Shown here one piece after another: positions 1 through 64,000 of a stretch of 64,000 nucleotides of DNA. The stretch comes from a virus. The position numbers and the translations under genes are program-made. Positions within the stretch are counted from its first letter, which is position 1. Every line of letters starts with the position of its first letter. The notes below the pieces were generated by a model. That model was given only the letters and a program-made list of their open reading frames with translations. It was not told the origin of the DNA and did not search any database. The stretch spans positions 96,001 through 160,000 of IMG/VR virus record IMGVR_UViG_3300022602_000031; one strand, given 5' to 3'.

Positions 1-2
1 AC

Positions 3-341
3 AACTGGGGCTACTTACCAGCACAGTCTGCTATATACGGATACGCTGTAACAAGTACAACTGGTACCAGCCTGAGTACACTATTACAGCCCGGTCAGAG
101 TTTAAGTATTACCTTCTTAAACACAAACGGTGGTACTCCTTATTATCTAACCGGCTTTCAAATCGATGGTATAGCACAATCAGTTCGTTGGCAAAACGGT
201 GCTTCTCCAAGTTATGGATCTGCTAATAGTATTGATGTTTATTCGTTTACTATTATACGTACCTACGCTACACAAATTGTAACCCCACCAACTTGTATTC
301 CTGTATATACTGTACTTGGTAGCATAACCAAGTTCGCATAG
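3..341 (+). CDS. 3' end of virion structural protein (partial, runs off window start)
   Basis: Open frame from position 3 to TAG 339-341, translated by hand: ...VRWQNGASPSYGSANSIDVYSFTIIRT...YTVLGSITKFA. This C-terminal pattern is typical of phage tail/fibre-associated proteins. Confidence 0.6.
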   Translation, partial: NWGYLPAQSAIYGYAVTSTTGTSLSTLLQPGQSLSITFLNTNGGTPYYLTGFQIDGIAQSVRWQNGASPSYGSANSIDVYSFTIIRTYATQIVTPPTCIPVYTVLGSITKFA

Positions 342-349
342 GATCCGCT

Positions 350-1105
350 ATGCCAGCATTAAGTACACTAGGCGGCGCAAGCGTAAAAGATTTTAGAAGA
401 AATCAAACGCCTCCATCAAACGGATTATTTTTATTCTTAGATGCAAGTAATCTATCCAGCTACCCGGGTTCGGGTAGCGTGTGGTATGATCTTAGTGGTC
501 GTCAAAATCACATGAATATTGTGTCTAGTGCCTGGGCTAGTGGTACACCGGCATATATGAATTTCAATGGTAGTTACGGGTGTGCTAAATCGGCATCGGG
601 ATCAGACATACACATCAGTGGAAATATAACAGCCATTGTTTGGTGTATTCCACTAAACAGCACAGGCAATTGGCGTACACTATTTCGTGGACTATCTGGC
701 AGTCAAAACCATCAGGTTATATTTCAAGCAGGCAGTTGGGCCGTTGGTATGTACGATAACGATCACGGCACAGGATTTAACAATTCAGGATATAGTCAAC
801 AAAGTTTACCTGGCTATCCAAACAGTTGGGTAATGATGACCTGGCAGTTTTCTACTTCAAGTCCACAGTATCAACTAAGCATTAACGGCAGTCCTAGTAG
901 TATTGTTGGTAGTATATCTAGTTCAAACGCCACGTTTAATGATGGTATATGTAGTCTTGGTGCTTACAATAACGGTGACTTTAACCCGGCCAATGCTAGC
1001 CAGTATTTTGGACTTATCAGTCAGTGCGCCATTTATCAACGCAATTTAAACAACGACGAAATATTACAATATTTTACGGCTACACGTGGTCGTTTTGGGG
1101 TATAG
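350..1105 (+). CDS. LamG/concanavalin A-like lectin-fold virion protein
   Basis: LFLFLDASNLSSYPGSGSVWYDLSG N-terminus and ...ISQCAIYQRNLNNDEILQYF C-terminus are typical of phage LamG-domain proteins. Confidence 0.7.
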   Translation: MPALSTLGGASVKDFRRNQTPPSNGLFLFLDASNLSSYPGSGSVWYDLSGRQNHMNIVSSAWASGTPAYMNFNGSYGCAKSASGSDIHISGNITAIVWCIPLNSTGNWRTLFRGLSGSQNHQVIFQAGSWAVGMYDNDHGTGFNNSGYSQQSLPGYPNSWVMMTWQFSTSSPQYQLSINGSPSSIVGSISSSNATFNDGICSLGAYNNGDFNPANASQYFGLISQCAIYQRNLNNDEILQYFTATRGRFGV

Positions 1106-1111
1106 CATATT

Positions 1112-1852
1112 ATGCAACAATTAAGAAAAATATACCGCTCAAACTATGCCGGCGAACACATTGTTGGAAAACTCACGTTGTCCGATAATGCCTGGGATCC
1201 AAGCACAGAGTACATTCCTAATGCGGTGTTTAATACACACACAACTAGTCGGGCGGTTGTTATTGGCAACGGTGAAAGCCGTCAAGGATTTAATCTACAG
1301 CATATTGCCAATCACAAAGGCGGATTACTAGCAGCCGACAAATTACAAAGCTATGGATGTAATGCCTTGTACAGAGATTTTACACCAGATTTTTTAGTAG
1401 CAATTGGCGATACAATAGTTGACGAAATTGCTCAAAGTGAATATACCAAAGACAATATTTGTTACGCAACATCAGAATCTGTATTAAAGTATCCTGAACA
1501 ATTTTATCTGGTACCACAAAACCTACACTACGATGCCGGCGCATTGGCCGCTTACCTAGCCTGCTTTGATGGACATACTAAAGTCTTTTTACTTGGCTTT
1601 GACAACTATCCAGGTCCTGAAACAACAAATAACATTTACAAAGATACAAACGGTTATCCAGCCAACAATCACGTGTTAAATGGCGACTTCTTTACCAAGT
1701 CTTTAAATATGGTAATGACAACCTACAGTGATGTTGAATTTATAAGAGTGATGCCAAACACAGCCGCTTACATTCCCGACGGATGGAAAGGTATTACTAA
1801 TTTTAGACAAATTGACTATCGTGGATTTGTTACTGAATCAGACTTAGGTTAG
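1112..1852 (+). CDS. Conserved phage protein with Rossmann-like VIGNGESR...GCNALYRD motif (GT29/MptE-like fold suspected)
   Basis: 246-aa ORF; motifs VVIGNGESRQGF, YGCNALYRDFTPDFLV, VFLLGFD. Confidence 0.45.
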   Translation: MQQLRKIYRSNYAGEHIVGKLTLSDNAWDPSTEYIPNAVFNTHTTSRAVVIGNGESRQGFNLQHIANHKGGLLAADKLQSYGCNALYRDFTPDFLVAIGDTIVDEIAQSEYTKDNICYATSESVLKYPEQFYLVPQNLHYDAGALAAYLACFDGHTKVFLLGFDNYPGPETTNNIYKDTNGYPANNHVLNGDFFTKSLNMVMTTYSDVEFIRVMPNTAAYIPDGWKGITNFRQIDYRGFVTESDLG

Positions 1853-2280
1853 TTTAGAATACTTTCTAAAGTCTTAATTTTCTTTTTAATAATATCAAAA
1901 TTAAAACTACGCCACAGCCCAGGATGTAGTGGCTTGGGATGATCCTGCATTTCTACCCAGCAATACCCTCGGTGTTCTTTGTTAAGAGTTGGCACAAACT
2001 CTGTATCAACGTTTACTAAAAATGTATAATAAACAAATTTATTATTGTCTGATGTAAATGTTTCTAAGGGAATAAATTTCTTCTTGGTATAATCAACACC
2101 AATTTCTTCTTGTATTTCTCTTACCAATGCCTGTATAACAGTTTCGTTGGATTCTATTTTTCCACCAACAATACCCCAAAAGCCTTGTTGGCGACTTTTG
2201 TTACGCAGTAAAAAAAGATAACGATTGGTAGACCTGGCGTAAATTAATGCGCCAACACCTTCGGTGTGTTTATCTGACAT
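1849..2280 (-). CDS. NUDIX hydrolase
   Basis: Nudix box GGKIESNETVIQALVREIQEEIG. The likely start ATG at 2280 overlaps the upstream stop (TAATG). Confidence 0.85.
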   Translation of the reverse strand: MSDKHTEGVGALIYARSTNRYLFLLRNKSRQQGFWGIVGGKIESNETVIQALVREIQEEIGVDYTKKKFIPLETFTSDNNKFVYYTFLVNVDTEFVPTLNKEHRGYCWVEMQDHPKPLHPGLWRSFNFDIIKKKIKTLESILN

Positions 2281-3683
2281 TATAGAACCAAACTCCACTC
2301 TCCGGCTTTGTACAGGCCTTCATAGCTTCTAGTCCATTCACCTTCGTACCAACGATATTGTACTGGTGCTGGATTACCGGCTACAGTAGTTCTTAAATTT
2401 GAAACATACTGTATACCTGGATTACGTTGACTATCAAAACTCACAGTCCAATAACTGCCATTCCACTCAATGATATCATTGGCATTGGCTACTAACTGGG
2501 TTGATTCAGGACCTGCCCAGGCCGCGGCACTTTCGCTGTCAAAACTACCAATTGGATTTAGTATAAGGTAACGAGTATGTAATGCAGGGGTTAAGATATT
2601 ACTATCAACAGTAACAGTAAATGGATCAATGATAGCATTAACTGGTGGTAATGTATTGGCAGGCTTGGTAGCATCATCTACCGAGAATATAAGTTGACTA
2701 GGATCTACAGGATTCATTGCTACAGTACCAACTATCTCGTGACTACCACCTGGGTATGGAAATTGTAAACGAGCCTGACTGATACCGTTGACTATCTTTC
2801 CATACATATTAATTAACCCGTTCCAGTCGGCTTTTTCACCTACAACAACACCATCGTTGTCGTGAGCAGTATGAGTGTACAAAGTTAAAATATTAGGACC
2901 AGTGTAAACAACTTCGTAGCCCAACGGAGTAAAACGTTGTTGACTCATTAGGCCGTTAAGAACAGTAACAACACCCGAACTCAGATCTCCTTGTGCGTCG
3001 TATATGCTAGCGATAATTTCCGCAACTACTCCGCCTTTCTTGACCTTAGCAGGTAAGGTTAACCAAATTGGTAATTCAAAAGTTAAATTAGCAATATCAA
3101 TTTGTGTATCGTCGCCCATCATTGGTACGCTACGACTTGTATAAGAAACATCAGATAACTCTATAGCACTTAAACTGGTCCAATCAAGATAGTTGTCTGT
3201 GCTTTGTATTTCCAATGCCGGATTAAACAAAGGTAGTATTTGTTCAATAATTTGATGTTTTTGTTCAGTGTTGCTGGTCCAAATATCGGCTTTGAGTGTT
3301 AGCTTATACGGTGCTGGCATTAGGCGCTCTACAGTATAGATACCTTCTTGACTGCCAACATAACTCTGTGATACCGGGTCAAATGATTGTTCACGAACAC
3401 GTCTAGTATCTTCAAAGTAGGGATTTTGTAAACGATTACGATCATACGCTAATCCGCCAATGTAAACAGCAATAGCAGGAACAGCATTAAGAGTGTTCTC
3501 GCTATTACCTCGTAGGATCATTGCGGCCTGACGACTTTGATCACCATAGTAGACTGGAATAGTTTGTAGTGTCTGATTGCCTTGTTCGTCTTTGCCAAAT
3601 TCAACCTGAAAGTTAGATAGCATACGAATAAACTGTATTACAAATCGACGGATTTGTCCATCGTAGTTAAATTGTACTGGCAT
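2280..3683 (-). CDS. Tail completion / sheath stabilizer protein (T4 gp15-like) with C-terminal extension
   Basis: N-terminus FNYDGQIRRFVIQFIRMLSNFQV...IPVYYGD resembles the gp15 family; lies in the neck/tail gene neighbourhood. Confidence 0.65.
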   Translation of the reverse strand: MPVQFNYDGQIRRFVIQFIRMLSNFQVEFGKDEQGNQTLQTIPVYYGDQSRQAAMILRGNSENTLNAVPAIAVYIGGLAYDRNRLQNPYFEDTRRVREQSFDPVSQSYVGSQEGIYTVERLMPAPYKLTLKADIWTSNTEQKHQIIEQILPLFNPALEIQSTDNYLDWTSLSAIELSDVSYTSRSVPMMGDDTQIDIANLTFELPIWLTLPAKVKKGGVVAEIIASIYDAQGDLSSGVVTVLNGLMSQQRFTPLGYEVVYTGPNILTLYTHTAHDNDGVVVGEKADWNGLINMYGKIVNGISQARLQFPYPGGSHEIVGTVAMNPVDPSQLIFSVDDATKPANTLPPVNAIIDPFTVTVDSNILTPALHTRYLILNPIGSFDSESAAAWAGPESTQLVANANDIIEWNGSYWTVSFDSQRNPGIQYVSNLRTTVAGNPAPVQYRWYEGEWTRSYEGLYKAGEWSLVL

Positions 3684-4825
3684 TAGTTATCGGCCTTTGG
3701 TCTTAAAATTTTGCTTAGTGGTTGAGTAGTAGTATTATTTACATAACTCATGCGCTGTGTCAAAGTATCTGTTCCAGGTGTGATATTAGCACGTACACTA
3801 TCTTCAATCTTGATCCAGCTAGTACCGTTGAAACGGAATAGGCGATTTGGCAAATAGTCTAAACGCAAGAAATAATCTCCTATAGCAGGTTGAGCCGGGA
3901 ACGCTACGCCAGCACCAGTTACTAGGCCATTTGGCGCACGGCCATCGCCGGTTAAGTAACCTTGTACTTTACTTGTTGGGCTCACTGGAGTTGAGTCTGC
4001 AGTAATATTAGTATTGTCTGCTGTTATAGTAGTAGAACTATCATCAGGATAACTGCTATTGCCCCCAACTGGGCTACCATCGTTGTTGGTAGCTAAATCA
4101 TAAAATGGGCTTGTGTCGTAACCAGATTTAGGAACGTCAAGTTCGGCCTGAGCAACAATGGAATTGTTGATATTAATAAACTTATCGTAGGTACTTAAAA
4201 TTTGTCCAACTGGCGTATCTGTTCCGGGGCCAGCTTTGATGTTGTTGAGAATGTCTTTGTATTCTTGGCTATCTACCAATGGGTTGAGTTTAACACGCCA
4301 TAAATGTGGCCACCAGGTTGGACTAAAACCTTCTGACGCAAAACTAGCATCACCAACAACATAGTAACGTTTTAGTGCCGCTGGTAAGTCTCCGTCTAAA
4401 GCATCATAATCTTTTAGGTGCTGAAGTTCTAGTACATCGCCGGCTATTAACTTACGGCCAATGGTATCCACCATATCACGCAAATGGAACACCATGAAGA
4501 TTGTACCAGTTTGTAAGAATAAACCAAATTGACTTAAGTCAAAGTCTTGATCAGCACGTTGATAAATTCCACGCATTTTATAAACGTCTTGGCTGTACTT
4601 GCGGTCACGATTTTCTACCCATAGCAGGTCTTGAATGTTCTGCTCACTTTGATTTAAATAATCTGGACGGGTCGGGTCTGTGCTACCAGTTTGTTCTACT
4701 GGCCCAAGATACTTGTTTAATAGTACACCAGTACCGCCAATGGTAAACATTTCTGAAATTCTGCGATCAAAAAACTTATAATCATTTGAGTGTTGACCGT
4801 CTTTCCAAAGACTTAAACGTGGCAT
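3683..4825 (-). CDS. Neck/head-closure protein (T4 gp14-like)
   Basis: The likely start is MPRLSLWK at 4825, with a late-type TAAATA on the minus strand at 4846-4851. Adjacent to the gp15-like gene. Confidence 0.55.
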   Translation of the reverse strand: MPRLSLWKDGQHSNDYKFFDRRISEMFTIGGTGVLLNKYLGPVEQTGSTDPTRPDYLNQSEQNIQDLLWVENRDRKYSQDVYKMRGIYQRADQDFDLSQFGLFLQTGTIFMVFHLRDMVDTIGRKLIAGDVLELQHLKDYDALDGDLPAALKRYYVVGDASFASEGFSPTWWPHLWRVKLNPLVDSQEYKDILNNIKAGPGTDTPVGQILSTYDKFININNSIVAQAELDVPKSGYDTSPFYDLATNNDGSPVGGNSSYPDDSSTTITADNTNITADSTPVSPTSKVQGYLTGDGRAPNGLVTGAGVAFPAQPAIGDYFLRLDYLPNRLFRFNGTSWIKIEDSVRANITPGTDTLTQRMSYVNNTTTQPLSKILRPKADN

Positions 4826-4858
4826 AGCTATTCCTATTAGTCTAGTATTTATCCCCTG

Positions 4859-4887
4859 TTGACGGCTAATTCCCAAAATGTTATAAT
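4859..4887 (+). promoter_or_regulatory. sigma70-type early promoter with extended -10
   Basis: TTGACG(4859-64), 17 bp, TATAAT(4882-87), with TG at 4879-80. ATG follows at 4894. Confidence 0.8.
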
Positions 4888-4893
4888 CATATT

Positions 4894-5136
4894 ATGAGCC
4901 AGAGAATTGACGAGCTATTCTTCAAAATTATTGCCTGTAAGCAAGAGCACCAACGCGATCTTAAGCGTATATGGCACAACTGTAAACGCACAGAAGATGA
5001 GATCAGCCGGGAAGATGTAGTTTGTCGCAGAAAAGGCAGAGATACTGCTCGTATGATAGAGCTTAAACAAGAGCTTGAAGAAGATGTAAACTTATTAGAG
5101 CAGTATTTGGTTTTTGCTACTTTGCTCAATGGTTGA
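4894..5136 (+). CDS. Small hypothetical protein (probably leaderless)
   Basis: 80-aa ORF starting 7 nt after the -10 box; no SD. Confidence 0.65.
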   Translation: MSQRIDELFFKIIACKQEHQRDLKRIWHNCKRTEDEISREDVVCRRKGRDTARMIELKQELEEDVNLLEQYLVFATLLNG

Positions 5137-5161
5137 CTAAATATTTCCAAAATGTTATAAT
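5133..5161 (+). promoter_or_regulatory. sigma70-type early promoter with extended -10
   Basis: TTGACT(5133-38), 17 bp, TATAAT(5156-61), with TG at 5153-54. Shares CCAAAATGTTATAAT with the 4859 promoter. Confidence 0.8.
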
Positions 5162-5166
5162 AGTTT

Positions 5167-5679
5167 ATGTTAATATTCTTGGACACCGAATTTACTGACT
5201 TTGCCGAATCCGAATGCGATTTAATATCCATTGGATTAGTCGACGAAAATGGTAGGGAATTCTACGCAGAAAGCACACAGTACAGACAAGAAGCCTGTTC
5301 AGATTTTGTTCGGGAAATAGTGCTACCATTATTGGGACGGCACCCAGATCGTGTAGTAGATAATTATTACGGTATTGCTATAAAACTTAACGAATGGTTA
5401 AAGTACTACCAAAGTACTATTGTTACCATATGTTTTGATTATAATACCGATTGGCATTTAATGTCCAAAATGTTATTATTACTACCTGAAGAAGAATTAT
5501 TTGTAAATATCCAGGCTACAAATATCTGGGGTGACCTAGATAAACAGGCCCTGGATTGGTTTTGGTTAGAGAAAGACACAATAGGTTGGCAACAGCATAT
5601 GGCATTGTATGATGCCCACGCCAATATGTTCGCATACAAACCTTTAGTAAGGGAAAGACACAATGAAACTCAACGGTAA
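5167..5679 (+). CDS. DEDDh 3'-5' exoribonuclease-like protein
   Basis: IFLDTEFTD...LISIGLV...FYAE; D-W; HMALYDA motifs. Confidence 0.75.
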   Translation: MLIFLDTEFTDFAESECDLISIGLVDENGREFYAESTQYRQEACSDFVREIVLPLLGRHPDRVVDNYYGIAIKLNEWLKYYQSTIVTICFDYNTDWHLMSKMLLLLPEEELFVNIQATNIWGDLDKQALDWFWLEKDTIGWQQHMALYDAHANMFAYKPLVRERHNETQR

Positions 5680-6832
5680 GACAGTAAAGGCTCGACATAA
5701 GGCACAACGTAATCCGGCACTACACGATGAAAAGTATACCGGTGGCGAACCAGTGTGGGACACTGAACGTGCCTTGGCAATGTCTAAAGAAGACTTTGAC
5801 CATCATATGCGTAAGAGTTTTTACTACTACAATTATTACTACAATCAAAAAGACTGTAAGAAGTATGTAGTTGAGTGGTTAAAGAAAACAGCCGAATTTA
5901 CCAAAGAGGAAATTAAAGCCTACGAGCGTAGTCCGGATCGTGCTACAGAAATGACAGTATGTAGTTTGATTATGGCACATCGTCAAGGTATGCCATTGTT
6001 GGCTGAACACATAGCCTACATTGATACTCAAATTGAGCGAGCCATTACACACGCCACGGACGAAGTAGTTGAAGTTGCGGTGGATGCCAAACCCAAGGCC
6101 TATGTACCTACCATACAAGATCGTCTAAATGAAAAGACCAGCGAAACCATTGGCGAACTTGAAGGACACTACGATCAGTTTATCACCGACAAGAAATATA
6201 CATTCAAACCCTACGACTTTTTAGTAGCTAATAACGTACCACAAAGTCAACTTGGCAAATACGAAGAACTATTCCAACGACGTTTTGTGGAACTAGCACA
6301 GGCCTTTAATAAAGAGGACGAGCAGGTAGCTGAAGGTTACAGCCATTACAAAACAGCCGACTTTAAACGTATTATGGGCTTTATCGATCAAATACTAAAT
6401 GACATTATGGCCTATCGTAATGTTAAAAAAGCCACTAAGAAAGTTCGTGCTCCACGTAGTGTCAGCAAAGAAAAAGTTGTTGCTAAACTAAAATTTGCCA
6501 AAGAAGACAAAACGCTTAAAATTGTAAGTATCAACCCAGCCGACATCATTGGCGCACAAGAGCTGTGGGTTTACAACACTAAAACACGCAAGTTGGGCAA
6601 GTACATAGCTGATAGCATACGTGGCCCACTGAATGTTAAAGGTACTACAATTACCGGTTTTGATGAGTTTAAATCAGTGACAAAAACCCTGCGTAAACCC
6701 GAGGAAAAACTCAAAGAATTTGCTAAGGCTACTAAAGTACAGCTACGCAAATTCTTAGAAGATATCAAAGCTACAGATACCAAACTTAATGGCCGCATAA
6801 ACGCAGAAACGGTGCTACTCCGAGTTCAGTAA
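5663..6832 (+). CDS. Conserved hypothetical phage protein
   Basis: 389-aa Lys-rich ORF; no catalytic motif recognised. Confidence 0.7.
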   Translation: MKLNGKTVKARHKAQRNPALHDEKYTGGEPVWDTERALAMSKEDFDHHMRKSFYYYNYYYNQKDCKKYVVEWLKKTAEFTKEEIKAYERSPDRATEMTVCSLIMAHRQGMPLLAEHIAYIDTQIERAITHATDEVVEVAVDAKPKAYVPTIQDRLNEKTSETIGELEGHYDQFITDKKYTFKPYDFLVANNVPQSQLGKYEELFQRRFVELAQAFNKEDEQVAEGYSHYKTADFKRIMGFIDQILNDIMAYRNVKKATKKVRAPRSVSKEKVVAKLKFAKEDKTLKIVSINPADIIGAQELWVYNTKTRKLGKYIADSIRGPLNVKGTTITGFDEFKSVTKTLRKPEEKLKEFAKATKVQLRKFLEDIKATDTKLNGRINAETVLLRVQ

Positions 6833-6860
6833 TAAATACTGTATAACGGAGTAAAGCACA

Positions 6861-7808
6861 ATGACACCATTTACCGGTAATGTAGTAGAAGATCCCGGAT
6901 TCACAGCAAATCTAAACGTACAGACTAAAAGCCTGTACGACCCTACAACAGGATCCGGCCCCGGACACATCGAGTTTAATGGTACGCCTGACGTATATAC
7001 TCCTGGCAACACTGATCCAAATTGGCAGTACGGTGATACCACTAATAGCCTACGTGCCGCAATAACAGATTACATTCGTATGCGTTTGGCCGATGGCATT
7101 GTTGACGTTGAGCTAGACAAAGAACACTACGAAATGGGTATTAATCAGGCCCTGATTAGATATCGCCAACGTGCTCAAAATTCTACAGAAGAAAGTTATG
7201 TAAGTATGACTTTGCTTCCTGAAACACAAGAATACATACTACCAAAAGAAATTATGCAAGTGCGCCAAATCTTCCGCCGCGGTATTGGTAGCGTAACAGG
7301 TACTGGTAGCCAGTTTGAACCATTTAGTTCAGGCTATCTAAACACTTATATGTTGGTAGCCGGACGTGTTGGCGGATTAACTAACTACGAACTATTTGTT
7401 GACTATCAAAAACTAGCAATGAAGATGTTTGGTGGACACATTAATTTTACCTTTAATCCGATTACTAAAAAGTTAACATTGGTTCGTAAAATGCCTTGGC
7501 AAGGCGCCAACCCAGATCAAACACAAATGGAAAATGTTTTACTTTGGGTATTCAATCAAAAACCGGACCAAATGTTGTTTAACGACCCCTACATTTATCC
7601 TTGGATCCAAGAGTATGCCTACAACTTCTGTAAAATGATCCTAGGTGAAGCTCGCGAAAAGTTTGGCCAAATTGCTGGACCACAAGGTGGTACTACACTA
7701 AATGGTGCTACCCTAAAAGGCGAAGCCAAAGAGGGTATGGAAAAGCTCGAAGAAGAACTCAAACAATATGTGGACAACAGTCAGCCCTTAACTTGGTTAA
7801 TGGGATAA
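6861..7808 (+). CDS. Neck protein (T4 gp13-like)
   Basis: YIRMRLADGIVDVELDKEH...WIQEYAYNFCKMILGEAREKFGQIAGPQGGTTLNG pattern; TAAATA at 6833-38. Confidence 0.75.
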   Translation: MTPFTGNVVEDPGFTANLNVQTKSLYDPTTGSGPGHIEFNGTPDVYTPGNTDPNWQYGDTTNSLRAAITDYIRMRLADGIVDVELDKEHYEMGINQALIRYRQRAQNSTEESYVSMTLLPETQEYILPKEIMQVRQIFRRGIGSVTGTGSQFEPFSSGYLNTYMLVAGRVGGLTNYELFVDYQKLAMKMFGGHINFTFNPITKKLTLVRKMPWQGANPDQTQMENVLLWVFNQKPDQMLFNDPYIYPWIQEYAYNFCKMILGEAREKFGQIAGPQGGTTLNGATLKGEAKEGMEKLEEELKQYVDNSQPLTWLMG

Positions 7809-7812
7809 TATC

Positions 7813-8430
7813 GTGCGTATTGACGAAGTGTTGGGATTACCAGTTCCAGGAAAAACAACATCAATCAGAATTACTCCACCATTAGAAAGACCACAGGCTC
7901 ATAAACTTTTAAGTTTGGCAGATGTTTGTCCTAGCCAAAATAATCCTGAGTATGTTACAATAAGTTGGAAACAGACAGCTAAATCAGTATTACAACAAAA
8001 AGGATTGTATATTTGGACTCATCCAACGTTTGGTATTTTTTATGTAGGTATTGCTCGGGCAGATAATTTAGGGCAAAGATGGGATGCACATACTCAGAAA
8101 TTATTAAATCGTGCTAAAGTTTACTATCCCAAAAGATGGAAAGAATTTGCTCAGATTTTTTTAGCACAAGGTGTTAGTGCGTTAGACAGCAGTCAGGTTG
8201 CTAAAGATTTAGAAGGAATTAAAATTTATTTTTATCCAATTAACAAACCTGGAAATATTACCGATAAAGACTATGCTCGTGCTATTGAAGATTTGGAAAC
8301 ACGTATAGAAGCCAGATGGAACCCCAGGGCGCAAGGAAAATATAATCCAAATTTCCCAACTGTAACAAAAAATACCGACAACACAATTCCACGAGATCCC
8401 CGCGGAATGGTAAACCTTAAAAAGAAATAG
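7813..8430 (+). CDS. GIY-YIG-like endonuclease
   Basis: GLYIWTHPTFGIFYVGIA...LGQRWDAH motif; GTG start. Confidence 0.55.
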   Translation: MRIDEVLGLPVPGKTTSIRITPPLERPQAHKLLSLADVCPSQNNPEYVTISWKQTAKSVLQQKGLYIWTHPTFGIFYVGIARADNLGQRWDAHTQKLLNRAKVYYPKRWKEFAQIFLAQGVSALDSSQVAKDLEGIKIYFYPINKPGNITDKDYARAIEDLETRIEARWNPRAQGKYNPNFPTVTKNTDNTIPRDPRGMVNLKKK

Positions 8431-8459
8431 TTGACAAATACCAAAAAGTATGTAAAAAT

Positions 8460-8485
8460 AGCCCTTAATAGAAGAGGGCTTTTTT
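8460..8485 (+). terminator. Intrinsic terminator
   Basis: AGCCCT-9 nt loop-AGGGCT followed by TTTTT. Confidence 0.6.
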
Positions 8486-9130
8486 ATGATCATCGGCGTA
8501 TGCGGTTTTATTGGTAGTGGTAAAGACACAGTAGCAGACTACTTGGTAAACTTTCACGAGTTTAGACGAGACAGTTTTGCCGCTACACTCAAGGACGCAG
8601 TCAGCGCAGTATTTGGCTGGGACAGAGAACTACTAGAAGGACGTACTAAAGAAGCACGTGCTTGGCGTGAGCAAGTAGATCCTTGGTGGGCACAACGATT
8701 GGATATGCCTAATCTATCCCCACGCTGGGTACTACAATATTGGGGCACAGAAGTAGCACGTAAGAGTTTCCATGATGATATATGGATTGCTAGCCTAGAA
8801 CACAAGCTACAGAGTTCTGGAGATAATATTATTATTAGTGATTGTAGGTTTCCAAATGAAATTAAAAGTATTAAAAACGCCGGCGGCAAAGTTCTTTGGG
8901 TACAGCGTGGTGATTTGCCTGAGTGGTATAGTTGTGCTTTACTCGATAATAAAAGTCAAGGTCGCCACGCTAGTGAAAGCAAAGAGAAAAAACAAATAGG
9001 TATGAAGTATCAGTACCCTAATGTACACGCCAGTGAGTGGGCCTGGATTGGTACTGAATTTGATGCCGAAATTGACAACAACGGAACTATTGAAGACCTG
9101 TACACACAGATTAAAAATCTGGTTCGATAG
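8486..9130 (+). CDS. Deoxynucleoside monophosphate kinase (T4 gp1-like)
   Basis: IIGVCGFIGSGKDTVA P-loop; RWVLQYWGTEVAR; IISDCRFPNE. Confidence 0.9.
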   Translation: MIIGVCGFIGSGKDTVADYLVNFHEFRRDSFAATLKDAVSAVFGWDRELLEGRTKEARAWREQVDPWWAQRLDMPNLSPRWVLQYWGTEVARKSFHDDIWIASLEHKLQSSGDNIIISDCRFPNEIKSIKNAGGKVLWVQRGDLPEWYSCALLDNKSQGRHASESKEKKQIGMKYQYPNVHASEWAWIGTEFDAEIDNNGTIEDLYTQIKNLVR

Positions 9131-9461
9131 GGGCGGCTTTCCACGGTAGCTTATTACCTTGTATTTCTATTCTGCAGTTAGCACAAACAGTTTTTAAATT
9201 AAGCCAGTTGTTGTTTTTAAGATTGCCGTCAACATGAAACACTGACATTTGCCGAGCAGTTTTAGATTTAAAGTTACAGAGTTCGCAACGTTCTTTTTTC
9301 TTATAGCCCGACTTTGCCCACGCTGGCGGTTGCGGTTTTAATTTCTTCCCTTTACGAATGCAGGCCGCACAGGTATTTCTATAATGCCTAACACCATCAC
9401 GAATATAGTTGATAGCAACCAAACTATCTAAACATATTGGACATAAATCGCGTTTTAGCAT
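9111..9461 (-). CDS. Zn-finger / HNH-like small protein
   Basis: CPIC, CAAC, CELC and FHVDGNLKNNNWLNLKTVCANC motifs. Confidence 0.65.
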   Translation of the reverse strand: MLKRDLCPICLDSLVAINYIRDGVRHYRNTCAACIRKGKKLKPQPPAWAKSGYKKKERCELCNFKSKTARQMSVFHVDGNLKNNNWLNLKTVCANCRIEIQGNKLPWKAAPIEPDF

Positions 9462-9563
9462 ATAGTTATTTACACTAAACCTTTACAAAGGCTCCTGTAA
9501 CACGGCAAATTTTGGTTCATTCCGATAAATAACTTTAACTATGTATTATAAAGGAACATAACC

Positions 9564-12500
9564 ATGGCACTAGTATCCCCAGGAATTCAAATTTCCGTAA
9601 CCGATCAAAGTCAATACGTACCAAATCAGGTCGGTTCAGTACCACTAGTTTTATTAGCTACAGCGCAAGATAAAGCATATAACGGCTCTGTAGCGTCAGG
9701 CACAACCAAAGCCAATGCTGGCAAACTATTAAGTTTTACAAGTCAACGTGACTTAGTAACTGGAATGGGACTTCCAAGTTTCCAGATTAGTTCAGCTGGT
9801 ACACCGGTTAATGCTAGCGAAGTTAGCGAATACGGCTTAATGGCAGCTTACTCAGCATTGGGACTAGGCAATCAATTGTTTGCTATTCGTGCTGATATTG
9901 ACCTAGCACAATTAACCGGCACAGCTAATCGTCCAGTTGGAATGCCAATGGATGGTACATACTGGTTGAATCTAGCAACTACAGAATTTGGTATCTACAG
10001 TTTAAATCGTAACACTGGCGGGTTTGATCATATCGAGCCTTGGTTATTAACAGACCTAACACAATTAACTAATGACACATTTGGTTATTATGGTGGCACT
10101 CCATTTGCTTACCCAAGCAACTCAGTTGGCGCCATCGGCGACTACGCTGTTGTATTTGTAAACGACAGCTCAAGCACAGCAACAACTGATGGATTACCTG
10201 GCACAAGCGCACCAATCCTACGTTTATTCTACAAAGCAGGACGCTATGGTAGTTCTAGCGCAGGTAATTCTGCACTAGGCGTAAGTGTTGATGGTAGCGA
10301 TAATATCACTGGCACATTGTCAAATCAATGGGTTGAAGTTGGTAGCAAAGATTGGCAACGTAGTATTCCTGTATGGCAGTCAAGCAAGATTGATGGTAAC
10401 TTATCAATCCCATCTTCTGGCATTAGTTCAGGTGACACATTGTTTAGTATCAACGGTGTTAATGTTATTGTAAATACAACCAATTTCCCAGGTTGGGTAA
10501 GTGGTGTAGCATATCCATTGACAGCGTCTAGACTAGCTACAGCAATTAATACAGCAAATACTGGTAGCACACACATTACTGGTGTTTATGCTCAGTCAAA
10601 CGGTGGTGTACTATATCTATACGCAACTAGCGCCGCAGACAGTACAGGTGCCAACGCTGGCTTATCTACAGCTGATACCGGCGTACTTGTAACTGGCGGT
10701 AAGATTTCAGGAACTACACTTTTAGGATTGGGTATTCCAACAACTGTTCAAGGTAGCCCATATTTCTTCTACGGTGACTACGCAAGTGCTCCAACTACAT
10801 CTGGTGGCGCATATCAAGGTTGGGGTCTAAGCACAACTGATACAATGCCACGTCCAAGTAGCTCTGTGTGGTGGAAAACTTCTGCTTTAGGTGGCGGTTG
10901 GAATCCGGTGCTTGAGCAATACAGCGCAAGCTCAGACCAATGGACAGCGGTCAGTGCTCCAATGTATCAAAACATTCCTACAGCATTAGCTAGTTTAGAT
11001 CCAACAGGTGGTGGCGTAAGCGTACCAGCTGGTCAGGTTATTGCTGAGTTTTATATCAGCGACAATTCACGTGGTAACAATTTACGTTTCCAGGTTAAAG
11101 GTCAAAGCACATCTGCTTCAGCAACTGGCGGTGTAATTGATTACAACACCAGTGGATTTGCGGCAGCCTTGGCAGCAGACCATAGCCAATACTTTACTGT
11201 AAGTGCTACATATCCAGGATTAGCTTCATTGATTAATTATGGTCTAGTATCTACAGCGGCTAGTGGTACAGCGTGTACTCCAGCAAGTATTGTACAACAA
11301 ATTTTATCATTGAATATTCCTTATGTAACTGCTAGTATTTCAACAACTGGTGGTAGCACAGGAACAATTCCAAGTAGCGAACAACAAACAATTACACTAA
11401 CACATACATTAGGTGGTCAAATTGTATTGACTCCAAGTAACAGTAGCGGTGTAGCATTGGGTAGCCCAAATACATTATTAGGTGACCTAGGTTTCCGTTC
11501 TAATGTTAATCCAGCACTAAATGGTTCTGGTTACTCAGTTAATGCAACAAATGGTAAGGTTATTATCAGTAGTTTCTCAAACATCACTAACGATATTAAT
11601 TACACTACATCAAGCCCATACACAGCACCAGCTGATGGTACATACTGGTACTACAGCAACTTTGCCGATGTAGATATTATGATCAACAACGGCGGTCATT
11701 GGAAAGGTTACAAAAACGTTACTAACGATATCCGTAACTATCCATTGAACCAAACAGATCCAAACGGTGTTATTGTTGCGGCAAGTGCCCCAACAAGTCA
11801 AACAGATGCAACAGCACTAGTAGCCGGTGACATTTGGTTAGACAGCAGTGATTTAGTTAACTATCCTAAATTAAGTCGTTGGGATGGTTCTAAGTGGGTA
11901 GCAATTGATAACACAGACCACGTGACAGCAAACGGTATTATATTTGCTGATGCACGTTGGGACACAAATGGTCAGACTGATGTTATTAACGCCAGCTTCC
12001 CAAGTATTACATCACTATTGACTAGTGACTACTTAGATCAAGACGCACCAGATCCACGTCGTTATCCAAAAGGTACATTGTTGTTTAATACACGTCGTTC
12101 AGGTTTCAACGTTAAACGTTACGTTAAGAACTATTTTAACAATGTTAGCTATCCTAACCCAGGTTCAATCCCAGGTACATCCAATTCATTACCACAAATT
12201 GCTGATGCATGGGTAAGCGACAGCGGTACAGATAGCAAAGGTCGTATGCTAGCAGGTTCTGCCGCGCAACGTGCTATTGTTGTTGCCGCAATGAAATCCG
12301 CAGTTGACTCTAACTTAGATGTTCGTGAAGACAGCTACGCATTTAATATTATTTGCGCTCCTGGTTATCCAGAGTTGATTCCTAATATGGTATCATTAAA
12401 TGATGACCGTAGTGATACAGCGTTTATCATTGGCGACACACCATTGACATTAGGCACAAACATTGTAGATATTACTAACTGGGAAACAGATGCAGATGGT

Positions 12501-13193
12501 TCTGGTTTAGCAACAGCAAGTCCATACTTAGCTGTATACTACCCAGCAGGTTTAACAAACGACTTATCTGGTAACGCAGTTGTAGTCCCAGCTAGCCACG
12601 CTGTTCTACGTACATTCTTGTACAGCGACAATGTAAGCTATCCTTGGTTTGCTCCAGCTGGTGTAAACCGTGGCTTGGTAAGTAACCTAAGCGATGTTGG
12701 TTATGTTAATGCCGCAACTGGTACATTTGTACACAATGCTGTTAATCAAGGCTTACGTGATGCGCTTTACAATTTAAAACTTAACCCAATTACTCAACTA
12801 CCTAACGTTGGTTTAGTAGTTTGGGGTCAAGAAACACGCAGTGGTGATAGTACAGCACGTAATCGTGTAAACGTAGTACGTTTAGAAAACTACTTACGTA
12901 CAATCTTCAAGCGTGTAAGTAATGGTTACTTGTTTGAACCTAACGATACAATTACTCGTAAGAGTATCGCAAGTCAAATTGAAAGTGCGTTACACGACCT
13001 ATTGAGCAAGCGCGGTTTGTATGACTTCTTGGTAATTTGTGATACAAGCAATAACACATCAAGCACAATCGCTAATAATCAATTGTTTGTTGATGTAGCA
13101 ATTGAGCCAATGAAGGATGTCGAGTTTATCTACATTCCAATAGCATTGTATAACCCAGGTGCTATCGCAACCTTGGGCCAACAGTCAACCTAA
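9564..13193 (+). CDS. Tail sheath protein (T4 gp18-like) with large insertion
   Basis: MALVSPGIQISVTDQS start; C-terminal WFAPAGVNRG, GQET...RVNVVRL, FEPND...YDFLVICDTSNN motifs; TAAATA at 9526-31. Confidence 0.92.
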   Translation: MALVSPGIQISVTDQSQYVPNQVGSVPLVLLATAQDKAYNGSVASGTTKANAGKLLSFTSQRDLVTGMGLPSFQISSAGTPVNASEVSEYGLMAAYSALGLGNQLFAIRADIDLAQLTGTANRPVGMPMDGTYWLNLATTEFGIYSLNRNTGGFDHIEPWLLTDLTQLTNDTFGYYGGTPFAYPSNSVGAIGDYAVVFVNDSSSTATTDGLPGTSAPILRLFYKAGRYGSSSAGNSALGVSVDGSDNITGTLSNQWVEVGSKDWQRSIPVWQSSKIDGNLSIPSSGISSGDTLFSINGVNVIVNTTNFPGWVSGVAYPLTASRLATAINTANTGSTHITGVYAQSNGGVLYLYATSAADSTGANAGLSTADTGVLVTGGKISGTTLLGLGIPTTVQGSPYFFYGDYASAPTTSGGAYQGWGLSTTDTMPRPSSSVWWKTSALGGGWNPVLEQYSASSDQWTAVSAPMYQNIPTALASLDPTGGGVSVPAGQVIAEFYISDNSRGNNLRFQVKGQSTSASATGGVIDYNTSGFAAALAADHSQYFTVSATYPGLASLINYGLVSTAASGTACTPASIVQQILSLNIPYVTASISTTGGSTGTIPSSEQQTITLTHTLGGQIVLTPSNSSGVALGSPNTLLGDLGFRSNVNPALNGSGYSVNATNGKVIISSFSNITNDINYTTSSPYTAPADGTYWYYSNFADVDIMINNGGHWKGYKNVTNDIRNYPLNQTDPNGVIVAASAPTSQTDATALVAGDIWLDSSDLVNYPKLSRWDGSKWVAIDNTDHVTANGIIFADARWDTNGQTDVINASFPSITSLLTSDYLDQDAPDPRRYPKGTLLFNTRRSGFNVKRYVKNYFNNVSYPNPGSIPGTSNSLPQIADAWVSDSGTDSKGRMLAGSAAQRAIVVAAMKSAVDSNLDVREDSYAFNIICAPGYPELIPNMVSLNDDRSDTAFIIGDTPLTLGTNIVDITNWETDADGSGLATASPYLAVYYPAGLTNDLSGNAVVVPASHAVLRTFLYSDNVSYPWFAPAGVNRGLVSNLSDVGYVNAATGTFVHNAVNQGLRDALYNLKLNPITQLPNVGLVVWGQETRSGDSTARNRVNVVRLENYLRTIFKRVSNGYLFEPNDTITRKSIASQIESALHDLLSKRGLYDFLVICDTSNNTSSTIANNQLFVDVAIEPMKDVEFIYIPIALYNPGAIATLGQQST

Positions 13194-13226
13194 GAATATA
13201 GATAAATAAGAATATAGGAGAATAAC

Positions 13227-13841
13227 ATGGCCGTAGCAAGTTTAAGTAAATTTACAGTACCATTGGCAAACAATCAAAGCCCTGACAACCAGGGCTTGTT
13301 GATGCCAAAACTCAAATATCGTTTCCGTGCGACATTTGTTAGTTTTGGTGCTACAGGGACAGGTACAACAGAGCTAACAAAACAGGTTCAGGATATCAAA
13401 CGTCCTAACGTAAACTTTAACCCAATTACTATTGATGTTTACAACAGTAAGGTGTTCTTACAAGGTAAACCAGAATGGCAAGAGACTACAGTTTCATTAC
13501 GTGATGACAGCTCTGGTGCAGTAAGCAAGTTGGTTGGACAACAAATCCAGAAGCAATTTGATTTCTTAGAGCAAGCTAGTGCTCCAAGTGGTATCAACTA
13601 CAAGTTCCAATTGGAGTTTGATATGTTGGATGGTGGTAACGGCGCTATTGCTCCAACAGTACTTGAATCTTGGGTACTTGATGGTTGTTTCCTAAGTCAG
13701 GTTGACTATGGAGACATGGCTTATAACTCAAGTGATCCTGCATTGATTACACTAAACATTAAATTTGATAACGCGACACAAACTTATGGTACAGCTGGTT
13801 CTAATTGGCCAACTAATACCCCAGGCGATACAGTTAACTAA
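13227..13841 (+). CDS. Tail tube protein (T4 gp19-like)
   Basis: Follows the sheath gene; LMPKLKYRFR...GKPEWQETTVSLRDD...W.LDGCF...I.FDNA. Confidence 0.85.
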   Translation: MAVASLSKFTVPLANNQSPDNQGLLMPKLKYRFRATFVSFGATGTGTTELTKQVQDIKRPNVNFNPITIDVYNSKVFLQGKPEWQETTVSLRDDSSGAVSKLVGQQIQKQFDFLEQASAPSGINYKFQLEFDMLDGGNGAIAPTVLESWVLDGCFLSQVDYGDMAYNSSDPALITLNIKFDNATQTYGTAGSNWPTNTPGDTVN

Positions 13842-13862
13842 TTTAAACGAAAATTTAAAACA

Positions 13863-13889
13863 GCCCGGCTTAAAACACCGGGTTTTTTT
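13863..13889 (+). terminator. Intrinsic terminator after the tube gene
   Basis: GCCCGG-loop-CCGGGT followed by a T-run. Confidence 0.75.
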
Positions 13890-13906
13890 ATGAGATAAAT
13901 ATTGTT

Positions 13907-15496
13907 ATGGCCTTACAAAACACTACGCTTCGCAGTTACCAACACGCTAGTCGAATTTTTACTGATGGTAATTTCCGACTAAGCCCCAAGTACGGTTTTC
14001 TATTTTATGTTGAATTTGATTTTAATCCGTTAATTACTAGTGTTAGCAATAACGCCGCCCAAGAACTTGGAATGATTGTTAAAACGGTATCGTTACCAAA
14101 ATTTACAGTCGATCATAAAATACAAAATGCCTACAATCGTGTAAACATCAGTCAGCATAAAATTAAATACGATCCGGTACAAATTACATTCCACGATGAC
14201 CAGGCCGACGTGGTTCGTAATTTTTGGTATGACTATTATAGTTTTTACTACAGAGACAGTGACTACGCTGATGCAACATATCAAGGTATAAGCAAATATC
14301 AACGCCGCCCAACATTTGATTGGGGATATAGTCTTCGTCCAACACTAGGCAAATATGTTAGTAGTGGGCAATACCAACCCTACCAATATATTCAGGGTAT
14401 TCGAATTTATAGTTTATATCAAAAAAACTTTAGCGAATATCAGTTAGTTAATCCAACAATTATTAGTTTTAGTCACGGTGAACATAACCAGGCAGACAAT
14501 AATGGCCTAGTACAACACTCAATGAGTATTCAATTTGAAACAGTAAAGTATCTAACTGGCTATACAACAGGAAGCACAGCTGGCGGATATATAGACTTAC
14601 ACTACGACAATACCCCAAGTCCAAATGCCAATGGTCAAAATGTAAATCAGATAGCTGATGACATGGGCGGAACAGTACAGACTTCAACTGACGTTATAGA
14701 TTTAGCATATACTAATCCGTTAACTGATCCATTGAGAGGATTTAGTAATGGTATATCAATGGGCATTAATGCTGTTGGCGGACAAGGCGGGGCTTTATCT
14801 TTTGGTCAGGCATTTCAATCTGCTACAAATCAATCTGGTGCCAATGGTGCCGGTGGTGGCTTTAATATTCCAACCCTAGGTAGTTTAACACAAGGCGCAA
14901 CAAACGCAAGTCTGGTTGCCGCACAGCTACAAACAGCCGCATCAACAATAGCTGGTACTGTTACAGCTAATTTTGCCAATGGTGTTGTAGGCGGTATTGC
15001 TAAAGGACTTGGTCCACAGGGAGGCGCTATTGTTGGCGGTATTGCTAGTGCTATTATCAATCCTAAGGCCGCATTAGCCGCAGTTGAAAATATTGCGGTA
15101 ACCTATGTAACACAAAAAGTTGCACAGTGGGCTATTAACACCACTACACCGTATATAAATGATTTATCAAATGCTATTGCTAAAGGTGTTAATAATTATA
15201 TTACTCAACCAATTACATCAGCTTTTGGAGATGTGTCATCATACGCATCAGCACAATACCAGGCTTTTGTTGGCGGCGGAACTGTTGTAAATTCTGTTGG
15301 TGCTAGTGGAGCATCTTATGTTGCAGTTGGCCCTGGCGATATACTAGGCTCTCAAGATTATGCATTAGGTCTTGCCGCAGGCGGAGCAACATCGGAACAA
15401 ATTTCTACTTCACTACAAACTCTTGGGTTTGATCCAGCGATTGCTGATTTATATGGCTACCAGGCTGTTAACATTGGCTCATTTGTTAACCTTTAA
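13907..15496 (+). CDS. Baseplate-tube junction / tube-initiator-like protein with Gly/Ala-rich C-terminus
   Basis: Tube-like N-terminal half (VKTVSLPKFTV...YDPVQITFHDD); TAAATA at 13896-901. Confidence 0.5.
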   Translation: MALQNTTLRSYQHASRIFTDGNFRLSPKYGFLFYVEFDFNPLITSVSNNAAQELGMIVKTVSLPKFTVDHKIQNAYNRVNISQHKIKYDPVQITFHDDQADVVRNFWYDYYSFYYRDSDYADATYQGISKYQRRPTFDWGYSLRPTLGKYVSSGQYQPYQYIQGIRIYSLYQKNFSEYQLVNPTIISFSHGEHNQADNNGLVQHSMSIQFETVKYLTGYTTGSTAGGYIDLHYDNTPSPNANGQNVNQIADDMGGTVQTSTDVIDLAYTNPLTDPLRGFSNGISMGINAVGGQGGALSFGQAFQSATNQSGANGAGGGFNIPTLGSLTQGATNASLVAAQLQTAASTIAGTVTANFANGVVGGIAKGLGPQGGAIVGGIASAIINPKAALAAVENIAVTYVTQKVAQWAINTTTPYINDLSNAIAKGVNNYITQPITSAFGDVSSYASAQYQAFVGGGTVVNSVGASGASYVAVGPGDILGSQDYALGLAAGGATSEQISTSLQTLGFDPAIADLYGYQAVNIGSFVNL

Positions 15497-15499
15497 TCT

Positions 15500-15889
15500 A
15501 TGAATACAAATACCACTTCGGCAACAAACATATCTGGCCCAAATGCCAGTAGTGCCTCTAATTTAGATACTAATCAGTATTTTACAAATTTATATACAAT
15601 TGATCTAAGCATTGGCCCTGACACAAATGATGCGTTAGTGGCATTTTTTCAAGAGTACACTGGTAATAAAATTGCTGGACAAAATTTAGCCGGCACAGTA
15701 TTGTACACCGCCAAGGCTCAAAATTTAAATCCAATGTTGGTCTTGGACAATTTTCAAAAATTGCCTAAAGATCAAATGAATAGTTATTTGTTGGCTTTTT
15801 TAAATTCAACACGAGTGCCGACTAGCGCACTAGGTATCAAGACTACCAGTTCAACTAGTTCGTTCATTAAACGAACAATCTTATTATGA
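15500..15889 (+). CDS. Hypothetical virion-region protein
   Basis: 129-aa ORF, coupled to the next gene. Confidence 0.6.
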   Translation: MNTNTTSATNISGPNASSASNLDTNQYFTNLYTIDLSIGPDTNDALVAFFQEYTGNKIAGQNLAGTVLYTAKAQNLNPMLVLDNFQKLPKDQMNSYLLAFLNSTRVPTSALGIKTTSSTSSFIKRTILL

Positions 15890-16317
15890 GTAAATATTCC
15901 CAAGGAAAATATCAAATAATTAACCCAGCCAAATACGTAGGTAACAAAAGTCCAACGTATCGGTCTAGCTGGGAGTTAGTGTTTATGCAATTCTGCGACA
16001 ACAATCCTAGCGTATTACAATGGGCTAGCGAAGCAGTACACATTAACTATCGTAATCCATTGACTGGCAAAAATACTATATATGTTCCAGACTTTTTAAT
16101 TACCTATATAGATGCTCGTGGCCAACAACACGCAGAAGTGATTGAAGTTAAACCCACAAAAGAAACTAACCTAGTTGAAGCTGGCAAAAACCCACGCAAC
16201 CAAGCCGCGGCTATACTTAATATGGCCAAATGGGAATCAGCCAAAGCCTGGTGCCAGGCACAGGGACTAAAGTTTCGTGTTGTTACGGAAAATGATATAT
16301 TCCACATGGGTCGATAG
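15886..16317 (+). CDS. Head completion nuclease (T4 gp4-like, TnsA-N fold)
   Basis: YRSSWELVFMQFCDNNPSVLQWASE...YVPDF...IEVKP...KWESAKAWC. Confidence 0.9.
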   Translation: MSKYSQGKYQIINPAKYVGNKSPTYRSSWELVFMQFCDNNPSVLQWASEAVHINYRNPLTGKNTIYVPDFLITYIDARGQQHAEVIEVKPTKETNLVEAGKNPRNQAAAILNMAKWESAKAWCQAQGLKFRVVTENDIFHMGR

Positions 16318-16328
16318 TTAAATACTAT

Positions 16329-16817
16329 ATGACCAAGAAATTAGAAGAACTTTTCAATCTCCCATCTGCGGATGCTACTCCAGAAGAAACTGAGCAAACT
16401 ATTGCTGAACATCGCGAACTAATTACGGATGTTGATCAGGCCATAGATAAAATTGATGCGGCTCTACCCACAGTCAATGACCTAGACACAGGTGACAATG
16501 AGCTAGATGAACTAGCTAAACTAGCACAAAGCAAAGCTGAGGATCTTATTGATTTGGGTATGAACGTTGAACCACGCTTTTCGGGTGTTATTCTACAAAC
16601 AGCTGGGGTGATGCTAGGACACGCTATTACAGCTAAAACTGCTAAACTAGACAAAAAACTAAAAATGGTACAGCTACAGTTAGCTAAAGCCAAATTAGAT
16701 CATCAAATTAAAAAAGACACTAAAGATCCAGTTGAAGAAGCTGTAGAAGGACACGGCGTTGTACTAGATCGTAATGAATTATTAAAACAGATACTCAGCA
16801 ACAAGCAGAGCAAATAA
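16329..16817 (+). CDS. Helical hypothetical protein (possibly terminase small subunit-like)
   Basis: Helical/coiled-coil composition, late-type TAAATA at 16319-24, near terL. The function is inferred only. Confidence 0.45.
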   Translation: MTKKLEELFNLPSADATPEETEQTIAEHRELITDVDQAIDKIDAALPTVNDLDTGDNELDELAKLAQSKAEDLIDLGMNVEPRFSGVILQTAGVMLGHAITAKTAKLDKKLKMVQLQLAKAKLDHQIKKDTKDPVEEAVEGHGVVLDRNELLKQILSNKQSK

Positions 16818-16852
16818 TGCAATCTGTATAAATATACAATAATAGGATTATA

Positions 16853-17440
16853 ATGATGAAACCATTCCAATCATACATTTTTGAAATTAATAAGCCATAC
16901 GAATTTCGTATTAAGATGGCAACCGTTAATCCAAGTAGTGTAATGGACCAAATTAAAAACGCACTAGATACATATCAGCTAGAAAGTGTTAGTGCTGTTA
17001 AAAGTATACCAATTCAGGAGCATCGCGAATTCCCACAATGGGGTCCTTGCGAGTGCTGGCAGTTTGATGTTAAAGTTGCTTATCCAGTAACTGTTCCACA
17101 AATCCGCCAGACATTAAAAGAACGTGCCCAGTTAAATCCAGACTGGTTAGCCGTGCGTAATCTAAATGAAGCCATTGACACCGAAGAAGCAGAAGCTCTT
17201 GGCCAAGACCATGATGGTGCTTTATTAGATGAAGAAGAATTAAAAGATGCACCAGGTGCACAAGAACTAGCAGGCCAGAGTCGCATCGGCAGTCTATTAA
17301 AAGAATTAGAATCACGTAAATTTGAATTTGCTGAAAACAGTAATGAAGCAGGCAAAACAACCAACGATGCTCCAATGAGCGATAAGAGTCCAGTTGGAAC
17401 AACACAAAATGTAGTATATCGCAAACCCAAAGGCAATTAA
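16853..17440 (+). CDS. Hypothetical late protein
   Basis: 195-aa ORF; TATAAATA at 16827-34. Confidence 0.65.
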   Translation: MMKPFQSYIFEINKPYEFRIKMATVNPSSVMDQIKNALDTYQLESVSAVKSIPIQEHREFPQWGPCECWQFDVKVAYPVTVPQIRQTLKERAQLNPDWLAVRNLNEAIDTEEAEALGQDHDGALLDEEELKDAPGAQELAGQSRIGSLLKELESRKFEFAENSNEAGKTTNDAPMSDKSPVGTTQNVVYRKPKGN

Positions 17441-17441
17441 A

Positions 17442-19268
17442 ATGAGCAAGAACCATCCACACGATAATATCTATAGCATCCTAGGCAAGTTGGAAGCACT
17501 ACAACCAACTCCACAAGAACGTCACAATGCTAAAGTACAACAGATCCGCGAAAGCGTCGAAAGTCAAGGTTCTATCCTTAAAGGTCTACGTGATGTTAGT
17601 TCAGTTGAACAACGTCTAGCTCGACAGTTTGCTGAAAGCCAAGTTAACGAAAAAGCAGTTAGCCAAGCTCAACAAAAGTTTATGGGTATGGTTCATGCCG
17701 CACAAAAAGGTGCAAAGGCCGCAAGTCCAGAAGTTGCTAAAGTTGCTAAGTCAATGGGCAAAAAAGATGCTCGTGATTTTGCCGCTACTAAGCACAAAGG
17801 TTTGCCACAGCACGTTAAAGAAAAATATGATCCAGTTAAGGCAGTTAAACAATGCGCCAAAAACTATATGGATGAATTTGGCTATGATAGTGTAAATCAA
17901 TTGGAAGCAGAAGACATTGAATCCATTGGTATGGATTGCCAAATGAATTATCAAGACGTTTGCGAAATTTTAGGTATTCAACTACCTGATAGTTTAGGTC
18001 CAGTTAAGTCATATGGTCCAAACAAACATGGCAACATTGTTGATTTTGAAGAAAGTACTTGTAATGAGTGCGGTATGTGTGAAAGCGAATGTAGTTGTGA
18101 CCATACCAACGAAGGCGAAACAAAACACAAAGACGGTGTTACTCGTCATACTAAAACAGATTATCCTGGATACCCAAGTAGTGATCTAGAAAAAGATGAC
18201 GACAGCGATGCTCCAACAAGCAAGGGCGGCAAAGGTCGCCCACGTAAAGCACAAACTAAAAAGCCACGTCCATCTGGCGAACGTGCTGGTATTACGGGTC
18301 GCCCAAAGAAAGACGCTGGCGAAAAGAGCGCAGACAATTTACCGTTCTCTAGCAAAAACAAAATAGGGCATGACCCATTTGGTCGTGTCAAATCTGGTGC
18401 TGAGAAAAAAGGTTCTAAAATCAAAGGTAAAAAGCATACTATGAGCGAAAGTATCATGGAAAGCGTTAACTTTAAACGTATGATGGAAGAACAACATATG
18501 ACTCTAGACGAAATGCTAGAGTGTATGAATACTGATATTGCTATGTTTAAAGAAAGTGGTGTATGTTCTGATCGTCTACGCGATATGATGGAAGTATACG
18601 CACACGCTAAACGTCAAATGGAAGAAACAATCGACCCAACTAATCCACGTGATTATGAAATCCCAACTGTTATGCGTAAGGCAGCTGGACAGGCTCCATT
18701 GACACGTCAAGATATCATTAACAAAGATCGCAAGCCAGAGTTTGATTATCATCAACGTGCTCACGGTACACCACATCCAGACTCATTAGATGCTGAATTA
18801 AATGAACTAGCAAAATTAGCTGGATTATCATTGGCCGACGAAGGTAATGCTTTTACAGGTAAACTAAAAGCTACACCTAAAGGTGAAAAATTTGATCTAG
18901 ACGGTAAAGAGTATACTGATACAAGTAGTCTTGATGAAGAACCAAACGAAGGTAACGCATTTGGCGCCGCAGTAGCTAAAGCCAAAGCCGATGGTATTCA
19001 ACCTGGTGAAAAAGTTGAAGTTGGTGGCAAAGAGTATCCAGTTAAAGAAGGTACCATTGAAGTTGATGACGCTGGTGCAAATCCAGTAAACAAGCCAAAG
19101 CCAAAGTATGGCAATATCAAGCAAATTAAATCACAAGGTGATGATTTAAACCGTGAAAAGAAACAAGACCCACGTACAGCAAACCGTGCCGCTAACCCAT
19201 TAACTAATGTTCCAACATTAGAAGCTCGTTTGGCAGCCGAGTACGAGAGTATTAAAAAATCAGCCTAA
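17442..19268 (+). CDS. Low-complexity Glu/Lys-rich probable internal head/scaffold protein
   Basis: Internal repeat EGNAF...GEK....GKEY (twice), many L/I-x-E sites, LAKLAGL motif. Confidence 0.55.
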   Translation: MSKNHPHDNIYSILGKLEALQPTPQERHNAKVQQIRESVESQGSILKGLRDVSSVEQRLARQFAESQVNEKAVSQAQQKFMGMVHAAQKGAKAASPEVAKVAKSMGKKDARDFAATKHKGLPQHVKEKYDPVKAVKQCAKNYMDEFGYDSVNQLEAEDIESIGMDCQMNYQDVCEILGIQLPDSLGPVKSYGPNKHGNIVDFEESTCNECGMCESECSCDHTNEGETKHKDGVTRHTKTDYPGYPSSDLEKDDDSDAPTSKGGKGRPRKAQTKKPRPSGERAGITGRPKKDAGEKSADNLPFSSKNKIGHDPFGRVKSGAEKKGSKIKGKKHTMSESIMESVNFKRMMEEQHMTLDEMLECMNTDIAMFKESGVCSDRLRDMMEVYAHAKRQMEETIDPTNPRDYEIPTVMRKAAGQAPLTRQDIINKDRKPEFDYHQRAHGTPHPDSLDAELNELAKLAGLSLADEGNAFTGKLKATPKGEKFDLDGKEYTDTSSLDEEPNEGNAFGAAVAKAKADGIQPGEKVEVGGKEYPVKEGTIEVDDAGANPVNKPKPKYGNIKQIKSQGDDLNREKKQDPRTANRAANPLTNVPTLEARLAAEYESIKKSA

Positions 19269-19630
19269 TGAAAATAACTGAAATTATTTCTGAAAGCACT
19301 ATCCCGGACGATCAGTTATCTGCCGCGCCCGGGATGAAGGTTCACCCAGAACTACAAAGTTCAGATCCATATATGGCATTTAAGTTTGGTATTAATTTAG
19401 CCGCTAGTCCGTTTACAGATCAAAAGGCTGATTTAGATGGACCAGTTGGACAGCAATTAATTACTGTAGCCTATACTGACGCCTGTGAAAAAATAATCGA
19501 TGCCGCTGAAAAAGCGCACGGAACACAGAGCAAACGTATAAATCCGCGTGGTAGTCAAGAAAATCCTGATGTACATAAAGTTAGTCCACATCGTACAGTC
19601 GGCGCAATTACCCTTATTAAGAAAAAATGA
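19268..19630 (+). CDS. Hypothetical (probable internal head) protein
   Basis: Starts MKITEIISES; coupled to the previous ORF. Confidence 0.6.
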   Translation: MKITEIISESTIPDDQLSAAPGMKVHPELQSSDPYMAFKFGINLAASPFTDQKADLDGPVGQQLITVAYTDACEKIIDAAEKAHGTQSKRINPRGSQENPDVHKVSPHRTVGAITLIKKK

Positions 19631-20016
19631 AAGAATATCGCATAACCAGCGCAAACTTTGTATTGCCTGGTGAAACCGGTGACACCGATGCGGTTATGGA
19701 CTCTCACGATTTAGCTGAGATCAAACGTCTAGCAGGTATTACAGGACTGTTAGAATCTGGCGCCGGAATGTATGCTGGAGTTGATGTACCACAGGCCAGC
19801 GAAGAAGGTATTATGAGTCCAATGGGCAGTAATATCAGTGTTACAGCACAAGAGCGCAACGAACTATTAAAAGAATATCACGCACAACCAGGCACTGATT
19901 TATGGTTCCTGATTAACTTTACCCGTCCGTACCTAAACGGAAGCCTGAGAGCTCACGTGGAAGCGTATTTAAAGGAACATCCTGAATATCGCCCACAGAA
20001 ATATCCGGGTTCTTAA
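19627..20016 (+). CDS. Hypothetical protein with IKRLAGI motif
   Basis: 129-aa ORF; ATGA overlap with the previous gene. Confidence 0.6.
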   Translation: MKEYRITSANFVLPGETGDTDAVMDSHDLAEIKRLAGITGLLESGAGMYAGVDVPQASEEGIMSPMGSNISVTAQERNELLKEYHAQPGTDLWFLINFTRPYLNGSLRAHVEAYLKEHPEYRPQKYPGS

Positions 20017-20524
20017 TTCCAAGATAATTATACCAACTAGCATTAGGCACAGTAATGGGCCTATGTCGCCACTTATTGGCCAGACTATAGTAGTCGGGTT
20101 TATAAGGTTTACGCAACGGTCTATGCAGTTTGCTACCTTTAGACCAATTACAAGGTTTACAACAAGTAACAGTATTTTCCCAATTGGTTTTACCGCCAGC
20201 CATACGAGGAATAACGTGATCAATAGTTAGGTCGTGATGATCAAATACTTCATTACAATATTGACAGGTGTATAGATCGCGTAAGTATAAGTTACTACGA
20301 CTAAACTTAACTGCTTTTTTGTAGTTAAAGTATTCTTTGGTTACGCACACGCTTGGTACAGGTATTTCTAACTTTTCGCTACGTACAACCCAATTGTCGT
20401 AGGTTTCAAGAATAGAAACTCGTTCTAAGAAGTATAATTTGATAGCGTGTTGCCAACTAACGACACTTAAAGGAAGTACGCTAATTGGCTCGTAATTTTG
20501 ATTTAACAGTAATGTGTTTGACAT
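19919..20524 (-). CDS. HNH endonuclease (McrA-like)
   Basis: RDLYTCQYC...LTIDHVIPRMAGGKTNWENTVTCCKPCNWSKG. Confidence 0.92.
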   Translation of the reverse strand: MSNTLLLNQNYEPISVLPLSVVSWQHAIKLYFLERVSILETYDNWVVRSEKLEIPVPSVCVTKEYFNYKKAVKFSRSNLYLRDLYTCQYCNEVFDHHDLTIDHVIPRMAGGKTNWENTVTCCKPCNWSKGSKLHRPLRKPYKPDYYSLANKWRHRPITVPNASWYNYLGIKNPDISVGDIQDVPLNTLPRELSGFRLGTDG

Positions 20525-20536
20525 TAAATATATTTA
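20525..20536. promoter_or_regulatory. Palindromic bidirectional late-promoter-like element between the HNH gene and terL
   Basis: TAAATATATTTA is a perfect palindrome that gives TAAATA on both strands within a 15-bp intergenic gap. Confidence 0.5.
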
Positions 20537-20539
20537 ACT

Positions 20540-22102
20540 ATGAGTAAAGAACTAGAAACAGCAATTATTAAGGCACCCTATAAACGGATGTCTTATACCG
20601 AAGAACAAATACTAGAAATAGCTAGGTGCGCCGATCCTATAACCGGCCCCCAACATTTTTTAGATCATTATTTCTTTATACAACACCCAACTAAAGGTGC
20701 GATTCAATATCACCCTTTTGAGTACCAAGAGCGACTCATTGAATCATATCACAATTATAGATTCTCTATAAGCCTAATGCCTAGACAAACGGGCAAATCA
20801 ACTACAGCCGCTGGCTACTTATTATGGTATGCTATGTTTGTTCCTGACAGTACTATTTTAGTGGCCGCACACAAGTATTTAGGCGCACAGGAAATCATGC
20901 AACGTGTTCGGTACGCCTACGAAAACTGTCCTGACTTTATTAGAGCAGGTGTAACTAGTTATAACAAAGGATCGTTAGACTTTGAAAACGGAAGTCGTAT
21001 CGTAAGTCAGACAACAACAGAAAACACAGGTCGTGGTATGTCCATATCACTACTATACTGTGACGAGTTTGCGTTCGTTCGACCAACTATTGCTAGTGAA
21101 TTCTGGACTTCTATTACACCTACACTAGCAACTGGTGGTAAATGTATTATTACATCAACACCAAATTCAGACGAAGATCAGTTTGCGCAGATCTGGCGTG
21201 GTGCCAACAAGACACTGGATATGAATGGCAACGAAACAGAACTAGGTATTAATGGATTTAAAGCATTCCGTAGCCGTTGGGAAGAACATCCAGAGCGTGA
21301 TGAATTTTGGGCCGCACAGATGCGAGCACAGTTAGGCGAAGAACGTTTCCGCCGCGAGATGGAATGTGAATTCATTATCTATGATGAAACATTAATCAAC
21401 CCATTGAAATTAGTTGAGATGGCCGGTATTGACCCAGTAGAACGACAAGGGCAGGTGCGTTGGTATAAAAAGCCAGCTAAAGATCATACTTACTTTATTG
21501 CATTGGATCCAAGTTTGGGCACTGGTGGAGACCCAAGTGCTATACAGGTATTTGAAATGCCAGGATGTAAACAGGTAGCTGAATGGTGTGATAATAAAAC
21601 TCCAGTACAACGTCAGGTACGTATCTTACAAGAAATTTGTAGTTACATATCAGATAGTATTGGTACACAAAATAACATTTACTATTCTGTAGAAAACAAT
21701 ACATTAGGCGAAGCCGCATTAGTAGCCATCGCTGAAATTGGTGAAGAAAACTACAAGGGTATATTTTTAAGTGAACCAGCACGTACTGGAAATGTACGTA
21801 GATACCGTAAAGGGTTTAATACATCACAGAAAGTAAAATTAACTGCCTGTAGTAAGCTAAAAAGTCTAGTAGAAACTAATCGTATGTTTCTTGCTAGTAA
21901 AGCACTAATTAGCGAGTTAAAAACCTTTGTTGCTAGCGGAAACAGCTATGCGGCTAAATTGGGCGAGCACGATGACTTGGTTATGTCTACTATTCTTGCT
22001 ATTAGAATGATGCAAACCCTACAAAATTACGACGCCGCGCTAGACGCTGAAATTAAGGACGCTAACGAGTTCATTGAGCCTATGCCATTCATAATGATCT
22101 GA
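20540..22102 (+). CDS. terL: Terminase large subunit (T4 gp17-like)
   Basis: Walker A PRQTGKS, Walker B LLYCDEFAF, TSTPN, nuclease ALDPSLG and HDDLVM motifs; uninterrupted. Confidence 0.95.
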   Translation: MSKELETAIIKAPYKRMSYTEEQILEIARCADPITGPQHFLDHYFFIQHPTKGAIQYHPFEYQERLIESYHNYRFSISLMPRQTGKSTTAAGYLLWYAMFVPDSTILVAAHKYLGAQEIMQRVRYAYENCPDFIRAGVTSYNKGSLDFENGSRIVSQTTTENTGRGMSISLLYCDEFAFVRPTIASEFWTSITPTLATGGKCIITSTPNSDEDQFAQIWRGANKTLDMNGNETELGINGFKAFRSRWEEHPERDEFWAAQMRAQLGEERFRREMECEFIIYDETLINPLKLVEMAGIDPVERQGQVRWYKKPAKDHTYFIALDPSLGTGGDPSAIQVFEMPGCKQVAEWCDNKTPVQRQVRILQEICSYISDSIGTQNNIYYSVENNTLGEAALVAIAEIGEENYKGIFLSEPARTGNVRRYRKGFNTSQKVKLTACSKLKSLVETNRMFLASKALISELKTFVASGNSYAAKLGEHDDLVMSTILAIRMMQTLQNYDAALDAEIKDANEFIEPMPFIMI

Positions 22103-22113
22103 TAAATAGTTTT

Positions 22114-23571
22114 ATGTCTAAAGAAATTGAATCTATATCCGCCGCACTATTTGATAAAATACGTTCACGCTTTACTAATGTAACGCTGGGCGACGAAAAC
22201 GCCAAGGCTGAAACAGATCCTGAGAAGGCTCGCTTTTTTAACTTTGTATATACCTCCGAAGACGGTGCTGAATTTGGCAACGTAACTATTAGTCTAATCG
22301 ATGAAACCAGTTTAAAAGTATACTATGGCACAAATATATCTGGCGAAATGGACCGCGAACAACGCAAAACTTGGTATGAATTTTTACGTAATCTAAGACT
22401 ATTTGCCAAACGCAATTTACTTACATTCGACACACGAGATATTAATAAATCAAATCTAGATCTTAACGACGTTAAACAACAGGCTAAATCCGACAATGTT
22501 TATTCCACTGATGAAATGCCAGTGACAGAAAGTCGTATTAATTACAGTGGCTCAAGCCGTCATAGCTATGCTCACGTTGGCGAATGTAAATTAATTATTC
22601 GCCATACAGGAGCAGTAGACGAAGATGTGCAAGGCGCCCGCACAAGACATATACAAGAAATATTTGTTGAAACACACCGCGGCGAAAGATTCTTATTAAA
22701 CCACACTAACCTACACGGCGCCGTAGCAATGGCTAACCATTTAAGCGAAGGTGGCACACCTTATGATGAAATAGCTGAAAGCATTGACAATATGGTTTAT
22801 GAAATGAACTGTATGCGTCATTTTGTACGTAGCTCAAAGCGTCGCCAATTTGAAGATCAAGAAACTGTTGATATGACACAGGCGGCCATTGATCACTATG
22901 AAAATTTAAAAAGTCGTTTAAAACATTTACGCAGTAAACGTTATTATGATCAGTATGTTAAAGAGTTTACTCCAGCTGAAAATATCGAAGATGGCTTTGA
23001 CGCTGACGCACTCAAAGAACGTTTTGTTAAAAAGATCTATGACAGTCGTTTTGATGAAGCATTGCCAATTGTCTATCGTGAATACAAGCGTCGCCAAAAT
23101 AGTCTAAGCAGTGAACTAGAAGAGTGGGCCGAAGATGTGACAGAGTCTACTTGGACTAAGCCAGACAACAAAGAAAAAATTGAAGCACTACGTGAAATAT
23201 TAAAAACACCATTACTAGTTGGTATCGACGGAATTGATGCTACTGCTAAAATAGAACCTATCATTGGCAGTGATGAATTAAATGACAAAATTGAAGCATT
23301 GGCTGGCCCCGAAGGCCAAGGACCCGACGCCGACGCACGTGGACTAGTTAAAGAGTGGCTAGTACAAAATATGCCACAACTATTACGTGATTTAGAAGTA
23401 GGCGAAAAAAATGTAGCCGACGCCCAAACCAATTGGGCACAACCTGTAAGCCCACAACAATCAAACGATAACGAATATGGTAGCCAACCAAATCATCCTA
23501 ATGTCAGTAATATGACCATGGAAGACACTGACAGTTTGGACTTTATTCGCAGTCTTGCTGGCATTCGCTAA
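22114..23571 (+). CDS. Hypothetical late protein (probable head-associated)
   Basis: 485 aa, ends DFIRSLAGIR; TAAATA at 22103-08. Confidence 0.65.
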   Translation: MSKEIESISAALFDKIRSRFTNVTLGDENAKAETDPEKARFFNFVYTSEDGAEFGNVTISLIDETSLKVYYGTNISGEMDREQRKTWYEFLRNLRLFAKRNLLTFDTRDINKSNLDLNDVKQQAKSDNVYSTDEMPVTESRINYSGSSRHSYAHVGECKLIIRHTGAVDEDVQGARTRHIQEIFVETHRGERFLLNHTNLHGAVAMANHLSEGGTPYDEIAESIDNMVYEMNCMRHFVRSSKRRQFEDQETVDMTQAAIDHYENLKSRLKHLRSKRYYDQYVKEFTPAENIEDGFDADALKERFVKKIYDSRFDEALPIVYREYKRRQNSLSSELEEWAEDVTESTWTKPDNKEKIEALREILKTPLLVGIDGIDATAKIEPIIGSDELNDKIEALAGPEGQGPDADARGLVKEWLVQNMPQLLRDLEVGEKNVADAQTNWAQPVSPQQSNDNEYGSQPNHPNVSNMTMEDTDSLDFIRSLAGIR

Positions 23572-23582
23572 TAAGTATATGC

Positions 23583-24596
23583 ATGGAAATAATCAAAGCC
23601 ACTAATGGCTTTCCTTATGCTTGGAAAGCGGGCCGTGTTGAACGACTTATACGCAGTATACTAGAAACCAAAGCCCAAGAACAACTTAATGTCAATCGTG
23701 TAATGATTGTCAATCCAACCTGGCTACACGAAACTAATCTAGCCGAAGACATCCAAAATACCCGTCCAGATTTTATTATCTGTCATAACTTTGTAGATCC
23801 TGCTGTACCAAAAATATTTGAAGCAATACAAAACAGTGGCGTGCCGTACATTATACTAGGTAACAGTGAGCAATATCGTTTAGACTTTTGGGCAATGGTC
23901 TGTGACTTTTATTTTCAAGACTATACCGAGCAAGATGTAGAAGTACAGTCCGGCGCACGTAAATTTATCTGCTTAAATCGTAAACCACACCCACATCGTG
24001 TAGCACTAGTCAATCAATTATTACCATTGAAAGATTTGGGCTACATAAGTTTAGGTACACCGGGTAGCCCTATTACTATCGAAGAAGAATTCAGCGACGA
24101 TCAAGGCATCCGCGACGAATATCAAAATTTAGGTGTCGAACGTTTTGTAAGCAATCAAATACGCAATGATATTTTTAGTCTCGGCAGTCTTGAAGTATGG
24201 CGTCGTAGTTTCTTATGCTTAGTAACAGAAACAGAATTCAGTAATGCTAATCCTGGCAATTTTTTTACCAGCGAAAAAACATTTAAACCTATTATAGGTA
24301 TGCGACCATTTTTTATATATGGGCAACCACAGTTACGTGCTTATTTAAAAGCCGAAGGGTTTGACATATTTGAAGATATATTTGATTACAGTATAGTAAA
24401 CAATTCTGCCGCAGATCCTATGCAACAGCAACAGTACGCACAGGTAGCAATAAACGCTATTACACAACTTGGCGACCCAGTGGAATTGTATCGCCGGCAT
24501 TTTTATCGATTCCAACAAAACAAAGCTAGATTTCATACTTACGTATACAAACAATGGCAACGACTCAATGAACTTGATCTACGACAATTTATTTGA
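23583..24596 (+). CDS. Glycosyltransferase-like protein (paralog 1)
   Basis: FICLNRKPHPHR, LVTETEF, SEKTFKPIIGMRPF motifs shared with 25332 and 56942. Confidence 0.5.
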   Translation: MEIIKATNGFPYAWKAGRVERLIRSILETKAQEQLNVNRVMIVNPTWLHETNLAEDIQNTRPDFIICHNFVDPAVPKIFEAIQNSGVPYIILGNSEQYRLDFWAMVCDFYFQDYTEQDVEVQSGARKFICLNRKPHPHRVALVNQLLPLKDLGYISLGTPGSPITIEEEFSDDQGIRDEYQNLGVERFVSNQIRNDIFSLGSLEVWRRSFLCLVTETEFSNANPGNFFTSEKTFKPIIGMRPFFIYGQPQLRAYLKAEGFDIFEDIFDYSIVNNSAADPMQQQQYAQVAINAITQLGDPVELYRRHFYRFQQNKARFHTYVYKQWQRLNELDLRQFI

Positions 24597-25335
24597 TGTC
24601 CCACAGTGGAGTCTTGTTAACAATCCTTTTTATCAGTATGACCGCGGAAGTCAACATACTCTAATCACTGTTGGTGATTCGTGGACCTGGGGTGATAGTC
24701 TGGGTAAAACCAAAGTGCGAAATCAAATCGATGACGAAGCATATAGACTCAAACACGTGTATGGAAATATTGTCAGCGAACAACTTGGGTATAATTGGGC
24801 TAATTTGGCGTTACCTGGTGCTAGTAATGCTAGAGTGCTCAATTGGTTGTTTCGATATCTCGATAGGCTAATAAACGAAGACGTTACCTGTGTAATAACA
24901 TTAACAGAATCAGGGCGCCACGAAGAACTTAGATTTGTTGACTACACACGTACACAACAGCAAACATTAGAAATCATACTAGATCATACCTACGATCGTA
25001 TTGCCATAATGCAGGCTAAATTTCCTAGTATTAAATTTATTGTAGCACATAACTTTACAGACAGTCGCCCGTCCACAATTCCCATACTTGAAAAATCTTG
25101 GCTGGAAGTGTTGTTAAACAAACAGATTCAAAAAGACACGCACATTGTTGTGTCAGAACACATTGAACAAATGAATTACGATCGGTGGTATGCTGATGTT
25201 GCTGAAATTGTAGATAGAGCCAATGATAGAATTGATTTGTTGGACAGTTGCGATTATTGTAATACTGGTGATACAAGACACCCCAATGAACAAGGCCACA
25301 ATTTGTGGGCCAACTACTTATTAACACAATTATGA
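24568..25335 (+). CDS. SGNH/GDSL-hydrolase-like protein
   Basis: VGDSWTWG, NLALPGASN and HPN motifs; likely start ATG 24568. Confidence 0.6.
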   Translation: MNLIYDNLFDVPQWSLVNNPFYQYDRGSQHTLITVGDSWTWGDSLGKTKVRNQIDDEAYRLKHVYGNIVSEQLGYNWANLALPGASNARVLNWLFRYLDRLINEDVTCVITLTESGRHEELRFVDYTRTQQQTLEIILDHTYDRIAIMQAKFPSIKFIVAHNFTDSRPSTIPILEKSWLEVLLNKQIQKDTHIVVSEHIEQMNYDRWYADVAEIVDRANDRIDLLDSCDYCNTGDTRHPNEQGHNLWANYLLTQL

Positions 25336-26288
25336 TCGAACAGGCCGTTACCGTCACTGACACAGAGATACTGATACTAGCACAGTTCTTTATACACAAA
25401 GACTTTGCGGTAACCAAACGCGACGTGTTACTGGATATACTAGGGCGACACTATCGAGACCAAACGGTACGCATACGATTACTAGACGGGGAAAACAGCA
25501 ACTTCAGTGGGTTTACAGATTTTCTGTTATGGATTAGTCAAAACCTAAACATACCTCGAGAACGTTTTATCATCGAAAGTCACAGACCCGATGAGCCCTT
25601 CCCACACTCAAAACTACGTTTGGGAATTTTTATCAGTGTCAATCAATACTTGCCAACTATAGTACCCGATCTAGGCCAGGCACGTTTTGTTGGAACTCTA
25701 TTAGGTAGATACAATATAAATCGAGTTAGATTAGCCTACGAATTAGATTGTGCTTTCCCCGACGATACATACATAACATTTCAACCAAAGTTAGATTTTG
25801 TTGTTAGGGACCTACAGCATTTTGGTAGCTTATATCAAAATGAATTAGCGTGGCTACACAACAAACAATTTGACATTGATTTACAAAGCCGTCATCATAT
25901 GGGAATGATAGACTGGCCTGAAAGTTGTCAGGCCTACGGAAATGTATGGAACCAGTATCAAATTGAAGTTGTATCCGAGACAGACAGCATAAGCGATTAT
26001 TGGTTTACTGAAAAGACTGCTAACTGTTTGGCAACAGGTAAACCGTTTGTACTAGTAGCCGGCACGGGTAGCCTACAACGCCTGCGTGATATGGGTTTCC
26101 AAACATTTGGGGAAGTTTTAGATGAGTCCTACGATTTAGCCAAACACCCATACGAACGCATTAAACGCTTGACAACCAGCCTACAACAGTTGTATACTAG
26201 CCCAAGTAAAGCAGATGATTTAAAACAGCTTTACCGTTTGGCTAGCCAAAATATTGAACATTATCGACAATTTTCAGTTCGGCAATAA
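25332..26288 (+). CDS. Glycosyltransferase-like protein (paralog 2)
   Basis: IEVVSETD...FTEKTANCLATGKPFV...GFQTFGEVLDESYD. Confidence 0.5.
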   Translation: MIEQAVTVTDTEILILAQFFIHKDFAVTKRDVLLDILGRHYRDQTVRIRLLDGENSNFSGFTDFLLWISQNLNIPRERFIIESHRPDEPFPHSKLRLGIFISVNQYLPTIVPDLGQARFVGTLLGRYNINRVRLAYELDCAFPDDTYITFQPKLDFVVRDLQHFGSLYQNELAWLHNKQFDIDLQSRHHMGMIDWPESCQAYGNVWNQYQIEVVSETDSISDYWFTEKTANCLATGKPFVLVAGTGSLQRLRDMGFQTFGEVLDESYDLAKHPYERIKRLTTSLQQLYTSPSKADDLKQLYRLASQNIEHYRQFSVRQ

Positions 26289-26305
26289 AAATTCTAAAAA
26301 ATTGT

Positions 26306-26335
26306 TTGACAAGCTAAATATTATTGTTATATACT
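26306..26335 (+). promoter_or_regulatory. sigma70-type promoter of the SSB gene with an embedded late-type motif
   Basis: TTGACA(26306-11), 18 bp, TATACT(26330-35); TAAATA at 26315-20. Confidence 0.6.
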
Positions 26336-26396
26336 TGCAGGGTGCTTGTATATATCTAGGCATATTATTAAGACCATCTTATAAAGGAAAAACATT

Positions 26397-27389
26397 ATGG
26401 CAATGACATTAGCAGAAATCCGCGCAAAACTTCAAGCAAACGAAAATCGCGGTCAAGGTAGTAAACAATCAGGTGGCGACAACGCTATCTATCCACACTG
26501 GAACATCGCAGAAGGTTCCACAACTCGAGTAAGATTCCTCCCAGACGGTAACACAAGTAACAGCTTCTTTTGGGCTGAGCGAGCAATGATTAATTTAGAG
26601 TTCGCAGGTGTAAAAGGTCAGGTTGACAGCAAACGTGTAACAGTCAAAGTTCCTTGTATGGAAATGTACGGAGAACAATGTCCAATTTTAGCTGAGGTAC
26701 GTCCTTGGTTTAAAGATCCAAGTTTAGAAGATATGGGTCGTAAGTATTGGAAAAAGAAGAGTTATGTATTCCAAGGTTTTGTACGTGAAAACGCACTGAC
26801 AGATGATACAACTCCAGAGAACCCAATCCGTCGCTTTACTATCAGCCCACAGATTTTTAATATCATTAAAGCGGCATTGATGGATCCAGAGATGGAAGAA
26901 TTGCCAACTGACTACGGTCGTGGCCTAGATTTCCAAATTGTTAAAACATCCAAAGGTGGCTATGCTGACTACTCTACAAGTAAGTGGTCACGTAAAGAAT
27001 CTGCTCTTACAGCAGAAGAACAAGCCGCTATTGATCAATTCGGTCTATTTAATCTGTCAGACTTCTTACCTAAGAAGCCAACTGAAGCAGACTTAAAAGT
27101 ATTGGTAGAAATGTTCCACGCTAGTGTCGAAGGCGAGCCATATGACGCCGAGCGTTGGGGTGCTTACTACAAACCATTTGGTTTAGATGTTGGTAATGCT
27201 AGTAAGCCAGCGGCACCAGCGGCCGATGATGCTGACGAAACACCAGCACCTGTAGCCAAAGCGGCTCCAGCAGTAGACGAAGATGATACACCAGCTCCTA
27301 CAGCTCCAGTGGCAGCTCCGGCAGCGGCACCATCCAGTCAACGTGCTGAAGACATCCTAGCGATGATCCGTAATCGCCAAAAGCAGTAA
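26397..27389 (+). CDS. Single-stranded DNA-binding protein (T4 gp32-like)
   Basis: RVRFLP...CPI...RKYWKK...ISPQIF...DYSTSKW; acidic Ala/Pro-rich tail; SD AAGGA. Confidence 0.88.
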   Translation: MAMTLAEIRAKLQANENRGQGSKQSGGDNAIYPHWNIAEGSTTRVRFLPDGNTSNSFFWAERAMINLEFAGVKGQVDSKRVTVKVPCMEMYGEQCPILAEVRPWFKDPSLEDMGRKYWKKKSYVFQGFVRENALTDDTTPENPIRRFTISPQIFNIIKAALMDPEMEELPTDYGRGLDFQIVKTSKGGYADYSTSKWSRKESALTAEEQAAIDQFGLFNLSDFLPKKPTEADLKVLVEMFHASVEGEPYDAERWGAYYKPFGLDVGNASKPAAPAADDADETPAPVAKAAPAVDEDDTPAPTAPVAAPAAAPSSQRAEDILAMIRNRQKQ

Positions 27390-27410
27390 TAATATAGCTT
27401 GTGTCTAAAA

Positions 27411-27436
27411 TAGTGGGGGAAGACGATCCCCCACTA
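27411..27436 (+). terminator. Perfect 10-bp stem-loop after the SSB gene (terminator or stabilising hairpin)
   Basis: TAGTGGGGGA-agacga-TCCCCCACTA; no long U-tract. Confidence 0.5.
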
Positions 27437-27443
27437 CCTGTTT

Positions 27444-28055
27444 ATGTTATCATACATTGACCCGATACTGTTCCCAGACGAGTGCGAGATACTTGAAATA
27501 TCTCCAATGAACTACGTCTATCCTATTTTTAAAAACGGTAGTAGTGGTCTTAGAGAAAAAGCTATACGTACACTTACTGCCGACCAGATGCGCAAACTTG
27601 GCAACGTAAACATTTATTTGCGTGACCCATTTGAACGTTATGTAAGCGGAGTACAAACTTACTTACGCTACAATCCACATCTTGATCGCACAACAGCATT
27701 GACAATGATTGATCAATACCTGTTCTTAGATCGACACTTTGCTCTACAGTTCCATTGGATAGTAAACTTACAAAGATTTGCGGATGATCTATGGATGACC
27801 TTTTTACCAATGTCGGAGCTCAACGATAACATCAATGAAACTTGGAACACTATCAGTAGAGATGAAACATTAATAGAGTATTTCAGCAATAATAAAAAAT
27901 TACAGTTTTATCTAATGCTAGATAAAATCCTATTAGATTTTATAGGGCAACCATCTAAGATGACAATGATACTAGCACACATTAAAGTAGAGTATCCTGA
28001 ACTATACGCAGAAATAATTCAACGAAGCAGAAACTTATGCGCTGTCCTAGACTAG
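27444..28055 (+). CDS. Sulfotransferase family 2-like protein
   Basis: PIFKNGSS (5'-PSB-like), LRDPFERYVSG (3'-PB-like), HF..Q. Confidence 0.6.
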   Translation: MLSYIDPILFPDECEILEISPMNYVYPIFKNGSSGLREKAIRTLTADQMRKLGNVNIYLRDPFERYVSGVQTYLRYNPHLDRTTALTMIDQYLFLDRHFALQFHWIVNLQRFADDLWMTFLPMSELNDNINETWNTISRDETLIEYFSNNKKLQFYLMLDKILLDFIGQPSKMTMILAHIKVEYPELYAEIIQRSRNLCAVLD

Positions 28056-28921
28056 ATCACTTTGTACGCTTTAATCATAATGGCACAGTTAGTCGCTGTG
28101 GGCATATGGTTAATCCTGCACAGTTTGATTCTCTAGCACAAATGGATTCTAGTGTATGGTTGCGTAAGATTAAAGAACAGTTTGAACAAGACCAATGGCC
28201 AAACGAATGCCGTCGTTGCGAAGAAACAGAACGGTTAAATGGTGTTAGTGTACGTACACACAGTATCGATTTTGACAGCCAACAAACACAGGCAGACTAC
28301 TTAACAGTTGGTGGTGTACTAGACAATATATGCAACAGCGCCTGTATGACTTGCCACGAGGGATTGAGTACAAAGATTGGCAGTCTAAAAAGTAAAACAT
28401 ATACAATAGTAGATAATACCAATCGCTTTTGGGCATTGCCACAAGAACGTATTGTACACTTAGACCTAAATGGCGGCGAGCCTAGCCATAGTCGAAATTA
28501 CAAGACAGTTATTAACAACCTACCAGTCACAGTTAAGAGTATTAGATTAAATACAAATTGTAGCACATTACTAACAGAGCTAGAAGATTTAGTTGCTCGC
28601 GGCATTGATGTTACAGTTACAGTAAGCCTAGATGGAATTCAAGAAGTACACGACTTTATACGTTGGCCCATTAAATGGGATAAGTTCTACGCAAATCTTA
28701 TGGCATATAAGCGTATGCCTGTAAAGTTAAATCTATGGACAACGGTTAGTGTATTAAATGAACATCAATTACCGGAAATTATCGCCTTTGCACGGTTGCA
28801 CGGCATTGATCACGAGTACGCATACTTAAAACATCCGGCAGTATTAGATGTCAATAATAAAGATCAGGCGTCAATTCAAGCATACATACAAGAACAAAAG
28901 AAGTTACGAGGCATAGAATGA
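28037..28921 (+). CDS. Radical SAM protein with N-terminal Cys-rich domain
   Basis: CNSACMTC; GGEPS; N-terminal RCGH...CRRC. Confidence 0.85.
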   Translation: MRCPRLDHFVRFNHNGTVSRCGHMVNPAQFDSLAQMDSSVWLRKIKEQFEQDQWPNECRRCEETERLNGVSVRTHSIDFDSQQTQADYLTVGGVLDNICNSACMTCHEGLSTKIGSLKSKTYTIVDNTNRFWALPQERIVHLDLNGGEPSHSRNYKTVINNLPVTVKSIRLNTNCSTLLTELEDLVARGIDVTVTVSLDGIQEVHDFIRWPIKWDKFYANLMAYKRMPVKLNLWTTVSVLNEHQLPEIIAFARLHGIDHEYAYLKHPAVLDVNNKDQASIQAYIQEQKKLRGIE

Positions 28922-29409
28922 AAATAGCAATCACCGGACATACATCAGGTATTGGGCAAGCACTAGCCGAAGCATACCACGGACACGACATTGTTGGCCT
29001 AAGTAAACGTGATGGTAATAATATACGCAATACTCCAAAGATTGCTAGTTTAATAGAACCTTGTGATATGTTTATTAACAATGCTCAAGAAGGATTTGCA
29101 CAAACAGAATTATTATTTGAAGTAACTCAACGCTGGGCAACTACTAACAAACAAATTATAGTTATTAGTACAATGATGACTCAGCAACCTATTAGTAGCA
29201 TAGAAGGAATGGATGAGTATCGACTACAAAAAGTCGCTCTAGAGCAAGCAGTGCAACAGTTAAGATTCAAATATCCACAAGGTCCTAAAATTACTATTGT
29301 GCGCCCCGGCCGTGTTGATAACCCAAAATTATGGGCAAGAACATTAGTTGGCCTATTTAGAATGGCCGAATCCAATGGCCTGGCTATCCCGGATATATCT
29401 CTAAGATGA
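28918..29409 (+). CDS. Short-chain dehydrogenase/reductase-like protein
   Basis: KIAITGHTSGIG; INNA; YRLQK catalytic YxxxK. Confidence 0.75.
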   Translation: MKIAITGHTSGIGQALAEAYHGHDIVGLSKRDGNNIRNTPKIASLIEPCDMFINNAQEGFAQTELLFEVTQRWATTNKQIIVISTMMTQQPISSIEGMDEYRLQKVALEQAVQQLRFKYPQGPKITIVRPGRVDNPKLWARTLVGLFRMAESNGLAIPDISLR

Positions 29410-30542
29410 CACCAAAAGACGTATTAACCAATCCTTACTTTTGCCCTATGCCGTGGACAGGGCTTATGTATAACTTCAACGGTGATGTTAAAAACTGTAT
29501 ACGTAGCAGTGAACCGATTGGTAACATTAAAAGTAGTCCTATAGAATCTATCCTGACCAATATGCATAATCAGGATACACAGTTTCGTATGATTCAAGGA
29601 ACCCCAGGACAAAAATGTTTTCCCTGCTATGAATTAGATCAAGGTCAACGTGGATTTAATCATATCAGCGACCGCGTATTTTATATTAAAGAATTAAAGT
29701 CTGTGCCAATGGATACATATCGTATGGGGCATCACGATCTACATACCATTGATGTACGGTGGACCAATTTATGTAACTTTGCCTGTACCTATTGCGGTCC
29801 AAGATTTAGCAGTCGGTGGGCAGAAGAACTTGGAGCAGAACAGTCAGTGCCTACGGAAGAACAACGTAGTAAATTTAAAGAATATATATTCCGTCACGCA
29901 CCAACATTGAAACACGTATATATGGCCGGTGGCGAACCTTTATTAATGAAAGAAAATCTAGAGCTATTAAACCTATTAGATCCTGATGTTAATTTACGCA
30001 TCAATACAAATCTAAGCAAAGTAGATACTCGTGTATTTGATCGTGTTTGCGAATTTCGTAATGTACATTGGACTGTTAGTGTGGACTCAATTGAATCGGA
30101 ATACGAATACATTAGATATGGCGGTCGCTGGACAGACTTTTTAGATAATCTAATGACTATCAAAAAACTTGGACACAAGGTTTCGTTTAATATGTTACAT
30201 TTTATATTAAACTACAACAGCATATTTGGGTGTGTTGATTATTTTAAAGAACAAGGTTTCCATAATAACAGTTTTATTATCGGACCTTTGTTGACTCCTG
30301 AATATCTAAATGTTAGACATTTACCAGACTCAGTATTAGATACAGTCAAGGCTACGCTCGAAGACCGTATCAATGCTAAACCAGGATTCCTATTAGAAAA
30401 TAGTTATGTGAATATGCTTAACTATATTAAACAGCCAATGCTAAAAAACCTAGCAAACTCGTTTACTCAAATTGGTATTATAGATCAACGTAGAGGATTA
30501 GACAGTAGTAAAATCTTTCAGGAGTTATATGGATACCGTTAA
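29406..30542 (+). CDS. Radical SAM protein with N-terminal twitch-like domain
   Basis: FCPMPW...KNC...CFPC; CNFACTYC; GGEPL. Confidence 0.85.
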   Translation: MTPKDVLTNPYFCPMPWTGLMYNFNGDVKNCIRSSEPIGNIKSSPIESILTNMHNQDTQFRMIQGTPGQKCFPCYELDQGQRGFNHISDRVFYIKELKSVPMDTYRMGHHDLHTIDVRWTNLCNFACTYCGPRFSSRWAEELGAEQSVPTEEQRSKFKEYIFRHAPTLKHVYMAGGEPLLMKENLELLNLLDPDVNLRINTNLSKVDTRVFDRVCEFRNVHWTVSVDSIESEYEYIRYGGRWTDFLDNLMTIKKLGHKVSFNMLHFILNYNSIFGCVDYFKEQGFHNNSFIIGPLLTPEYLNVRHLPDSVLDTVKATLEDRINAKPGFLLENSYVNMLNYIKQPMLKNLANSFTQIGIIDQRRGLDSSKIFQELYGYR

Positions 30543-31638
30543 CTCTATTGGGTTTGCTTTAGATCCTGCTAATGTACCTAGCTTTTTGCTTGATTGGGAG
30601 TTGACCAAGTTATGTAATTTGGATTGTAGCTATTGTACAGTTGGTATCAACGGTGGTCACGATAACACAACCAAGCATCCACCATTGGCAGACTGTTTAC
30701 AGTCAATTGATTTTATGTATGAGTATGTAGATCAATATATGCTGTATAAAAAGCCAACTCAGCGTAAAGTAGTATTAAACGTCTACGGAGGGGAAAGTTT
30801 ATTTCACCCTGACATTGTAGAAATCTTGCGCGAATGCCATAGTAGATACGAACACTATAGTGATCGTTGGGATTTGACCATTACCTGCACTACCAATGCT
30901 GTAGTAGGCGCAAGGCGTTGGGCAGAGATAGTGCCAATGGTAGACGAATTTACTGTAAGTTACCATCCAGAGAATTTACCCAAACAACGTCAACAATATT
31001 TGGATAACTTAATGTATCTTCAGGCACAAGGTAAACGATTTAAAGCCATTGTTATGATGCATAATCAACCTGAGCTGTTTGCCGATGCCGAATCTGTTGT
31101 AGCGTTTTGCCAAGACCACAATATGCGTTATTTGGCTAAACCTTTAGACAACACCAGTGAACGTTGGGCCTACACACCAGAACAGTTTGCTCGTATCACT
31201 GAACAACCTGTGACATTTGTTAAAAAAGTCAGCAGTATCAATGAAGGCCGGGCCTGCTGTGGTGGTCGTAGACTTAGCCTAAATGGCGATCTACGAAGTA
31301 ACGTTGGGTTTGTAGCCCGGCAAGGATTCACTGGTTGGTCGTGTAGTGTAAATTGGTTCTTTTTATTCGTACGTCAACTTGATGGTGCGGTGTTTACCAA
31401 TAAAGATTGCCGTATGAGTACGACTGGAAAAGAAGAACCACTGGGAAATATTGCTGAAGCAAAAAAGATTATAAGTAAGCTACAGACCCAATTAGAAACC
31501 AACACAATGCCCATTATAAGTTGTAAAAAAGCAATTTGTCGTTGTGGGTTCTGTGCCCCAAAAGCTGAAAGTGAACAAGACTTTCGAGCGTTAATTAAGA
31601 GAAACGTTGTAGTTGACGTTTTTCAAAAAGAGTGTTAA
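30529..31638 (+). CDS. Radical SAM protein
   Basis: CNLDCSYC; GGES; C-terminal CKKAICRCGFC cluster. Confidence 0.85.
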   Translation: MDTVNSIGFALDPANVPSFLLDWELTKLCNLDCSYCTVGINGGHDNTTKHPPLADCLQSIDFMYEYVDQYMLYKKPTQRKVVLNVYGGESLFHPDIVEILRECHSRYEHYSDRWDLTITCTTNAVVGARRWAEIVPMVDEFTVSYHPENLPKQRQQYLDNLMYLQAQGKRFKAIVMMHNQPELFADAESVVAFCQDHNMRYLAKPLDNTSERWAYTPEQFARITEQPVTFVKKVSSINEGRACCGGRRLSLNGDLRSNVGFVARQGFTGWSCSVNWFFLFVRQLDGAVFTNKDCRMSTTGKEEPLGNIAEAKKIISKLQTQLETNTMPIISCKKAICRCGFCAPKAESEQDFRALIKRNVVVDVFQKEC

Positions 31639-31641
31639 CAT
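31613..31641 (+). promoter_or_regulatory. sigma70-type promoter upstream of uvsX
   Basis: TTGACG(31613-18), 17 bp, TAACAT(31636-41), with TG at 31633-34. Confidence 0.55.
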
Positions 31642-31673
31642 AGCATTAATCAATTATCAACAAGGAAACAATT

Positions 31674-32810
31674 ATGGGCAAACCATTTGACGTATCAAAA
31701 TTTCGCAAAAGCATCACAAAAAGTATCGACGGTATCTCCGTGGGCTTTACTGATCCAACAGATTGGATCTCAACAAATAATTACGCACTTAACTATTTGA
31801 TCAGTGGCGACTTTAACAAAGGCGTTCCACTAGGTAAAGTTACTGTGTTTGCTGGCGAATCGGGCGCAGGTAAATCATTTATCTGTAGCGGTAACTTAAT
31901 CAAGAACGCACAAGAGCAAGGCATTTATGTTATTCTTATTGATACAGAAAACGCCCTTGACGAGCCTTGGCTCAAAGCACTTGGTGTGGACACAAGTGAA
32001 GATAAGCTACTCAAGTTAAACCTAGCTATGATCGATGACGTTGCTAAACTTATCAGCGACTTTGTTAAAAACTACAAAGAAATTCCCGAAGATGATCGTC
32101 CTAAGGTATTGTTTGTATTAGACAGCTTAGGTATGATGCTTACCCCAACAGACGTTAATCAATTTGATGCGGGTGATTTAAAAGGTGATATGGGTCGTAA
32201 GCCTAAAGCACTTACAGCACTTGTTCGTAATTGTGTAAATATGTTTGGTGCTTTAAATATTGGATTAGTATGTACTAACCACACATACGCAAGTCAAGAT
32301 ATGTTTGATCCTGATGACAAGATCTCGGGTGGACAGGGTTTTATCTACGCTTCCTCTATTGTTGTGGCAATGCGTAAGTTAAAGTTGAAAGAAGATGAAG
32401 ATGGTAACAAGGTATCAGAAGTAAATGGTATCCGTGCCGCTTGTAAGATTATGAAAACACGCTACGCTAAACCGTTTGAATCGGTACAAGTTAAGATCCC
32501 TTACGAAACAGGTATGAACCCCTACTCTGGTTTAGTTGATATGTTTGAAGGCAAGGGCCTACTAGGTAAAGAAGGTAACAGTTTAGTATATACACTAAGC
32601 GATGGTACTATTATCAAACAGTTCCGCAAAGCCTGGGAACGAAATGAAAACAGTTCCTTGGACCGAGTAATGGCTGACTTCTCTGCTAATCCGCACCATA
32701 AAGAAGCAGAAGTACCAGCCGAAACTGTTTCCAACGAACCAGTTGAATCAATTGCTGTAGTACTAGAGGACAAACCAAAAAAGTCTAAAAAAGAGGAAGT
32801 TACAGAATGA
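31674..32810 (+). CDS. uvsX: RecA-like recombinase UvsX
   Basis: GESGAGKS Walker A, IDTENAL, LDSLG, TNHTY, SGGQGFIYASS. Confidence 0.93.
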   Translation: MGKPFDVSKFRKSITKSIDGISVGFTDPTDWISTNNYALNYLISGDFNKGVPLGKVTVFAGESGAGKSFICSGNLIKNAQEQGIYVILIDTENALDEPWLKALGVDTSEDKLLKLNLAMIDDVAKLISDFVKNYKEIPEDDRPKVLFVLDSLGMMLTPTDVNQFDAGDLKGDMGRKPKALTALVRNCVNMFGALNIGLVCTNHTYASQDMFDPDDKISGGQGFIYASSIVVAMRKLKLKEDEDGNKVSEVNGIRAACKIMKTRYAKPFESVQVKIPYETGMNPYSGLVDMFEGKGLLGKEGNSLVYTLSDGTIIKQFRKAWERNENSSLDRVMADFSANPHHKEAEVPAETVSNEPVESIAVVLEDKPKKSKKEEVTE

Positions 32811-33040
32811 CAATCGATGTAGAAGTTCTTAGTGAACTATATACTATTATGAAGCAGTACGTTCCTAGTAAGGATCGTCAAGAATGTGCCGATAATCTGA
32901 TGAGTGTTATGGTTGATATGTTAGGTGATGCCGAACTTCGAGAGTTCGGTACTACCGACAACACACTAAAACGTGCGCTTAAGGAGTATGCCGCCGATCA
33001 CGATTCTGATGAAGAAGATGACGAAGACAGCGACTGGTGA
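32807..33040 (+). CDS. Small acidic hypothetical protein
   Basis: 77-aa ORF coupled to uvsX. Confidence 0.65.
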   Translation: MTIDVEVLSELYTIMKQYVPSKDRQECADNLMSVMVDMLGDAELREFGTTDNTLKRALKEYAADHDSDEEDDEDSDW

Positions 33041-33668
33041 TGCTATTTTAATTGAAAATTTATTCACAGACAAAGAAATAGATTATATTCTTAAATATTT
33101 GTCGAATATGGTCCAACCCACGGACGGCCATAAAGCCTTGTACAAAGGAATACATCCAAATCATTGGATGTATGGCTGGTTTAATAAACACGTATTTGAT
33201 AAAATATGCCGGGCACTAGGACGCAAAGATTTAAAATTTACAATGGCACAGTATGTAAATGATGAAAAACCGCAGGTATTACACAGCGATTATTACCATA
33301 CTCATAAACCAGGAATGGCAATGGTAGTACCTATTAGTGTCGAGCACGATCATAGTTGCTCAAAATTAGTACATACTATAATTTTTAACGAACAAGATAC
33401 TGTAGTCGGAGATATGGAATTTTGGGATCGCAGTGAATGGGATCGAGTACGTTGCCCTAAAGATAACAATGCGTTACAATATAAAGACCAGTACCTAAGT
33501 CATATTGCTGATACGGATTTAGAATGCCTGACTGTTAAAGAAATTATGCCGTGGCGCCCAGGTAGTGTTGTATGTTGGAATGAAGAATATTTACACGCTA
33601 GTGACAATTTTAAAAAGAATAACATTTTATCAAAACAATTTATTGTAATACACAGTCATGTTCTATAA
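33018..33668 (+). CDS. 2OG-Fe(II) oxygenase-like protein
   Basis: LHSDY (HxD) and distal LHAS; the start at ATG 33018 is tentative. Confidence 0.55.
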   Translation: MTKTATGDAILIENLFTDKEIDYILKYLSNMVQPTDGHKALYKGIHPNHWMYGWFNKHVFDKICRALGRKDLKFTMAQYVNDEKPQVLHSDYYHTHKPGMAMVVPISVEHDHSCSKLVHTIIFNEQDTVVGDMEFWDRSEWDRVRCPKDNNALQYKDQYLSHIADTDLECLTVKEIMPWRPGSVVCWNEEYLHASDNFKKNNILSKQFIVIHSHVL

Positions 33669-34110
33669 TCGAATAGTAGCAGATCTTAGCGTCATTCCTG
33701 AATTCATTGACTTTTATGAAGGTGAGATGATGGCAGCCAAGGGCGAAATCAAAATACGTGGGCGTGTAGAAAAAGAACTTAGCGACTTGCCGGGTATGAC
33801 AGAACATCGTTTTAATCAGCTACAGGAAATTGAAGCAGTATTAGAATTTTTAAATATTCGTCTACGTAAAATACGTCAATCGCATTATAAAAAATATTTA
33901 GAAGCATATCAGCGCACACTTACTAGTCGTGATGCTGAAAAATACGCAGAAGCCGAAGACGAAGTAATTGATATGGAAACAATTATCAATGAAGTAGCAT
34001 TATTGCGTAATCGTTGGTTAGGCATAATGAAAGGCATAGAAAGTAAAAACTTTATGCTTGGCCACGTAGTTCGTCTAAGGACTGCTGGTATGGAGGATAT
34101 TGTAGTTTGA
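33658..34110 (+). CDS. uvsY: Recombination mediator UvsY-like
   Basis: YLEAYQRTLTSRDAEKYAEAEDEV...GIMKGIESKNFML; lies near uvsX. Confidence 0.75.
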   Translation: MFYNRIVADLSVIPEFIDFYEGEMMAAKGEIKIRGRVEKELSDLPGMTEHRFNQLQEIEAVLEFLNIRLRKIRQSHYKKYLEAYQRTLTSRDAEKYAEAEDEVIDMETIINEVALLRNRWLGIMKGIESKNFMLGHVVRLRTAGMEDIVV

Positions 34111-34361
34111 CCGATTTTAGACAACGTGCTCACGAGTTGTTGGAAGAATATAATCTATGCCTACGTGCTAAACCTCGGCACGACGCTATCAACGTACAAT
34201 TAGAAAAAGATGCGGTAGGTAAGTGGGCAGTACTCTTAAACAACCAACTTGGGTGGGGGACAGACAACGACATAGCAGAAGCCTGCTATCAACTTGAACC
34301 AAGACTCACAGATTTAAAAAAGAAATTAATTTTTGAAATATTAAAAAATGGCTCCATTTAA
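34107..34361 (+). CDS. Hypothetical protein
   Basis: 84-aa ORF; TTG start overlapping the upstream stop. Confidence 0.55.
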   Translation: MTDFRQRAHELLEEYNLCLRAKPRHDAINVQLEKDAVGKWAVLLNNQLGWGTDNDIAEACYQLEPRLTDLKKKLIFEILKNGSI

Positions 34362-35103
34362 AAACGCATACGCTAGCCATGACCATAGTTTAGACGTATT
34401 AAATTTACTCTACGGATATGATAGTTTTCTTGATAGTCTAACTACTATTGCCGATATGGGCTGTGGACAAGGACTCGATGCCGGATGGTGGGCAAGTTTA
34501 AAAACCAGAGATGATCCACCAGAGCCTCGCAACTATACTGTATATGCTGTTGATCAAAACGTACAACAAATAGACAGCATCATCAAAGTAGAAAATCCAA
34601 AGTTACTACCAATAGAGGCAAACTTTGAAACAGTTACACTACCAACAAAGGCCGATTTAATTTGGTCACACGATAGTTTTCAGTACACACTCAATCCGAT
34701 TGAAACACTACGGAATTGGCGTAGGAATATCAACGACAACGGTATGCTGGTAATTACAGTACCGCAAATGACCTACATATACAATAACAGGCTAACTACA
34801 ATAACTCAGAACAATCAATACTTTAGTTACAATTTATTAAACTTAATGTATATGTTGGCCATTAGCGGATTTGACTGCCGCGATGCTTACTTTTATCGCA
34901 AAACCAATAGTCCTTGGTTATATGCGGCAGTATACTGTAGTCACCAAGAACCGGTGGTGGGTCACGCAACCTGGCAAGATTTAGCTGATCGCGGACTACT
35001 CAACGACAGTCTAATTAACAGCGTAAACAAATACGGGTATGCCAGACTAGAAGATGTTATGGTTACTTGGTTAGACAAAGACAATTACTTAATTACAAAC
35101 TAA
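34348..35103 (+). CDS. Class I SAM-dependent methyltransferase
   Basis: IADMGCGQG; DLIWSHDSFQY; GMLVITVP. Confidence 0.8.
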   Translation: MAPFKNAYASHDHSLDVLNLLYGYDSFLDSLTTIADMGCGQGLDAGWWASLKTRDDPPEPRNYTVYAVDQNVQQIDSIIKVENPKLLPIEANFETVTLPTKADLIWSHDSFQYTLNPIETLRNWRRNINDNGMLVITVPQMTYIYNNRLTTITQNNQYFSYNLLNLMYMLAISGFDCRDAYFYRKTNSPWLYAAVYCSHQEPVVGHATWQDLADRGLLNDSLINSVNKYGYARLEDVMVTWLDKDNYLITN

Positions 35104-35855
35104 TGCGAATAATTATCTGTACCGGCGGCTTTGATCCTATACATTCGGGTCATATCTCATACTTAAATCATGCTGACCATCTCGGAGACTACCTTGTTGT
35201 TGGGCTCAACTCTGATACCTGGCTAGAGCGTAAAAAGGGTCGTGCGTTTATGCCTTGGCGTGAGCGTATGGTAGTATTAGATAATTTACATATGGTAGAT
35301 GAAGTCATTGACTATGACGACAGCGATGGATCCAGCATTGATGCTATTCGCAAAGTCAAAGAAAAATACCCTAATGATGAAATTGTCTTTGCCAATGGCG
35401 GAGATCGTACACAAGATAATATACCAGAAATGGTTGTTGACAATGTAGAGTTTGTGTTTGGGGTAGGCGGAGACAATAAAGCCAACAGTAGCAGTTGGAT
35501 CCTTGAGGAGTGGAAAGCACCCAAGACCGAGCGTCCCTGGGGTTATTATCGTGTACTTCACGAGGTCGAAGGAACGAAAGTTAAGGAACTAACAGTTGAA
35601 CCGGGCGAAAGTCTAAGTATGCAACGCCATAAAAACCGTGCTGAGTATTGGTTAGTCACAGACGGACAAGCAGTAGTAAAATCCACAATGGACAATGGCT
35701 ACGCTTTACCTGCTAAAATAATTGCCAAACACGACTACTACAAAGTAGGCATTGGGGAATGGCATCAATTGACCAACCCTTATACAGAACCTTGTAAAAT
35801 AGTAGAAATACAGTATGGTACTAGCTGTACTGAAGAAGATATACAACGCCGATAA
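35103..35855 (+). CDS. Cytidylyltransferase (RfaE-like) fused to a mannose-6-phosphate-isomerase-type cupin
   Basis: GGFDPIHSGH...VGLNSD...FANGGDR; then RPWGYY...SMQRHKNRAEYW...EIQYG...EEDIQR. Start at ATG 35103. Confidence 0.85.
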   Translation: MRIIICTGGFDPIHSGHISYLNHADHLGDYLVVGLNSDTWLERKKGRAFMPWRERMVVLDNLHMVDEVIDYDDSDGSSIDAIRKVKEKYPNDEIVFANGGDRTQDNIPEMVVDNVEFVFGVGGDNKANSSSWILEEWKAPKTERPWGYYRVLHEVEGTKVKELTVEPGESLSMQRHKNRAEYWLVTDGQAVVKSTMDNGYALPAKIIAKHDYYKVGIGEWHQLTNPYTEPCKIVEIQYGTSCTEEDIQRR

Positions 35856-35862
35856 ATACAAA

Positions 35863-37389
35863 ATGCGTAATTTAATCGACCTATTAGAAACCCCACAACT
35901 CGACGAGGAATCTGTGCTTTCTGCCGCCCAAATCAACAAACGTTTTGATATGTTTATTGCCCACGTTCGTGCCGGCAAACCTTTTTATCTAGTTGACGGA
36001 ACTCCGGTTATTCCAAATCCCGAAGAAGCAGATAGATTTGAACAACTCAAAGCAGAGGGGAAATTCAACGGTCGCATTGATATTGAAGATACAAATGGTC
36101 GTATCTGGAGTACATCGCAATTTTTAAAGACTAGAGATTTCGGCGGACAAGCTATTCCGCCGGGCCAAGAACCACAGCAGGCAGTAACACAAACACAACC
36201 AGGTGTAGCACCTAGTGGTGCTAGCAGTTACTCGGTTGCTAAAAAAGAATTTAGTCCAACGGTATTAGGACTGGCCGGAAAAGTTTACAATAAAGATCAA
36301 TTGTCCGTTGCCGCTCAATCAGCAGTGATTACAAAAACATCAAATCGTCCAGCACTACAGGCAATCTTATTAGAGTTAATTGAAGTAGCACAAGGAGTTA
36401 AAACTAGTTTAAGTCCTGAAAATCTTGCCAATTTTAACTCTGACGCAAAGAATAAAATCAGTCAAGATTTTGGCGAAGTACTAGCACCTATTATGTTAGC
36501 CAAGGGCGAGGAAATGATCGAGTTTCCGGCCGCTGGTAATTTTCCGTTAGTTGACGTAGTTGTGGGCGCAAACAAATATAGTGTAAAAAGTTTGACTGGC
36601 TCGGGCACAAGTTTTTCGAGCATTGTTGAATTGTTAGATAAGTTTGAAAAAACTATTGCCAGTGACAAAGATCAACAAAAATTATACGATTTAATTAAAC
36701 ATTATAAACCTGGTAAAGACACAGGTAAGAATGTAGACAAAATTATTCGTGCGGCAGCTCACGTTAGAATTCCTGAGTATACTACCGCAGTACAAGTGTT
36801 TGGCCACGAGTTTAATGACTATACTACACTGACAAATTTAGTCAGCGGAGTCACTGATAACAGTACAAAAAACTACGCTAAAATGTTACGAGCCATCTAT
36901 CCTATTAGTGTAGCTGGCGATTGGGGCAATCCAGTAGGACTACCTGCTGACTCTAACAAGTATGTACCAGAAATTCAAATCCCAACACGCAAAGGCGAAG
37001 CTAAACAGGCCGGATATCCAGCATTTAAAAATGACCCAGTTAAAGCCACAGCTGACATTTTAACCTATATTGTTGGAACAGGTACTCTCAATTATGTAAC
37101 ACGTGGTGAACAATCTAAAGAATATCAGGCAATGATGACTAAGATTGTTAGCCAAAGTCCAGCCTGGTTGGGCAAGATTGATATTACTAAAGATGGTGGC
37201 TTATCTATAGTAGCCAAACCATTTAGCGAATTAAATTTCAGTTTTCAATACCACGCACCTAGTCATAAGCCGGGCAACAACTTGCCAGGATTTATGGTAA
37301 TTATGGATAAACCCGGCAAGAAATCCAAAATTAAAGAAGTAGAAGAACGTGAACGTCGAATACCTGCGTTTAACCGTGAGCGCCGTTGA
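35863..37389 (+). CDS. Large late protein with a possible PD-(D/E)xK nuclease-like core
   Basis: Start MRNLIDLLE after TAAATA at 35853-58; FGEVLAP...FPLVDVVV.ANKYSVKS. Confidence 0.45.
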   Translation: MRNLIDLLETPQLDEESVLSAAQINKRFDMFIAHVRAGKPFYLVDGTPVIPNPEEADRFEQLKAEGKFNGRIDIEDTNGRIWSTSQFLKTRDFGGQAIPPGQEPQQAVTQTQPGVAPSGASSYSVAKKEFSPTVLGLAGKVYNKDQLSVAAQSAVITKTSNRPALQAILLELIEVAQGVKTSLSPENLANFNSDAKNKISQDFGEVLAPIMLAKGEEMIEFPAAGNFPLVDVVVGANKYSVKSLTGSGTSFSSIVELLDKFEKTIASDKDQQKLYDLIKHYKPGKDTGKNVDKIIRAAAHVRIPEYTTAVQVFGHEFNDYTTLTNLVSGVTDNSTKNYAKMLRAIYPISVAGDWGNPVGLPADSNKYVPEIQIPTRKGEAKQAGYPAFKNDPVKATADILTYIVGTGTLNYVTRGEQSKEYQAMMTKIVSQSPAWLGKIDITKDGGLSIVAKPFSELNFSFQYHAPSHKPGNNLPGFMVIMDKPGKKSKIKEVEERERRIPAFNRERR

Positions 37390-37414
37390 CATATAACTGT
37401 CAATTTGTTATAAT
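37386..37414 (+). promoter_or_regulatory. Consensus sigma70 promoter with extended -10
   Basis: TTGACA(37386-91), 17 bp, TATAAT(37409-14), with TG at 37406-07. ATG follows at 37421. Confidence 0.85.
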
Positions 37415-37420
37415 TACCCA

Positions 37421-38332
37421 ATGCTATTAAACAAAGACCTGCTTGAAGCAGACGCAGATATTGCCAACCTTTCGGTTGACTTACTGCTAACTGATCCGCC
37501 CTACAACATCTCCGATGGAGGTGCTAAGCCAGAGTGGATTGATCCAGAAACAGGTAAAAATAAAAATACTATACACAGTCAAAAGTTTAGTGAGAGCTTT
37601 GAAGAAAATTGGGATAGTGTAACACACGAAGATTTTCTTTTACAATTAGATGCCTGGAGTAAGTTTTGGTTTAAAAAACTACGCAAAGGTGGATCGTTTG
37701 CTGTTTTTATTAGCGACCGGTATGTTAGTTATTTGTGGAAGGCAATGGAGTCAGCTGGCTTTGAGCCTAAGCGTATCATTACCTGGAAAAAACCAGCGGC
37801 AGTTCCGTTTAATCGACAGGTTAATTTAGTCAGTGGGTGCGAGTATATCCTATGGGGTATTAAGCCCGGACAACCGAGGACGTTTAACGCCGATGCGGCT
37901 CGTGGTACCATTGTTGAACGCTACTGTGCCGCTGATAAGATTTCGAGCATTGTCTACAAGTATGCCAAAGACGCAGATAACGAACAAGACCTAGAACAGG
38001 TATTTGCTCAGGCATTACAAGAAGCAAAACAGATGTTGGCAGATCGCAAACGTGATAAAAATGTTATACAATGTGTTGTACCAAATACAATTACTTACAG
38101 TGGTGGCAGTGGCAAAAAAATACACCCAACACAAAAACCTACAGAGATACTAGAGTATCTAATAGAGTTATTGAGTAATGAAGGTGATACAGTTTTAGAT
38201 ACATTTGCTGGGTCTGGTAGTACTGGGCTAGCGGCACAGAATCGTAATCGTAAGTTTATATTAATTGAGCGTGATCGTAAAATGTTTGACACAATGAGCA
38301 AACAATTTGAAAATCTCTCAGTGTTTGAGTAA
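37421..38332 (+). CDS. DNA methyltransferase (N6-A/N4-C, beta type)
   Basis: LTDPPY, HPTQKP, VLDTFAGSGST. Confidence 0.92.
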   Translation: MLLNKDLLEADADIANLSVDLLLTDPPYNISDGGAKPEWIDPETGKNKNTIHSQKFSESFEENWDSVTHEDFLLQLDAWSKFWFKKLRKGGSFAVFISDRYVSYLWKAMESAGFEPKRIITWKKPAAVPFNRQVNLVSGCEYILWGIKPGQPRTFNADAARGTIVERYCAADKISSIVYKYAKDADNEQDLEQVFAQALQEAKQMLADRKRDKNVIQCVVPNTITYSGGSGKKIHPTQKPTEILEYLIELLSNEGDTVLDTFAGSGSTGLAAQNRNRKFILIERDRKMFDTMSKQFENLSVFE

Positions 38333-38338
38333 AAATAC

Positions 38339-38413
38339 GGGCCTTTAGCTTAATGGTAAAGCAATCGACTCATAATCGATGGAGTGAAAGTTCAATTCTT
38401 TCAAGGCCCACCA
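38339..38413 (+). tRNA. tRNA-CAT (probably Ile2, lysidine type)
   Basis: GGGCCTT/AAGGCCC acceptor with C4-G69, ATCGA-CTCATAA-TCGAT anticodon arm, A73, CCA. Confidence 0.85.
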
Positions 38414-38430
38414 AGTATAAGTAATACAAT

Positions 38431-38515
38431 GCCCCGATGGTGGAATTGGTAGACACGCTGGTCTTAGAAGCCAGTGTCGTAAGACGTGCGAGTTCAAGTC
38501 TCGCTTGGGGCACCA
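38431..38515 (+). tRNA. tRNA-Leu(TAG)
   Basis: CTGGT-CTTAGAA-GCCAG, long variable arm, TTCAAGT, CCA. Confidence 0.95.
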
Positions 38516-38531
38516 ATTAAAAGGATCTTCA

Positions 38532-40109
38532 ATGAAGCGCATAGTAATTGTAGGCGCTGGTGCCGCAGGGTATTTTACCGCGGCCGCAATTAAACGTAAT
38601 AATCCAAATTTTGATGTTGTAGTGGTCTATGATCCTAATACTCCAATTATTGGAGTTGGGGAATCTATAAATTGGACCGCTCCGTTTTTTATGCATACGG
38701 TACTAGGATTAACCGATGACCAGTGGGTTAAAAAAGCTCGATCTATATTTAAAATAGGTACAGTATATCAGGATTGGAATAATACTACAAATCCATTTAT
38801 TGCCACAGCGTCGTTTAATGCCGACGTAGATATACTTAACACTTACACACCGGGCAACATTGCCGAATGTGTTGCTAACTCATTCCTACAACAAACTTAT
38901 TCTACTACAGATCTTTGGAGACATCTAGTTACCAAAGGACTATTGCCCAATGATCCTGACAATTCTTATTTGTCTTATTCTAGTGAAAATTATTGGCTAG
39001 TGGATAAAAATAAATTACCTATTAGAAAAGGTCAACTTTGGCCTACACTTAAAAACACCAGATCAAGATATAGTTATCATATCAATGCTCCAATAGTTGG
39101 GCAAGTGGTCCATGACCTAGTCGGCGTCCCAGCTGGAGTACGCACAATTCCAATGAAACTTAGGAATGTTGTATTAACTAGCACGGGCAACATTGATTAT
39201 CTATTATTAGATAACGAAGAACAAGTAACCGCTGATTTGTTTATTGACTGTTCAGGTTTTGCTAAAGTATTGGCCCAGCATCTTCCGTTTGAATTTGACA
39301 AGCTAGATGAGTATTTTAATGATACTGCTATAGTTGGGCCACACAGCTATCAACAACCATCAGAGCGACGTAGTCATGCTTATATTCGTGCTATGGATTG
39401 GGGCTGGCATTTTTCTGTGTCAATGGATACACGTAGTGGCGAAGGCTATGTGTTTAACAGTCGCCACGGAAAAAATGTTGATCGGCTAATAGAAGAATAT
39501 TACACAAAAACTGGCAAGACAGATGTTAATTTTAGAAAAATATCTTGGCAACCAGGATATCAAAAAAATCTATTTGTTAATAACTGTATAACCATTGGAC
39601 TAAGTCAGGGGTTTGGTGATGCGTTTGATGCTAATGCTTTTTCAAATACCATGGAGCAGATTACTGAAATGGTAAAACTATTAAAAGCCGACCCAGAGTT
39701 AGTATTTGAATGGAAAGATCATTTTAATCATTTTGTTAAAGTTCGTAATGATGATATAGTATTTCGCATACAGTCGGCATTTCATCTAGCACCTAGAAAT
39801 AACACTGAGTATTGGCAAGAATTAAAAATTGCCGAAAGTAAATTTAAAACTAGAGAAAAATTTCTAAACGCAATTAATGATCCTAATCGTAGATTTCTGC
39901 CAAATCTCAAAGACTCATTTTATAACCAAGGCGCTCTTATAACAATGGCATCGCATTATGGTATACCCAACGATTTTACTATTGACGTAGATGCCAAAGT
40001 TGAAAAACTTGCAGTTGTGTATTTCAATGAACTTAGACAGTATTTTCAAAATTTAGCCGATACTGGAGTTACATCTGAAAAACTTTATACCTCTTGGTAT
40101 GCAAAGTAA
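38532..40109 (+). CDS. Tryptophan-halogenase-like flavoprotein
   Basis: IVGAGAAG, IGVGES, FKIGTVYQDW (catalytic Lys position), FIDCSGF, WGWHFS. Confidence 0.8.
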   Translation: MKRIVIVGAGAAGYFTAAAIKRNNPNFDVVVVYDPNTPIIGVGESINWTAPFFMHTVLGLTDDQWVKKARSIFKIGTVYQDWNNTTNPFIATASFNADVDILNTYTPGNIAECVANSFLQQTYSTTDLWRHLVTKGLLPNDPDNSYLSYSSENYWLVDKNKLPIRKGQLWPTLKNTRSRYSYHINAPIVGQVVHDLVGVPAGVRTIPMKLRNVVLTSTGNIDYLLLDNEEQVTADLFIDCSGFAKVLAQHLPFEFDKLDEYFNDTAIVGPHSYQQPSERRSHAYIRAMDWGWHFSVSMDTRSGEGYVFNSRHGKNVDRLIEEYYTKTGKTDVNFRKISWQPGYQKNLFVNNCITIGLSQGFGDAFDANAFSNTMEQITEMVKLLKADPELVFEWKDHFNHFVKVRNDDIVFRIQSAFHLAPRNNTEYWQELKIAESKFKTREKFLNAINDPNRRFLPNLKDSFYNQGALITMASHYGIPNDFTIDVDAKVEKLAVVYFNELRQYFQNLADTGVTSEKLYTSWYAK

Positions 40110-40134
40110 ATAACTAATCAACAACAGGAAAATA

Positions 40135-40701
40135 ATGGAACATTTTTATCAAAACATTCAAGGTTGGTTTATATATCAACCAATTTATACAGCCGCAGTA
40201 GAACTATACCCCGATGGTAGTCACTTTGTAGAAGTTGGTGCCTGGCGTGGACGTAGTACAGCGTACCTGGCTGTTGAAATCGCTAACAGTGGTAAAAATA
40301 TTCAATTTGATACTATAGACACCTGGCGCGGTAGTGATGAAGAAGTACACCAAACAGATCCTAGTGTAGTTAATGATACACTATATGATGAGTTTTTGTC
40401 TAACATAGAACCAGTTAAGCATTTGGTTAATCCTATTCGTGCTACTAGTTTAGAAGCAGTAGAACAGTATGCTGATGGTAGCTTGGATTTTGTGTTGATT
40501 GACGGTAGCCATTATTATAAAGACGTACACGCAGATATCAGTGCTTGGATTAAGAAGATCAAATCTGGCGGTATGATTGCCGGCGATGACTACGAATGGT
40601 GTGCTGAAGGCGATAAAGGTGTTAAGGGTGCAGTAAACGAACTGCTACCCGAAGCTGAAATTTATCCAGAAATTGGATGCTGGAGTTATGTCTTACCATA
40701 A
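40135..40701 (+). CDS. SAM-dependent methyltransferase (Methyltransf_24-like)
   Basis: VEVGAWRGRST, LIDGSHYY, GGMIAGDDY. Confidence 0.85.
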   Translation: MEHFYQNIQGWFIYQPIYTAAVELYPDGSHFVEVGAWRGRSTAYLAVEIANSGKNIQFDTIDTWRGSDEEVHQTDPSVVNDTLYDEFLSNIEPVKHLVNPIRATSLEAVEQYADGSLDFVLIDGSHYYKDVHADISAWIKKIKSGGMIAGDDYEWCAEGDKGVKGAVNELLPEAEIYPEIGCWSYVLP

Positions 40702-41849
40702 TGGCTGATCATCTTTGCGGATACTACAAGTGCGGACACAAAGAGTTTGGGTCTAAAGTTGATGCTTTACTATACTCAAAAATAGTAAACAAAAAAGTAG
40801 AATGGATATTTCACGACGATGTTTACCAGGCATTTGATTGGTCAACTGAGCCAGCTGGTAGTATGGATGATTATTATAATCTAAGAGCAAGAGAGTTACG
40901 CGAAAAATACGATTATATTATTATCAGTTATAGCGGCGGCGCCGACAGTGAAAATGTTTTACAAAGTTTTGTACGACAAGGACTACTAGTCGATGAAATC
41001 ATTACCAACCACCTAACCAAAGCAAATCGTTCAATTGCAGTAGCAGATGTAAACAATACACACAGTTGGAATTTCGCCTCAGAACACGAATTACAAACAG
41101 TTCCACGATTAAAATGGATAAGCGATAATTGTCCCAAAACAAAAATTACTCTGCTTGATGTTAGTGATGTAATTATTGATAGTGTAACTGATGATCAAAG
41201 TTGGTTCTTGGGTAAAAACGATCATCTTGCTCCCGGACAACTGTTTAGAAATAATTATTGGTACTTTAACAAGCTACGTCAGGAGTTTGATAAAAATAGA
41301 TCTGTTGGTATTATAACTGGTGGCGACAAACCTAGAACGTTTATCGAAAACGACATACTGTACTTGTATTTTCTTGATAGTGTTGCTAACATTACTACCA
41401 TCAATGATTTCAACAGCAACAATGATAATATTAAAACAGAACTGTTTTTTCACGGAGCAACTACTGCTCCAATGATAGCCAAACAGGTACACGTTATTAA
41501 ACGTTGGCTCGAAGCAAATCCAGACAAACAAGAATATTGGCGCAATATTACACCAGAAAAAGTTAGATTGTATCACGAAAGATTTTTGCGCCCGTTACTG
41601 TATCCTACTACTTGGGACAACAGTTGGTATCAGGTAGATAAATCTGTCAGTTGGTGGCATACCGAGTTTGATACATGGTTCAGAACAAATCCTGAATTTG
41701 CTCGGCAAAAAGAATTATGGGATAAAGGTATTATGTGGTTAGCAGATAAGCTAGGCAACCTAGTTGAAACCAAAAACGGAGTCCCGGACACTTTTGTTAA
41801 ATTTAGAAAAGTTTACCAAATTGGCACAATGAAACCTAACTTAGGTTGA
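40701..41849 (+). CDS. PP-loop (N-type ATP pyrophosphatase) family protein, paralog 1
   Basis: ISYSGGADS; homologous to 55207-56520. Start at ATG 40701. Confidence 0.6.
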   Translation: MADHLCGYYKCGHKEFGSKVDALLYSKIVNKKVEWIFHDDVYQAFDWSTEPAGSMDDYYNLRARELREKYDYIIISYSGGADSENVLQSFVRQGLLVDEIITNHLTKANRSIAVADVNNTHSWNFASEHELQTVPRLKWISDNCPKTKITLLDVSDVIIDSVTDDQSWFLGKNDHLAPGQLFRNNYWYFNKLRQEFDKNRSVGIITGGDKPRTFIENDILYLYFLDSVANITTINDFNSNNDNIKTELFFHGATTAPMIAKQVHVIKRWLEANPDKQEYWRNITPEKVRLYHERFLRPLLYPTTWDNSWYQVDKSVSWWHTEFDTWFRTNPEFARQKELWDKGIMWLADKLGNLVETKNGVPDTFVKFRKVYQIGTMKPNLG

Positions 41850-41874
41850 CACAAAAGATAAATAAATGTATAAT
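41846..41874 (+). promoter_or_regulatory. Perfect consensus sigma70 promoter of the attenuated operon
   Basis: TTGACA(41846-51), 17 bp, TATAAT(41869-74). Confidence 0.9.
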
Positions 41875-41884
41875 TGATACTATT

Positions 41885-42010
41885 ATGACACTAAGAACTT
41901 GTAAACATTCCTTATCACTACAGCCAAATCTAGGCGTGTCAGCCTATTGGCCTGCGATCGAGATGTTTACAATTAATAGCGATCGTGGATACAGAGAGGG
42001 TCTCAATTAG
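41885..42010 (+). CDS. 41-aa attenuator leader peptide containing all 20 amino acids
   Basis: Translated by hand: MTLRTCKHSLSLQPNLGVSAYWPAIEMFTINSDRGYREGLN*. The ATG lies about 4 nt from the predicted +1, with no SD. Confidence 0.7.
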   Translation: MTLRTCKHSLSLQPNLGVSAYWPAIEMFTINSDRGYREGLN

Positions 42011-42068
42011 AGTATAGTAATTAACCATATTTTAATCGAGACCCTGGACTAAACACCCAGGGTTTTTT
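41997..42068 (+). promoter_or_regulatory. Transcription attenuator: overlapping antiterminator and intrinsic terminator
   Basis: AGGGTCTC-A-ATTA(41997-42009) pairs with TAAT-C-GAGACCCT(42033-45). Alternatively ACCCTGG(42041-47)/CCAGGGT(42057-63) plus a T-run forms a terminator. Confidence 0.8.
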
Positions 42069-42087
42069 GTTTATAAAGGAGAGTAAA

Positions 42088-42264
42088 ATGTTGGACCGTA
42101 AAACTAGCAAAAAAGAGATGCCGCACTTTATCCTCTCTCAAGATGATAAAGTAGCATTAATGGAAGCAAAAATGAAACGAGTAGAAGCACAGGTAAAAGC
42201 CTTAGCAGAACTAGCGAAAGCACAAGAGTCTGCAAGGGGGTCAAAATACTCCCCACGCGGATAA
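42088..42264 (+). CDS. 58-aa coiled-coil-like protein, first gene past the attenuator
   Basis: SD AAGGAG; MLDRKTSKKEMPHF...EAKMKRVEAQVKALAELAKAQE. Confidence 0.6.
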   Translation: MLDRKTSKKEMPHFILSQDDKVALMEAKMKRVEAQVKALAELAKAQESARGSKYSPRG

Positions 42265-42532
42265 GTGGCTTGAGGTTGTGTTAAAAACCGGTGCGTTAAT
42301 ACCACGTACTATTTTTGATAAAGTGTAAAGGGAAACGAGGTCCTGCTGTACACTATAAATAACAGCAAACGGGCGGACAGTAGGATGAAACTGTGGCGAA
42401 AACGCAGGAGTATAAATTACTGGGTAGGGTATAACCCTATCATATCCTTTCATAAGAGAGGGTATTCTAAAGCATATTAGATGACGACTGGCGAGCTCCA
42501 ATTTGGATGTAACCACCCCACTTGATCCGGGG
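42251..42532 (+). ncRNA. Candidate ~280-nt structured non-coding RNA
   Basis: Long-range closing helices GGAT-AAGTGG(42259-68)/CCACTT-G-ATCC(42518-28) and GGTTG/TAACC, plus several internal hairpins; no convincing ORF. Confidence 0.4.
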
Positions 42533-42560
42533 CAATATATACTAGTGTGCTTTACAATAC

Positions 42561-42646
42561 GGAGGTGTAGGAAAATTGGTAACCCCAGTGGACTGTAAAT
42601 CCGCCGCCTTATGGCACTACTTGTTCGACTCAAGTCACCTCCACCA
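42561..42646 (+). tRNA. tRNA-Tyr(GTA)
   Basis: GGAGGTG/CACCTCC, GTGGA-CTGTAAA-TCCGC, long variable arm, CCA. Confidence 0.95.
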
Positions 42647-42706
42647 GTATTTGTATAAATAATAGTATCATCGTATAAATATATACAAATCCCAGGAGAA
42701 TTCCAG

Positions 42707-43654
42707 ATGCAAAAAACAAACAAAATCAAGTGGCTTATTGCTCACGAACCCGTACATCTTTTCTTACGTACAGCTGAAGCTTTTGCCGCTGATGTCAAAG
42801 AAAAAACCAATGGTTTAATCGACATTGAAATTTACACAGCTACAGAATATGCTGAAAAATTCAACAATGGCGTAAAAGAAAACCCACTAGCACATATGGA
42901 ACGTGGCAACTTAGAAATGAGCCAGTTGCATATTAGTCAACTATGGAAATACAATGTTCCAGCATTTATGGCGTTAGAAATGCCATTCTTGTTTGAGAGT
43001 CATGATCACGCTACTCGTGTTCTTGAAGGTAATATTGGCCAAGATATGTTGCTAAGTCTTAAAGAAAAATCACCAGCACGTGGGCTAGCATTTACATACT
43101 CTGGTGGTTATCGTGTAATGGTTTCAAACGAAGAAGTTAACGAATTAGCAGACTTCCGTAATATGAGATTCTACACAGGTACAAACCCAATTGGTATGGA
43201 CACTATTGAAGCTATCGGTGGTCAGCCAGATCCACACGCGATTGACCACTTTTGGCAAACTGTACACAAAGAAGGTGACCGTCATGACGCAGTTGATACA
43301 ACATTGCCACGTATTTTAGCTACTGTTGATAAAACTAATAAGCGTTATATCACCGATACTAAACATAGCCTATTCCTAACAAGTATTATTGTTAGTGAAA
43401 CTTGGTGGGCAAGTTTGGATACAGAAACAAAAGAAACATTGGCCAAAGCCGCAGTTGACGCCGCACGTTTAGAGCGCAAGTGGTCAATTGATGATTCTGA
43501 AGTAGTTGCTCGTGATGCTGTTAAACACGGTCTGAGCTACAAAGAATTGGACAAATCCGAAATGGACAAGTTCCGTGCTTTAACTGAGCCATTGTACGCC
43601 AAATATGATTCCGTGTTTATGCCTGGTTTGATTGGTGGCATTATCCGCAGTTAA
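42707..43654 (+). CDS. dctP: DctP-like (TRAP solute-binding fold) protein without signal peptide, paralog 1
   Basis: FAADVKEKTNGLIDIEIY, ALEMPFLFESHDHA, GLAFTYSGGYR; hydrophilic N-terminus. Confidence 0.8.
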   Translation: MQKTNKIKWLIAHEPVHLFLRTAEAFAADVKEKTNGLIDIEIYTATEYAEKFNNGVKENPLAHMERGNLEMSQLHISQLWKYNVPAFMALEMPFLFESHDHATRVLEGNIGQDMLLSLKEKSPARGLAFTYSGGYRVMVSNEEVNELADFRNMRFYTGTNPIGMDTIEAIGGQPDPHAIDHFWQTVHKEGDRHDAVDTTLPRILATVDKTNKRYITDTKHSLFLTSIIVSETWWASLDTETKETLAKAAVDAARLERKWSIDDSEVVARDAVKHGLSYKELDKSEMDKFRALTEPLYAKYDSVFMPGLIGGIIRS

Positions 43655-43657
43655 TCA

Positions 43658-43686
43658 TTGCAATCCTGTTAGTTTTAAAGTATAAT
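43658..43686 (+). promoter_or_regulatory. sigma70-type promoter
   Basis: TTGCAA(43658-63), 17 bp, TATAAT(43681-86); ATG at 43695. Confidence 0.6.
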
Positions 43687-43694
43687 CAGATTCT

Positions 43695-44147
43695 ATGAAA
43701 GATAATTTTTTAGAATCTGATTCTCTATCCAATAAACGAATCTTAATTTTTGGTATAACCAGAATTCAAAGTCAACCTACTGTTCGGCAGATACAAGAAA
43801 TTGATACAGCCTATGGTGAGTTGCGTCAATATGTTAACGAAGTTTATTGCGTATCTTTTGATGATTTTTTATTATTTGATCAACTTACACCAAGGTTTTC
43901 AAAAACAATTAAATTTATTCAGAATGGTCAATTGTTACCCAGAGTTCAAGAACTATTAAATAAACGTGGGCACAAAGATTTTTTAAAACAGTATTGGCAG
44001 TTTGTATGTTGCATTAATAACGGACAGATTGAGTTTTATCAAGAACATCCGTTTGATAAATTGGATTTAGATCCCGATACAGTTAGAAAAATATATAAAC
44101 AAGTATCACCAGCAGTGGCATTAGAAAAATTAAAGGAAATAAAATGA
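43695..44147 (+). CDS. Degenerate peroxiredoxin/redoxin-fold protein, paralog 1
   Basis: NKRILIFGI...EVYCVSFDD...INNGQIEF resembles PRX5; no peroxidatic PxxxTxxC. Confidence 0.5.
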   Translation: MKDNFLESDSLSNKRILIFGITRIQSQPTVRQIQEIDTAYGELRQYVNEVYCVSFDDFLLFDQLTPRFSKTIKFIQNGQLLPRVQELLNKRGHKDFLKQYWQFVCCINNGQIEFYQEHPFDKLDLDPDTVRKIYKQVSPAVALEKLKEIK

Positions 44148-44308
44148 CCGAAGCAGAATTAATAGACTACCTAACACAAAATTTAAAAATTAATAGTTTT
44201 AACACCGTTGGTCCATACGACGACACTGATAATTTTACTGTACAATTAGTATTAAATGATACAGTAATTAGTGAAACAGTACTAAACGTAAACGACGGAA
44301 GTAAATAA
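44144..44308 (+). CDS. 54-aa acidic hypothetical protein
   Basis: Translated by hand (MTEAELIDYLTQNLKINS...); SD AAGGA; ATGA overlap. Confidence 0.55.
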   Translation: MTEAELIDYLTQNLKINSFNTVGPYDDTDNFTVQLVLNDTVISETVLNVNDGSK

Positions 44309-44317
44309 GTTTCATTT

Positions 44318-44393
<76 letters not shown>

Positions 44394-44398
44394 GAATT

Positions 44399-44474
44399 GG
44401 GGGTGTAGCTCAGCTGGGAGAGCAGTAGCTTTGCAAGCTAAAGGTCGTCGGTTCGATCCCGACCATCTCCACCA
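44399..44474 (+). tRNA. tRNA-Ala(TGC)
   Basis: Loop TTTGCAA, G3:U70, CCA. Confidence 0.93.
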
Positions 44475-44480
44475 AAACTT

Positions 44481-44554
44481 GGCCCTTTAGTTTAATGGCA
44501 GAACAGGAGTCTCCAAAACTCTTGGTGGAGGTTCGATTCCTTCAGGGGTCGCCA
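44481..44554 (+). tRNA. tRNA-Trp(CCA)
   Basis: GGAGT-CTCCAAA-ACTCT, G73, CCA. Confidence 0.93.
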
Positions 44555-44560
44555 AACAAT

Positions 44561-44634
44561 GCGGGTGTCGTAAAATGGTATTACCTTAGCCTTCCAAGCT
44601 AAAGTCAGGGGTTCGATTCCCCTCACCCGCTCCA
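44561..44634 (+). tRNA. tRNA-Gly(TCC) copy 1
   Basis: TTAGC-CTTCCAA-GCTAA, U73, CCA. Confidence 0.95.
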
Positions 44635-44636
44635 GG

Positions 44637-44665
44637 TTGACACAAAAGTCTCAAAATAGTATACT
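44637..44665 (+). promoter_or_regulatory. sigma70 promoter internal to the tRNA array
   Basis: TTGACA(44637-42), 17 bp, TATACT(44660-65); tRNA-Asp starts at 44674. Confidence 0.8.
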
Positions 44666-44673
44666 ACATTATT

Positions 44674-44750
44674 GGAGAAGTAGCTCAGTTGGTTAGAGTG
44701 CCTGCCTGTCACGCAGGAAGTCGCGGGTTCGAGTCCCGTCTTTTCCGCCA
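44674..44750 (+). tRNA. tRNA-Asp(GTC)
   Basis: CCTGC-CTGTCAC-GCAGG, G73, CCA. Confidence 0.95.
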
Positions 44751-44756
44751 AGTTTC

Positions 44757-44832
44757 GCTCGGTTCGTCTATCGGTCTAGGACACCGCCCTTTCACGGCGG
44801 GAAGAGGGGTTCGATTCCCCTACCGAGTACCA
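44757..44832 (+). tRNA. tRNA-Glu(TTC)
   Basis: CCGCC-CTTTCAC-GGCGG, CCA. Confidence 0.95.
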
Positions 44833-44840
44833 AAATTTAT

Positions 44841-44915
44841 TCCCCGTTAGCTCAGAGGTAGAGCAGTAGACTGTTAATCTATTGGTCCCTGGTTCGATCC
44901 CAGGATGGGGAGCCA
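44841..44915 (+). tRNA. tRNA-Asn(GTT)
   Basis: GTAGA-CTGTTAA-TCTAT, G73, CCA. Confidence 0.95.
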
Positions 44916-44935
44916 AACAAAGAAAGGAGAAAGCC

Positions 44936-45367
44936 ATGACAGTTTTTAAGAATTTGATAGGAAAACGCATTAATGGCATTCTCCTAGGTAACGATAATTG
45001 GACTGTAGTGTTCCGCACTACAGAAGGCAATTACTTTCGTTACGACACTGGTAATGATTGTTGTAACACAGTATGGATTAACCATATCACAGGAGTTGAT
45101 GTAGTAGGCAAAGGCAACAGCTTTGATCTATTACGTGGAGCACTGGTAATAGGTGGTGAAGACAAAGAGTGGACCGAGAATCGCCCTGGTGAAGATGGCT
45201 GGGAAGTCATACAAGATGGCTTTTATACCTTACACACTGACCGCGGTTACATAGACATTGAAGTGCGTAACAGCCACAATGGATACTATGGTGGTACATT
45301 TAACGAAACAGACGAAGTAGACCTACAGGACATCGAAGATCTACAAGAAATAACAAACGATTTTTAA
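44936..45367 (+). CDS. Hypothetical protein within the tRNA array
   Basis: Start MTVFKNLIG after SD AAGAAAGGAG; motifs DCCNTVW and NSHNGYYGG. Confidence 0.7.
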   Translation: MTVFKNLIGKRINGILLGNDNWTVVFRTTEGNYFRYDTGNDCCNTVWINHITGVDVVGKGNSFDLLRGALVIGGEDKEWTENRPGEDGWEVIQDGFYTLHTDRGYIDIEVRNSHNGYYGGTFNETDEVDLQDIEDLQEITNDF

Positions 45368-45381
45368 GAAAGGAGCAAGGT

Positions 45382-45624
45382 ATGGATCGGTACACACCAA
45401 TGATTGCCAAAGCAGATCTGGTACACGGCGAATACTATCGCGGCCGATGTCGTAATGCCACTATTGCTCGTTGGAATGCCGAGACACAACGTTTTGTTCA
45501 TTGGCGTACCAAGTTTAAATTTGAATACACTGAAGAAATTTGTCATCCAGATGACGAGCAACATTTTGATGTGTTTGTAGTAGAAACTTTATGCAAGCCA
45601 GAAAAAGAAATACCATTTGATTAA
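45382..45624 (+). CDS. Small hypothetical protein
   Basis: 80 aa; SD AAGAAAGGAG. Confidence 0.7.
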   Translation: MDRYTPMIAKADLVHGEYYRGRCRNATIARWNAETQRFVHWRTKFKFEYTEEICHPDDEQHFDVFVVETLCKPEKEIPFD

Positions 45625-45641
45625 CAAGAAAGGAGGCACGT

Positions 45642-46247
45642 ATGCCAGCAGTATTTTTAGTAAGCGATACGCACTTTGGTCACGCAGGTGTATGTCGCTT
45701 CACACGTAACGATGGTGTTACAAAACTTCGTCCGTGGGATGATCCTGCGGAAATGGATGAAGCAATGGTTAAAGCGTGGAACGAACGTGTTCGTCCAAAT
45801 GACAAAGTTTACCATCTTGGTGACGTTGTCATTAACCGTCGGGCTATGAGCACCCTTGCTCGGCTTAACGGAGATAAAGTTCTTATCCGCGGTAACCACG
45901 ACATCTTCCGTGATGATGAGTACAGACAGTACTTCCGTGAACTTCGTGCCTACCACGTTATGAACGGACTTATCTTGTCCCACATTCCTCTACACGAAGC
46001 AAGTCTTGGTAGGTTTGGTACGAATATTCACGGACACCTTCACGCTAACAGAGTTATGAAAGCAAGAGGAGTTGATGCTCGTACCGGAGAGACATTATAC
46101 AGTGATGAAGTTGATACAAGATATCACTGTGTCTGTGTTGAACAAACTCCAGACTTCGCACCGATTCTCTTTGAAGATGTATTAAAGAGGATTACTGAAG
46201 AGGGCGGTATTGTTGGCTTCCGTAATGGAAACGGTCCCACAATGTAA
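45642..46247 (+). CDS. Calcineurin-like metallophosphoesterase
   Basis: SDTHFGH, LGDV, GNHD, LSHIP, HGHLH; SD AAGAAAGGAGG. Confidence 0.9.
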   Translation: MPAVFLVSDTHFGHAGVCRFTRNDGVTKLRPWDDPAEMDEAMVKAWNERVRPNDKVYHLGDVVINRRAMSTLARLNGDKVLIRGNHDIFRDDEYRQYFRELRAYHVMNGLILSHIPLHEASLGRFGTNIHGHLHANRVMKARGVDARTGETLYSDEVDTRYHCVCVEQTPDFAPILFEDVLKRITEEGGIVGFRNGNGPTM

Positions 46248-46251
46248 TAAG

Positions 46252-46329
46252 GCAACGGTGGCAGAGCGGCCCAATGCAACGGATTGCAAATCCGTAAGAC
46301 CGGGGGTTCAAATCCCTCCCGTTGCTCCA
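46252..46329 (+). tRNA. tRNA-Cys(GCA)
   Basis: GCAACGG/CCGTTGC, ACGGA-TTGCAAA-TCCGT, U73, CCA. Confidence 0.93.
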
Positions 46330-46334
46330 AATAT

Positions 46335-46419
46335 GCGACTGTGGTGAAATAGGTAGACACAAGAGACTTAAAATCTCTCGACGCAAGTCGTGCCAGTTCG
46401 ATTCTGGCCAGTCGCACCA
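46335..46419 (+). tRNA. tRNA-Leu(TAA)
   Basis: AGAGA-CTTAAAA-TCTCT, long variable arm, CCA. Confidence 0.95.
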
Positions 46420-46423
46420 ATTG

Positions 46424-46498
46424 GGAAATATAGCACAGCGGTAGTGCATCGCCTTCATACGGCGCAGGTCGGTAGTTCGAATCTACCTATTTCCACCA
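46424..46498 (+). tRNA. tRNA-CAT (elongator Met-like)
   Basis: GGAAATA/TATTTCC, CGCC-TTCATAC-GGCG, CCA. Confidence 0.85.
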
Positions 46499-46503
46499 AG
46501 TTA

Positions 46504-46578
46504 GCCTGTTTAGCTCAGTGGTAGAGCATTGTGTTGATAACGCAAGGGTCCGTGGATCGTTCCCACGAACAGGCACCA
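46504..46578 (+). tRNA. tRNA-Ile(GAT) with atypical T-loop
   Basis: TTGTG-TTGATAA-CGCAA; T-loop ATCGTTC; CCA. Confidence 0.85.
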
Positions 46579-46579
46579 T

Positions 46580-46653
46580 GCGGGAGTCGTAAAATGGTAT
46601 TACCTTAGCCTTCCAAGCTAAAGTCGAGGGTTCGATTCCCTTCTCCCGCTCCA
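46580..46653 (+). tRNA. tRNA-Gly(TCC) copy 2
   Basis: Near-identical to 44561-44634; CCA. Confidence 0.95.
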
Positions 46654-46659
46654 AGATAT

Positions 46660-46733
46660 ACCTCGTTAGTTTAATGGTAGAACGCCATCCTTACACGGTG
46701 GCTGCGGTGGTTCGATTCCATCACGAGGTACCA
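46660..46733 (+). tRNA. tRNA-Val(TAC)
   Basis: ACCTCGT/ACGAGGT, CCATC-CTTACAC-GGTGG, CCA. Confidence 0.93.
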
Positions 46734-46736
46734 TTT

Positions 46737-46813
46737 CCGCCTTTAGCTCAACTGGATAGAGTTCTGGTCTTCGAAATCAGCGGTTGTAGGTTCGACTCCT
46801 ACAGGGCGGGCCA
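46737..46813 (+). tRNA. tRNA-Arg(TCG)
   Basis: CTGGT-CTTCGAA-ATCAG, CCA. Confidence 0.92.
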
Positions 46814-46819
46814 AACAAT

Positions 46820-46896
46820 GGTGACGTTAGTGTTAGCGGTCAGCACCACGGATTGTGATTCCGTTAGCATCGGTTCGAATCCGATACGTTACCCCA
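46820..46896 (+). tRNA. tRNA-His(GTG) with encoded G-1
   Basis: G-1:C73, ACGGA-TTGTGAT-TCCGT, CCA. Confidence 0.93.
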
Positions 46897-46898
46897 AT

Positions 46899-46975
46899 AC
46901 CCCTGTAGACAAACTGGTAAAGTCACCGCTTTAAGAGGGCGAGATTTGTAGGTTCGAATCCTACCAGGGGCACCA
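46899..46975 (+). tRNA. Atypical tRNA with AAG anticodon (Leu), short variable loop
   Basis: CCGCT-TTAAGAG-GGCGA, A1/C72 mismatch, A73, normal T-arm, CCA. Confidence 0.7.
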
Positions 46976-46980
46976 GTTAT

Positions 46981-47070
46981 GGAAGTGTGGCAGAGTCCGG
47001 TTTATTGCACCTGTCTTGAAAACAGACGACTAGAAATGGTCCGTGAGTTCGAATCTCACCGCTTCCGCCA
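46981..47070 (+). tRNA. tRNA-Ser(TGA)
   Basis: CTGT-CTTGAAA-ACAG, long variable arm, G73, CCA. Confidence 0.95.
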
Positions 47071-47083
47071 TATAAATATCACT

Positions 47084-47668
47084 ATGAATATCAATAAAAA
47101 TGAGTGGTGGGCAACACCAGTCTGGGAAATCGATTCGGGGTTTGATGAATATTTTAACCTAGCATTGGCCGCAGAGCTAGCAGACATCAAACTTGAAAAA
47201 GGTTATGATAGATATGATATATGGGATTACAAAACTCCTAGATTATTAGAACTCAAGGAGTTTATGTTTGACGCACTAGATCAAACAGTACCCGAATACT
47301 TTGGAGAATACTATCCGTATAATCCTTGTTTTATAAACGGGTGGGCTAACATACAACACCCAGGCGCAGATCTGCCCTTACACGATCATGGTGGTACTGT
47401 ATTAGTATCAACTTACTATGTAACCTGCGAAGAAAATTCTGGGGATTTATTAGTAGTAGATCCCAGAATGGGTGCCAATTGGGAATGGATTGCTGACAAC
47501 GGATTCCAAGGAGTCAAATATCGAAGAATAACTCCCAAAGCTGGAAAATTCATTTTATTTCCGGGCTATGTTATGCATATGGTAGAAACAAACCGTAGCA
47601 ACAGTACTCGTATCAGTATTGCTACAAACATACATAATGGTAGAATTGATAAGATACACACTAGGTAG
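47084..47668 (+). CDS. 2OG-Fe(II) oxygenase (TIGR02466-like)
   Basis: WANIQHPG...LHDHG...STYYV...GDL...FPGYVMHMV...RISIATN. True start after TATAAATA 47071-78. Confidence 0.8.
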   Translation: MNINKNEWWATPVWEIDSGFDEYFNLALAAELADIKLEKGYDRYDIWDYKTPRLLELKEFMFDALDQTVPEYFGEYYPYNPCFINGWANIQHPGADLPLHDHGGTVLVSTYYVTCEENSGDLLVVDPRMGANWEWIADNGFQGVKYRRITPKAGKFILFPGYVMHMVETNRSNSTRISIATNIHNGRIDKIHTR

Positions 47669-47677
47669 ATATTCTAG

Positions 47678-47685
47678 TATAAATA
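47678..47685 (+). promoter_or_regulatory. T4 late-promoter consensus upstream of the Cys-rich peptide/rSAM operon
   Basis: Exact TATAAATA, 21 nt before ATG 47707. Confidence 0.6.
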
Positions 47686-47706
47686 GTGTATTATAAGAGA
47701 TAATTT

Positions 47707-48138
47707 ATGACACTACCAAGTTCAGGACAGATATCATTTGGCGACATTGACAACGAAATTGGCGCGGCTAACCAATCGTTGAGTATGAGCTGGCTTGATA
47801 CTGTTACAAAAACTTCCGTTGGTGGTAGTGTTGTTGCTTTAAATGATTTAAATGATCTATACGGATTGGCCTACTATCAAAATAACGTGTGGAACGCAAA
47901 TTGTAATAATGATAATGCTTCCAGTCCTCCAAATTGTAACTGTGGCGATCATAATTGTAGTAATTGCGTAAATTGTAATGCTATTAATTGTGCCAATGGT
48001 GATAGCCAACCATATCTACAACCAAATTGTAACTGCTATCAAACCAATGGTTTAAATTGTACATTTAATTGTACTACTAATAGCACCACTGTTAATTGTA
48101 ATTGTAACTGTACTTTCTGTGCCTGCGCTTGCTGGTAA
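47707..48138 (+). CDS. Cys/Asn-rich RiPP-like precursor or modified virion protein
   Basis: 17 Cys in the C-terminal 78 aa, 14 of them in Asn-Cys dipeptides; ends CNCNCTFCACACW; directly upstream of a SPASM rSAM gene. Confidence 0.7.
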   Translation: MTLPSSGQISFGDIDNEIGAANQSLSMSWLDTVTKTSVGGSVVALNDLNDLYGLAYYQNNVWNANCNNDNASSPPNCNCGDHNCSNCVNCNAINCANGDSQPYLQPNCNCYQTNGLNCTFNCTTNSTTVNCNCNCTFCACACW

Positions 48139-48153
48139 AAATCTAAGGGTTCT

Positions 48154-49602
48154 ATGAAATTTGAAATATATGCGGAACGTAACGCTAAAGATACTGCTGT
48201 CTTTTATTACGACAATCAAACAAATGTATTAACTAATCAACAAGGCGAAGAATTCAAATTTCCTGAAATGCCTACGTTTGCTGAACAGCCAACCAAGCCT
48301 TTTAGCAAAGAAGATCCTTTGCGTAAAAGCCGAGATGTTAATATGATTAAAATACAACTTGGTTTAAGTTGTAATTACAGTTGCGATTACTGTAGTCAAA
48401 AGTTTGTCGAACGTCCTCCTGAAACTAGTAAGAAAGATATTGACGCCTTTATGGCCAAGTTGGATGTGCTCAACATCACAGAAGAACGTGGATTACGTGT
48501 AGAGTTTTGGGGCGGTGAGCCGTTTGTATATTGGAAAACTCTTAAACCTCTAGCCGAAGCATTTGCTGAAAGATACAGTCATTGGAAAAAGCGTCCACAG
48601 TTTAGTGTAGTTACCAATGGCAGTTTGCTTACACGTGAAATCTGTAGCTGGTTATACTATATGGGATTTGGTGTAGGTATCAGCCACGATGGTCCTGGAC
48701 AGGCAGTACGTGGTCCGGATCCTTTTGAAGATCCAGAACGTAAAAAAGTCATATTAGAATTTTACAAAATCATGGCGCCGCAGAATCGCATTAGTTTTAA
48801 TGCTATGATGAATCGTAACAATACTAGCCGTCGCGCAATTAAAGAATATTTTGTAGAGCTCACTGGAGATCCTAATGTTAAGATCGGCGAAGGTGGATTC
48901 ATTGATGCGTATGATCAAGACGGTGCTAACAGTAGTTTAAATACCTTAGACGAACATTTTGCCTATCGTCGACAAGCATTTAATGATTTGTATACCACAG
49001 GTAAGAATTTACATTTTGATACGGTTTATACTAAACTAGATGCTTTTATTAGTAGCTTACTAGCACATCGTCCAGCCGAACTAGTTGGACAAAAATGCGG
49101 TATGGAAGAACCTGGCACAGTTGCATTAGACTTAAAAGGTAATATTGTTACCTGTCAGAATGTCAGCGTAATGGAAACCAGCAAGAACGGCGAAGCTCAT
49201 TTGGGTGGTAACTTAGACGACTACGACAACGTAGCACTCAAAGGAGTTACACATTGGAAATCTCGTACAAATAAAGTAAATTGTGCTGACTGCCCTGTTC
49301 TTCATTTGTGTAAGGGTAGTTGTATGTACCTAGATGGTGAGTTTTGGGATATCACCTGTAACAATGCCTACTCTGATAATATTCCTTTGTTTGCTATGGT
49401 TCTGAATGTAGTTACCAATGGATATATTCCTGTTACTATCAAAGCCGAAGGCTTACCATTGGAGCGACAAGATATCTGGGGTACAGTATACAAACACGAA
49501 GAAACTACAAAGAAAAAAATTATCCCAATTAAAGTAATATCAGAAAAGATAGGTACACTGGATGATATCGAAGTGTACGGTAAATCAAGGGTTGAACTAT
49601 GA
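48154..49602 (+). CDS. Radical SAM/SPASM peptide-maturase-like enzyme
   Basis: CNYSCDYC; FWGGEP; SPASM CG...GNIVTC and CADCPVLHLCKGSC (CX2CX5CX3C); possible N-terminal RRE-like segment. Confidence 0.88.
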   Translation: MKFEIYAERNAKDTAVFYYDNQTNVLTNQQGEEFKFPEMPTFAEQPTKPFSKEDPLRKSRDVNMIKIQLGLSCNYSCDYCSQKFVERPPETSKKDIDAFMAKLDVLNITEERGLRVEFWGGEPFVYWKTLKPLAEAFAERYSHWKKRPQFSVVTNGSLLTREICSWLYYMGFGVGISHDGPGQAVRGPDPFEDPERKKVILEFYKIMAPQNRISFNAMMNRNNTSRRAIKEYFVELTGDPNVKIGEGGFIDAYDQDGANSSLNTLDEHFAYRRQAFNDLYTTGKNLHFDTVYTKLDAFISSLLAHRPAELVGQKCGMEEPGTVALDLKGNIVTCQNVSVMETSKNGEAHLGGNLDDYDNVALKGVTHWKSRTNKVNCADCPVLHLCKGSCMYLDGEFWDITCNNAYSDNIPLFAMVLNVVTNGYIPVTIKAEGLPLERQDIWGTVYKHEETTKKKIIPIKVISEKIGTLDDIEVYGKSRVEL

Positions 49603-49910
49603 CAAACATTAATACACCAGAAATACAGGCACTAGTTGATTACTTAAAATCTCATGTTGCTATTATAACAGACATTGATGTAGCGGCAGTAACTGATCCA
49701 GAATGGCTAGCCCACGCAAATTGTGATCGAGCTATTACTTTAAACGTCCATATGACATTCCAAAGCCCAACACAACCTGGAAGTATTTTCTTTGGAGTCC
49801 CGGCCGCATTGTACGATGATCCTGCTATGTATCCGTTAGTTTTACAAAACTTATATAACTTAATGAATGCCAAGCCTGGCACTATGAACTACGAAGATTT
49901 ACGTAACTAA
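49599..49910 (+). CDS. Hypothetical protein in the rSAM operon
   Basis: 103 aa; ATGA overlap with the rSAM gene. Confidence 0.6.
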   Translation: MTNINTPEIQALVDYLKSHVAIITDIDVAAVTDPEWLAHANCDRAITLNVHMTFQSPTQPGSIFFGVPAALYDDPAMYPLVLQNLYNLMNAKPGTMNYEDLRN

Positions 49911-49912
49911 CA

Positions 49913-50461
49913 ATGAACCTACAACCTTTATTTGCGACACCGCTATGGTCTACTACCTATGACGATGCCGATGAACTCAATCAAAAATTATTAATCGAAG
50001 GTGAATCATATGATTTTATGCAAGATTATTTTGATTTGCCCGGCGAAGGCATAGCCGAACTTAAAGAACGTATTACCAATGAACTAACTAGTATGGTCAA
50101 TGAATTAGCATGGCCTATTAGTAGTTTAACTTTTAGCGGTCGGCAAAATCCCATAGCCCCGGGCAACAATGACACACCACATCATCATCCAGATCACGAA
50201 TTAGTCGGTGTGTACTATGTAAAAGTACCTTCAGTCAGTGGAGACATACTACTACACGATCCGCGTGGTAGTGTTCCTAAGTTTTGGGAAGATCCAAACG
50301 CAGTAACAGAGTCAGAGTACCGTTCAGCAAGACCCTATCATCGCATAGAACCTGTACCAGGAATGTTATTATTTTTTCCTGGATATCTAATACACAGCGT
50401 AGAATTTAATCGTAGCAATGATCTACGTGTCAGTATAATTCTTAGCATAAACATAGACTAA
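49913..50461 (+). CDS. 2OG-Fe(II) oxygenase (TIGR02466-like)
   Basis: PLFATP...PHHHP...GVYYV...GDI...FPGYLIHSV...RVSI. Confidence 0.8.
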   Translation: MNLQPLFATPLWSTTYDDADELNQKLLIEGESYDFMQDYFDLPGEGIAELKERITNELTSMVNELAWPISSLTFSGRQNPIAPGNNDTPHHHPDHELVGVYYVKVPSVSGDILLHDPRGSVPKFWEDPNAVTESEYRSARPYHRIEPVPGMLLFFPGYLIHSVEFNRSNDLRVSIILSINID

Positions 50462-50462
50462 A

Positions 50463-51647
50463 ATGAAATCGATCACAGTAGTGGGTGGCGGTACCGCAGG
50501 GTGGCTTACCGCACTATACTCTCTACAGTTATTCCCCAATAGCAAAGTAACGGTTATCGCCAGTAGCGAAATTGGAGTACTAGGTGCTGGCGAAGGAACT
50601 ACTCCGGCATTTAACGAGTTTGTAGAAAATCTAGGCATCGATGTCAATGACATTATTAAAAAAGCCGCTGGTACAGTTAAAAGCGGTATTAGATTTACCA
50701 ACTGGAATGGTCCGGATACTGGTTACTATCATCCGTTTTGGGAAGGCCGTACAGCTCTACACTTTGATGCTAATTTATTAGCTAAATTTTTACAGGACAT
50801 TGCCATTGGTAGAGGCATACAACTAATTGATGATGTAATCGTCGGTGTTGATACCCGCAGTCTAACTCTACAGTCTGGTCAGATACACTCATATGATTTT
50901 ATATTTGACTGTTCGGGCTTCCGTCGTTTAATTATAGGGCAACACTATAACAGTACCTGGAATTCTTATAGTCGGTCATTGCCAGCCAAACGTGCTATGC
51001 CTTTCTTTATCCCACACAATGGCAACATACCTGAATATACTGAAAGTATAGCAATGAAGTATGGATGGGTATGGCGAATACCTGTACAAGGACGCTATGG
51101 TTGTGGTTATGTATTTGACAGCGATTACATCACCGACGCACAGGCCCTGGCAGAAATACAAGAAAGTTTTGGTCCAGTAACTAGTCCACGTACATTTAAC
51201 TTTGCGGCTGGAAGTTACAGCCAAACTTGGATCAACAATGCAGTTGCCATTGGCCTAAGTGCTGGATTTACTGAACCATTAGAAGCTACTAGTATATGGA
51301 CTGCTATTACTTCGCTACAACATTTTAAAGATAAAATAGATGGCATAGACAGACCTGAGATTAAAGAACTCTACAATCGTGATATAGAAAAACTAAATCA
51401 AGATTTCATGACATTTATACACTTTCATTATTTGTCACAGCGCAACGACAGTGAGTTTTGGCAAGAATTTGCTACAAAGAATACTACACCAGACTTTATA
51501 CAACGTATGGGGCGCCGCGCTCCTACACAACAAGAGTTAGATTATCTTTATCAGGTTGAAAATCCTGGCGAACTATACAAAATTAAAACATACCCAGTCA
51601 ACAGTTGGTTAGCAGTTGGCAACGGCATAGGATACTTTAATGGCTAA
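50463..51647 (+). CDS. Flavin-dependent tryptophan-halogenase-like enzyme
   Basis: VVGGGTAGW, GAGEGT, VKSGIRFTNW, FDCSGF, GWVWRIP, EPLEAT. Confidence 0.88.
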   Translation: MKSITVVGGGTAGWLTALYSLQLFPNSKVTVIASSEIGVLGAGEGTTPAFNEFVENLGIDVNDIIKKAAGTVKSGIRFTNWNGPDTGYYHPFWEGRTALHFDANLLAKFLQDIAIGRGIQLIDDVIVGVDTRSLTLQSGQIHSYDFIFDCSGFRRLIIGQHYNSTWNSYSRSLPAKRAMPFFIPHNGNIPEYTESIAMKYGWVWRIPVQGRYGCGYVFDSDYITDAQALAEIQESFGPVTSPRTFNFAAGSYSQTWINNAVAIGLSAGFTEPLEATSIWTAITSLQHFKDKIDGIDRPEIKELYNRDIEKLNQDFMTFIHFHYLSQRNDSEFWQEFATKNTTPDFIQRMGRRAPTQQELDYLYQVENPGELYKIKTYPVNSWLAVGNGIGYFNG

Positions 51648-53115
51648 CTGTATTATATTAGCCGGAGGAACCTGGGTACCTGACTACACTAGTAAAATAC
51701 AACGTGGGCTCGGTCCATATCGTATTGCTACAGCACTAGAAACAGCTGGATATACTGTACAGGTTATAGATTTTGTTATACATTTAACCACAGAAGAAAT
51801 TATACAGGCCATCAGTAAGCATCTAGGTCCCGATACACTATGGGTAGGATTTAGTAGCACATTCTTTTGGAATACCAATCAGGTCAATCCCGAGCAGTCT
51901 TGGTTAGATAGAATGTACTGGACAGACTACAGTAATGTAAAGCCTATTATTGATTATATAAAACAAACAAGCTCAGCTCGGTTAGTCTATGGAGGCGCCA
52001 AAACACCTTTTCTAGTAGGCACAGACAAAAATATTGATCATTATGTGGTTGGCTATGCTGATACAGCCATAGTTGAACTTACTCAATCTATAGAACGCAA
52101 GCAACCAGCAGAACTGGTAATAGACAGCACCGTATACCCAGCACCTAAAATGGACAGTTTAACTACTTGCTGGCATACAATATTACCTGGCGAAGGGTTG
52201 CCAATTGAACTAGCACGTGGTTGTATTTTTAAATGTAAATTTTGTAGTTATCCTTTGCTAGGAAAAAAGAAAGGAACCTATCTAATAGACACCAACTTGG
52301 TTAGAGATCAATTATTGGCCAACTACGAGCAACACGGAACAACTCGTTATTACATTACCGATGATACTTTTAACGATGACAATGACAAAATAGAAGCATT
52401 GCATCGTGTGTTTACTGATTTACCTTTTAAAATTCAATTTAGTTGTTATCTAAGATTAGACCTACTACATAAACATCCGCATCAGGCTGACCTGTTATCG
52501 GATATGGGACTGATAGGTACATACTTTGGTATTGAAAGTCTACTGCCAGAGAGTGCTAGAGCAATAGGCAAAGGCCTACACCCTAACAAAGTTAAGGATA
52601 GACTGTATTGGCTACAAGAACGTTGGCATCAACAGGTTAATGTTGCCGCAGGATTTATACTAGGACTACCATACGATACAACCGAGTACTTTGATAGTTT
52701 AATCAACTGGTGTATGGAAGCTGATAATCCATTACAACATATATCATTTTATGCGTTGATGTTTTATAACAAACAGATTAACGATGATGCCAGAGAAGAT
52801 AGGCTACGTCCTTATTATTCTGAGTTTACCTTACACCCAGAAATATACGGATATGAATTTGACAAAGACAGCATAATGAGCTGGAGCTTACCCAGTCAAC
52901 ATTTGAGTTATGATAAGTGTTTGTCTATTGCGGACTACTACAACGGCCTGGTTGCGGATCGCAACAAAATTAGCGATTTCCAGCTGATATCGCACTTAAA
53001 TATAGGTATACCGTTGGCAGATATGTACGAATTAACACAGCAAGAGATTAACCGCCGTTACGACATTAACCAACTAAATCAACAGCGTTTAATTGACTAT
53101 AAACAACTATTATGA
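51640..53115 (+). CDS. B12-binding-domain radical SAM enzyme (class B methyltransferase-like)
   Basis: N-terminal GPYRIATALE...WVGFSST...VYGG; ARGCIFKCKFC; DDTFN; FGIES. Confidence 0.8.
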   Translation: MANCIILAGGTWVPDYTSKIQRGLGPYRIATALETAGYTVQVIDFVIHLTTEEIIQAISKHLGPDTLWVGFSSTFFWNTNQVNPEQSWLDRMYWTDYSNVKPIIDYIKQTSSARLVYGGAKTPFLVGTDKNIDHYVVGYADTAIVELTQSIERKQPAELVIDSTVYPAPKMDSLTTCWHTILPGEGLPIELARGCIFKCKFCSYPLLGKKKGTYLIDTNLVRDQLLANYEQHGTTRYYITDDTFNDDNDKIEALHRVFTDLPFKIQFSCYLRLDLLHKHPHQADLLSDMGLIGTYFGIESLLPESARAIGKGLHPNKVKDRLYWLQERWHQQVNVAAGFILGLPYDTTEYFDSLINWCMEADNPLQHISFYALMFYNKQINDDAREDRLRPYYSEFTLHPEIYGYEFDKDSIMSWSLPSQHLSYDKCLSIADYYNGLVADRNKISDFQLISHLNIGIPLADMYELTQQEINRRYDINQLNQQRLIDYKQLL

Positions 53116-53762
53116 TTGTTGAAGAAATTTTTGGATCGCCAGTAATTACAGTACAATGCCCGGACAGCATTTACCATAATCCCGAGCTGACCAAAAGTGT
53201 AGAGCAGATATTGAATTTGCCCACTGTAAAAAATCGTTGGAGATCAGACACCGGGGACAGTCACAAAGGATCGGGGCTGACTACTGTAGGGCAACCATAC
53301 ATTGACCTGGCGTACTTGCCGGGTGCCAAACAGCTAACTGATTGGATTTCTGAACAGCTACTATTAGTTAAGCCCATAATGGCTCCCGGTAAAACAGGTT
53401 CCCACATACACTACAAACGCAGTTGGACTAATAGACTATATCGTGGTAGTCAAGGTATGTGCCACAATCATACCAGAGCTGATACTTATATACAAGAACG
53501 TGGTGATTATAATGAAGAAAATTTTTGTCCCGACGCTGTAGCAATTTTTTACGTTGATGTACCGGAGGGTAGCAGTCAGTTGGTATTGATCAACAACGGC
53601 ATTCCAGACTTACCGCATACAGCATTTACAGAAAAACATTTTATGACACACACCGCTGGACAATTAGTTATACACAGTCCACAGGTATGGCACGCGGTTA
53701 CTGAACATCAAAGTGATAGTCCTCGTAATGTCTACGTGTTTGATGCTGATTATGTTAACTAA
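53112..53762 (+). CDS. 2OG-Fe(II) oxygenase-like protein
   Basis: SWTN...CHNH...AIFYV...SPQVWHAV...R.VYVFD. Confidence 0.65.
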   Translation: MIVEEIFGSPVITVQCPDSIYHNPELTKSVEQILNLPTVKNRWRSDTGDSHKGSGLTTVGQPYIDLAYLPGAKQLTDWISEQLLLVKPIMAPGKTGSHIHYKRSWTNRLYRGSQGMCHNHTRADTYIQERGDYNEENFCPDAVAIFYVDVPEGSSQLVLINNGIPDLPHTAFTEKHFMTHTAGQLVIHSPQVWHAVTEHQSDSPRNVYVFDADYVN

Positions 53763-55023
53763 TTATTTTAATTCCGCCGTTGTTGCGTAAACTGTCAACA
53801 AATAGTAAGTTAATGTCGCAGTAATTATCCTGTATAAAGTTAGTAACGGCGTCTTTGTCTTGTGTAAGTGCGTGTAACATAAAATCACCACCTACAATTT
53901 CTATTGCGTAGTTTACAATGCCGGTAGAGTTTTCAAACGCCTGTTTAAAATCTCGTACACTGATTAAATTACCATTGTAGCGTATTAAGTTATATCGGCG
54001 TCCAAAGAACTGTAATTGATTGTTGGTATAACTTCCTCGATCGCTAGTAGTATACACTATGCCATCTGGTCTAGTAATGACTATAGAGTCTTGATTGTTT
54101 GTATGACAATGGTAGGCTACATTAACCCAGTCAAATGGTTTTGCCAGGTCCTCTGCGGTATGTATGTCCTTAATAGCCAATGGTGGCAAACATTCAGTTA
54201 ATCCATAGGTATCATACAAATGATCATAGCTACAAGACTGTTGTATATAGTCTAACAGAGTTGATTTAAATACATCTCCGCCGGTAGTGATCATTCTAAA
54301 ATGTCGTTGCGGTAACGGAAATAAATCTTTCATAGTATAGAAATACTGTATGTGTGTCGCTTGAACTGATTCTTCTGCCCAGGTATTAGTTCCAGCAATA
54401 CTTAAGGTTGTTGCACTAAACACCGCAGGTAAAATAGCAGTAGTGTGTACACCTTGATGACTCATTCCGTGTAAAAATACACAGTAATCTGTAGATTCAA
54501 AGAAATATTCTTGTGCTCGCTGTATACTAATTGCTTCTACATAAGCACTTAGACTTTCCAATTTGGGTCTATCGGTTGTGCCTGATGTATAAGCTGATAC
54601 TGTTTGTTCTTGTGTAAAATTTATAACAAGATCATCGCACATTGGCCAACGACCACTGGCCCAGGCGTGTTCCCAACTGTCGGTTCGGATATAATATTTT
54701 GGAATATTAACAAAATGTTGATCGTCTCTAGTGTCGCCAGCAACAAATATAGTGCTTAGATTTAGTTCTCGAAAGGTATTGCCATTGAGTTGATTGCCTA
54801 AGTTGCCTAAATGATGATAATCACGCCCACTACGGTATAAGGCCAGCAATAAAGCGATACAGCTAAAACTAAGACCAGAGTAGGCGATGCCAATTGGAGC
54901 AGGATCTTCTATTAAACTTATTTGATGCCGCCAGTAGCTAACAGCCTGCGCTAAATCCTGGCGAGTGTAACTGACACGATTGTACTTAATAATTAAGTTA
55001 GGGCTGACGTTGAGACTGATCAT
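53755..55023 (-). CDS. ANL-superfamily adenylate-forming enzyme (AMP-binding)
   Basis: YTSGTTDRPK, TGGD, YGLTE, TSDRG, FGRR. The start at 55023 or 55044 is uncertain. Confidence 0.75.
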   Translation of the reverse strand: MISLNVSPNLIIKYNRVSYTRQDLAQAVSYWRHQISLIEDPAPIGIAYSGLSFSCIALLLALYRSGRDYHHLGNLGNQLNGNTFRELNLSTIFVAGDTRDDQHFVNIPKYYIRTDSWEHAWASGRWPMCDDLVINFTQEQTVSAYTSGTTDRPKLESLSAYVEAISIQRAQEYFFESTDYCVFLHGMSHQGVHTTAILPAVFSATTLSIAGTNTWAEESVQATHIQYFYTMKDLFPLPQRHFRMITTGGDVFKSTLLDYIQQSCSYDHLYDTYGLTECLPPLAIKDIHTAEDLAKPFDWVNVAYHCHTNNQDSIVITRPDGIVYTTSDRGSYTNNQLQFFGRRYNLIRYNGNLISVRDFKQAFENSTGIVNYAIEIVGGDFMLHALTQDKDAVTNFIQDNYCDINLLFVDSLRNNGGIKIIS

Positions 55024-55207
55024 ACCGTTCCTGAGATTGGTCAAGCAATTCTTTTACTTTACGTTCGCTATAAGTGGCAAATACGCAAGGTAGTACAGCG
55101 TGTATGATACTGGCAATGCCGGCAATAATCAAAACGGTGCCAGCATACACAGCAAAACAAAAATGTCCTGTATAGGTATAGTTGCGATCTTTAAGGTGTT
55201 TGAACAT
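54998..55207 (-). CDS. Small membrane protein
   Basis: HLKDRNYTYTGHFCFA, a hydrophobic segment, then HAVLP. Confidence 0.55.
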   Translation of the reverse strand: MFKHLKDRNYTYTGHFCFAVYAGTVLIIAGIASIIHAVLPCVFATYSERKVKELLDQSQERYDQSQRQP

Positions 55208-56520
55208 TAATAAATTACCAACTTTCTGTCAATACAATGTATGATTTTAGTCTGGTCTTGTCGGGCCCGATTCCATACTGCGCCAGCATCCAAAGGGCTG
55301 TTAACTTCTATGTCGCTGTCTCCAAGGTAATAAAACGTACTTAAAAACGTTTTCATATCATATGGCTGTCTGTTGCGACTAGAAATATACTTTTGGTCTA
55401 AATTGTTTAGTACATAATCAATGCCGGCTTGCCAGGTAGTGTATAATCTAGTATCTTTAAAATTTGTAAAAAACCAGGTGTCCATTTCACATTGAAAATT
55501 TAATAAGGGTTTAGCTACTTGGAACGTATTGATATCGTAGTCAGGATAAATTATGCCACGTACTAACTGTTCATACATTTGTCGATTGCGTATATTGTCA
55601 TTGGGCCAACGTACAGCGTTTTGAAATTTGTTGTTGGCCGGCTGACTAAACCATTGTTTGACTACGTGTGCCTGTTTACATACTAGCTCAGGGAAATCTG
55701 GAGTCCAGTAAAACAACTCATTAGTGATATTGGTGTAGTCGCCTACATCATTGTTGTTATGACAGGCCAGTTGATCAATAAAGTACAACCAAAATTTGCC
55801 GTCTTTTAAACAAATTTTAGGTTTGTCTACTCCGTATATAACACCCACTTTTGTATAACGTTCAGCCTGTTCTCTATGATCGGCTAATGCTATTGTAGCG
55901 TGTTTGTATCCGTGGCCTGGCTGTAGATAATTTCTAGTTTTAAATATCCAAGATTCGTCCCGGCTGTCTGAGTCGGCTATCATGGCATCTGTGTAGTCAT
56001 ACACGGTAATTTTAATGTTTGGGTAATGAGTACTAATCCAGTTTAGTAAAGGGCGTGCCGCATATTCCCACTCGCTGAGTGTGTTTTCGCTGCCAGTGTT
56101 CCAAGGATCTGCGCTAACATCCTTTTCGCCACGCTTAGGATAACGAAATACTACTTCGTCAATTGGAATATTGTTTAACACAAAACTGTATAGTACTGTA
56201 GTACTGTCGGAACCGCCGCTGAGTTCAAGACGCAGGTAATCATATGTATCACGTAGTTGTTGTGCTCGCATACGATATAGTTCACGTAATTCAACTTTAG
56301 GCTCTTCGTGCCAGTTAAATTTTAAAAATGCTTCGTCGTTGAATCGCCATCTAACTGGATCGTTATTTAACTGGTGTGTATTAGCAGGTCCGCAACTGGC
56401 CGCAATTAAGGCCTGAACTTTATTGTAGTAAACGTGTTTGCCGAGTTGATAATATCCGAGTTTTTGGTTTGGCTCAAATTTAATACCACCTGCAGAGGTG
56501 TGTTCAATTTTAATTGACAT
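55207..56520 (-). CDS. PP-loop (N-type ATP pyrophosphatase) family protein, paralog 2
   Basis: LELSGGSDS; homologous to 40701-41849; minus-strand TAAATA at 56557-62. Confidence 0.6.
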   Translation of the reverse strand: MSIKIEHTSAGGIKFEPNQKLGYYQLGKHVYYNKVQALIAASCGPANTHQLNNDPVRWRFNDEAFLKFNWHEEPKVELRELYRMRAQQLRDTYDYLRLELSGGSDSTTVLYSFVLNNIPIDEVVFRYPKRGEKDVSADPWNTGSENTLSEWEYAARPLLNWISTHYPNIKITVYDYTDAMIADSDSRDESWIFKTRNYLQPGHGYKHATIALADHREQAERYTKVGVIYGVDKPKICLKDGKFWLYFIDQLACHNNNDVGDYTNITNELFYWTPDFPELVCKQAHVVKQWFSQPANNKFQNAVRWPNDNIRNRQMYEQLVRGIIYPDYDINTFQVAKPLLNFQCEMDTWFFTNFKDTRLYTTWQAGIDYVLNNLDQKYISSRNRQPYDMKTFLSTFYYLGDSDIEVNSPLDAGAVWNRARQDQTKIIHCIDRKLVIY

Positions 56521-56546
56521 AGTTGATTATAACAGATAAGTAAGTG

Positions 56547-56575
56547 TTGACGCAAGTATTTATTCAGCGTATAAT
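56547..56575 (+). promoter_or_regulatory. sigma70 promoter
   Basis: TTGACG(56547-52), 17 bp, TATAAT(56570-75). Confidence 0.8.
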
Positions 56576-56587
56576 ACACTGATAGAA

Positions 56588-56691
56588 TTGTCCGGCACAG
56601 GATCCGCAAGGACTGCAAAGTAGTATAGCTAGGATTTACTAGTGAACTGGAAAGGAACAGCCAGCTACGGACATCCGGGAGGACAACTCCC
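56588..56691 (+). ncRNA. Candidate c-di-GMP-I (GEMM)-like riboswitch / structured 5' leader
   Basis: TGTCC/GGACA closing stem, GGCACA...TCC-GCAA-GGA...GCAAAG, 3' ACAGCCAGCTAC; alternative GGGAG/CTCCC hairpin. Confidence 0.4.
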
Positions 56692-56711
56692 AACTAATTC
56701 AAGGAATGGAT

Positions 56712-56858
56712 ATGAACCAGAAAGACACGCTAGACAAAGCCTACGGTAGTATCCCGAAAGAAGTTGGATTCAGTATAGAACTGTTTGAATTCATTCCATT
56801 CCGTCGTCCTGTACGCTATTTTTGGCTTACCAGGATTGTAAGAAAGTTTTTTAGATAA
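56712..56858 (+). CDS. 48-aa hypothetical protein
   Basis: Translated by hand: MNQKDTLDKAYGSIPKEVGFSIELFEFIPFRRPVRYFWLTRIVRKFFR; SD AAGGA. Confidence 0.6.
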   Translation: MNQKDTLDKAYGSIPKEVGFSIELFEFIPFRRPVRYFWLTRIVRKFFR

Positions 56859-56863
56859 TCTAC

Positions 56864-56937
56864 CGCGGAGTATAGAAACGGTATCTTACCAGTCTCATAA
56901 GCTGGTGTTGGGGGTTCGATTCCCTCCTCCGCAACCA
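56864..56937 (+). tRNA. Initiator-like tRNA-fMet(CAT)
   Basis: C1/A72 mismatch, A11-U24, CCAGT-CTCATAA-GCTGG, CCA. Confidence 0.85.
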
Positions 56938-56941
56938 AACA

Positions 56942-58036
56942 ATGCTATATCTAGTTACCCACCCACTTAAACGTCCAGCAGAAAAACAATTAGATTTACT
57001 ATTAGGTACGCTGGACTTATTTGGCGTTGACTATCAGCAGGTGCCTATAGATCAAATACCCGCAGGAAGCACAGTTATTACTGATTGTTTTATAATGGAA
57101 ACCCCGTCGGGTGATCCCGGGCACGACATAGCACAGCAGATTATCGATGCCTGTACTGGTAGAGATTGTAAACTAGTGTTTTACTACCCTAGCGAAAGTT
57201 ATGCTACACTATCAGCTAGTTTTACGCCTACCGCACATTTATGTCTAGAGCGTAGTATTGAAGCACATTTGATCAAATGCGGTGATTGGGACATTATAGG
57301 ATTTACTAATCATAATTTGCCTGAATTTTTTGCCTGGGTTATCAGTAGTGATTTTAATCTAGCCAGGTTAGCCTACACACAGCAGGCAATAGATCACAAT
57401 CCCAAGACACATCGTTTTTTGTTTTTAAACGGGGAACGTCGCCAAGACCGAGAATATTTTTTTAATCTCTACAAAGATGCTGGCCTACTAGAGTCTAGTA
57501 TATGGAGTTATAGATCAGGTAAAAGCAGTGAAGGCTTTGGCCCCAATGAAGATTGGCCGGATCCTTTTGTACACCCTGACTTCCGTTTCTATGCTTATTA
57601 TCCTAGTCATTTTTATCGTACTAAGATTAGCATCATCAGCGAAACTACACAGATGGAGTTCTTTCCTACAGAAAAAACTTATAAGAGCCTAATGCTTGGA
57701 CACCCATTTGTATTATACGGTGGTAGAGGCAGTTTAGGTAAGCTACAACAACTGGGATTTCGCACATTCGGCCCGTGGATTGATGAAAGCTATGATTTAG
57801 CTGACTATCCCTTGGAACGTGCTGATCGTACTATTCCATTACTTGATCAAATTCCCGAAGATATCATTGAGCTAACACAAGAAGTACGTGATCACAATCG
57901 ACGACAATTTCACGTTGTAGCCCAAAGCATTTATCCTAAATTATTGAATATATTGCAAGATATTGATCGTAGTGTTATAATCAATGAAAGTTTTACAGTT
58001 AATACTAGCATATTAAACAAGTATTTTTTGAATTAA
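56942..58036 (+). CDS. Glycosyltransferase-like protein (paralog 3)
   Basis: FLFLNGERR, IISETT, TEKTYKSLMLGHPF, GFRTFGPWIDESYD. Confidence 0.5.
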   Translation: MLYLVTHPLKRPAEKQLDLLLGTLDLFGVDYQQVPIDQIPAGSTVITDCFIMETPSGDPGHDIAQQIIDACTGRDCKLVFYYPSESYATLSASFTPTAHLCLERSIEAHLIKCGDWDIIGFTNHNLPEFFAWVISSDFNLARLAYTQQAIDHNPKTHRFLFLNGERRQDREYFFNLYKDAGLLESSIWSYRSGKSSEGFGPNEDWPDPFVHPDFRFYAYYPSHFYRTKISIISETTQMEFFPTEKTYKSLMLGHPFVLYGGRGSLGKLQQLGFRTFGPWIDESYDLADYPLERADRTIPLLDQIPEDIIELTQEVRDHNRRQFHVVAQSIYPKLLNILQDIDRSVIINESFTVNTSILNKYFLN

Positions 58037-58039
58037 AAC

Positions 58040-58133
58040 GGAGAGCTGGCCGAGTGGTCGAAGGCACTTCCCTGCTAAGGAAGCATACGGGCTTAAACCT
58101 GTATCGAGGGTTCGAATCCCTCGCTCTCCGCCA
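58040..58133 (+). tRNA. tRNA-Ser(GCT)
   Basis: CTTCC-CTGCTAA-GGAAG, long variable arm, G73, CCA. Confidence 0.95.
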
Positions 58134-58180
58134 AGTTTGTGATAAATAAATACAATAAACACAAATCCCAGGAGTTTTCC

Positions 58181-59146
58181 ATGAATCAAACAAAAACAAT
58201 ACGTTGGGTATTATACCACGAACCGATTGATCTTTTTATTCGCACAGCAGAAGCATTCAGCAAAGAAATCAATCGTTTAACTGATGGTCGCATCAACGTA
58301 GAAATTTACAGCACCAACGAATTTGCTGAAAAATTTAAAAAAGGTGTAAACGTAGAGCCAATGGTTTGGATGCAGGCTGGCGATTGCGAAATGAGCCAGG
58401 TTCAAATTGGCGAAATTGCTAACTGGCATAGCCCAGATTTTTGGGCATTAGAACTACCATTTTTATTCCGCGATCATGATCACGCTACTCGAGCACTAGA
58501 AGGCCCAATTGGGCAAAGTATGTTAAAGAATTTAGAAAATACCAGCCCAGCACGTGGATTGGCATTTACTTACTCAGGTGGATATCGTTGTCTAGCAGTC
58601 GACCGTGAAATTAATACAGCAGAAGGTCTTAAAGGACTAACAGTTATTACTCAAAAAAATCCAATTACAATCGAGACAGCTGAAGCATTTGGTCTAGTTC
58701 CGGTGCCGGTTAATGTTAAAGATCATCTTAACAAAGATAGAAATAAACACACAAACTTCAACGGTAATAACGCAGTTGAAACAACATTACCGCGCTACGA
58801 AGCAGAAGCAAAAACCGAAGCTCATCGTTACATAGCCGATACACGTCACAATATGTATTTGACAAGTATTATCATTGCTAAAGAATTTTGGAATGACTTA
58901 TCTGCTGAAGATCAAGAATTTATTCAACAGGCCGCACTACACAGCAGTCGTTTAGAGCGTCAATGGTCAGTGGCTGATGCTAATAAAATTTCTGACAGCA
59001 AAGAAGAACAAGATAAGTTGGGTGTTACATACAACAATTTTAGCAAAGAAGAAACTGCTAAATTAAAACAAGCAACAGCACATTTGTATGAAAAATACTC
59101 ACAATTTTTTACTCCAGATCTAGTAGATGGAATTATTAAATCCTAA
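58181..59146 (+). CDS. dctP: DctP-like protein without signal peptide, paralog 2
   Basis: MNQTKTIRWVLYHEP...ALELPFLFRDHDHA...GLAFTYSGGYR; TAAATA at 58143-48. Confidence 0.8.
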   Translation: MNQTKTIRWVLYHEPIDLFIRTAEAFSKEINRLTDGRINVEIYSTNEFAEKFKKGVNVEPMVWMQAGDCEMSQVQIGEIANWHSPDFWALELPFLFRDHDHATRALEGPIGQSMLKNLENTSPARGLAFTYSGGYRCLAVDREINTAEGLKGLTVITQKNPITIETAEAFGLVPVPVNVKDHLNKDRNKHTNFNGNNAVETTLPRYEAEAKTEAHRYIADTRHNMYLTSIIIAKEFWNDLSAEDQEFIQQAALHSSRLERQWSVADANKISDSKEEQDKLGVTYNNFSKEETAKLKQATAHLYEKYSQFFTPDLVDGIIKS

Positions 59147-59771
59147 TATCGTTTTTTCAAAATACACAGACAATAAATTAATTGATATAACAGCTCAGGA
59201 TTTGTTTAGTAATAGACGAATCCTGATTTGCTCTGTGGTCCGCCCTCGCGAAAATCTAGATCAAAAATATGCTGATTACATTCAAAGTTTGATTCCGTTT
59301 TATAAACAACACGGAGTCGATGATGTGTATCTTATTAATTCGTCGGCTGGTAAATTTGGCCTGGTTAGATTAGAAAAAAATCATCCACAGATTACCAGCC
59401 TGTACGATAATAATGCTGACTTTGTTCGAGCATTAGCTACACAGTTGAATAAAAAACCCACAGTTGACACTTTGTCCAAATACTGGAGTTATCAGGTTTT
59501 AGTTAATAATGGTAAAGTTGAGCAGTTTTACGAACAACCAACTGAAAATTATATCAAACATATTATTGATGCCGGATATAAAATTGATCTGGGCAACCAT
59601 AAGTTTTTTGCTCTAGAAGGAGATCGGGCATTACATCGCCCTTCGTTGCGGGTAGAAGAACAGCAGTTTGAGCACATAAACATAGAACAAAAACACCTAA
59701 TCACCGGAGCCATTATGTATTTTAATTTATGGCCAAATAACTTGTTGTATAACTATCTAAAGAGTGTATAA
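59127..59771 (+). CDS. Degenerate peroxiredoxin/redoxin-fold protein, paralog 2
   Basis: DLFSNRRILICSV...GVDDVYLINS...YDNNADFV...VNNGKVEQF. Confidence 0.55.
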   Translation: MELLNPNIVFSKYTDNKLIDITAQDLFSNRRILICSVVRPRENLDQKYADYIQSLIPFYKQHGVDDVYLINSSAGKFGLVRLEKNHPQITSLYDNNADFVRALATQLNKKPTVDTLSKYWSYQVLVNNGKVEQFYEQPTENYIKHIIDAGYKIDLGNHKFFALEGDRALHRPSLRVEEQQFEHINIEQKHLITGAIMYFNLWPNNLLYNYLKSV

Positions 59772-59782
59772 TTAACATTGTA

Positions 59783-60050
59783 TTAATAAGTTTGGACAGA
59801 CGGTGTGGCGACCATCTGATACTTGTGGTAGTGTGAGTATTGGCAGGCAGTTGAGCCCCGTGGCATGGAAATGTAATATCGGGTACTCCCGAGGGTATAA
59901 GTAATTTTAGAGCCAAGAAAACGTTGCTAGATTCCATGAAAAACACCCGTGAGGGTTAGCCTTTCGTTGCCGGGTCGCACCCAGCAGGCATTGTGGTCCA
60001 CAGTCGAAAAGCAGATTTTAGTCTGTCCAAACTTATTAAACGGGGTAGCC
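59783..60050 (+). ncRNA. Candidate ~260-nt multibranched non-coding RNA
   Basis: Perfect 19-bp terminal helix 59783-59801/60021-60039; 8-bp second helix 59802-09/59974-81; several internal hairpins; no ORF. Confidence 0.6.
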
Positions 60051-60086
60051 CTTGATAAATAATAACATATACTTGGAGTTTCCCAA

Positions 60087-61043
60087 ATGAGTCAAACAAG
60101 AAAAATCCGTTGGTTAATCGCACATGAGCCCGTAGATCTGTTCCTACGCACAGCCGAAGCATTTCAACAAAAAATCGCCGAATTAACTAACAACGCTTTT
60201 GAAGTAGAAATCTTCACAGCCAGCGAATACAAGACAAAATTTAATAGTTACGATAAAAAAGCCGGCCCAATGGTTGAATTGGACGAAGGCAACATCGAAA
60301 TGAGCCAAATGCATATTACTGAACTAGCAGTATGGCATAACCCAGATTTTTACGCATTAGAAATGCCGTTTATTTTCCGTGATCATGATCACGCTCAACG
60401 TGTACTAGAAGGTCAAATTGGCCGTACAATGTTGGATAATTTAGAACACGAAAGTCCAGCTAAAGGTCTAGCATTTACTTACTCGGGTGGCTTCCGTTGT
60501 GTTGCCAGCGAAGATGAAGTTACCAGCATTGACCAGTTTAAAGGCGCCAAGTTTGCTACAGCGGTTAATCCAGTTACTATTGATACCATTGAAGCATTAG
60601 GTGCAATTCCTGATGTATTCAGTATCAAAGACTTTGCCAAAAAATTAACTGAAGAAGGTAATGATGCCCAGGCATTAGAAACTACTATTCCTCGTTACCT
60701 AGCACAATTTAAAACATCAAACAAGAAATTCTTGTTGAATACCAAACACAGTTTATTCTTAACTACAATTATTGTTGGTAAGAAGTTCTGGAACGAACTA
60801 GATGAAACAACACAGGCCAAGTTCCGTGAAGCCTGTTTGTATGCTAGTCGTTTAGAACGTCAATGGTCAGTTGAAGAAGCAGATGAATTTGCTGATAAAT
60901 TAGATCACAGCGATATTGGTGTTACATACGCAGAATTAAGCGATGCTGAAACTACTAAGTTTAAAGAACTTGTTCAACCACTATATGACAAATACCGTGA
61001 TTTCTTTTATCCCGGTTTAGTTGATGGAATCATTCAAAGCTAA
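60087..61043 (+). CDS. dctP: DctP-like protein without signal peptide, paralog 3
   Basis: MSQTRKIRWLIAHEP...ALEMPFIFRDHDHA...GLAFTYSGGFR; TAAATA at 60056-61. Confidence 0.8.
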   Translation: MSQTRKIRWLIAHEPVDLFLRTAEAFQQKIAELTNNAFEVEIFTASEYKTKFNSYDKKAGPMVELDEGNIEMSQMHITELAVWHNPDFYALEMPFIFRDHDHAQRVLEGQIGRTMLDNLEHESPAKGLAFTYSGGFRCVASEDEVTSIDQFKGAKFATAVNPVTIDTIEALGAIPDVFSIKDFAKKLTEEGNDAQALETTIPRYLAQFKTSNKKFLLNTKHSLFLTTIIVGKKFWNELDETTQAKFREACLYASRLERQWSVEEADEFADKLDHSDIGVTYAELSDAETTKFKELVQPLYDKYRDFFYPGLVDGIIQS

Positions 61044-61566
61044 TTTACTCCCTGTTAGTTTTAAAACCACAATCAACAACCGAGAGGCAACTCTCGGTTT
61101 TGTTGACGTCTTTGCGAATAGACGTATAGTAATTTACAGTCTACCGACGTTACTGACTAAATTTGCCTGGGATCAATTACGTGCCTATGAAGAAGCTAAT
61201 CAACAGATTTTAAATTCTGGAGTCGATCAAATTTATTGTATAAACAGTAACGCTGAAAGTCGTATGCTGGCATATTACGCATCTAAGTTCAGCCAAACAG
61301 TAGTAGCATTACCTGATTTAAACACTACAGTATTACAGGCCATACAACAAGAATTTAGCATCGATAAAGAATTAAAAGACCTAGCAAGGCTATGGCAATA
61401 CATTATTATCGTCAACGATGGCGTCCCAGAAAAGTTGTTTAGTAATCCACTTAAAAAGAATATGCCATTAAGAATTGCCAAAAGCCGTCTGTATCAATAT
61501 CATAATCTAGGGCCAGATGTGGTATTAAAATATTTGACCACACAAGAAAAAATAAGTACAATATAG
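61024..61566 (+). CDS. Degenerate peroxiredoxin/redoxin-fold protein, paralog 3
   Basis: DVFANRRIVIYSLP...GVDQIYCINSN...ALPDLN...IVNDGVPEKLF. Confidence 0.6.
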   Translation: MESFKANLLPVSFKTTINNREATLGFVDVFANRRIVIYSLPTLLTKFAWDQLRAYEEANQQILNSGVDQIYCINSNAESRMLAYYASKFSQTVVALPDLNTTVLQAIQQEFSIDKELKDLARLWQYIIIVNDGVPEKLFSNPLKKNMPLRIAKSRLYQYHNLGPDVVLKYLTTQEKISTI

Positions 61567-61573
61567 TTTTAAT

Positions 61574-61647
61574 GCCCCTTTAGTTAAATGGTATAACGAT
61601 TGATTTGTAATCATTAATTGGCAGTTCGATTCTGTCAAGGGGCACCA
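61574..61647 (+). tRNA. tRNA-Thr(TGT)
   Basis: GCCCCTT/AAGGGGC, loop TTTGTAA, CCA. Confidence 0.93.
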
Positions 61648-61661
61648 CTAATAGAGGATAT

Positions 61662-61835
61662 ATGGAAGAAAAGAAAAGTAAGAATCCTTTTATTGCCGCC
61701 GCAATGGCCGCAAAAGCCGCGGCAGGTAATCCCAAAGTGCCCGGAGCCAAAACAACCGCAGTCCAAAATGCCAAATTCGGCGGCCAAGTTCAAACCAATA
61801 AACCAGCTAAACGTAGCGCCGGTCGCGGAAGATAA
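61662..61835 (+). CDS. 57-aa basic Ala/Lys-rich protein
   Basis: Translated by hand: MEEKKSKNPFIAAAMAAKAAAGNPK...KRSAGRGR; SD GAGGA. Confidence 0.6.
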   Translation: MEEKKSKNPFIAAAMAAKAAAGNPKVPGAKTTAVQNAKFGGQVQTNKPAKRSAGRGR

Positions 61836-61844
61836 CCAAAAACA

Positions 61845-61873
61845 TTGACCACTAATACGAATTGTGTTATACT
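61845..61873 (+). promoter_or_regulatory. sigma70 promoter with extended -10
   Basis: TTGACC(61845-50), 17 bp, TATACT(61868-73), with TG at 61865-66. Confidence 0.7.
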
Positions 61874-61903
61874 GACTACAGTTTAACACTAACCGGAGTT
61901 GTC

Positions 61904-62065
61904 ATGTTTGAATCACTAGAAATCCGCAGAGCGGCAAATGGTTTTATTTTGGTAGTCAATACCGAAGAAGAAGCCCGAGAGTATGTATACGATACCGAAC
62001 GTAAATTAGTTCGTGTTGTTAAGCAATACTTAGGCGAACGAGTAACAGCACAAGAAGCTGAATAA
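61904..62065 (+). CDS. 53-aa hypothetical protein
   Basis: MFESLEIRRAANGFILVV...; SD GGAG. Confidence 0.6.
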   Translation: MFESLEIRRAANGFILVVNTEEEAREYVYDTERKLVRVVKQYLGERVTAQEAE

Positions 62066-63013
62066 TTACCAAACGAAGTTTTTAGCATAGTAGTCTACTA
62101 TGTTTTTTAATTCAGTATCAAATACGGCCTTAGGTTCCCAACCTAGGGCTTTTATTTTGCTGTCATCAATTGCGTAACGCACATCCTGACCTTGACGCTT
62201 GATATTTACATCAAGATGCTCATCATACAATCCCTTACACCCACCCAGGTAGTACATATCAATAATTTTTTTGGCAATAACAATATTTTGTTCTTCGTAG
62301 TTGCCTGAGATATTAAAGATATCGTTTTGTACACCAGCTTCGATTAATGTAATAATAGCTTCGGCTGTATCGCTGGCGTGTAGCCAGGTGCGGCTTGGCA
62401 GGCCAGCATCGTGTAAAGGAATAGGTTTACCTAGACTCAAATACTTAATCGAGTGCGGTATAAACTTTTCTGTATATTGTCCGATACCATAGTTATTAGT
62501 AGGACGTACAATTACATAAGGTACATCAAATGTACGTGCCCAGGCCAGGATCAATTGATCAGCGGCAGCCTTGGTGGCTGAATAGGGGTTACTTGGCTTG
62601 AGCAGGTCTGTTTCTTTATGAAAACCGCTGACAATATCGCCATATACTTCGTCTGTGCTAAAGTGTAGCAGAGTTGGTTTGATCTTACTATTTTTAATAA
62701 GTTCTAATAAACGCCAAACTCCGTTGATATTACTTTTTAGGAATACTTCGCTAGAAGCAATACTATTATCTACGTGTGTTTCTGCGGCTGTATTAATAAC
62801 ATAGTCACATTCGTATAAACGTTCAATGTCATTGATGTCAGTTTCTTCATAGGCAAAGTTTGAGTAATCAAAAAATTCGGTTAGCAGTTCTTCGTTTGAT
62901 GCGTAGGTTATTTTATCAATGCCACGAACAAACCAGCCCTTTTCCAAACAGGCACGAGTAACGTGACTACCAATTAATCCCAAACAACCTGTTACATATA
63001 CTACACGCTTCAT
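62066..63013 (-). CDS. rfbB: dTDP-glucose 4,6-dehydratase-like (RfbB/RmlB)
   Basis: VTGCLGLIGS, AAETHVDNS, STDEVYG, PYSATKAA, NNYGIGQYTEKFIP, GQDVRYAID. Start at ATG 63013. Confidence 0.85.
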   Translation of the reverse strand: MKRVVYVTGCLGLIGSHVTRACLEKGWFVRGIDKITYASNEELLTEFFDYSNFAYEETDINDIERLYECDYVINTAAETHVDNSIASSEVFLKSNINGVWRLLELIKNSKIKPTLLHFSTDEVYGDIVSGFHKETDLLKPSNPYSATKAAADQLILAWARTFDVPYVIVRPTNNYGIGQYTEKFIPHSIKYLSLGKPIPLHDAGLPSRTWLHASDTAEAIITLIEAGVQNDIFNISGNYEEQNIVIAKKIIDMYYLGGCKGLYDEHLDVNIKRQGQDVRYAIDDSKIKALGWEPKAVFDTELKNIVDYYAKNFVW

Positions 63014-63492
63014 ATAGCTCTCCGCAAATTCATATAGCTGGGCTTGCCGTTGTTGATCCACTCGCTAAAATTTTTATTTAATTCTTCTAAACTGCCAGGC
63101 TTGAATACACGAATGTTTGGCAAAGCACGTAAAACCTTTTCGTCATCGTGTGCCCAGTGTGTAATACCATCATGGCTATAATCCTTGTCACGCCCGCTAC
63201 CCAGTAATTTAACTGGAATACGTTCGTAGTCAACATAGTTGCGTAGAAACTCAAACGGGCGATATAGTAGGAAACTACTCATACTATAGCATACTGGTAT
63301 TAGACCTTCCTCTGCCATACCAATACCTACACCAATCATAAGTTGTTCGGCAGCACCTACATTGTAAAAACGATCTGGGTAAGCGTTGCGTATATTATCT
63401 AATATACCAAAGCCTAGGTCGGCAGTAACAACACGTATACGGTCGTTCACTGACATTTCATCTAGTAGTAATTGGGCACATTCTTTTCTCAT
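63010..63492 (-). CDS. Transketolase-like, pyrimidine-binding subunit
   Basis: TADLG...RFYNVGAAEQLMIGVGIGMA...DGITH. Confidence 0.85.
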   Translation of the reverse strand: MRKECAQLLLDEMSVNDRIRVVTADLGFGILDNIRNAYPDRFYNVGAAEQLMIGVGIGMAEEGLIPVCYSMSSFLLYRPFEFLRNYVDYERIPVKLLGSGRDKDYSHDGITHWAHDDEKVLRALPNIRVFKPGSLEELNKNFSEWINNGKPSYMNLRRAI

Positions 63493-64000
63493 AGGAATTG
63501 TTCGTAGTCTTCTGGTTTAAGTACATAGTAATGAGTTAGCAGGCCTTTGGCAAATGACCATTCAGGTACCTGACTAACACGCAAATTAATTCTGGGCATA
63601 AAGGTTTGTAATCGACAAGCAAGTAGTCCAGCGTCGATCTTATCGTACGCACCCATACCATTGATATTAGCATACACTTCAAGATTGTTGACCTGATTGT
63701 CTGTAATAAAACGTAGGCTTTCCCATATACTGCCTTCGGCAGCCTCGCCGTCACTGATTAAACAATAAACTTTCTTATTAGGAGTTGCTAATGCGTGTCC
63801 GACAGCAATAGGCAAGCCAGATCCCAAACTACCTGTAGAACAGTATAACTTATTTTCTAGGTCTTTACCTGGATGGATACCGTGTTTGTGTAACAACATA
63901 ACCGGATCAATGCCGTATTTTTCTTCTAGCATAACATACAAGGCAAGTCCGGCGTGTCCGTTACTAAGGATGAATACCTCATCATCCTTTTTAACATTAT
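63489..64000 (-). CDS. Transketolase-like, N-terminal TPP-binding subunit (partial, runs off window end)
   Basis: The frame stays open to the window edge: VFILSNGHAG, STGSLGSG, SDGEAAEGSIWE...N. Confidence 0.85.
   Translation of the reverse strand, partial: NVKKDDEVFILSNGHAGLALYVMLEEKYGIDPVMLLHKHGIHPGKDLENKLYCSTGSLGSGLPIAVGHALATPNKKVYCLISDGEAAEGSIWESLRFITDNQVNNLEVYANINGMGAYDKIDAGLLACRLQTFMPRINLRVSQVPEWSFAKGLLTHYYVLKPEDYEQFL

Follow-up and report, generated by a model that had tools for sequence, protein, structure and literature searches.

A probable ribosome-mediated attenuator at the head of tRNA genes in large freshwater phages

What does a 41-codon open reading frame (ORF) do between a perfect promoter and an intrinsic terminator at the head of a phage tRNA region? 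The question is raised by a 64,000-nt stretch of DNA (hereafter the window) that corresponds to bases 96001-160000 of a 180-kb IMG/VR virus record (IMGVR_UViG_3300022602_000031; estimated completeness about 50%), and that holds every one of the 23 tRNA genes of this record. The original prediction, made from this sequence, was that the ORF is a leader peptide sampling all amino acids, and that the locus is an attenuator acting as a universal translation-stress sensor. The comparison with homologous loci described here indicates that the element is likely a ribosome-mediated leader-peptide transcription attenuator that heads a phage ncRNA and tRNA unit, and that serves as a multivalent gauge of the tRNA pool it gates. 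The proposed universal sensor is thereby narrowed to a gauge of the phage's own tRNA set, given that the leaders match the amino acids of the tRNAs encoded downstream. The weight of the evidence comes from these homologues and not from the window locus alone.

In the window, the leader is flanked by a 390-aa gene with no assigned family on one side, and by a 58-aa gene, a structured RNA, and a tRNA-Tyr gene on the other; all features of the element described below lie on the plus strand. The sigma-70 promoter (41846-41874) has the perfect consensus that had been claimed, with the -35 box TTGACA at 41846-41851, a 17-nt spacer, and the -10 box TATAAT at 41869-41874 (score 12/12), and transcription is predicted to start near 41881-41882. 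The leader ORF (41885-42010) likewise begins where it was expected, about 4 nt after +1: its ATG at 41885 lies 10 nt past the -10 box and roughly 3-4 nt from the predicted 5' end, is not preceded by a Shine-Dalgarno sequence, and is followed by an uninterrupted frame of 41 codons in total up to a TAG at 42008-42010. Minimum-energy folds place a long-range helix inside the ORF (41899-41972), in which P1 (41899-41908 paired with 41963-41972) encloses a hairpin, P2 (41923-41951), and the sole Trp codon of the leader (41948-41950) is invariant in the leader alignment. The 5' arm of the antiterminator (41997-42009) includes the first two bases of the stop codon, and pairs with the 3' arm (42033-42045) through the two helices that had been proposed, one of 8 bp (41997-42004 with 42038-42045) and one of 4 bp (42006-42009 with 42033-42036). 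The 3' arm in turn overlaps the 5' arm of the intrinsic terminator (42041-42068), which was also described correctly and consists of a 7-bp stem (42041-42047 with 42057-42063), a 9-nt loop (42048-42056), and a T-run (42063-42068).

The first gene behind the terminator encodes a coiled-coil-like protein of 58 aa (42088-42264) that is conserved among relatives; it has its own Shine-Dalgarno sequence (42076-42083), and the gap between the T-run and this gene is too short for any promoter. It is followed by a structured, conserved ncRNA (42265-42560) that is co-transcribed with the 58-aa gene and conserved in loci L015-L017, and then by tRNA-Tyr (GTA; 42561-42646, found by both ARAGORN and the Rfam tRNA model), the first tRNA gene after the attenuator in the window. 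Searches of Pfam and PHROGs returned no family for the leader peptide or the 58-aa protein, and Rfam returned none for the leader or the ncRNA, even at E = 10. The 58-aa gene, the ncRNA, and tRNA-Tyr share one unit, consistent with their proposed control by the attenuator. The further suggestion that the tRNA arrays might be controlled as well finds less room here, because a DctP-like/peroxiredoxin-like late-gene module and a promoter at 44637 separate tRNA-Tyr from the large tRNA arrays of the window, where direct control may be limited to the 58-aa protein, the ncRNA, and tRNA-Tyr.

Relatives of the leader are present in environmental collections. Among GenBank phages, the blastn matches to other records were confined to the tRNA-Tyr portion, and the 390-aa upstream protein had no tblastn match; a search with an exact 19-nt pattern from the antiterminator arm also found none. 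Thirteen loci recovered through the 390-aa protein (L001-L013) were rejected as leader homologues, as they are not syntenic with the leader. Using the downstream 58-aa protein as query, which is blind to the ORF, we obtained 14 distinct leader variants, all 14 of which have the ORF, and a leader-peptide profile retrieved 35 clusters of peptides, 35-50 aa long, already present among gene-caller predictions; in total, the neighbouring-gene route yielded these 35 clusters and 23 DNA variants. When viral contigs were scanned with the terminator motif only, again without regard to the ORF, 72 further loci emerged, of which 58 are unique. At 51 of these 58, a TTGAC-type promoter is followed by an ATG 6-12 nt past the -10 box; the ORF that opens there spans 32-49 codons, and 52-61 nt separate its end from that of the T-run. 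At four others the ORF lies behind a longer 5' UTR with a Shine-Dalgarno-like sequence, and the remainder comprise one locus with a weaker -35 box and two that are cut off at a contig end. A promoter of the same sigma-70 consensus type thus precedes nearly all homologous leaders, and the leader ORF is conserved in all non-truncated homologues. Given that it is kept both at the terminator-motif loci and at the neighbour-gene loci, which were mostly gathered without reference to the ORF, its presence can be regarded as universal.

Several observations bear on whether the ORF is translated. Frame 0 has no stop codon in any of the 23 DNA variants, compared to 1-8 stops in each of the other two frames. 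Length is not conserved among homologous leaders (32-57 codons); what is conserved is the reading frame and the position of the stop, both of which are retained despite variation of the ORF between 32 and 50 codons. Pooled over eight independent pairs, pN/pS is 0.48 (pS 0.31, pN 0.15; binomial P = 3.6e-5), and a single leader pair shows seven synonymous changes against one non-synonymous change (P = 2e-4). Peptide sequences cannot be aligned between families, and the architecture is retained. The missing Shine-Dalgarno sequence is a weak objection, since two long ORFs of this genome (303 and 104 aa) begin exactly 6 nt after consensus -10 boxes and, judging by this arrangement, look like true leaderless mRNAs. 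By its stop-free frame in every variant and its synonymous excess, then, the leader ORF looks translated, as the original prediction had supposed.

The proposed attenuator architecture places the leader stop within one arm of an antiterminator, in competition with the terminator, and this arrangement is conserved with covariation. In an alignment of 20 leaders, the 13 pairs of the antiterminator helix are 92.3% paired, and six of the 13 are compensatory, with both sides changed; none of 500 shuffles reaches this covariation score, and sliding the partner strand leaves at most 54% paired. The consensus structure computed with RNAalifold is the antiterminator itself. The stop codon is part of the antiterminator 5' arm in most families. 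In 38 of 49 ORF-blind leaders, the region around it (-12 to +5) forms 13-19 bp with a segment at the terminator 5' arm at z < -2; in the remaining leader family, a few codons (up to about 20 nt) separate the stop from the more upstream arm. The sequences of the distal antiterminator helix vary from family to family, and sequence conservation is seen in the 9-nt loop of the terminator and in part of that of the antiterminator. As MAFFT misregistered the 3' arms of the terminators, these were scored sequence by sequence, which gave -14.4 kcal/mol for the window and between -13 and -16 kcal/mol in all but one of the 23 variants. When the nascent RNA was folded up to the terminator loop, the antiterminator formed in 49 of 49 leaders; when the ORF was masked, which mimics a ribosome at the stop codon, the terminator formed instead (mean -15 kcal/mol). 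No anti-antiterminator hairpin of the 1:2 type was found in the leader folds, in which P1/P2 do not engage the arm, and so a leader that is untranslated or translated slowly should allow read-through, while prompt translation should lead to termination.

We next consider the amino-acid content of the leaders, which gave rise to the notion of a universal sensor. The window's leader does contain 20 distinct amino acids, the set being complete by codon 33, and it does use 32 distinct codons; the codon count was discarded as an unusual feature, since it is expected under a random-codon null (P = 0.16). All 20 amino acids occur in 41 codons with P = 0.013 under the same kind of null and in 41-aa windows of this phage's proteins with P = 0.0046, and two of the 239 ATG-initiated ORFs of 32-48 codons in the 180-kb contig reach 20 amino acids (the window leader and one other). 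At these chance levels, completeness at the single locus is not significant after multiple testing. Among homologues, 19 of the 35 peptide clusters are complete, as are 24 of 38 other members of the window's leader family. Simulations along the family tree, started from the window peptide with site-specific rates, predicted 4.5-5.5 complete members with global frequencies (P <= 0.001) and 9.8 +/- 3.6 with column-specific frequencies (P <= 0.001), although the true significance is lower because these nulls ignore the evident mosaic recombination between leader halves. Completeness is thus kept within the window's own leader family and in about half of the clusters, and it is not a property of the class: ORF-blind leaders contain 15-20 kinds of amino acid, and many have only 15-18.

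Leader peptides are nonetheless more diverse than random codons would give, as assessed in 16 peptide clusters (mean z +1.2, 14 of 16 positive, P = 7e-5). The symmetry imposed by the hairpin in the ORF was rejected as the source of this diversity, given that a structure-aware null has the same expectation. Trp, Met, Gln, and His are over-represented in the leaders, and Cys and Tyr occur at chance levels. We therefore dismissed selection for Cys (present in 0.72 of the class vs 0.71 by chance), though its position shifts within the window's family, as well as a Tyr-specific attenuator for tRNA-Tyr, given the chance-level presence of Tyr and the one or two Tyr codons per leader.

The placement of the leader at the head of a tRNA region is borne out by the homologues: same-strand tRNA genes occur within 4 kb behind the terminator at 49 of 52 loci, amounting to 393 genes with none on the opposite strand. 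The first tRNA often lies 110-260 nt past the T-run with no sigma-70-like promoter in between, two loci having one; in many relatives the ncRNA directly follows the terminator and abuts the tRNA array, and in others a small gene comes first. Where no promoter separates the T-run from the tRNA array, expression of the array must depend on read-through. We compared the content of each leader with the tRNA genes behind it by shuffling leaders among 15 clusters. Of 175 tRNA amino-acid kinds, only 4 lack a codon in the leader ahead of them, compared to 13.6 +/- 2.5 after permutation, and of 200 anticodons, 17 find no codon there that they can read, compared to 31.9 +/- 3.0; in neither case did any of 20,000 permutations reach a value as low. 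Amino acids missing from a leader are likewise missing from its tRNA array. In the window, the leader has a readable codon for 19 of 20 distinct anticodons, including those of all three Leu, both Gly, and both Ser isoacceptors, with Arg-TCG as the only exception; given the peptide, this coverage is not significant alone (P = 0.16). A preference for the exact Watson-Crick cognate codons of the phage tRNAs was rejected, as there is no such enrichment given the peptide, and the match read from these sequences is mainly one of amino-acid identity. This match accounts for the near or full completeness of leaders that precede nearly complete arrays, such as the leader of the window. The window leader also contains Phe, Lys, Pro, and Gln, for which there is no tRNA gene in the 180-kb fragment, itself about half of the genome.

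What the comparison of sequences shows is the set of parts and its conservation, the two mutually exclusive structures, an ORF constrained by coding, and leaders that match their tRNAs; these results suggest the following mechanism. Host RNA polymerase would initiate at the consensus promoter, and a ribosome would load onto the near-leaderless 41-codon ORF. If decoding keeps pace, the ribosome at the stop codon would cover the antiterminator 5' arm, the terminator would form, and transcription would end at 42063-42068. With no ribosome on the ORF, or with one held up at any codon before the arm, the antiterminator would form first and the polymerase would read on into the 58-aa gene, the ncRNA, and tRNA-Tyr, or, in relatives, into long tRNA arrays. 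A leader that carries the amino acids of the tRNAs it gates could in this way provide tRNA supply on demand, or product feedback, and slow decoding is probably the main condition under which the phage produces these tRNAs. We infer that translation chooses between the two structures, and likewise the direction of the response and its physiological signal. How sensitive such a leader would be to the loss of a single tRNA is uncertain, as most amino acids are represented by one or two codons each, compared to the codon runs of classical leaders. A doubtful but conceivable extension is a counter-defence circuit induced on need, in which the loss of any one host tRNA that the phage can replace, whether depleted or cleaved (for instance by anticodon nucleases or other defences that target tRNAs), would stall the pioneer ribosome and turn on the replacement tRNA genes; the link to nucleases is speculation.

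Other explanations draw on features that the attenuator model leaves unaccounted for, namely the strong conservation of P2 and of the terminator loop, and the invariance of the Trp codon. The locus could be a small peptide gene or a dual-function sRNA, whose transcript of about 185 nt, or the peptide, acts independently, and whose constitutively leaky terminator allows a fixed level of downstream read-through independent of translation. A promoter this strong would yield abundant short RNA, the peptide is under purifying selection, and the two partly or wholly conserved loops resemble sRNA seeds, which are often conserved; yet a leaky terminator accounts neither for a stop codon embedded in a helix that covaries and competes with the terminator, nor for leaders whose composition follows the tRNA genes behind them, nor for an architecture that is kept while peptides are unalignable between families, and we consider this explanation unlikely. 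The structure within the ORF could alternatively belong to an RNA-only riboregulator, in which antiterminator or terminator would form according to what P1/P2 binds (a ligand, a protein, or an uncharged tRNA), with the ORF being secondary. About 75 nt of the ORF do form a conserved long hairpin, in which P2 is nearly invariant according to RNAalifold and coincides exactly with the conserved core of the peptide, and in which P1 is occupied by different sequence pairs in different leader types, as judged by eye. An untranslated RNA would nevertheless have no use for an amino-acid match to the tRNA set, and would not be expected to keep, in every family and despite indels, an ORF that is stop-free only in frame 0 and shows a synonymous excess; moreover, P1/P2 stay clear of the antiterminator arm in the folds, and no Rfam riboswitch, T-box, or leader model matches at E = 10. 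Regulation by RNA alone therefore appears improbable, and P1/P2 may act as a pause hairpin.

The Trp codon could point to a more specific signal, with the invariant codon or the nascent chain around it arresting the ribosome in response to, for example, the level of charged tRNA-Trp. A Trp residue occurs in 0.94 of clusters (0.46 expected), it is invariant across families that are otherwise unalignable, and tRNA-Trp is often the first gene of the downstream array. There is, however, only a single Trp codon, located anywhere from 11 to 25 codons before the stop in a context that is not conserved between families, one family lacks Trp entirely, and the match between leaders and tRNAs extends to all amino acids, so that we regard a Trp-centred sensor or arrest peptide as very improbable.

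A whole clade of large freshwater phages (70 viral contigs or more) thus appears to use a translated test sequence to gate its tRNA genes. If correct, this reading would explain how such phages dose their own tRNAs, and would provide a natural multivalent sensor for nearly all amino acids; with its promoter, the element would also be a compact reporter of decoding speed, about 220 nt long. The reason why phages carry tRNAs would also become directly testable with reporters.

In classical attenuators such as trpL, hisL, and pheL, and in the multivalent thrL and ilvL, which sense several amino acids, a ribosome at the leader stop masks the antiterminator 5' arm and causes termination, while a stall upstream allows read-through. 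The phage element shares with them a short leader ORF, a terminator 5' arm that pairs alternatively in an antiterminator, and a stop codon in or next to the antiterminator arm. It differs in gating tRNA and ncRNA genes where the classical attenuators gate genes of biosynthetic enzymes, and in having unusually diverse leaders without the run of one cognate codon that marks the trp/his type. The 1:2 anti-antiterminator hairpin of that type was not found in the phage leaders, which formed the antiterminator in every nascent fold, and the near-leaderless start differs from the Shine-Dalgarno start of classical leaders, none of whose Rfam models matches the phage leader. T-box riboswitches bind uncharged tRNA directly, without translation. 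They have in common with the phage element a choice between antiterminator and terminator and, as proposed here, the sensing of tRNA supply, whereas the stem I specifier loop and the T-box motif are absent from the phage leader, which has no Rfam match at E <= 10 and whose ORF is constrained by coding. As far as the searchable literature shows, we know of no leader-peptide attenuation of tRNA genes, and full-text searches turned up no account in which phage tRNA genes are attenuated or a leader includes every amino acid.

The general scheme of leader-peptide attenuation is restated in PMC1183508. Similar in logic are the leader of Bacillus vmlR (PMC9226507) and the E. coli toiL uORF (PMC12121999), in both of which a short uORF is reported to sense ribosome slowing from many causes and to relieve premature termination. 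The two systems reportedly respond to antibiotics and gate bacterial resistance or toxin-antitoxin genes, toiL acting through Rho. The output of the phage element is tRNA genes, and, unlike the vmlR and toiL uORFs, its leader has a composition that matches this output, namely the set of tRNAs encoded behind it.

The window carries a conserved structured RNA (42265-42560) that follows the attenuator and precedes the first tRNA; it is probably the initial read-through product. The same RNA is found directly 3' of the terminator in several related loci (L063, L074, L080, L102, L119, L124 and L126); it is ~170-300 nt long and occupies the attenuator-to-first-tRNA interval in many relatives, where the intervening protein gene is often absent. 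Motifs common to its copies include AACGAGGTCC and AAACGGGCGGA, and a long-range pairing joins GTATTAAAGCA with TGCTTTAATAC; a search of Rfam with this RNA at thresholds up to E = 10 returned no match. Some relatives (L082, L086, L108, L117 and L123) carry a different small protein of ~55-60 aa within the first 200 nt past the terminator, which starts with MTDF.KLNDRIV or similar and replaces the window's 58-aa coiled-coil protein in the slot between terminator and tRNA array.

Within the leaders of L062-L128, the single Trp codon (window 41948-41950) is retained in 15 of the 16 clusters, while the surrounding peptide is not alignable between leader families; the array behind the terminator often begins with tRNA-Trp. 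Permuted tmRNA genes were called by ARAGORN in two related phage contigs (L055 11173-11613 and L001 6677-7045), and the end of the L055 gene coincides with the leader promoter; no tmRNA was called in the window.

Two further consensus promoters were found, at window 37386-37420 and at a second site in the phage's own genome (G000:C1:170965-171000). Because an ATG lies exactly 6 nt past the -10 box at both, opening a 303-aa DNA methyltransferase-like ORF and a 104-aa ORF, the phage seems to express early genes from truly leaderless mRNAs. Two genes that are unusual cargo in a phage lie just upstream of the leader, at window 38505-40701: one resembles flavin-dependent tryptophan halogenases (Pfam PF04820, E = 1e-56), and the other is a methyltransferase (PF13578).

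In one metagenomic variant (L028 1389-1480), both the terminator stem and the antiterminator contain a mismatch, and the predicted energy of the terminator is -7.6 kcal/mol versus about -14 in the others; this variant could reflect either decay of the copy or faulty assembly. The terminator loop of the window comprises 9 nt (42048-42056, ACTAAACAC), and this sequence or near variants of it recur at the corresponding position of 72 viral loci, although the leader families are otherwise very divergent. Since such conservation of a loop is unusual for terminators, it suggests a second function, for example a contact with protein or RNA, or a processing site.

Follow-up and report, generated by a model that had tools for sequence, protein, structure and literature searches.

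Three paralogous two-gene cassettes, each consisting of a DctP-family gene followed by a gene for a Prx5-fold protein, were found in the window, a 64 kb stretch of a 180 kb contig from a T4-superfamily jumbo myovirus. With a probability of roughly 0.45, we read them as late-expressed, non-transport cassettes in which a flytrap ligand-binding protein would be combined with a cognate accessory protein. The gene content and positions of the three pairs were as described in the initial annotation (Table 1). In two of the three pairs, the start of the partner gene (partners 2 and 3) overlaps the stop of its own DctP-like gene by 20 nt. The start of DctP-like 2 was placed at 58181 because the late promoter falls within the longer reading that begins at GTG 58139.

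Table 1. Positions of the cassette genes, their upstream elements and the PP-loop neighbours in the window
Feature	Positions	Strand	Description	Evidence
PP-loop ORF	40677..41849	+	Virus-specific, SGGxDS; possible functional neighbour of pair 1	
tRNA-Tyr	42561-42646		Upstream of pair 1	
Late-promoter cores, pair 1	42654..42681	+	Two TATAAATA	[TG]ATAAATA motif
Start-site motif, pair 1	42695..42704	+	GGAGAATTCC (SD and conserved TYCC)	Motif count, relatives
DctP-like 1	42707..43654	+	Type A clade, 315 aa, leaderless, Tyr at Arg position	
Prx5-fold partner 1	43695..44147	+	Type A, ~150 aa, without Cp Cys or catalytic Arg	
Second PP-loop ORF	55207..56520	-	Paralogue of 40677-41849 (32% identity)	
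tRNA-Ser	58040-58133		Upstream of pair 2	
Late-promoter core, pair 2	58141..58148	+	GATAAATA	
Start-site motif, pair 2	58171..58180	+	GGAGTTTTCC	
DctP-like 2	58181..59146	+	Type B clade, 321 aa from ATG 58181, Ile at Arg position	
Prx5-fold partner 2	59127..59771	+	Type B, 214 aa, C-terminal extension	
Structured RNA	59780-60052		~270 nt, upstream of pair 3	
Late-promoter core, pair 3	60054..60061	+	GATAAATA	
Start-site motif, pair 3	60075..60084	+	GGAGTTTCCC	
DctP-like 3	60087..61043	+	Type C clade, 318 aa, Ala at Arg position	AF2 model
Prx5-fold partner 3	61024..61566	+	Type C, 180 aa from ATG 61024	AF2 model

All three DctP-like genes matched PF03480 DctP in Pfam (E 5e-36 to 2e-39) and scored above the cut-off of NF037995 in NCBIfam, while their scores for TIGR00787 in the same library (98-108 bits) lay below its cut-off of 175. 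The AF2 model of DctP-like 3 (pLDDT 89.9) has the full TRAP SBP fold, with TM values of 0.81-0.85 against solved TRAP SBPs in Foldseek. These proteins had been described as lacking a signal peptide, and in the model the first beta-strand indeed begins at residue 5. The start MxQxxKIRWLIAHEP, with no leader or lipobox, is common to all 24 aligned family members, and the DctP-like ORFs of pairs 1 and 3 cannot be extended in the 5' direction. DctQ and DctM, reported absent from the window, were also not found in the rest of the 180 kb contig, and a search for DctM in two relatives rated 100% complete by CheckV (357 and 374 kb) gave no match. A DctQM copy in the host would be irrelevant unless the DctP-like protein were exported.

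The carboxylate-binding Arg is lost in all three copies, as had been read from the segments FRNMRFY, LKGLTVI and FKGAKFA. The final residue of each segment falls in the alignment column occupied by the Arg of LKIR in 4p47 and 4xfe, so that the beta-6 Arg position is occupied by Y, I and A, respectively. This Arg is present in 96.8% of the DctP family and is required for high-affinity TRAP binding (PMC5812351). Together with the absence of a leader, of DctQM from the contig and of DctM from the complete relatives, its loss upholds the view of the initial annotation that these proteins are not part of a transporter. Compared with TRAP SBPs such as SiaP and DctP (PF03480), the phage proteins share the sequence family, the two-domain flytrap fold and the cleft motifs GG-x-R, the NP turn and FRDHDH as in 4xfe, but they are virus-encoded, have a late promoter and lack the signal peptide, the DctQM partner and the beta-6 Arg. 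Across 187 sequences of the phage family, 41 positions are at least 97% invariant, including H13, E14, S73, Q74, H100, H102, Y132-S-G-G-x-R137, R203 and H221, and in the AF2 model the invariant residues are located at strand ends and on hinge strands. Judged from the model, the positions lining the cleft would thus be almost invariant across the whole phage family, which argues that a small molecule is most likely still bound.

The second genes encode relatives of peroxiredoxins that lack the catalytic residues. Two of the three partners matched PF08534 Redoxin marginally (28 bits; Pfam), and all three matched phrog_2281, 'peroxyredoxin', in PHROGs. The AF2 model of partner 3 (pLDDT 95.1) has a thioredoxin-like Prx fold whose best Foldseek match is 1nm3 (E 5e-11), the H. 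influenzae hybrid Prx5, which was also recovered by phmmer (E 3e-9). The peroxidatic Cys motif (PxxxTxxC), noted earlier as missing, is absent from all three partners: the Cys of PGAFTPTC in 1nm3 is lost, and so is the catalytic Arg (WRY in 1nm3), replaced by Q, S and Q. Among 24 partner homologues, the Cp Cys column varies, with Cys retained only at loci L005 and L011; one Trp is the sole invariant residue, and none of the active-site positions is retained. Fold and detectable homology are therefore shared with Prx5 peroxiredoxins, that is, 1nm3 and the cyanophage 'antioxidant protein' of phrog_2281, but the cyanophage homologue keeps PGAFTxxC and WRY and stands alone, whereas the partners in the window have lost both the Cys and the Arg.

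The trees of the DctP-like proteins and of their partners showed identical three-clade membership and equal branching order, and we therefore conclude that the pair was duplicated as a unit; the congruence also bears out the earlier suggestion that the partner is co-conserved. A reciprocal search with the type C partner sub-alignment, used since the full partner alignment was too divergent as a query, returned 10 loci, of which nine had already been found as pairs and one ends at a contig edge. No fused DctP-Prx protein was seen among the longer proteins, although this is weak evidence.

The pairs of the window belong to a broader family of leaderless DctP proteins in phages, in which they form one clade and the other clade retains the Arg. 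None of the 25 paired genes encodes an Arg in the corresponding alignment column, compared with 39 of the 40 unpaired genes. Loss of the Arg and gain of the partner each change once, on one shared branch of the phage family tree; because this is a single evolutionary event, it represents a co-distribution and not a statistical association. The Arg-retaining clade (DUF2061 - DctP - PP-loop) resembles the paired one in its phage-specific family, late promoter and invariant cleft residues, but lacks a Prx-fold partner; its flanking genes encode DUF2061, which was not found in the window, and another PP-loop enzyme. The two sister clades, one Arg-containing and unpaired, the other Arg-less and paired, thus provide a natural experiment for the ligand and for the role of the partner.

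The nearest relatives found in cellular organisms were DctP-like proteins of Bdellovibrionota (25-38% identity), which have the WxLAHEP motif in common with the phage proteins. Unlike the latter, they carry signal peptides and are exported, in line with the proposal that the phage proteins are repurposed binding proteins of the cytoplasm. Their gene neighbours are an AMP-binding gene, an MBOAT gene and a gene for an uncharacterised ~330-aa protein, with no Prx-like gene. A common Dlt-like operon was considered and rejected: the phage AMP-binding ORF (53755-55044) has no detectable homology to the AMP-binding neighbours in Bdellovibrionota. In GenBank phages we found no close DctP-like homologue, just bacterial-type matches of about 24% identity, and matches in the DNA search were confined to tRNA.

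As the initial annotation stated, an RNA gene precedes each module; the structured RNA near 59.8 kb had no Rfam match, even at E = 1. The TAAATA that follows is part of a T4-type late promoter, whose [TG]ATAAATA motif also precedes the tail sheath, tail tube and virion genes and was found in 55 of 70 upstream regions of the phage DctP family. The 5' UTR pattern proposed earlier stood in part: CAAATCCCAGGAG is present in two modules, but a GGA-loop-TCC hairpin over the SD received no support, its MFE (-2.4 to -2.9 kcal/mol; z -0.9 to +0.2) being no better than that of shuffles. What the three start sites share is GGAGWWTYCC, which occurs three times in the 64 kb, solely at the DctP-like starts (0.32 expected; 0 of 100 shuffles reached three), and which is conserved in relatives.

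Codon bias separates the two genes of a pair. The bias of the DctP-like genes ranks with that of the sheath and SSB genes, but it is weak in the partners; of 27 pairs, 20 had the lower bias in the partner gene. From the promoter motif, the DctP-like genes would be expressed late, and their codon bias suggests that the protein is probably made in large amounts. A simple 1:1 complex, or the scaffold role given to the partner in the initial annotation, is questionable because the codon bias of the partner is much weaker than that of the DctP-like gene.

These features could also be explained if the DctP-like protein were a virion-associated accessory protein (structural, decorative, sensing or ejected) and the Prx-fold protein served as the chaperone dedicated to its folding or assembly, like those of the fibre and capsid proteins of phages. 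A less biased, faster-evolving partner that co-diverges with its client is the pattern expected of a specific chaperone; the late promoter shared with sheath, tube and virion genes and a codon bias resembling that of structural genes would fit as well. However, the genes sit in the tRNA/accessory region, outside the structural block, no structural or anchoring domain is present in the DctP-like proteins, and their copy number differs between relatives. The invariant polar residues of the cleft also point to small-molecule binding, and we regard a virion role as rather unlikely.

A second alternative concerns the gene neighbourhood. Paralogous PP-loop ORFs flank pairs 1 and 2, and the type represented by 55207-56520 is conserved beside the pairs in L008, L011 and other loci. 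At 37 of the 50 unpaired loci, a PP-loop ORF of one type is found no more than a few kb from the DctP-like gene; at 12 of the 37 paired loci, an ORF of the window's type is similarly close. The flytrap might then be a subunit that holds the substrate or product of neighbouring QueC/Asn-synthase-like enzymes, passing a compound to them or receiving it from them, and the AMP-binding enzymes adjoining the Bdellovibrionota homologues would be compatible with this. On the other hand, the paired clades show this association less strongly, the PP-loop genes are low in codon bias and have no late-promoter link to the pairs, and an enzyme subunit would not need such abundance. Moreover, the PP-loop family is recognised by its motif and faint QueC/Asn-synthase leads: the ORFs had no PHROG and no PDB sequence match, and their Pfam hints were all below threshold. 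A pathway subunit is thus an unlikely reading.

The initial annotation offered as an example the sequestration of defence signals or metabolites. A fold capable of high-affinity binding, apparent abundance, a cytoplasmic location and several paralogues would suit an anti-defence sponge for host immune signalling molecules, as known from Tad1, Tad2 and Acb2. We nevertheless consider it improbable, as a late promoter shared with tail genes, not an early one, is a poor fit, the cleft has not diversified but stays invariant over hundreds of phages, and the general libraries Pfam, PHROGs and NCBIfam, which are independent of PADLOC, gave no supporting similarity. Finally, phages carry periplasmic binding proteins such as PstS, and DctP membership by Pfam and NCBIfam would be expected of an ordinary auxiliary metabolic gene feeding the host's own TRAP transporter, but this is very improbable given a protein that, unlike its cellular relatives, has no signal peptide, has lost the Arg needed for high-affinity TRAP binding and scores under the TIGR00787 cut-off.

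For our preferred reading, a flytrap with a cognate accessory protein, the closest known parallel is loose. In TatP(T) of Treponema pallidum, a homologue of DctP, the Arg is replaced by Ala, and the dedicated soluble accessory protein TatT docks at the cleft (PMC5812351). The phage cassette would resemble TPAT in combining an Arg-less DctP homologue with a putative accessory protein. In contrast, TPAT is built from lipoproteins of the periplasm that work with a TatQM membrane unit, and its accessory is a TPR protein whereas the phage partner has a Prx fold; no homology between the two accessories was found.

In the mechanism we propose, the first gene would supply a cytoplasmic, probably abundant Venus-flytrap protein timed with the virion proteins. 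Its conserved cleft suggests that one specific small molecule, probably an anion, is most likely still bound, and binding would no longer involve the classical carboxylate-clamping arginine. The second gene would supply a fast-evolving, seemingly less abundant Prx-fold protein minus its catalytic residues. Having co-diverged with its DctP-like neighbour, this protein may physically pair with it as a cognate accessory (loader, gate or chaperone for the flytrap), by analogy with TatT on TatP(T). The three copies are ancient whole-pair duplicates. As they share one cleft, the differences between them probably concern the specificity for the partner or a fine preference for the ligand, and not the ligand class. 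More tentatively, in aquatic jumbo T4-like phages an exported bacterial transporter receptor may have become a new class of abundant late proteins, intracellular or virion-loaded, that capture a small molecule, with its clamp swapped in one lineage for a co-evolving pseudo-peroxiredoxin. The result would be a phage-specific complex that sequesters a metabolite or signal and has no described counterpart, although we hold this fuller scenario to be doubtful.

The cassette offers a clean evolutionary example in which a periplasmic receptor loses its leader and membrane partners and gains a dead-enzyme partner. If the ligand were a host signal or key metabolite, it would represent a new phage route to manipulate the infected cell. 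In the library searched, no relevant paper on phage DctP or leaderless TRAP SBPs and no mention of the family turned up. The phage DctP family is virus-specific and highly conserved; it accounts for over 2,400 proteins from metagenomes and for 416 IMG/VR stretches, and the cassette is common in uncultured aquatic phages. Judging from promoter and codon usage, the DctP-like genes probably rank with the most highly expressed late genes in these widespread uncultured phages of ~350 kb.

All three gene pairs were found at precisely the positions given in the initial annotation, and the DctP-like protein of each pair matched PF03480 (E 5e-36 to 2e-39). The AF2 model of the DctP-like protein (pLDDT 89.9) represents a complete TRAP SBP fold (TM 0.81-0.85). 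The proposed lack of a signal peptide was confirmed: the N-termini read MxQTxKI(K/R)W(L/V)..HEP, and the first strand of the model spans residues 5-11, leaving no space for such a leader. For pair 2, ATG 58181 is the true start because a promoter motif falls within the extension beginning at GTG 58139. The conserved carboxylate-binding Arg of TRAP SBPs, previously suggested to be lost in all three copies, is indeed replaced, since the Ala of FKGAKFA aligns with the Arg of LKIR in the reference structures 4p47 and 4xfe, and the other two copies carry Tyr and Ile. A review reports that this Arg is found in 96.8% of 6,142 TRAP SBPs and that its substitution by Ala in SiaP abolishes binding (PMC5812351). 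No DctQ or DctM gene was detected in the window, as had been stated, or even in the whole 180 kb contig, and no DctM was found in two complete relatives. The earlier view that these proteins are not transporters is thus upheld by the missing signal peptide, Arg and membrane components, and a transporter role is excluded for practical purposes.

Coordinates of the gene pairs and associated features (window positions unless a locus or contig handle is given)
Feature	Location	Strand	Remark
Pair 1 (DctP-like/partner)	42707-43654/43695-44147		Type A; GGAGWWTYCC at 42695-42704
Pair 2	58181-59146/59127-59771		Type B; GGAGWWTYCC at 58171-58180
Pair 3	60087-61043/61024-61566		Type C; GGAGWWTYCC at 60075-60084
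PP-loop ORF	40677-41849	+	Adjoins pair 1; paralogue of 55207-56520
PP-loop ORF	55207-56520	-	Adjoins pair 2; paralogue of 40677-41849
Structured RNA, ~270 nt	59780-60052	+	Between pairs 2 and 3
tRNA arrays	38339-61647		Alternate with late-promoter cassettes
Enzyme island	38505-40109; 47707-55044
Transketolase-like, TPP-binding part	63010-63941	-
Transketolase-like, pyrimidine-binding part	62066-63061	-
Sister cassette	L048:3634-6116		Related phage locus
Split DctP-like gene	L013:1989-2940; L024:1982-2939; G001:C1:197578-198434; G003:C1:40491-41347		Related loci and contigs
Exported DctP-like orphans	L093, L094, L095, L096, L098, L103		Bdellovibrionota MAG loci

The partner proteins matched Redoxin marginally and phrog_2281 ("peroxyredoxin"), and the partner model (pLDDT 95.1) has a Prx5-type fold, with the hybrid Prx5 of H. 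influenzae (1nm3) as the best match. Relative to 1nm3, the Cys of PGAFTPTC is substituted in the window partners, in agreement with the reported loss of the peroxidatic motif, and so is the Arg of WRY. In contrast, a homologue in cyanophage S-SSM4, which has no adjoining DctP gene, keeps both residues, and 2 of 24 partner homologues (L005 and L011) retain Cys at the peroxidatic position, indicating that a catalytic family has decayed to a non-catalytic one. Across these 24 homologues, a single Trp is the only invariant residue.

The DctP-like protein has more than 2,400 metagenomic homologues, the best 120 of which share 59-85% identity and measure 315-365 aa; 416 IMG/VR stretches encode a relative, and its nearest Atlas clusters are 88-100% viral. 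In 92 loci, a Prx-like ORF lies directly after 34 DctP-like genes and is absent there after 57. Phylogenetic trees of 27 non-redundant pairs revealed identical three-clade membership (9, 7 and 11 rows) and identical branching order for DctP-like proteins (support 100/100/97) and partners (98/99/96). The partner evolves ~2.5 times faster. Because the trees are congruent and the window carries one pair per clade, the pair duplicated anciently as a unit and then co-diverged. In at least four contigs the DctP-like gene is present as two overlapping ORFs of ~160-180 aa each, an arrangement that could mean a conserved gene split, frameshifting or a pseudogene.

The state of the Arg column follows that of the partner: none of the 25 paired genes encodes Arg at this position, and 39 of the 40 unpaired ones do, the sole exception (L086) having a Prx-like ORF upstream instead. 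In a 71-row tree, the two states change once each on the same branch (support 99); as this is a single evolutionary event, the co-distribution is perfect but does not amount to statistical proof. Outside this column, 187 sequences from both clades show at least 97% invariance at 41 positions, including H13, E14, S73, Q74, H100, H102, Y132-S-G-G-x-R137, R203 and H221. They are common to all three window paralogues, map to strand ends and hinge strands of the AF2 model, and may coincide with the ligand-contact sites of type II binding proteins.

The DctP-like genes rank 2nd, 5th and 7th in codon bias among 32 window genes (ENC 38.4-40.6), on a level with the tail sheath and gp32-like SSB genes, whereas the partner genes are among the least biased (ENC 45.3-52.0). 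When gene lengths were matched, 20 of the 27 pairs had the partner as the less biased gene (median difference 6.7; p ~2e-4, an approximate value because the pairs are related to one another). Taken together, the findings fit an abundant, late, cytoplasmic DctP-like protein with predicted ligand-binding activity, together with a less abundant, putatively cognate accessory protein. The TPAT system provides the best known analogue: TatP(T), a DctP homologue whose Arg is replaced by Ala, has a dedicated soluble protein docked over its cleft (PMC5812351). Possible alternatives are that the DctP-like protein is virion-associated with the partner as its chaperone, that it holds substrates for PP-loop enzymes, or that it acts as a signal sponge.

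Upstream of each module, the noted TAAATA is present, but it forms part of a longer late-promoter-type motif, [TG]ATAAATA, which occurs 14 times on the plus strand and once on the minus strand. It directly precedes all three DctP-like genes as well as the tail sheath gene (9564), 13227, the tail tube gene (13907), 16853 and a virion protein gene (22114), and agrees with the T4-type late promoter consensus, TATAAATA. Among 70 distinct upstream regions of the family, 55 carry ATAAATA 26-48 nt 5' of the start codon, with a few nearer or farther. GGAGWWTYCC, a specific and conserved element of the initiation region, is confined within the window to the start sites of the three DctP-like genes (0.32 occurrences expected) and is seen again in relatives. 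The hairpin previously drawn over the Shine-Dalgarno sequence was no more stable than shuffled sequence, so the element could instead be recognized by a protein or the ribosome.

An RNA gene precedes each module, as first described: tRNA-Tyr, tRNA-Ser and a structured RNA with an 18-bp terminal helix (MFE z -3.3). Homologues of this structured RNA were found at 19 or more related loci, mostly next to pairs of type B or C; compensatory changes affect 22 of 50 predicted base pairs, and searching Rfam up to E = 1 yielded no match. The cassettes are thus arranged as self-contained late units within a tRNA/accessory region.

Of 37 paired loci, 12 have homologues of the window PP-loop ORFs nearby; this PP-loop family was found only in viruses, with faint QueC/Asn-synthase leads. 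The unpaired, Arg-retaining clade has a different gene context, with a DUF2061 membrane protein encoded upstream (26 loci; Pfam E 4e-14) and an SGGxDS-type PP-loop enzyme downstream. The order DUF2061, leaderless DctP and PP-loop enzyme, preceded by ATAAATA, was seen at L048 and ~37 other loci. A scan of genomes from 185,579 species recovered 21 cellular relatives, of which 17 came from Bdellovibrionota MAGs. The Bdellovibrionota proteins share the WxLAHEP motif with the phage proteins but carry signal peptides, so leader loss is specific to the phage clade. Cellular relatives often adjoin AMP-binding, MBOAT and unknown ~330-aa genes. At the tabulated Bdellovibrionota loci, these three gene types neighbour the exported DctP-like orphans of the predatory bacteria, a layout reminiscent of Dlt or alginate O-acylation systems, and no DctQM is adjacent.

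The window corresponds to bases 96001-160000 of the 180 kb IMG/VR contig, which is ~50% complete (CheckV), and relatives have genomes of up to 357-374 kb. Genes in the window (GC 39%) for a tail sheath and tail tube, a large terminase, a gp32-like SSB and a UvsX-like recombinase identify a T4-superfamily jumbo myovirus. Its 23 tRNA genes, three with a CAU anticodon, form several arrays. The dense enzyme island comprises two Trp-halogenase-like, two radical SAM (one with a B12-binding domain) and two 2OG-Fe(II) oxygenase genes, an AMP-binding-like ORF and a methyltransferase, and resembles a phage-encoded small-molecule or peptide-modification cluster. An NAD-dependent sugar epimerase/dehydratase gene adjoins the split transketolase-like ORFs, and the corresponding position in relatives is occupied by a large block of sugar-nucleotide and glycosyltransferase genes.

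Follow-up and report, generated by a model that had tools for sequence, protein, structure and literature searches.

A putative fibre-associated Asn-Cys-repeat protein encoded beside a radical SAM/SPASM enzyme in a giant phage

A phage-borne locus in a 64,000-nt stretch of a giant phage genome (the window) encodes a 143-aa protein rich in Asn-Cys repeats, a radical SAM/SPASM enzyme directly downstream of it, and a set of tailoring enzymes; the same pairing of Asn-Cys protein and radical SAM enzyme occurs in about 90 other phage loci. In our view the 143-aa product is, with reasonable probability, a small protein associated with a virion fibre and modified by the adjacent radical SAM and tailoring enzymes, not a leader-core peptide. 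These observations point to the chemical maturation of a virion part, undescribed so far, rather than to a secreted antibiotic. All open reading frames listed in an earlier, sequence-only reading of this DNA are present, and its genes and motifs were confirmed. The features of the locus are as follows.

47071..47078, + strand: TATAAATA, a T4-late-promoter-like box, directly 3' of tRNA-Ser and 5' of the first oxygenase gene (weak evidence)
47084..47668, + strand: 2OG-Fe(II) oxygenase-like protein (PF13759) with an HxH metal motif (Pfam 61 bits, cut-off 27)
47678..47685, + strand: TATAAATA box, 21 nt 5' of the Asn-Cys gene ATG
47707..48138, + strand: Asn-Cys-rich protein, 143 aa, presumed substrate (ORF, homologue family)
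48154..49602, + strand: radical SAM/SPASM enzyme (motifs and TIGR04085)
49599..49910, + strand: 103-aa helper, single-domain form (HMM from homologues)
49913..50461, + strand: 2OG-Fe(II) oxygenase-like protein (PF13759; Pfam 61 bits, cut-off 27)
50463..51647, + strand: flavin-dependent halogenase (PF04820), 394 aa (Pfam E = 1e-90)
51640..53115, + strand: class-B-like radical SAM protein, weak match to a B12-binding domain (CIFKCKFC, PF04055)
53112..53762, + strand: third 2OG-Fe(II) oxygenase-like protein (phrog_81; under the Pfam cut-off)
53755-55044, - strand: AMP-binding protein (match just at cut-off)
55207-56520, - strand: SGGSDS (PP-loop motif) protein, no family match (motif only)

The ATG at 47084 is probably the true start of the first oxygenase, because the longer reading frame overlaps tRNA-Ser.

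Pairing of the Asn-Cys gene with a radical SAM/SPASM enzyme

All 17 Cys of the 143-aa protein fall within its last 78 residues, 14 of them are preceded by Asn, and the stop codon lies 15 nt before the radical SAM gene, as originally described. The Cys pattern is kept in more than 100 homologues and is thus beyond chance. In phages the family comprises 137 clusters at 50% identity, and a Pfam search of 96 members gave no family match.

Co-occurrence across phage genomes, which had been proposed as a check on the initial interpretation, proved to be strict: a SPASM enzyme gene is adjacent to, or at most two genes from, the Cys-rich gene in 88 of 89 loci, and in the single locus lacking it the contig ends 210 nt after the Cys-rich gene. 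The counts are 79 of 80 loci in IMG/VR, where a radical SAM gene of 42-70% identity nearly always directly adjoins the Cys-rich gene, on either side, together with 4/4 ENA contigs and 5/5 genome contigs. Both gene orders occur, and the pairing persists while the Asn-Cys protein diverges by 35-50% in sequence. The oxygenase, halogenase and B12-radical SAM genes, claimed from the outset as part of the cluster, recur with the pair in a large sub-group of loci. Given this pattern, the C-terminal domain of the Asn-Cys protein is the presumed substrate of the adjoining enzyme.

The product of 48154-49602 carries the full SPASM motif attributed to it, with CxxxCxxC at residue 73 and C-x2-C-x5-C-x3-C at residue 377 (TIGR04085, 34 bits versus a cut-off of 27). 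The radical SAM motif, CNYSCDYC, is invariant in 19 homologues (PF04055, 30.7 bits versus 29.5). Ten Cys are invariant across these 19 diverse sequences (73, 77, 80, 315, 334, 377, 380, 386, 390 and 402), the last seven being those of the SPASM motif, which accommodates two auxiliary [4Fe-4S] clusters. About 60 residues only precede the radical SAM core, and a family search at the sequence level detected no RRE/PqqD domain in the enzyme at E <= 0.01.

The best NCBIfam matches of the enzyme are thioether formers (PapB, 2e-21; QhpD, 4e-20), and CteB (5wgg) is its second-best PDB match. All curated maturase cut-offs in NCBIfam are missed by far, with 76.7 bits versus 340 for PapB (NF047865) and 41.7 versus 425 for the SCIFF maturase. 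By sequence, the enzyme resembles ranthipeptide and sactipeptide maturases and belongs to no named maturase family. Thioether cross-links are the best guess at the chemistry, drawn from family resemblance: the enzyme would most likely join Cys sulfur to carbon within the Asn/Cys-rich domain, with Asn as the probable acceptor. Some other reaction on the same protein, such as conversion of Cys to formylglycine (as by anaerobic sulfatase maturases), C-C cross-linking or links between subunits, seems to us improbable. It would agree with the anaerobic sulfatase maturase model, which covers almost the whole enzyme at 3e-13 and whose name is the annotation of the homologue in Achromobacter phage JWF, and with the closest solved structure by sequence, 8vpo (5e-12), which comes from a study of a cyclopropyl synthase and not of a thioether synthase; moreover, scores so far under every cut-off leave the reaction type unfixed by homology. 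However, Asn/Asp/Ala-Cys repeats are all that the putative substrates have in common, the CxPxR motif of sulfatases is absent from them, and the top-scoring models (PapB, QhpD, CcpM and geopeptide) are thioether or Cys-rich-peptide maturases. There is also a precedent in NxxcB, a radical SAM enzyme that makes thioethers between Cys and the beta-carbon of Asn.

Domain layout and fibre contexts

Residues 1-60 of the Asn-Cys protein make up an N-terminal module; residues 66-143 form a domain rich in Cys and Asn, whose last residues are CACACW. In AF2 models the module folds at a pLDDT of about 80-87, while the Cys-rich part stays below 50 and yielded no fibre-like fold. The module is also found on Cys-free proteins, namely P0251 and a 174-aa protein of Ralstonia phage RSP15 encoded directly 3' of an S74 fibre gene. 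The suggestion that the first 60 or so residues serve as a leader is thus not upheld, as they form a folded module common to Cys-free proteins, one of them encoded right after a tail-fibre gene.

Several homologues continue into a C-terminal Peptidase_S74 chaperone (L006, L034, L083) or Hint self-cleaving domain (L056, L062, P0175, P0224), which starts right after the last Cys; the window protein itself stops at Trp143 and has neither. Many homologue genes lie directly 3' of tail-fibre genes, and S74 fibre or DUF4815 genes occur within 6 kb in at least 23 of 85 loci. In one of these arrangements (L004) the gene order is baseplate wedge, gp8, DUF4815, S74 fibre, Cys-rich gene, radical SAM. Two relatives of the Asn-Cys protein contain a Gly-rich gp38-like insert. 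Tail fibre gp028 of phage JWF has NCNCDCNCNCS just before its Hint domain, with a 45% identical radical SAM enzyme encoded two genes away, and another locus (L098) encodes three tandem fibre-like proteins of 92-109 aa, each ending in NCNC...NC, beside a radical SAM enzyme of the same kind. Judging from these sequences, the element common to the carrier proteins beside related radical SAM enzymes is the (Asn-Cys)n end.

Both the fibre fusions and the positions in fibre modules favour a structural part over a free RiPP. In a true RiPP the first 60 or so residues would be a leader, and the Cys-rich core, cross-linked and tailored, would be cleaved off and set free during infection to act as a bioactive peptide; of the explanations weighed here we hold this to be the least probable. 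The gene set is RiPP-like (precursor, SPASM enzyme, oxygenases, halogenase, B12 radical SAM), the best family matches of the enzyme are RiPP maturases, and the window cluster lies away from fibre genes: it is surrounded by tRNA genes, and the 180-kb record, at about 50% completeness, yielded no S74 domain. Against it, neither the window cluster nor the conserved module contains a protease, transporter or immunity gene, an RRE/PqqD domain was not detected in the enzyme and the helper does not have the fold order of an RRE, and the folded module and the S74/Hint fusions described above fit poorly with a leader peptide. The initial proposal of a natural-product or protein-modification pathway accordingly survives in its second half, which fits the evidence, whereas the natural-product half is disfavored by the missing protease and exporter, the folded 'leader' and the fibre fusions.

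A different explanation, to which we assign a small probability, is that the Cys are metal or Fe-S ligands, or form disulfides after lysis, in a metallothionein-like fibre tip, with the enzyme acting elsewhere or the pairing reflecting another need. C-x-C runs are typical of metal-binding proteins as well and resemble metal-thiolate proteins, and binding of iron or of Fe-S clusters at the phage tail tip has precedents in the iron sites of T4 gp37 and the Fe-S cluster of lambda gpL. The failure of AF2 to fold the Cys domain on its own is what would be seen for a metal-dependent fold, and in RSP15 no Cys repeat lies within 6 kb of the gene for a 46% identical enzyme. Yet this explanation does not account for the SPASM neighbour in 88 of 89 loci, in both gene orders and across 35-50% divergence, nor for unrelated carriers with (Asn-Cys)n ends beside the same enzyme clade.

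If the protein is instead an enzymatically modified fibre part, its N-terminal module would probably dock it onto the tail fibre, and the cross-links would staple its tip covalently, making it proof against reduction and allowing it to be made in the cytoplasm.

Tailoring genes and the C-terminal tryptophan

The K and WxWxIP motifs of the halogenase noted previously are intact in the 50463-51647 product, which has GGGTAG at residue 8, WVWRIP at 202, EPLE at 271, and a Lys (in TVKSGIRF) that aligns with the catalytic Lys of solved halogenases, including the Lys of BrvH (6frl). The match to PF04820 (Trp_halogenase) scores 305 bits versus a cut-off of 21. The protein has 394 aa, against 497-554 aa in solved Trp halogenases, whose C-terminal part it lacks, and alignments to the solved enzymes stop near chain residue 430 of about 510. 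Free-Trp halogenases have a full-length C-terminal module for substrate binding, and its absence here is consistent with a larger substrate, either peptide or protein.

Where a halogenase gene accompanies a stand-alone Cys-rich protein, that protein ends in Trp in 25 of 25 loci (the window counted), whereas in complete stand-alone loci without a halogenase 12 of 12 end in Gly, Cys or Ala. Because a terminal Trp occurs in stand-alone proteins only where the locus has a halogenase, the target of the enzyme is probably the C-terminal Trp, and in the lineage of the window phage this residue would be the site of halogenation. In the enzyme tree the association is confined to one to three lineages, so that few independent events may lie behind it.

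Two of the three oxygenases pass the Pfam cut-off for PF13759 (also TIGR02466), and their HxH motif aligns with that of the uncharacterised structure 3bvc; the third reaches 25.6 bits versus 27, with a phrog_81 match at 4e-13. We know of no characterised member of this family. Homologues of the first oxygenase are encoded directly 5' of the Cys-rich gene in 16 loci, and the PF13759 proteins probably hydroxylate the Asn-Cys protein. The 51640-53115 product has the CIFKCKFC motif (PF04055, 46 bits), a weak B12-binding match (PF02310, 26.3 bits versus 32.1), a best NCBIfam match of 92 bits versus a cut-off of 360, and no relative in the PDB. This B12-type radical SAM gene is present in 21 of the other loci, and its product probably methylates the Asn-Cys protein.

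The 103-aa protein matches an HMM built from 24 homologues (E = 9.8e-10) and, by this profile match, is an abbreviated version of the conserved helper encoded next after the radical SAM enzyme. Its AF2 model is confident (alpha-beta3-alpha, pLDDT 88.9) and gave no fold match, the fold order not being that of an RRE. The convergent AMP-binding and PP-loop genes, which the sequence-only reading had counted with the system, are found in none of the other loci, and because of this absence they probably lie outside it.

Related systems and promoter-like boxes

Our literature search found no paper on a maturation module of an Asn-Cys fibre protein and a radical SAM enzyme. Similar to the phage pair, as far as its description goes, a SPASM enzyme gene adjoins that of a Cys-rich protein, not a short peptide, in the CrpC/CrpA system of Methanococcus voltae, where the enzyme installs ranthionine links on a 28.8-kDa protein (Dieter et al. 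2026, PMC13692751). That system is archaeal and cellular, its substrate motifs are ACAGM, CAVD and CPLVL, CrpC has a predicted RRE, and phages are not mentioned (PMC13692751). Unlike it, the phage module has a fibre-type Asn-Cys-repeat substrate and additional halogenase, oxygenase and B12 tailoring genes.

In the QhpD/QhpC/QhpG system of quinohemoprotein amine dehydrogenase, a SPASM enzyme links Cys to Asp/Glu carbons in the small subunit and a flavoprotein modifies Trp there. The window proteins match both models far under their cut-offs (QhpD, 4e-20, 71.8 bits versus 453; QhpG, 4e-6, 25.9 versus 240), and the window flavoprotein differs from the QhpG monooxygenase in being a clear PF04820 halogenase with WxWxIP, in a locus without dehydrogenase subunits. 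The PapB/freyrasin, CteB/SCIFF and NxxcB systems share with the phage module a radical SAM/SPASM enzyme adjoining a Cys-repeat substrate; however, ranthipeptide and sactipeptide substrates are short leader-core peptides, bound through an RRE and then exported, whereas the phage module showed no RRE, protease or exporter, and its substrate family is linked to the architecture of tail fibres.

VirX1 of cyanophage Syn10 (6qgm, 5e-45) belongs to the same enzyme family as the window halogenase, which is some 100 residues shorter. Phage-borne 2OG oxygenases and halogenases also occur together in cyanophage arrays, for which small secondary metabolites were the suggested products (Iyer et al. 2010, PMC2938197); the window locus differs in pointing to a protein as candidate substrate, specifically to a C-terminal Trp. 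With gp38-type adhesins and S74-chaperoned fibres the Asn-Cys family shares a small protein just after the fibre gene, an N-terminal module for (putative) docking, a distal domain rich in repeats, and S74/Hint self-cleavage that exposes a mature end. Comparison with gp38 (PF05268) gave no significant sequence or fold match, with weak structural hits only (Foldseek E = 0.2-0.3; Atlas TM 0.50, from a poor model).

New here are the association of terminal Trp with the halogenase and the recognition of the 103-aa gene as a short form of the conserved helper. More broadly, and with somewhat less than even confidence, we propose that phages of several lineages have a private RiPP-style maturation of a virion receptor-binding part, in which a SPASM enzyme staples an (Asn-Cys)n fibre tip and, in one lineage, a halogenase then halogenates the C-terminal Trp. 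If so, a virus structural protein that enzymes cross-link and halogenate would be described for the first time, and the phage halogenase/oxygenase arrays, unexplained since 2010, would gain their first natural substrate.

As a minor observation, TATAAATA is not enriched in the window (6 copies versus 8.3 expected by chance). The copy 21 nt upstream of the Asn-Cys gene was counted for the fibre-protein reading as a point on timing. All six copies lie on the + strand.

The phage and its gene cluster

The source record is a 180-kb IMG/VR virus with an estimated completeness of about 50%. With genes for a tail sheath of 1,209 aa, a tube protein and a large terminase, and with 23 tRNA genes, it is a large myovirus; the phage collection contained no close relative. 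All of the genes that the sequence-only reading had listed as a RiPP-like cluster were found, with unchanged coordinates:

probable start 47084, upstream of the Cys-rich gene: further oxygenase
47707-48138, + strand: Cys-rich (Asn-Cys) protein, 143 aa
48154-49602: radical SAM/SPASM enzyme, 482 aa
49599-49910, directly after the radical SAM gene: helper-type protein, 103 aa
after the 103-aa gene: PF13759 oxygenase
50463-51647, after the PF13759 oxygenase: PF04820 halogenase (1e-90), with GxGxxG, WxWxIP, the EPLE Glu and the aligned catalytic Lys
after the halogenase: radical SAM protein with a weak B12-binding match
after the B12-type radical SAM gene: third oxygenase-like gene
53755-56520, - strand, convergent and downstream: AMP-binding enzyme (weak match), 69-aa ORF and PP-loop protein (55207-56520)

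All 17 Cys of the 143-aa protein lie within its last 78 residues, and 14 of them are preceded by Asn. The radical SAM gene begins 15 nt 3' of this ORF; its product carries CNYSCDYC at residue 73 and a C-x2-C-x5-C-x3-C block at residue 377, and scores above the cut-off of the SPASM model TIGR04085. The genes 3' of it overlap or almost abut their neighbors. For the upstream oxygenase, 47084 is the probable start because the longer ORF overlaps tRNA-Ser. The PP-loop protein carries an SGGSDS motif and matched no family in Pfam, NCBIfam or PHROGs.

The Cys-rich gene is preceded, at a distance of 21 nt, by a TATAAATA box; this motif is not enriched across the window. The 23 tRNA genes of the window are located at 38339-38515, 42561-42646, 44318-47070 and 56864-61647; two dense arrays stand directly 5' of the cluster, the last gene (tRNA-Ser) stopping one base before another TATAAATA box.

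The Asn-Cys family and its radical SAM/SPASM partner

A word-based search yielded 120 homologues of the Cys-rich protein, and a profile search run exhaustively over 1.84 billion representatives placed 137 clusters in the family (109 with E <= 1e-10), with matches beginning at residue 1 in nearly all of them. The Cys positions, many of the Asn, and D99, L104, Q105 and Y120 show little or no variation. None of the 96 members compared with Pfam and PHROGs matched a family there. A tblastn search against 50,697 phage records gave no match, for which the low-complexity filter is a possible reason, and the Cys domain used alone as a query returned none of the longer fused forms, which emerged by other routes. 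The AlphaFold2 (AF2) monomer is confident over the N-terminal 60 residues, with pLDDT below 50 in the Cys-rich part. Foldseek found nothing in the PDB for this model, and in BFVD it found one uncharacterised phage protein (E = 1.2e-4) and weak gp38 rows; as the fold matches to gp38 were only weak, a relationship to gp38 was dropped.

The sequence-only reading had proposed co-occurrence of the Cys-rich precursor and the SPASM maturase across phage genomes as a check, and such co-occurrence was found. A homologue of the 482-aa enzyme (42-70% identity) is present in 79 of the 80 IMG/VR loci fetched with the family alignment, the sole unpaired locus being a contig that ends 210 nt past the Cys-rich gene. 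In nearly all of them the enzyme gene is directly downstream or upstream of the Cys-rich gene, with one or two genes between in a few. The same pairing occurs in four ENA contigs and in five bacterial-assembly contigs, including isolates such as Polynucleobacter sp. JS-Safj-400b-B2 and Paraburkholderia sp. BCC1886. It persists where the two genes have changed places and where the small protein has diverged by 35-50%, as predicted for an enzyme-substrate pair. In Ralstonia phage RSP15 the enzyme is present with no Cys repeat within 6 kb. The convergent adenylating and PP-loop genes, which had been proposed as cluster members, accompany the Cys-rich/radical SAM pair in no other locus, and we do not count them in the module.

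Two main architectures were found among the loci. In the first, which is that of the window, a Cys-rich protein of 125-167 aa is followed by the radical SAM enzyme, a helper of 106-246 aa and variable tailoring genes (oxygenases, halogenase, B12 radical SAM). The 103-aa protein of the window matches the helper profile (9.8e-10) and represents one copy of a domain of about 100 aa that is duplicated in the long helpers. Its AF2 model is confident (pLDDT 88.9; alpha-beta3-alpha) and matched no solved fold, and the helper has no family in Pfam or PHROGs. The RRE, the leader-binding domain of RiPP maturases, was considered for the helper and rejected, as the order of elements in the model is not RRE-like. 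In the second architecture the radical SAM gene comes first, and the Cys-rich domain is fused to a C-terminal domain of about 165 aa with a hydrophobic end (42 loci), for which Pfam and PHROGs likewise hold no family. This domain also terminates the 616-aa gp028 of Synechococcus phage SynMITS9220M01 (L095:5669-7519), whose gene directly follows that of the 'fiber protein' of this phage; gp028 further contains long poly-Pro and poly-Arg stretches, the former described as long, and a region rich in Gly.

None of the ten Cys of the enzyme (three radical SAM and seven SPASM) varies among 19 diverse homologues, those of RSP15 and Achromobacter phage JWF included. Its top NCBIfam models are PapB, geopeptide maturase, QhpD and CcpM, all with scores far under their cut-offs, and in the PDB it best matches the sequences of 8vpo, which stems from work on a cyclopropyl synthase, and CteB; homology therefore gives the class, a SPASM peptide or protein maturase, and not the reaction. 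Thioether formation is our best guess, because the presumed substrates have hardly anything in common except Cys with Asn, Asp or Ala as neighbors, and because NxxcB reportedly makes a link from Cys to the Asn beta-carbon. The guess also draws on CrpC/CrpA, in which such radical SAM cross-linking takes place on a whole protein (PMC13692751). The C-x-C runs of the Cys-rich protein are compatible with metal binding as well.

Fibre-type carriers of the Cys-rich domain

Two self-cleaving modules that typify phage fibres, the intramolecular chaperone Peptidase_S74 and the Hint domain, occur directly after the last Cys of family members. About 15 homologues and three loci (L006, L034 and L083) continue into Peptidase_S74 with its usual Ser-Asp cleavage site, and L056, L062, P0175, P0224 and P0232 continue into a Hint domain beginning with Cys. 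Cleavage by either module would leave a Cys-rich C-terminus like that of the stand-alone form.

The Cys-rich/radical SAM pair is preceded in many T4-like contigs by genes for a baseplate wedge, gp8, a giant DUF4815 protein and an S74 fibre, and such neighbors were found in at least 23 of 85 loci. In JWF, a cultured relative, a 45% identical enzyme is encoded two genes past the tail fibre gp028, which carries NCNCDCNCNCS directly before a Hint domain; a relative (L097) has the same arrangement. In L098 and L099, three tandem proteins of 92-109 aa, all with a classic fibre N-terminus (FTNDLGNYG) and an NCNC...NC end, adjoin the radical SAM/SPASM enzyme, an S74 fibre and four 2OG-oxygenase-like genes:

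L098:2587-3499 (IMGVR_UViG_3300032561_000099): three tandem proteins, N-terminus GNGIVTFGDGT...FTNDLGNYG

From these contexts, what the enzyme's neighbors have in common is a fibre-type carrier whose mature C-terminus is an (Asn-Cys)n tail. The N-terminal 60 residues, an MxLPxSGxIS..DI..E.G module, also head Cys-free proteins, namely P0251 and a 174-aa protein of RSP15 (L102:1048-1572, - strand; it starts MGLPSSGAISMADIANEIG) encoded directly after a 459-aa S74 tail fibre. The radical SAM/SPASM gene of RSP15 (46% identical) is about 28 kb away, in another fibre cluster. Two relatives have a Gly-rich, gp38-like segment between the N-terminal module and the Cys domain. In the window itself the neighbors of the cluster are tRNA genes and not genes for fibres, and the partial 180-kb record yielded no S74 domain.

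The Cys-rich protein is probably a fibre part, not a free peptide. The S74 and Hint fusions, the fibre neighbors and the sharing of the confidently folded module with Cys-free proteins argue against the sequence-only reading of a free RiPP product, and no protease, exporter or RRE was found. The TATAAATA box ahead of the Cys-rich gene is also counted for the fibre reading.

Tailoring genes and the terminal Trp

Each of the 25 stand-alone members with a PF04820 halogenase in the locus ends in C-x-C-x-W or a close variant (CACACW in the window), and in the S74-fused L006 a Trp is found two residues ahead of the cleavage site. In all 12 complete loci that have no halogenase, the last residue is Gly, Cys or Ala; L085 and L088 also lack one, but these contigs are cut within the radical SAM gene and are of the halogenase-bearing type. 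The Trp is retained although the adjoining residues vary. Sixteen of the Trp/halogenase loci make up a single, strongly supported clade of the enzyme tree and four more a second group, and the association may therefore rest on one to three events. Compared with solved free-Trp halogenases, that of the window is shorter by about 100 residues and is without their C-terminal module. The likely target of this halogenase, judging from these sequences, is the C-terminal Trp of the Cys-rich protein.

VirX1 of cyanophage Syn10 is of the same family (5e-45), and a review's table enters no natural product for it. For the cyanophage oxygenase/halogenase arrays, small metabolites have been proposed as products, and the Cys-rich/radical SAM pair is not described there (Iyer et al. 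2010, PMC2938197). The closest isolate halogenase, in Pelagibacter phage HTVC008M (41% identity), is encoded with a 2OG oxygenase between the small and large terminase genes (L100, 63198-65157), with four more oxygenases nearby. That genome has neither a radical SAM gene nor a member of the Asn-Cys family, so such enzymes have other targets too.

The PF13759 proteins bear an HxH motif and their closest solved relatives are uncharacterised; for the B12-type enzyme no solved relative was found. Solely from operon membership, we infer that the oxygenases and the B12 enzyme may hydroxylate and methylate the Cys-rich protein. No link was found between the presence of the B12 radical SAM gene and the tail sequence.

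Literature searches on phage radical SAM, thioether and tail-fibre topics and on viral RiPPs turned up neither a paper on the maturation of phage fibre proteins by radical SAM enzymes nor a description of the module; one cyanophage paper gives a 'radical SAM maturase' as an antibiotic-synthesis gene, with no substrate named. The present analysis defines the Asn-Cys family and gives figures for its near-perfect pairing; it also adds four alternative arrangements of the C-terminus, the assignment of the helper, the link between terminal Trp and halogenase, and the exclusion of the AMP-binding and PP-loop genes. Radical SAM thioether chemistry is known from small antimicrobial peptides and, to date, three or four cellular proteins. 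If the fibre reading is true, viruses would harden or tune their host-contacting part with this chemistry, and there would be a concrete protein substrate for VirX1, the cyanophage arrays and other halogenases and 2OG oxygenases of phages, for which we know of no natural targets. Compact cross-linked scaffolds and protein-acting halogenases could then serve as engineering tools.

A second, full-length PF04820 halogenase (534 aa) is encoded in 38505-41849, followed by a Methyltransf_24 protein (40135-40701) and a 390-aa paralogue of the PP-loop protein; these genes may be a second modification cassette. Upstream of this halogenase, 34348-38332 encodes sugar-nucleotide and DNA-modification functions: a methyltransferase, a cytidylyltransferase/mannose-6-phosphate isomerase fusion and an N6/N4 DNA methylase.

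What the first reader, a model, noticed from the sequence alone, without database searches (positions are those of the whole stretch)
59783..60050. Large intergenic RNA with a 19-bp terminal helix and RNase-P-like outer architecture
A perfect helix TTAATAAGTTTGGACAGAC/GTCTGTCCAAACTTATTAA is followed directly by an 8-bp helix (GGTGTGGC/GTCGCACC), an interrupted hairpin (59810-52), CATGGAA/TTCCATG, TCGGG/CCCGA, ACCC-GTGA-GGGT, and a hairpin (59990-60004) before an A-rich linker into the closing strand. This order parallels P1/P2/P3/P19 of RNase P RNA, which would suit a phage with many tRNA precursors. However, the canonical P4 (GAAAGUCC/GGCUUA) is absent. A possible pseudoknot GCCCCG(59855-60)/CGGGGT(60041-46) exists instead. 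A likely promoter (TTGTAT-16-TATAAT, 59745-72) lies just upstream. It is a candidate novel ncRNA or highly diverged ribozyme.
Basis: partly seen in the sequence, partly recalled or inferred. Interest (0 to 1): 0.75.

Follow-up and report, generated by a model that had tools for sequence, protein, structure and literature searches.

The report
New structured RNA in phage tRNA island
The stretch is a real gene for a ~257-base, elaborately folded non-coding RNA found only in the tRNA gene clusters of giant T4-like lake phages. It matches no known RNA family, is not RNase P, and its job is still unknown.

Summary
The 19-bp terminal helix (59783-59801 / 60021-60039) is real. It is the longest close inverted repeat (arms up to 500 nt apart) in the 64-kb window.

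I found 55 matches to the element, 38 of them distinct sequences, all on lake or freshwater phage contigs. Two of these are complete ~355-kb genomes with one copy each. A hand-refined 14-helix fold is paired in 94.5% of cells. 40 of 79 pairs show compensatory changes, far above slid and shuffled controls.

Kept: P1, TCGGG/CCCGA and ACCC-GTGA-GGGT. Refuted by covariation: the 8-bp "P2", CATGGAA/TTCCATG, the 59990 hairpin and the GCCCCG/CGGGGT pseudoknot.

The ancestral position is tRNA-Ser - RNA - tRNA-Thr. The DctP/redoxin gene pairs are cassettes inserted on either side. The downstream pair has its own T4-late-type promoter, so the RNA is not its leader.

The RNA has a conserved sigma70-type promoter, or it abuts the CCA of tRNA-Ser. 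Four lake metatranscriptomes hold identical contigs that cover only the RNA.

There is no Rfam match even at E<=10, no match to T4 rnaC/rnaD, and no RnpA, SmpB, Ro60 or RtcB. It is a new stable RNA family of unknown function. The RNase P reading is unsupported.

This scan already flagged the same family on other DNA (e1-5812928).

The parts
59745..59772 (+). Promoter of the RNA: TTGTAT-16-TATAAT, with TG just before the -10. It lies inside the 3' end of the upstream redoxin-like ORF.
   Evidence: Read. Relatives without an abutting tRNA carry TTGACA/TTGCAT-17-TATAAT/TATACT ending 7-11 nt before P1. The window's -35 matches only 3 of 6, and one search did not list it.
59783..59801 (+). P1, 5' strand. 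It is 19 bp perfect in the window and can extend by 2 bp to 59781/60041.
   Evidence: 15 of 21 P1 pairs show compensatory changes in 38 homologs.
59802..59813 (+). P1a hairpin: GGU / ACC stem with the invariant loop GUGGCG (59805-59810).
   Evidence: All 3 pairs covary (GC/AU, UA/CG/AU). The loop is invariant in 38 sequences.
59814..59828 (+). P2 5' strand AUCUG, junction AU, and P3 5' strand ACU(U)GUGG with a bulged U.
   Evidence: Invariant apart from the covarying pair 59823-60002 (AU18/UA13/CG2/GC2) and the P2 pair 59815-60015 (UA 31 / UG 7).
59830..59844 (+). P4a 5' strand AGUGU, loop-E/S-turn-like GAGUA, and P4 5' strand UUGGC.
   Evidence: All 5 P4 pairs covary. P4a pair 59833-59922 shows GC/CG/UA/AU. 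One subgroup (L004-L006, L051) replaces the AGUA/GAA loop with Watson-Crick pairs.
59855..59896 (+). P5 (GCCC/GGGU) enclosing P6 (GCAU-GGAA-AUGU, mostly a GNRA loop) and P7 (UCGGG-UACU-CCCGA).
   Evidence: 3 of 4 P6 pairs covary. The P7 closing pair is AU20/GC18. P5 is invariant or changes on one side only.
59897..59933 (+). Conserved junction A-AAG-AAUUUUA, P4 3' strand GCCAA, GAAA of the loop-E-like motif, P4a 3' strand ACGUU, and junction GCUAGAUU.
59934..59996 (+). Domain II: P8 (CCAUGA/UUGUGG) enclosing P9 (ACCC-GUGA-GGGU, GNRA loop) and P10 (GCCU..GCCGGG-UCGCA-CCCAGC..AGGC, loop with conserved U-N-G-C).
   Evidence: P8 pairs change CG->UA and AU->GC (x5). P9 has 3 of 4 pairs covarying and P10 has 6 of 10.
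59998..60020 (+). P3 3' strand CCACAGU, invariant junction CGAAAAG, P2 3' strand CAGAU, and junction UUUA.
   Evidence: Together with AU (59819-20) this forms an almost invariant (one A-to-G change in 38 sequences) 2 x 7 nt internal loop.
60021..60039 (+). P1, 3' strand.
60053..60060 (+). GATAAATA, a T4-late-promoter-like motif (consensus TATAAATA) about 26 nt before the start codon of the DctP-like gene. It belongs to the downstream gene, not to the RNA.
   Evidence: The same (T)ATAAATA sits between the RNA and the DctP gene in L005, L076, L050, L063, L069, L081, L077, L009 and L030.
58040..58133 (+). tRNA-Ser(GCU), the ancestral 5' neighbour of the RNA. It is separated from the RNA here by an inserted DctP/redoxin gene pair (58139-59771).
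   Evidence: In L017, L079, L024, L026, L023, L081 and L009 the RNA starts 0-6 nt after the CCA of this tRNA.
61574..61647 (+). tRNA-Thr(UGU), the ancestral 3' neighbour. It is separated here by the second DctP/redoxin pair (60087-61566).
   Evidence: In L017, L079, L024, L036, L020, L018, L080, L048 and L035 it starts about 10-20 nt after P1.

Best explanation
SHOWN: 59783-60039 (+ strand) is an independent gene for a ~257-nt stable, compactly folded non-coding RNA. It belongs to a new family confined, as far as searched, to one clade of T4-like jumbo phages of lakes. Each genome has one copy, in the tRNA island at the joint between tRNA-Ser and tRNA-Thr.

The fold:
- A 19-23-bp closing helix P1.
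- A 3-bp hairpin with the invariant loop GUGGCG.
- P2 and P3, separated by an almost invariant AU / CGAAAAG internal loop.
- A three-way junction leading to two multi-helix domains, which carry three mostly GNRA-type hairpin loops and a loop-E-like motif.

INFERRED (maturation): The RNA is made by host RNA polymerase, either from its own sigma70-type promoter or as a co-transcript with tRNA-Ser. It is cut free by the enzymes that mature the neighbouring tRNAs: 3' processing at the CCA of tRNA-Ser, and RNase P at the 5' end of tRNA-Thr. RNase III may also cut within the long P1. P1 then shields both ends, so the RNA accumulates.

MOST LIKELY FUNCTION (speculative, about 40%): It acts in trans as a folded scaffold or decoy. 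Through its invariant loops it would bind a protein, or a tRNA end, belonging to the translation and tRNA-takeover programme carried by the tRNA island. It would not act as a regulator of the adjacent genes.

My confidence that it is a real, discrete, trans-acting structured RNA is about 0.9. The 0.5 given as the confidence covers the whole statement, including maturation and mode of action.
For: Fold:
- 38 distinct homologs.
- 79 pairs in 14 helices, 94.5% of cells paired, 40 pairs with changes on both sides.
- Covariation score 0.307, against 0.04-0.07 when partners are slid and 0.147 in shuffles; 0 of 500 shuffles reach it.
- Many G-U pairs on the + strand fix the transcribed strand.

Not coding and not repeated:
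- Frame-breaking indels occur in the alignment.
- One copy in G000 and in two complete relatives.

Promoter: TTGACA/TTGCAT-17-TATAAT/TATACT at a fixed distance in relatives.

Context:
- tRNA-Ser abuts the 5' end and tRNA-Thr follows about 10-20 nt after the 3' end in many relatives.
- T4 itself has tRNA-Ser directly followed by tRNA-Thr.

Expression:
- Four lake metatranscriptome runs from four studies hold 197-242-nt contigs with no differences from the window. They cover only 59791-60031, with no cover of 59300-59783 or 60048-60600.
- DNA runs hold all sampled words, while RNA runs hold only 38-54% of them.

Constraint: the RNA is 76-82% identical in nucleotides where the adjacent DctP gene is 65-73%.

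Independence from the downstream gene:
- About 40% of distinct contexts lack the DctP gene downstream.
- Where it is present, a T4-late-type TATAAATA lies between the RNA and the gene.
Against: - No partner, ligand or activity is identified.
- The family is narrow: all members are at least about 70% identical and the effective sequence number is 1.36. Much of the invariance could therefore reflect recent common descent.
- Contigs cannot show transcript ends or strand, and an RNA library can contain DNA (caveats).
- No terminator follows the RNA, so read-through into the DctP gene from the RNA's promoter is possible.
- The window's own -35 is weak.
- One subgroup has replaced the loop-E-like motif with plain pairs, so that motif is not essential.
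Confidence: 0.5

Rival explanations
1. It is a highly diverged RNase P RNA, or an analogous ribozyme, that matures the phage's own pre-tRNAs.
For: It sits inside a cluster of 23 tRNA genes. It has paired ends, a compact multi-helix fold with GNRA loops, and a conserved helix with a bulged U next to an A-rich invariant strand.
Against: - No RNase P family (bacterial A/B, archaeal, type T, nuclear, MRP) scores at E<=10, in the window or in two divergent homologs.
- There is no GAAAGUCC / GGCUUA-type P4.
- The A-rich strand and the bulged U lie on opposite strands, unlike P4.
- There is no RnpA in two complete relatives.
- Hosts have their own RNase P.
Confidence: 0.04
2. It is a cis-acting leader or riboswitch that controls the downstream DctP-like/redoxin-like operon.
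For: In the window and in about 60% of distinct contexts, the DctP gene starts 40-70 nt after P1 on the same strand. No terminator lies between them.
Against: - In L017, L079, L024, L036, L020, L018, L080, L048, L035 and L013 the next gene is tRNA-Thr or an unrelated ORF.
- A T4-late-type promoter lies between the RNA and the DctP gene.
- A 19-23-bp closing helix is too stable to act as a switching helix.
- No alternative pairing sequesters the ribosome-binding site.
- RNA-library contigs stop at the RNA and do not run into the gene.
Confidence: 0.04
3. It is a self-assembling RNA-only particle, a smaller analogue of the ROOL and GOLLD RNAs of phages.
For: [quoted passage not shown] It also has invariant exposed loops and GNRA loops.
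Against: - It is 257 nt, against about 580 and 800 nt.
- No Rfam ROOL or GOLLD hit.
- I found no conserved self-complementary loop that could form a kissing contact. UUUUAAAA occurs in many members but not in the window.
Confidence: 0.1
4. It is only a processing spacer: a long 'punctuation' stem that helps cut the tRNA transcript, with no function once released.
For: The P1 length suits RNase III. The element lies exactly between two tRNAs. Possible ends in mid-P1 appear in one RNA contig.
Against: A spacer would not need about 220 nt of interior with 13 further covarying helices and invariant loops. It would not need its own promoter. It would not be more conserved than neighbouring genes.
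Confidence: 0.05
5. It is a DNA-level element: a miniature transposon with terminal inverted repeats, a replication origin or a packaging site.
For: It has perfect 19-bp terminal inverted repeats whose sequence is itself well conserved.
Against: - One copy per genome, always at the same locus.
- No target-site duplication is evident.
- Interior helices covary with G-U pairs that work on one strand only.
- It is present in RNA libraries without its flanks.
Confidence: 0.02

Closest known systems
Phage T4 stable RNAs rnaC (species 1, 139 nt) and rnaD (species 2, 119 nt)
   Same: Both are non-tRNA stable RNAs encoded inside the tRNA cluster of a T4-type myovirus and have unknown function. [quoted passage not shown] The window is a T4-like phage.
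   Different: - No homology: the family model scores under 5 bits on rnaC/rnaD, against 200-290 bits for members.
- It is twice the size.
- It sits between tRNA-Ser and tRNA-Thr, not after tRNA-Arg.
- It has a sigma70-type promoter, whereas T4 RNAC/RNAD are classed as late RNAs.
ROOL and GOLLD large ornate RNAs
   Same: Both are phage or prophage RNAs 'often near tRNA islands', with elaborate covarying folds, no known protein partner and unknown function.
   Different: They are unrelated in sequence and fold (no Rfam hit). This RNA is 2-3 times smaller and fully nested as far as seen. Assembly into cages is untested.
Bacterial RNase P RNA
   Same: The 5' and 3' ends pair in P1, the RNA is a multi-domain compact fold, and it is linked to tRNA genes.
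   Different: No P4 consensus, no CR-I to CR-V, no model match, a different helix order, and no phage RnpA.
rRNA-type processing stalks (long stems formed by flanks of 16S/23S rRNA and cut by RNase III)
   Same: A helix of 19 bp or more, formed by the two ends of a structured RNA embedded in a polycistronic stable-RNA transcript. This comparison rests on established knowledge, not on a test here.
   Different: Cleavage was not shown. The only hint is breaks at 59791/2 and 60031 in two RNA-library contigs.

Membership tests
RNase P RNA (Rfam RF00010/RF00011/RF00373/RF02357 and relatives) | Match to a family covariance model | tested here: not met
   cmscan with permissive filters at E<=10: 0 matches in window 59650-60150, 0 in L035, and only unrelated noise in L013.
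RNase P RNA | P4 helix with conserved CR-I (GAAAGUCC-type) and CR-V (..GGCUUA-type) strands | tested here: not met
   Neither motif is in the sequence. The conserved core strands are AUCUGAUACNUGUGG and CCACNGUCGAAAAGCAGAU.
RNase P RNA | Pre-tRNA 5' leader cleavage | not testable with these tools
   Needs an in vitro assay.
tmRNA | tRNA-like acceptor/T-arm ends, a tag reading frame, and the SmpB partner | tested here: not met
   ARAGORN finds no tmRNA. There is no Rfam hit and no SmpB in G000, G001 or G002.
Y RNA / YrlA | A Ro60 (TROVE) partner gene, often with RtcB; model match | tested here: not met
   No TROVE and no RtcB in G000-G002. No Rfam hit.
GOLLD / ROOL | Match to the family model | tested here: not met
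GOLLD / ROOL | Phage-encoded, next to a tRNA island | tested here: met
GOLLD / ROOL | Homo-oligomeric cage | not testable with these tools
   Needs biophysics or cryo-EM.
T4 rnaC / rnaD | Sequence or structure homology | tested here: not met
   Model R1, run with filters off over the T4 tRNA region, gave at most 12 bits. Those hits were bare AT hairpins outside rnaC/rnaD.
T4 rnaC / rnaD | Non-tRNA stable RNA inside the tRNA cluster of a T4-like phage | tested here: met
Riboswitch / cis leader | Constant linkage to the regulated gene, plus an expression platform | tested here: not met
   The downstream gene differs in about 40% of contexts. A promoter lies between the RNA and the DctP gene. There is no terminator.
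Miniature inverted-repeat transposable element | Several dispersed copies | tested here: not met
   One copy per genome.

The most novel reading that the evidence does not exclude
The RNA is a new kind of tRNA-directed RNA machine. After excision from the tRNA transcript, possibly by an RNase III-type cut in mid-P1 and perhaps followed by end-joining into a circle, its invariant GUGGCG loop (which contains UGGC) pairs with the GCCA 3' end of tRNAs with a G discriminator, such as the adjoining tRNA-Ser. T-box RNAs (UGGN) and RNase P use this mode of recognition. The almost invariant AU/CGAAAAG loop would form an active or binding site. The RNA could then shield, sort or chemically act on the phage tRNA pool during takeover or against tRNA-targeting host defences.
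Probability: 0.1. Interest if true: 0.9.

Novelty: categorically new. Interest (0 to 1): 0.7.

Why it matters
Large, intricately folded RNAs with no assigned function are rare. In the past they have turned out to be ribozymes, riboswitches or RNA-only assemblies.

This one is compact at about 257 nt and has a well-determined secondary structure. Environmental RNA data give a hint of expression. Its genomic setting is sharply defined: the tRNA-Ser/tRNA-Thr joint of T4-like jumbo phages. It is therefore directly amenable to in vitro transcription, structure determination and partner fishing.

It adds a third, unrelated example to the unexplained association of ornate RNAs (GOLLD, ROOL) with phage tRNA islands. 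It also revives the 50-year-old open question of what the T4 tRNA-cluster stable RNAs do.

Tried and rejected
- Rfam at gathering score over the whole window returned only 23 tRNAs. Rfam at E<=10 over the locus and over two divergent homologs returned nothing meaningful.
- blastn of the locus against 50,697 phage records found no match.
- L008 is an exact 18-mer match but a chance hit inside a coding region.
- L007 is a more distant phage (DctP 40% identical). It has no RNA upstream of DctP, and none was found in its 117-kb record, which is 32% complete.
No cellular homolog was seen, but absence is not proven.
- The gapped core pattern CTGATAC-N(168-198)-GTCGAAAAGCAG in viral contigs found five new loci, none a member by the covariance model. 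About 17 of the 55 metagenome pattern hits were also chance matches.
- I looked by eye for tertiary pairs: the GUGGCG loop with the P10 loop, UACU with AGUA, and the P10 loop with GCNAGA. None was consistent across variants. The all-against-all covariation list beyond the helices is dominated by phylogenetic noise.
- The alternative pairing UAGU/GCUA was rejected because its partner column is U16/A12/G10.
- The neighbouring conserved ORF 56942-58036 was tested as a possible partner. It has a GT-B glycosyltransferase-like fold and is not an evident RNA-binding protein.
- The 2023 catalogue of 10,006 viral structured-RNA candidates (PMC10690425) has no supplementary files held as text. I could not check whether this motif is listed there.
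- Parts of the window without RNA-contig cover are treated only as a weak hint.

Full report
**1. What is at the coordinates**

The window is bases 96001-160000 of a 180-kb IMG/VR virus record that is about 50% complete. It carries a T4-type large terminase, a gp15-like sheath stabiliser and a tail sheath, plus 23 tRNA genes. It is therefore part of a T4-like jumbo phage.

The finding lies in a 315-nt gap between a redoxin-like ORF (59127-59771) and a DctP-like ORF (60087-61043). A paralogous DctP/redoxin pair lies just upstream.

The 19-bp perfect inverted repeat 59783-59801 / 60021-60039 is real. It is one of only two close inverted repeats of 15 nt or more in the 64 kb, and the only perfect one. 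Both strands fold better than shuffles, with z of -3.4 and -3.8. That result alone does not pick a strand or a structure.

**2. Homologs**

- A protein-anchored search and four exact-pattern scans of IMG/VR, followed by one scan of JGI metagenomes, gave 55 nhmmer matches (E from 1e-88 to 1e-13). 38 of them are distinct full-length sequences, aligned as A5.
- All come from viral or metagenome contigs, and several contigs are 100-357 kb long. Runs holding the window's sequence are labelled lake or freshwater.
- Two relatives are essentially complete genomes, of 357 kb (100% complete) and 354 kb (98%). Each has exactly one copy, as does the window's record.
- I found no member outside this clade. 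The phage GenBank collection gave nothing. A looser gapped core pattern also gave nothing new.
- The family is narrow, with all members at least about 70% identical.

**3. Structure**

RNAalifold on 4, 13 and 38 sequences converged. I refined the fold by hand and counted it.

- It has 79 pairs in 14 helices, with 94.5% of cells paired.
- 40 pairs show changes on both sides.
- The covariation score is 0.307, against 0.04-0.07 when the 3' partners are slid by 1-3 columns. None of 500 shuffles reaches the observed values.

In window coordinates the fold is:

| Element | Coordinates and sequence |
|---|---|
| P1 | 59783-59801 / 60021-60039 |
| P1a | 59802-04 / 59811-13, closing the invariant loop GUGGCG |
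| P2 | AUCUG / CAGAU |
| Internal loop | AU versus CGAAAAG, almost invariant (one A-to-G change in 38 sequences) |
| P3 | 59821-28 / 59998-60004, with a bulged U and one strongly covarying pair |
| Domain I | P4a, a loop-E-like GAGUA/GAAA, P4, and P5 enclosing hairpins P6 and P7 |
| Domain II | P8 enclosing hairpins P9 and P10 |

P3 leads into a three-way junction that carries Domains I and II. P6 and P9 mostly carry GNRA loops, and an optional inserted hairpin in some relatives carries GCAA.

Numerous G-U pairs exist only on the + strand, for example 59832-59923 and 59938-59992. The RNA is therefore the + strand.

The thermodynamic optimum for the window sequence alone (-90 kcal/mol) differs from the comparative fold (-74 kcal/mol). 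This explains why a reader working from one sequence picked some wrong helices.

**4.

Kept:
- P1.
- TCGGG/CCCGA.
- ACCC-GTGA-GGGT.
- The promoter.

Refuted:
- The 8-bp GGTGTGGC/GTCGCACC helix.
- CATGGAA/TTCCATG.
- The 59990-60004 hairpin.
- The 59810-52 hairpin.
- The GCCCCG/CGGGGT pseudoknot. Its 3' half lies outside the conserved element and is absent in every relative.

**5. Context**

In many relatives the RNA starts 0-6 nt after the encoded CCA of tRNA-Ser. tRNA-Thr(UGU) then starts about 10-20 nt after P1. In T4 itself, tRNA-Ser is directly followed by tRNA-Thr. The RNA thus occupies that joint.

The DctP/redoxin pairs are variable inserts:
- between tRNA-Ser and the RNA in some relatives;
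- between the RNA and tRNA-Thr in others;
- on both sides in the window;
- absent from the joint in L017, L079, L018 and L020.

Where the RNA does not abut a tRNA, a sigma70-type promoter (TTGACA or TTGCAT, 17 nt, TATAAT or TATACT) ends 7-11 nt before P1. The window has the weaker TTGTAT-16-TATAAT.

Where the DctP gene follows, a T4-late-type (T)ATAAATA motif lies between the RNA and the start codon (60053-60060 in the window). The RNA is therefore an independent transcription unit or a tRNA co-transcript. It is not the leader of the DctP gene.

**6. Expression**

- DNA runs from lakes hold all sampled words of 59700-60120. Six lake metatranscriptome runs hold 38-54% of them.
- In four of those runs, from four studies, the matching contigs are 197-242 nt long and identical to the window. 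They lie wholly inside 59791-60031, with no contig on 59300-59783 or 60048-60600. A second variant of the RNA is also present.
- Contigs cannot give ends, strand or level, and RNA libraries can hold DNA. This is a hint, not proof, but it is what an abundant small stable RNA would give.
- One contig runs to 60031 and then continues with the letters of 59792-59800. Another begins to match at 59791. Both breaks fall at one base pair of P1, about 10 bp from its inner end. I could not separate three readings: mid-P1 ends (an RNase III-like cut) joined by template switching, a circular form, or an assembly artefact.

**7. What it is not**

- No Rfam family matches at E<=10, in the window or in two divergent members.
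- ARAGORN finds no tmRNA.
- The complete relatives have no RnpA, SmpB, Ro60 or RtcB.
- The family model R1 gives only noise on the T4 tRNA region, including rnaC and rnaD.
- It is single-copy and syntenic, so it is not a transposon.
- The RNase P reading rested on an outer helix order that covariation does not uphold, and no P4 consensus exists.

**8. How it most likely works**

Shown: it is a discrete, conserved, highly structured RNA gene in the tRNA island.

Inferred:
- Host polymerase transcribes it early, or it is co-transcribed with tRNA-Ser.
- The tRNA-maturing nucleases release it, possibly together with RNase III acting on P1.
- The long P1 protects it.

Speculative: the invariant GUGGCG loop, the AU/CGAAAAG loop and the junction strands look like contact surfaces. 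The GNRA loops suggest a compact tertiary fold. I consider a trans-acting scaffold or decoy for a protein or tRNA end of the translation-takeover programme the most likely role, at about 40%.

All 23 tRNAs of the window encode CCA, and 6 have a G discriminator, including both tRNA-Ser. The UGGC-GCCA pairing idea is therefore possible but untested.

The RNA is somewhat better conserved (76-82% nucleotide identity) than the adjacent DctP gene (65-73%) in 11 of 12 comparisons.

**9. Novelty**

This is a new RNA family with no detectable relative. The nearest analogies are by setting only: T4 RNAC/RNAD, whose 'biological roles are unknown' (PMC3014915), and GOLLD/ROOL, 'often near tRNA islands' (bioRxiv 10.1101/2024.12.08.627333).

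The same family was already noted by this scan on other genomes (e1-5812928 and first-reader notes). My analysis reached the same conclusion independently. It adds the refined fold, the promoter comparison, the late promoter of the downstream gene, the metatranscriptome contigs and the negative tests.

Noticed in passing
window 42707-44147, 58139-59771, 60087-61566: Three tandem gene pairs, each a signal-peptide-less DctP-like protein followed by a redoxin-like protein. Each pair sits directly beside tRNA genes. Relatives have them in different positions or lack them at the tRNA-Ser/RNA/tRNA-Thr joint, so they behave as insertable cassettes. The pair after the RNA has a T4-late-type TATAAATA promoter.
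   Followed up: partly
window 58040-58133; L017:7049-7141, L079:6459-6548, L026:1941-2033, L004:944-1033: The tRNA-Ser next to the RNA has anticodon GCU in the window, L024 and L009. In at least eight relatives it has ACU (A34), with the rest of the anticodon loop unchanged. An A34 tRNA-Ser is unusual and may relate to escape from anticodon nucleases or to altered decoding.
   Followed up: partly
window 59791-59792 and 60031: A metatranscriptome contig ends its match at 60031 and continues with the sequence of 59792-59800. Another starts matching at 59791 after 4 unmatched letters. This could reflect mid-P1 ends, a circular form or an artefact.
   Followed up: no
window 56942-58036: A conserved 364-aa ORF between tRNA-Met and tRNA-Ser, with no Pfam or PHROG hit. 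It is predicted (pLDDT 72, pTM 0.74) to have a GT-B glycosyltransferase-like fold. Matches include exostosin, TarM/SdgB and, at lower rank, T4 beta-glucosyltransferase.
   Followed up: partly
window 38505-40109, 50463-51647, 48154-49602, 51640-53115: Two tryptophan-halogenase-like genes and two radical-SAM genes (one with a B12-binding domain) are interspersed with the tRNA arrays. This is an unusual auxiliary set for a phage.
   Followed up: no
window 43684-43722: A 17-nt, 88% complementary hairpin with a 5-nt loop spans the junction between the first DctP-like gene and its redoxin-like partner.
   Followed up: no
all 23 tRNA genes of the window: Every tRNA gene encodes its 3' CCA.
   Followed up: yes
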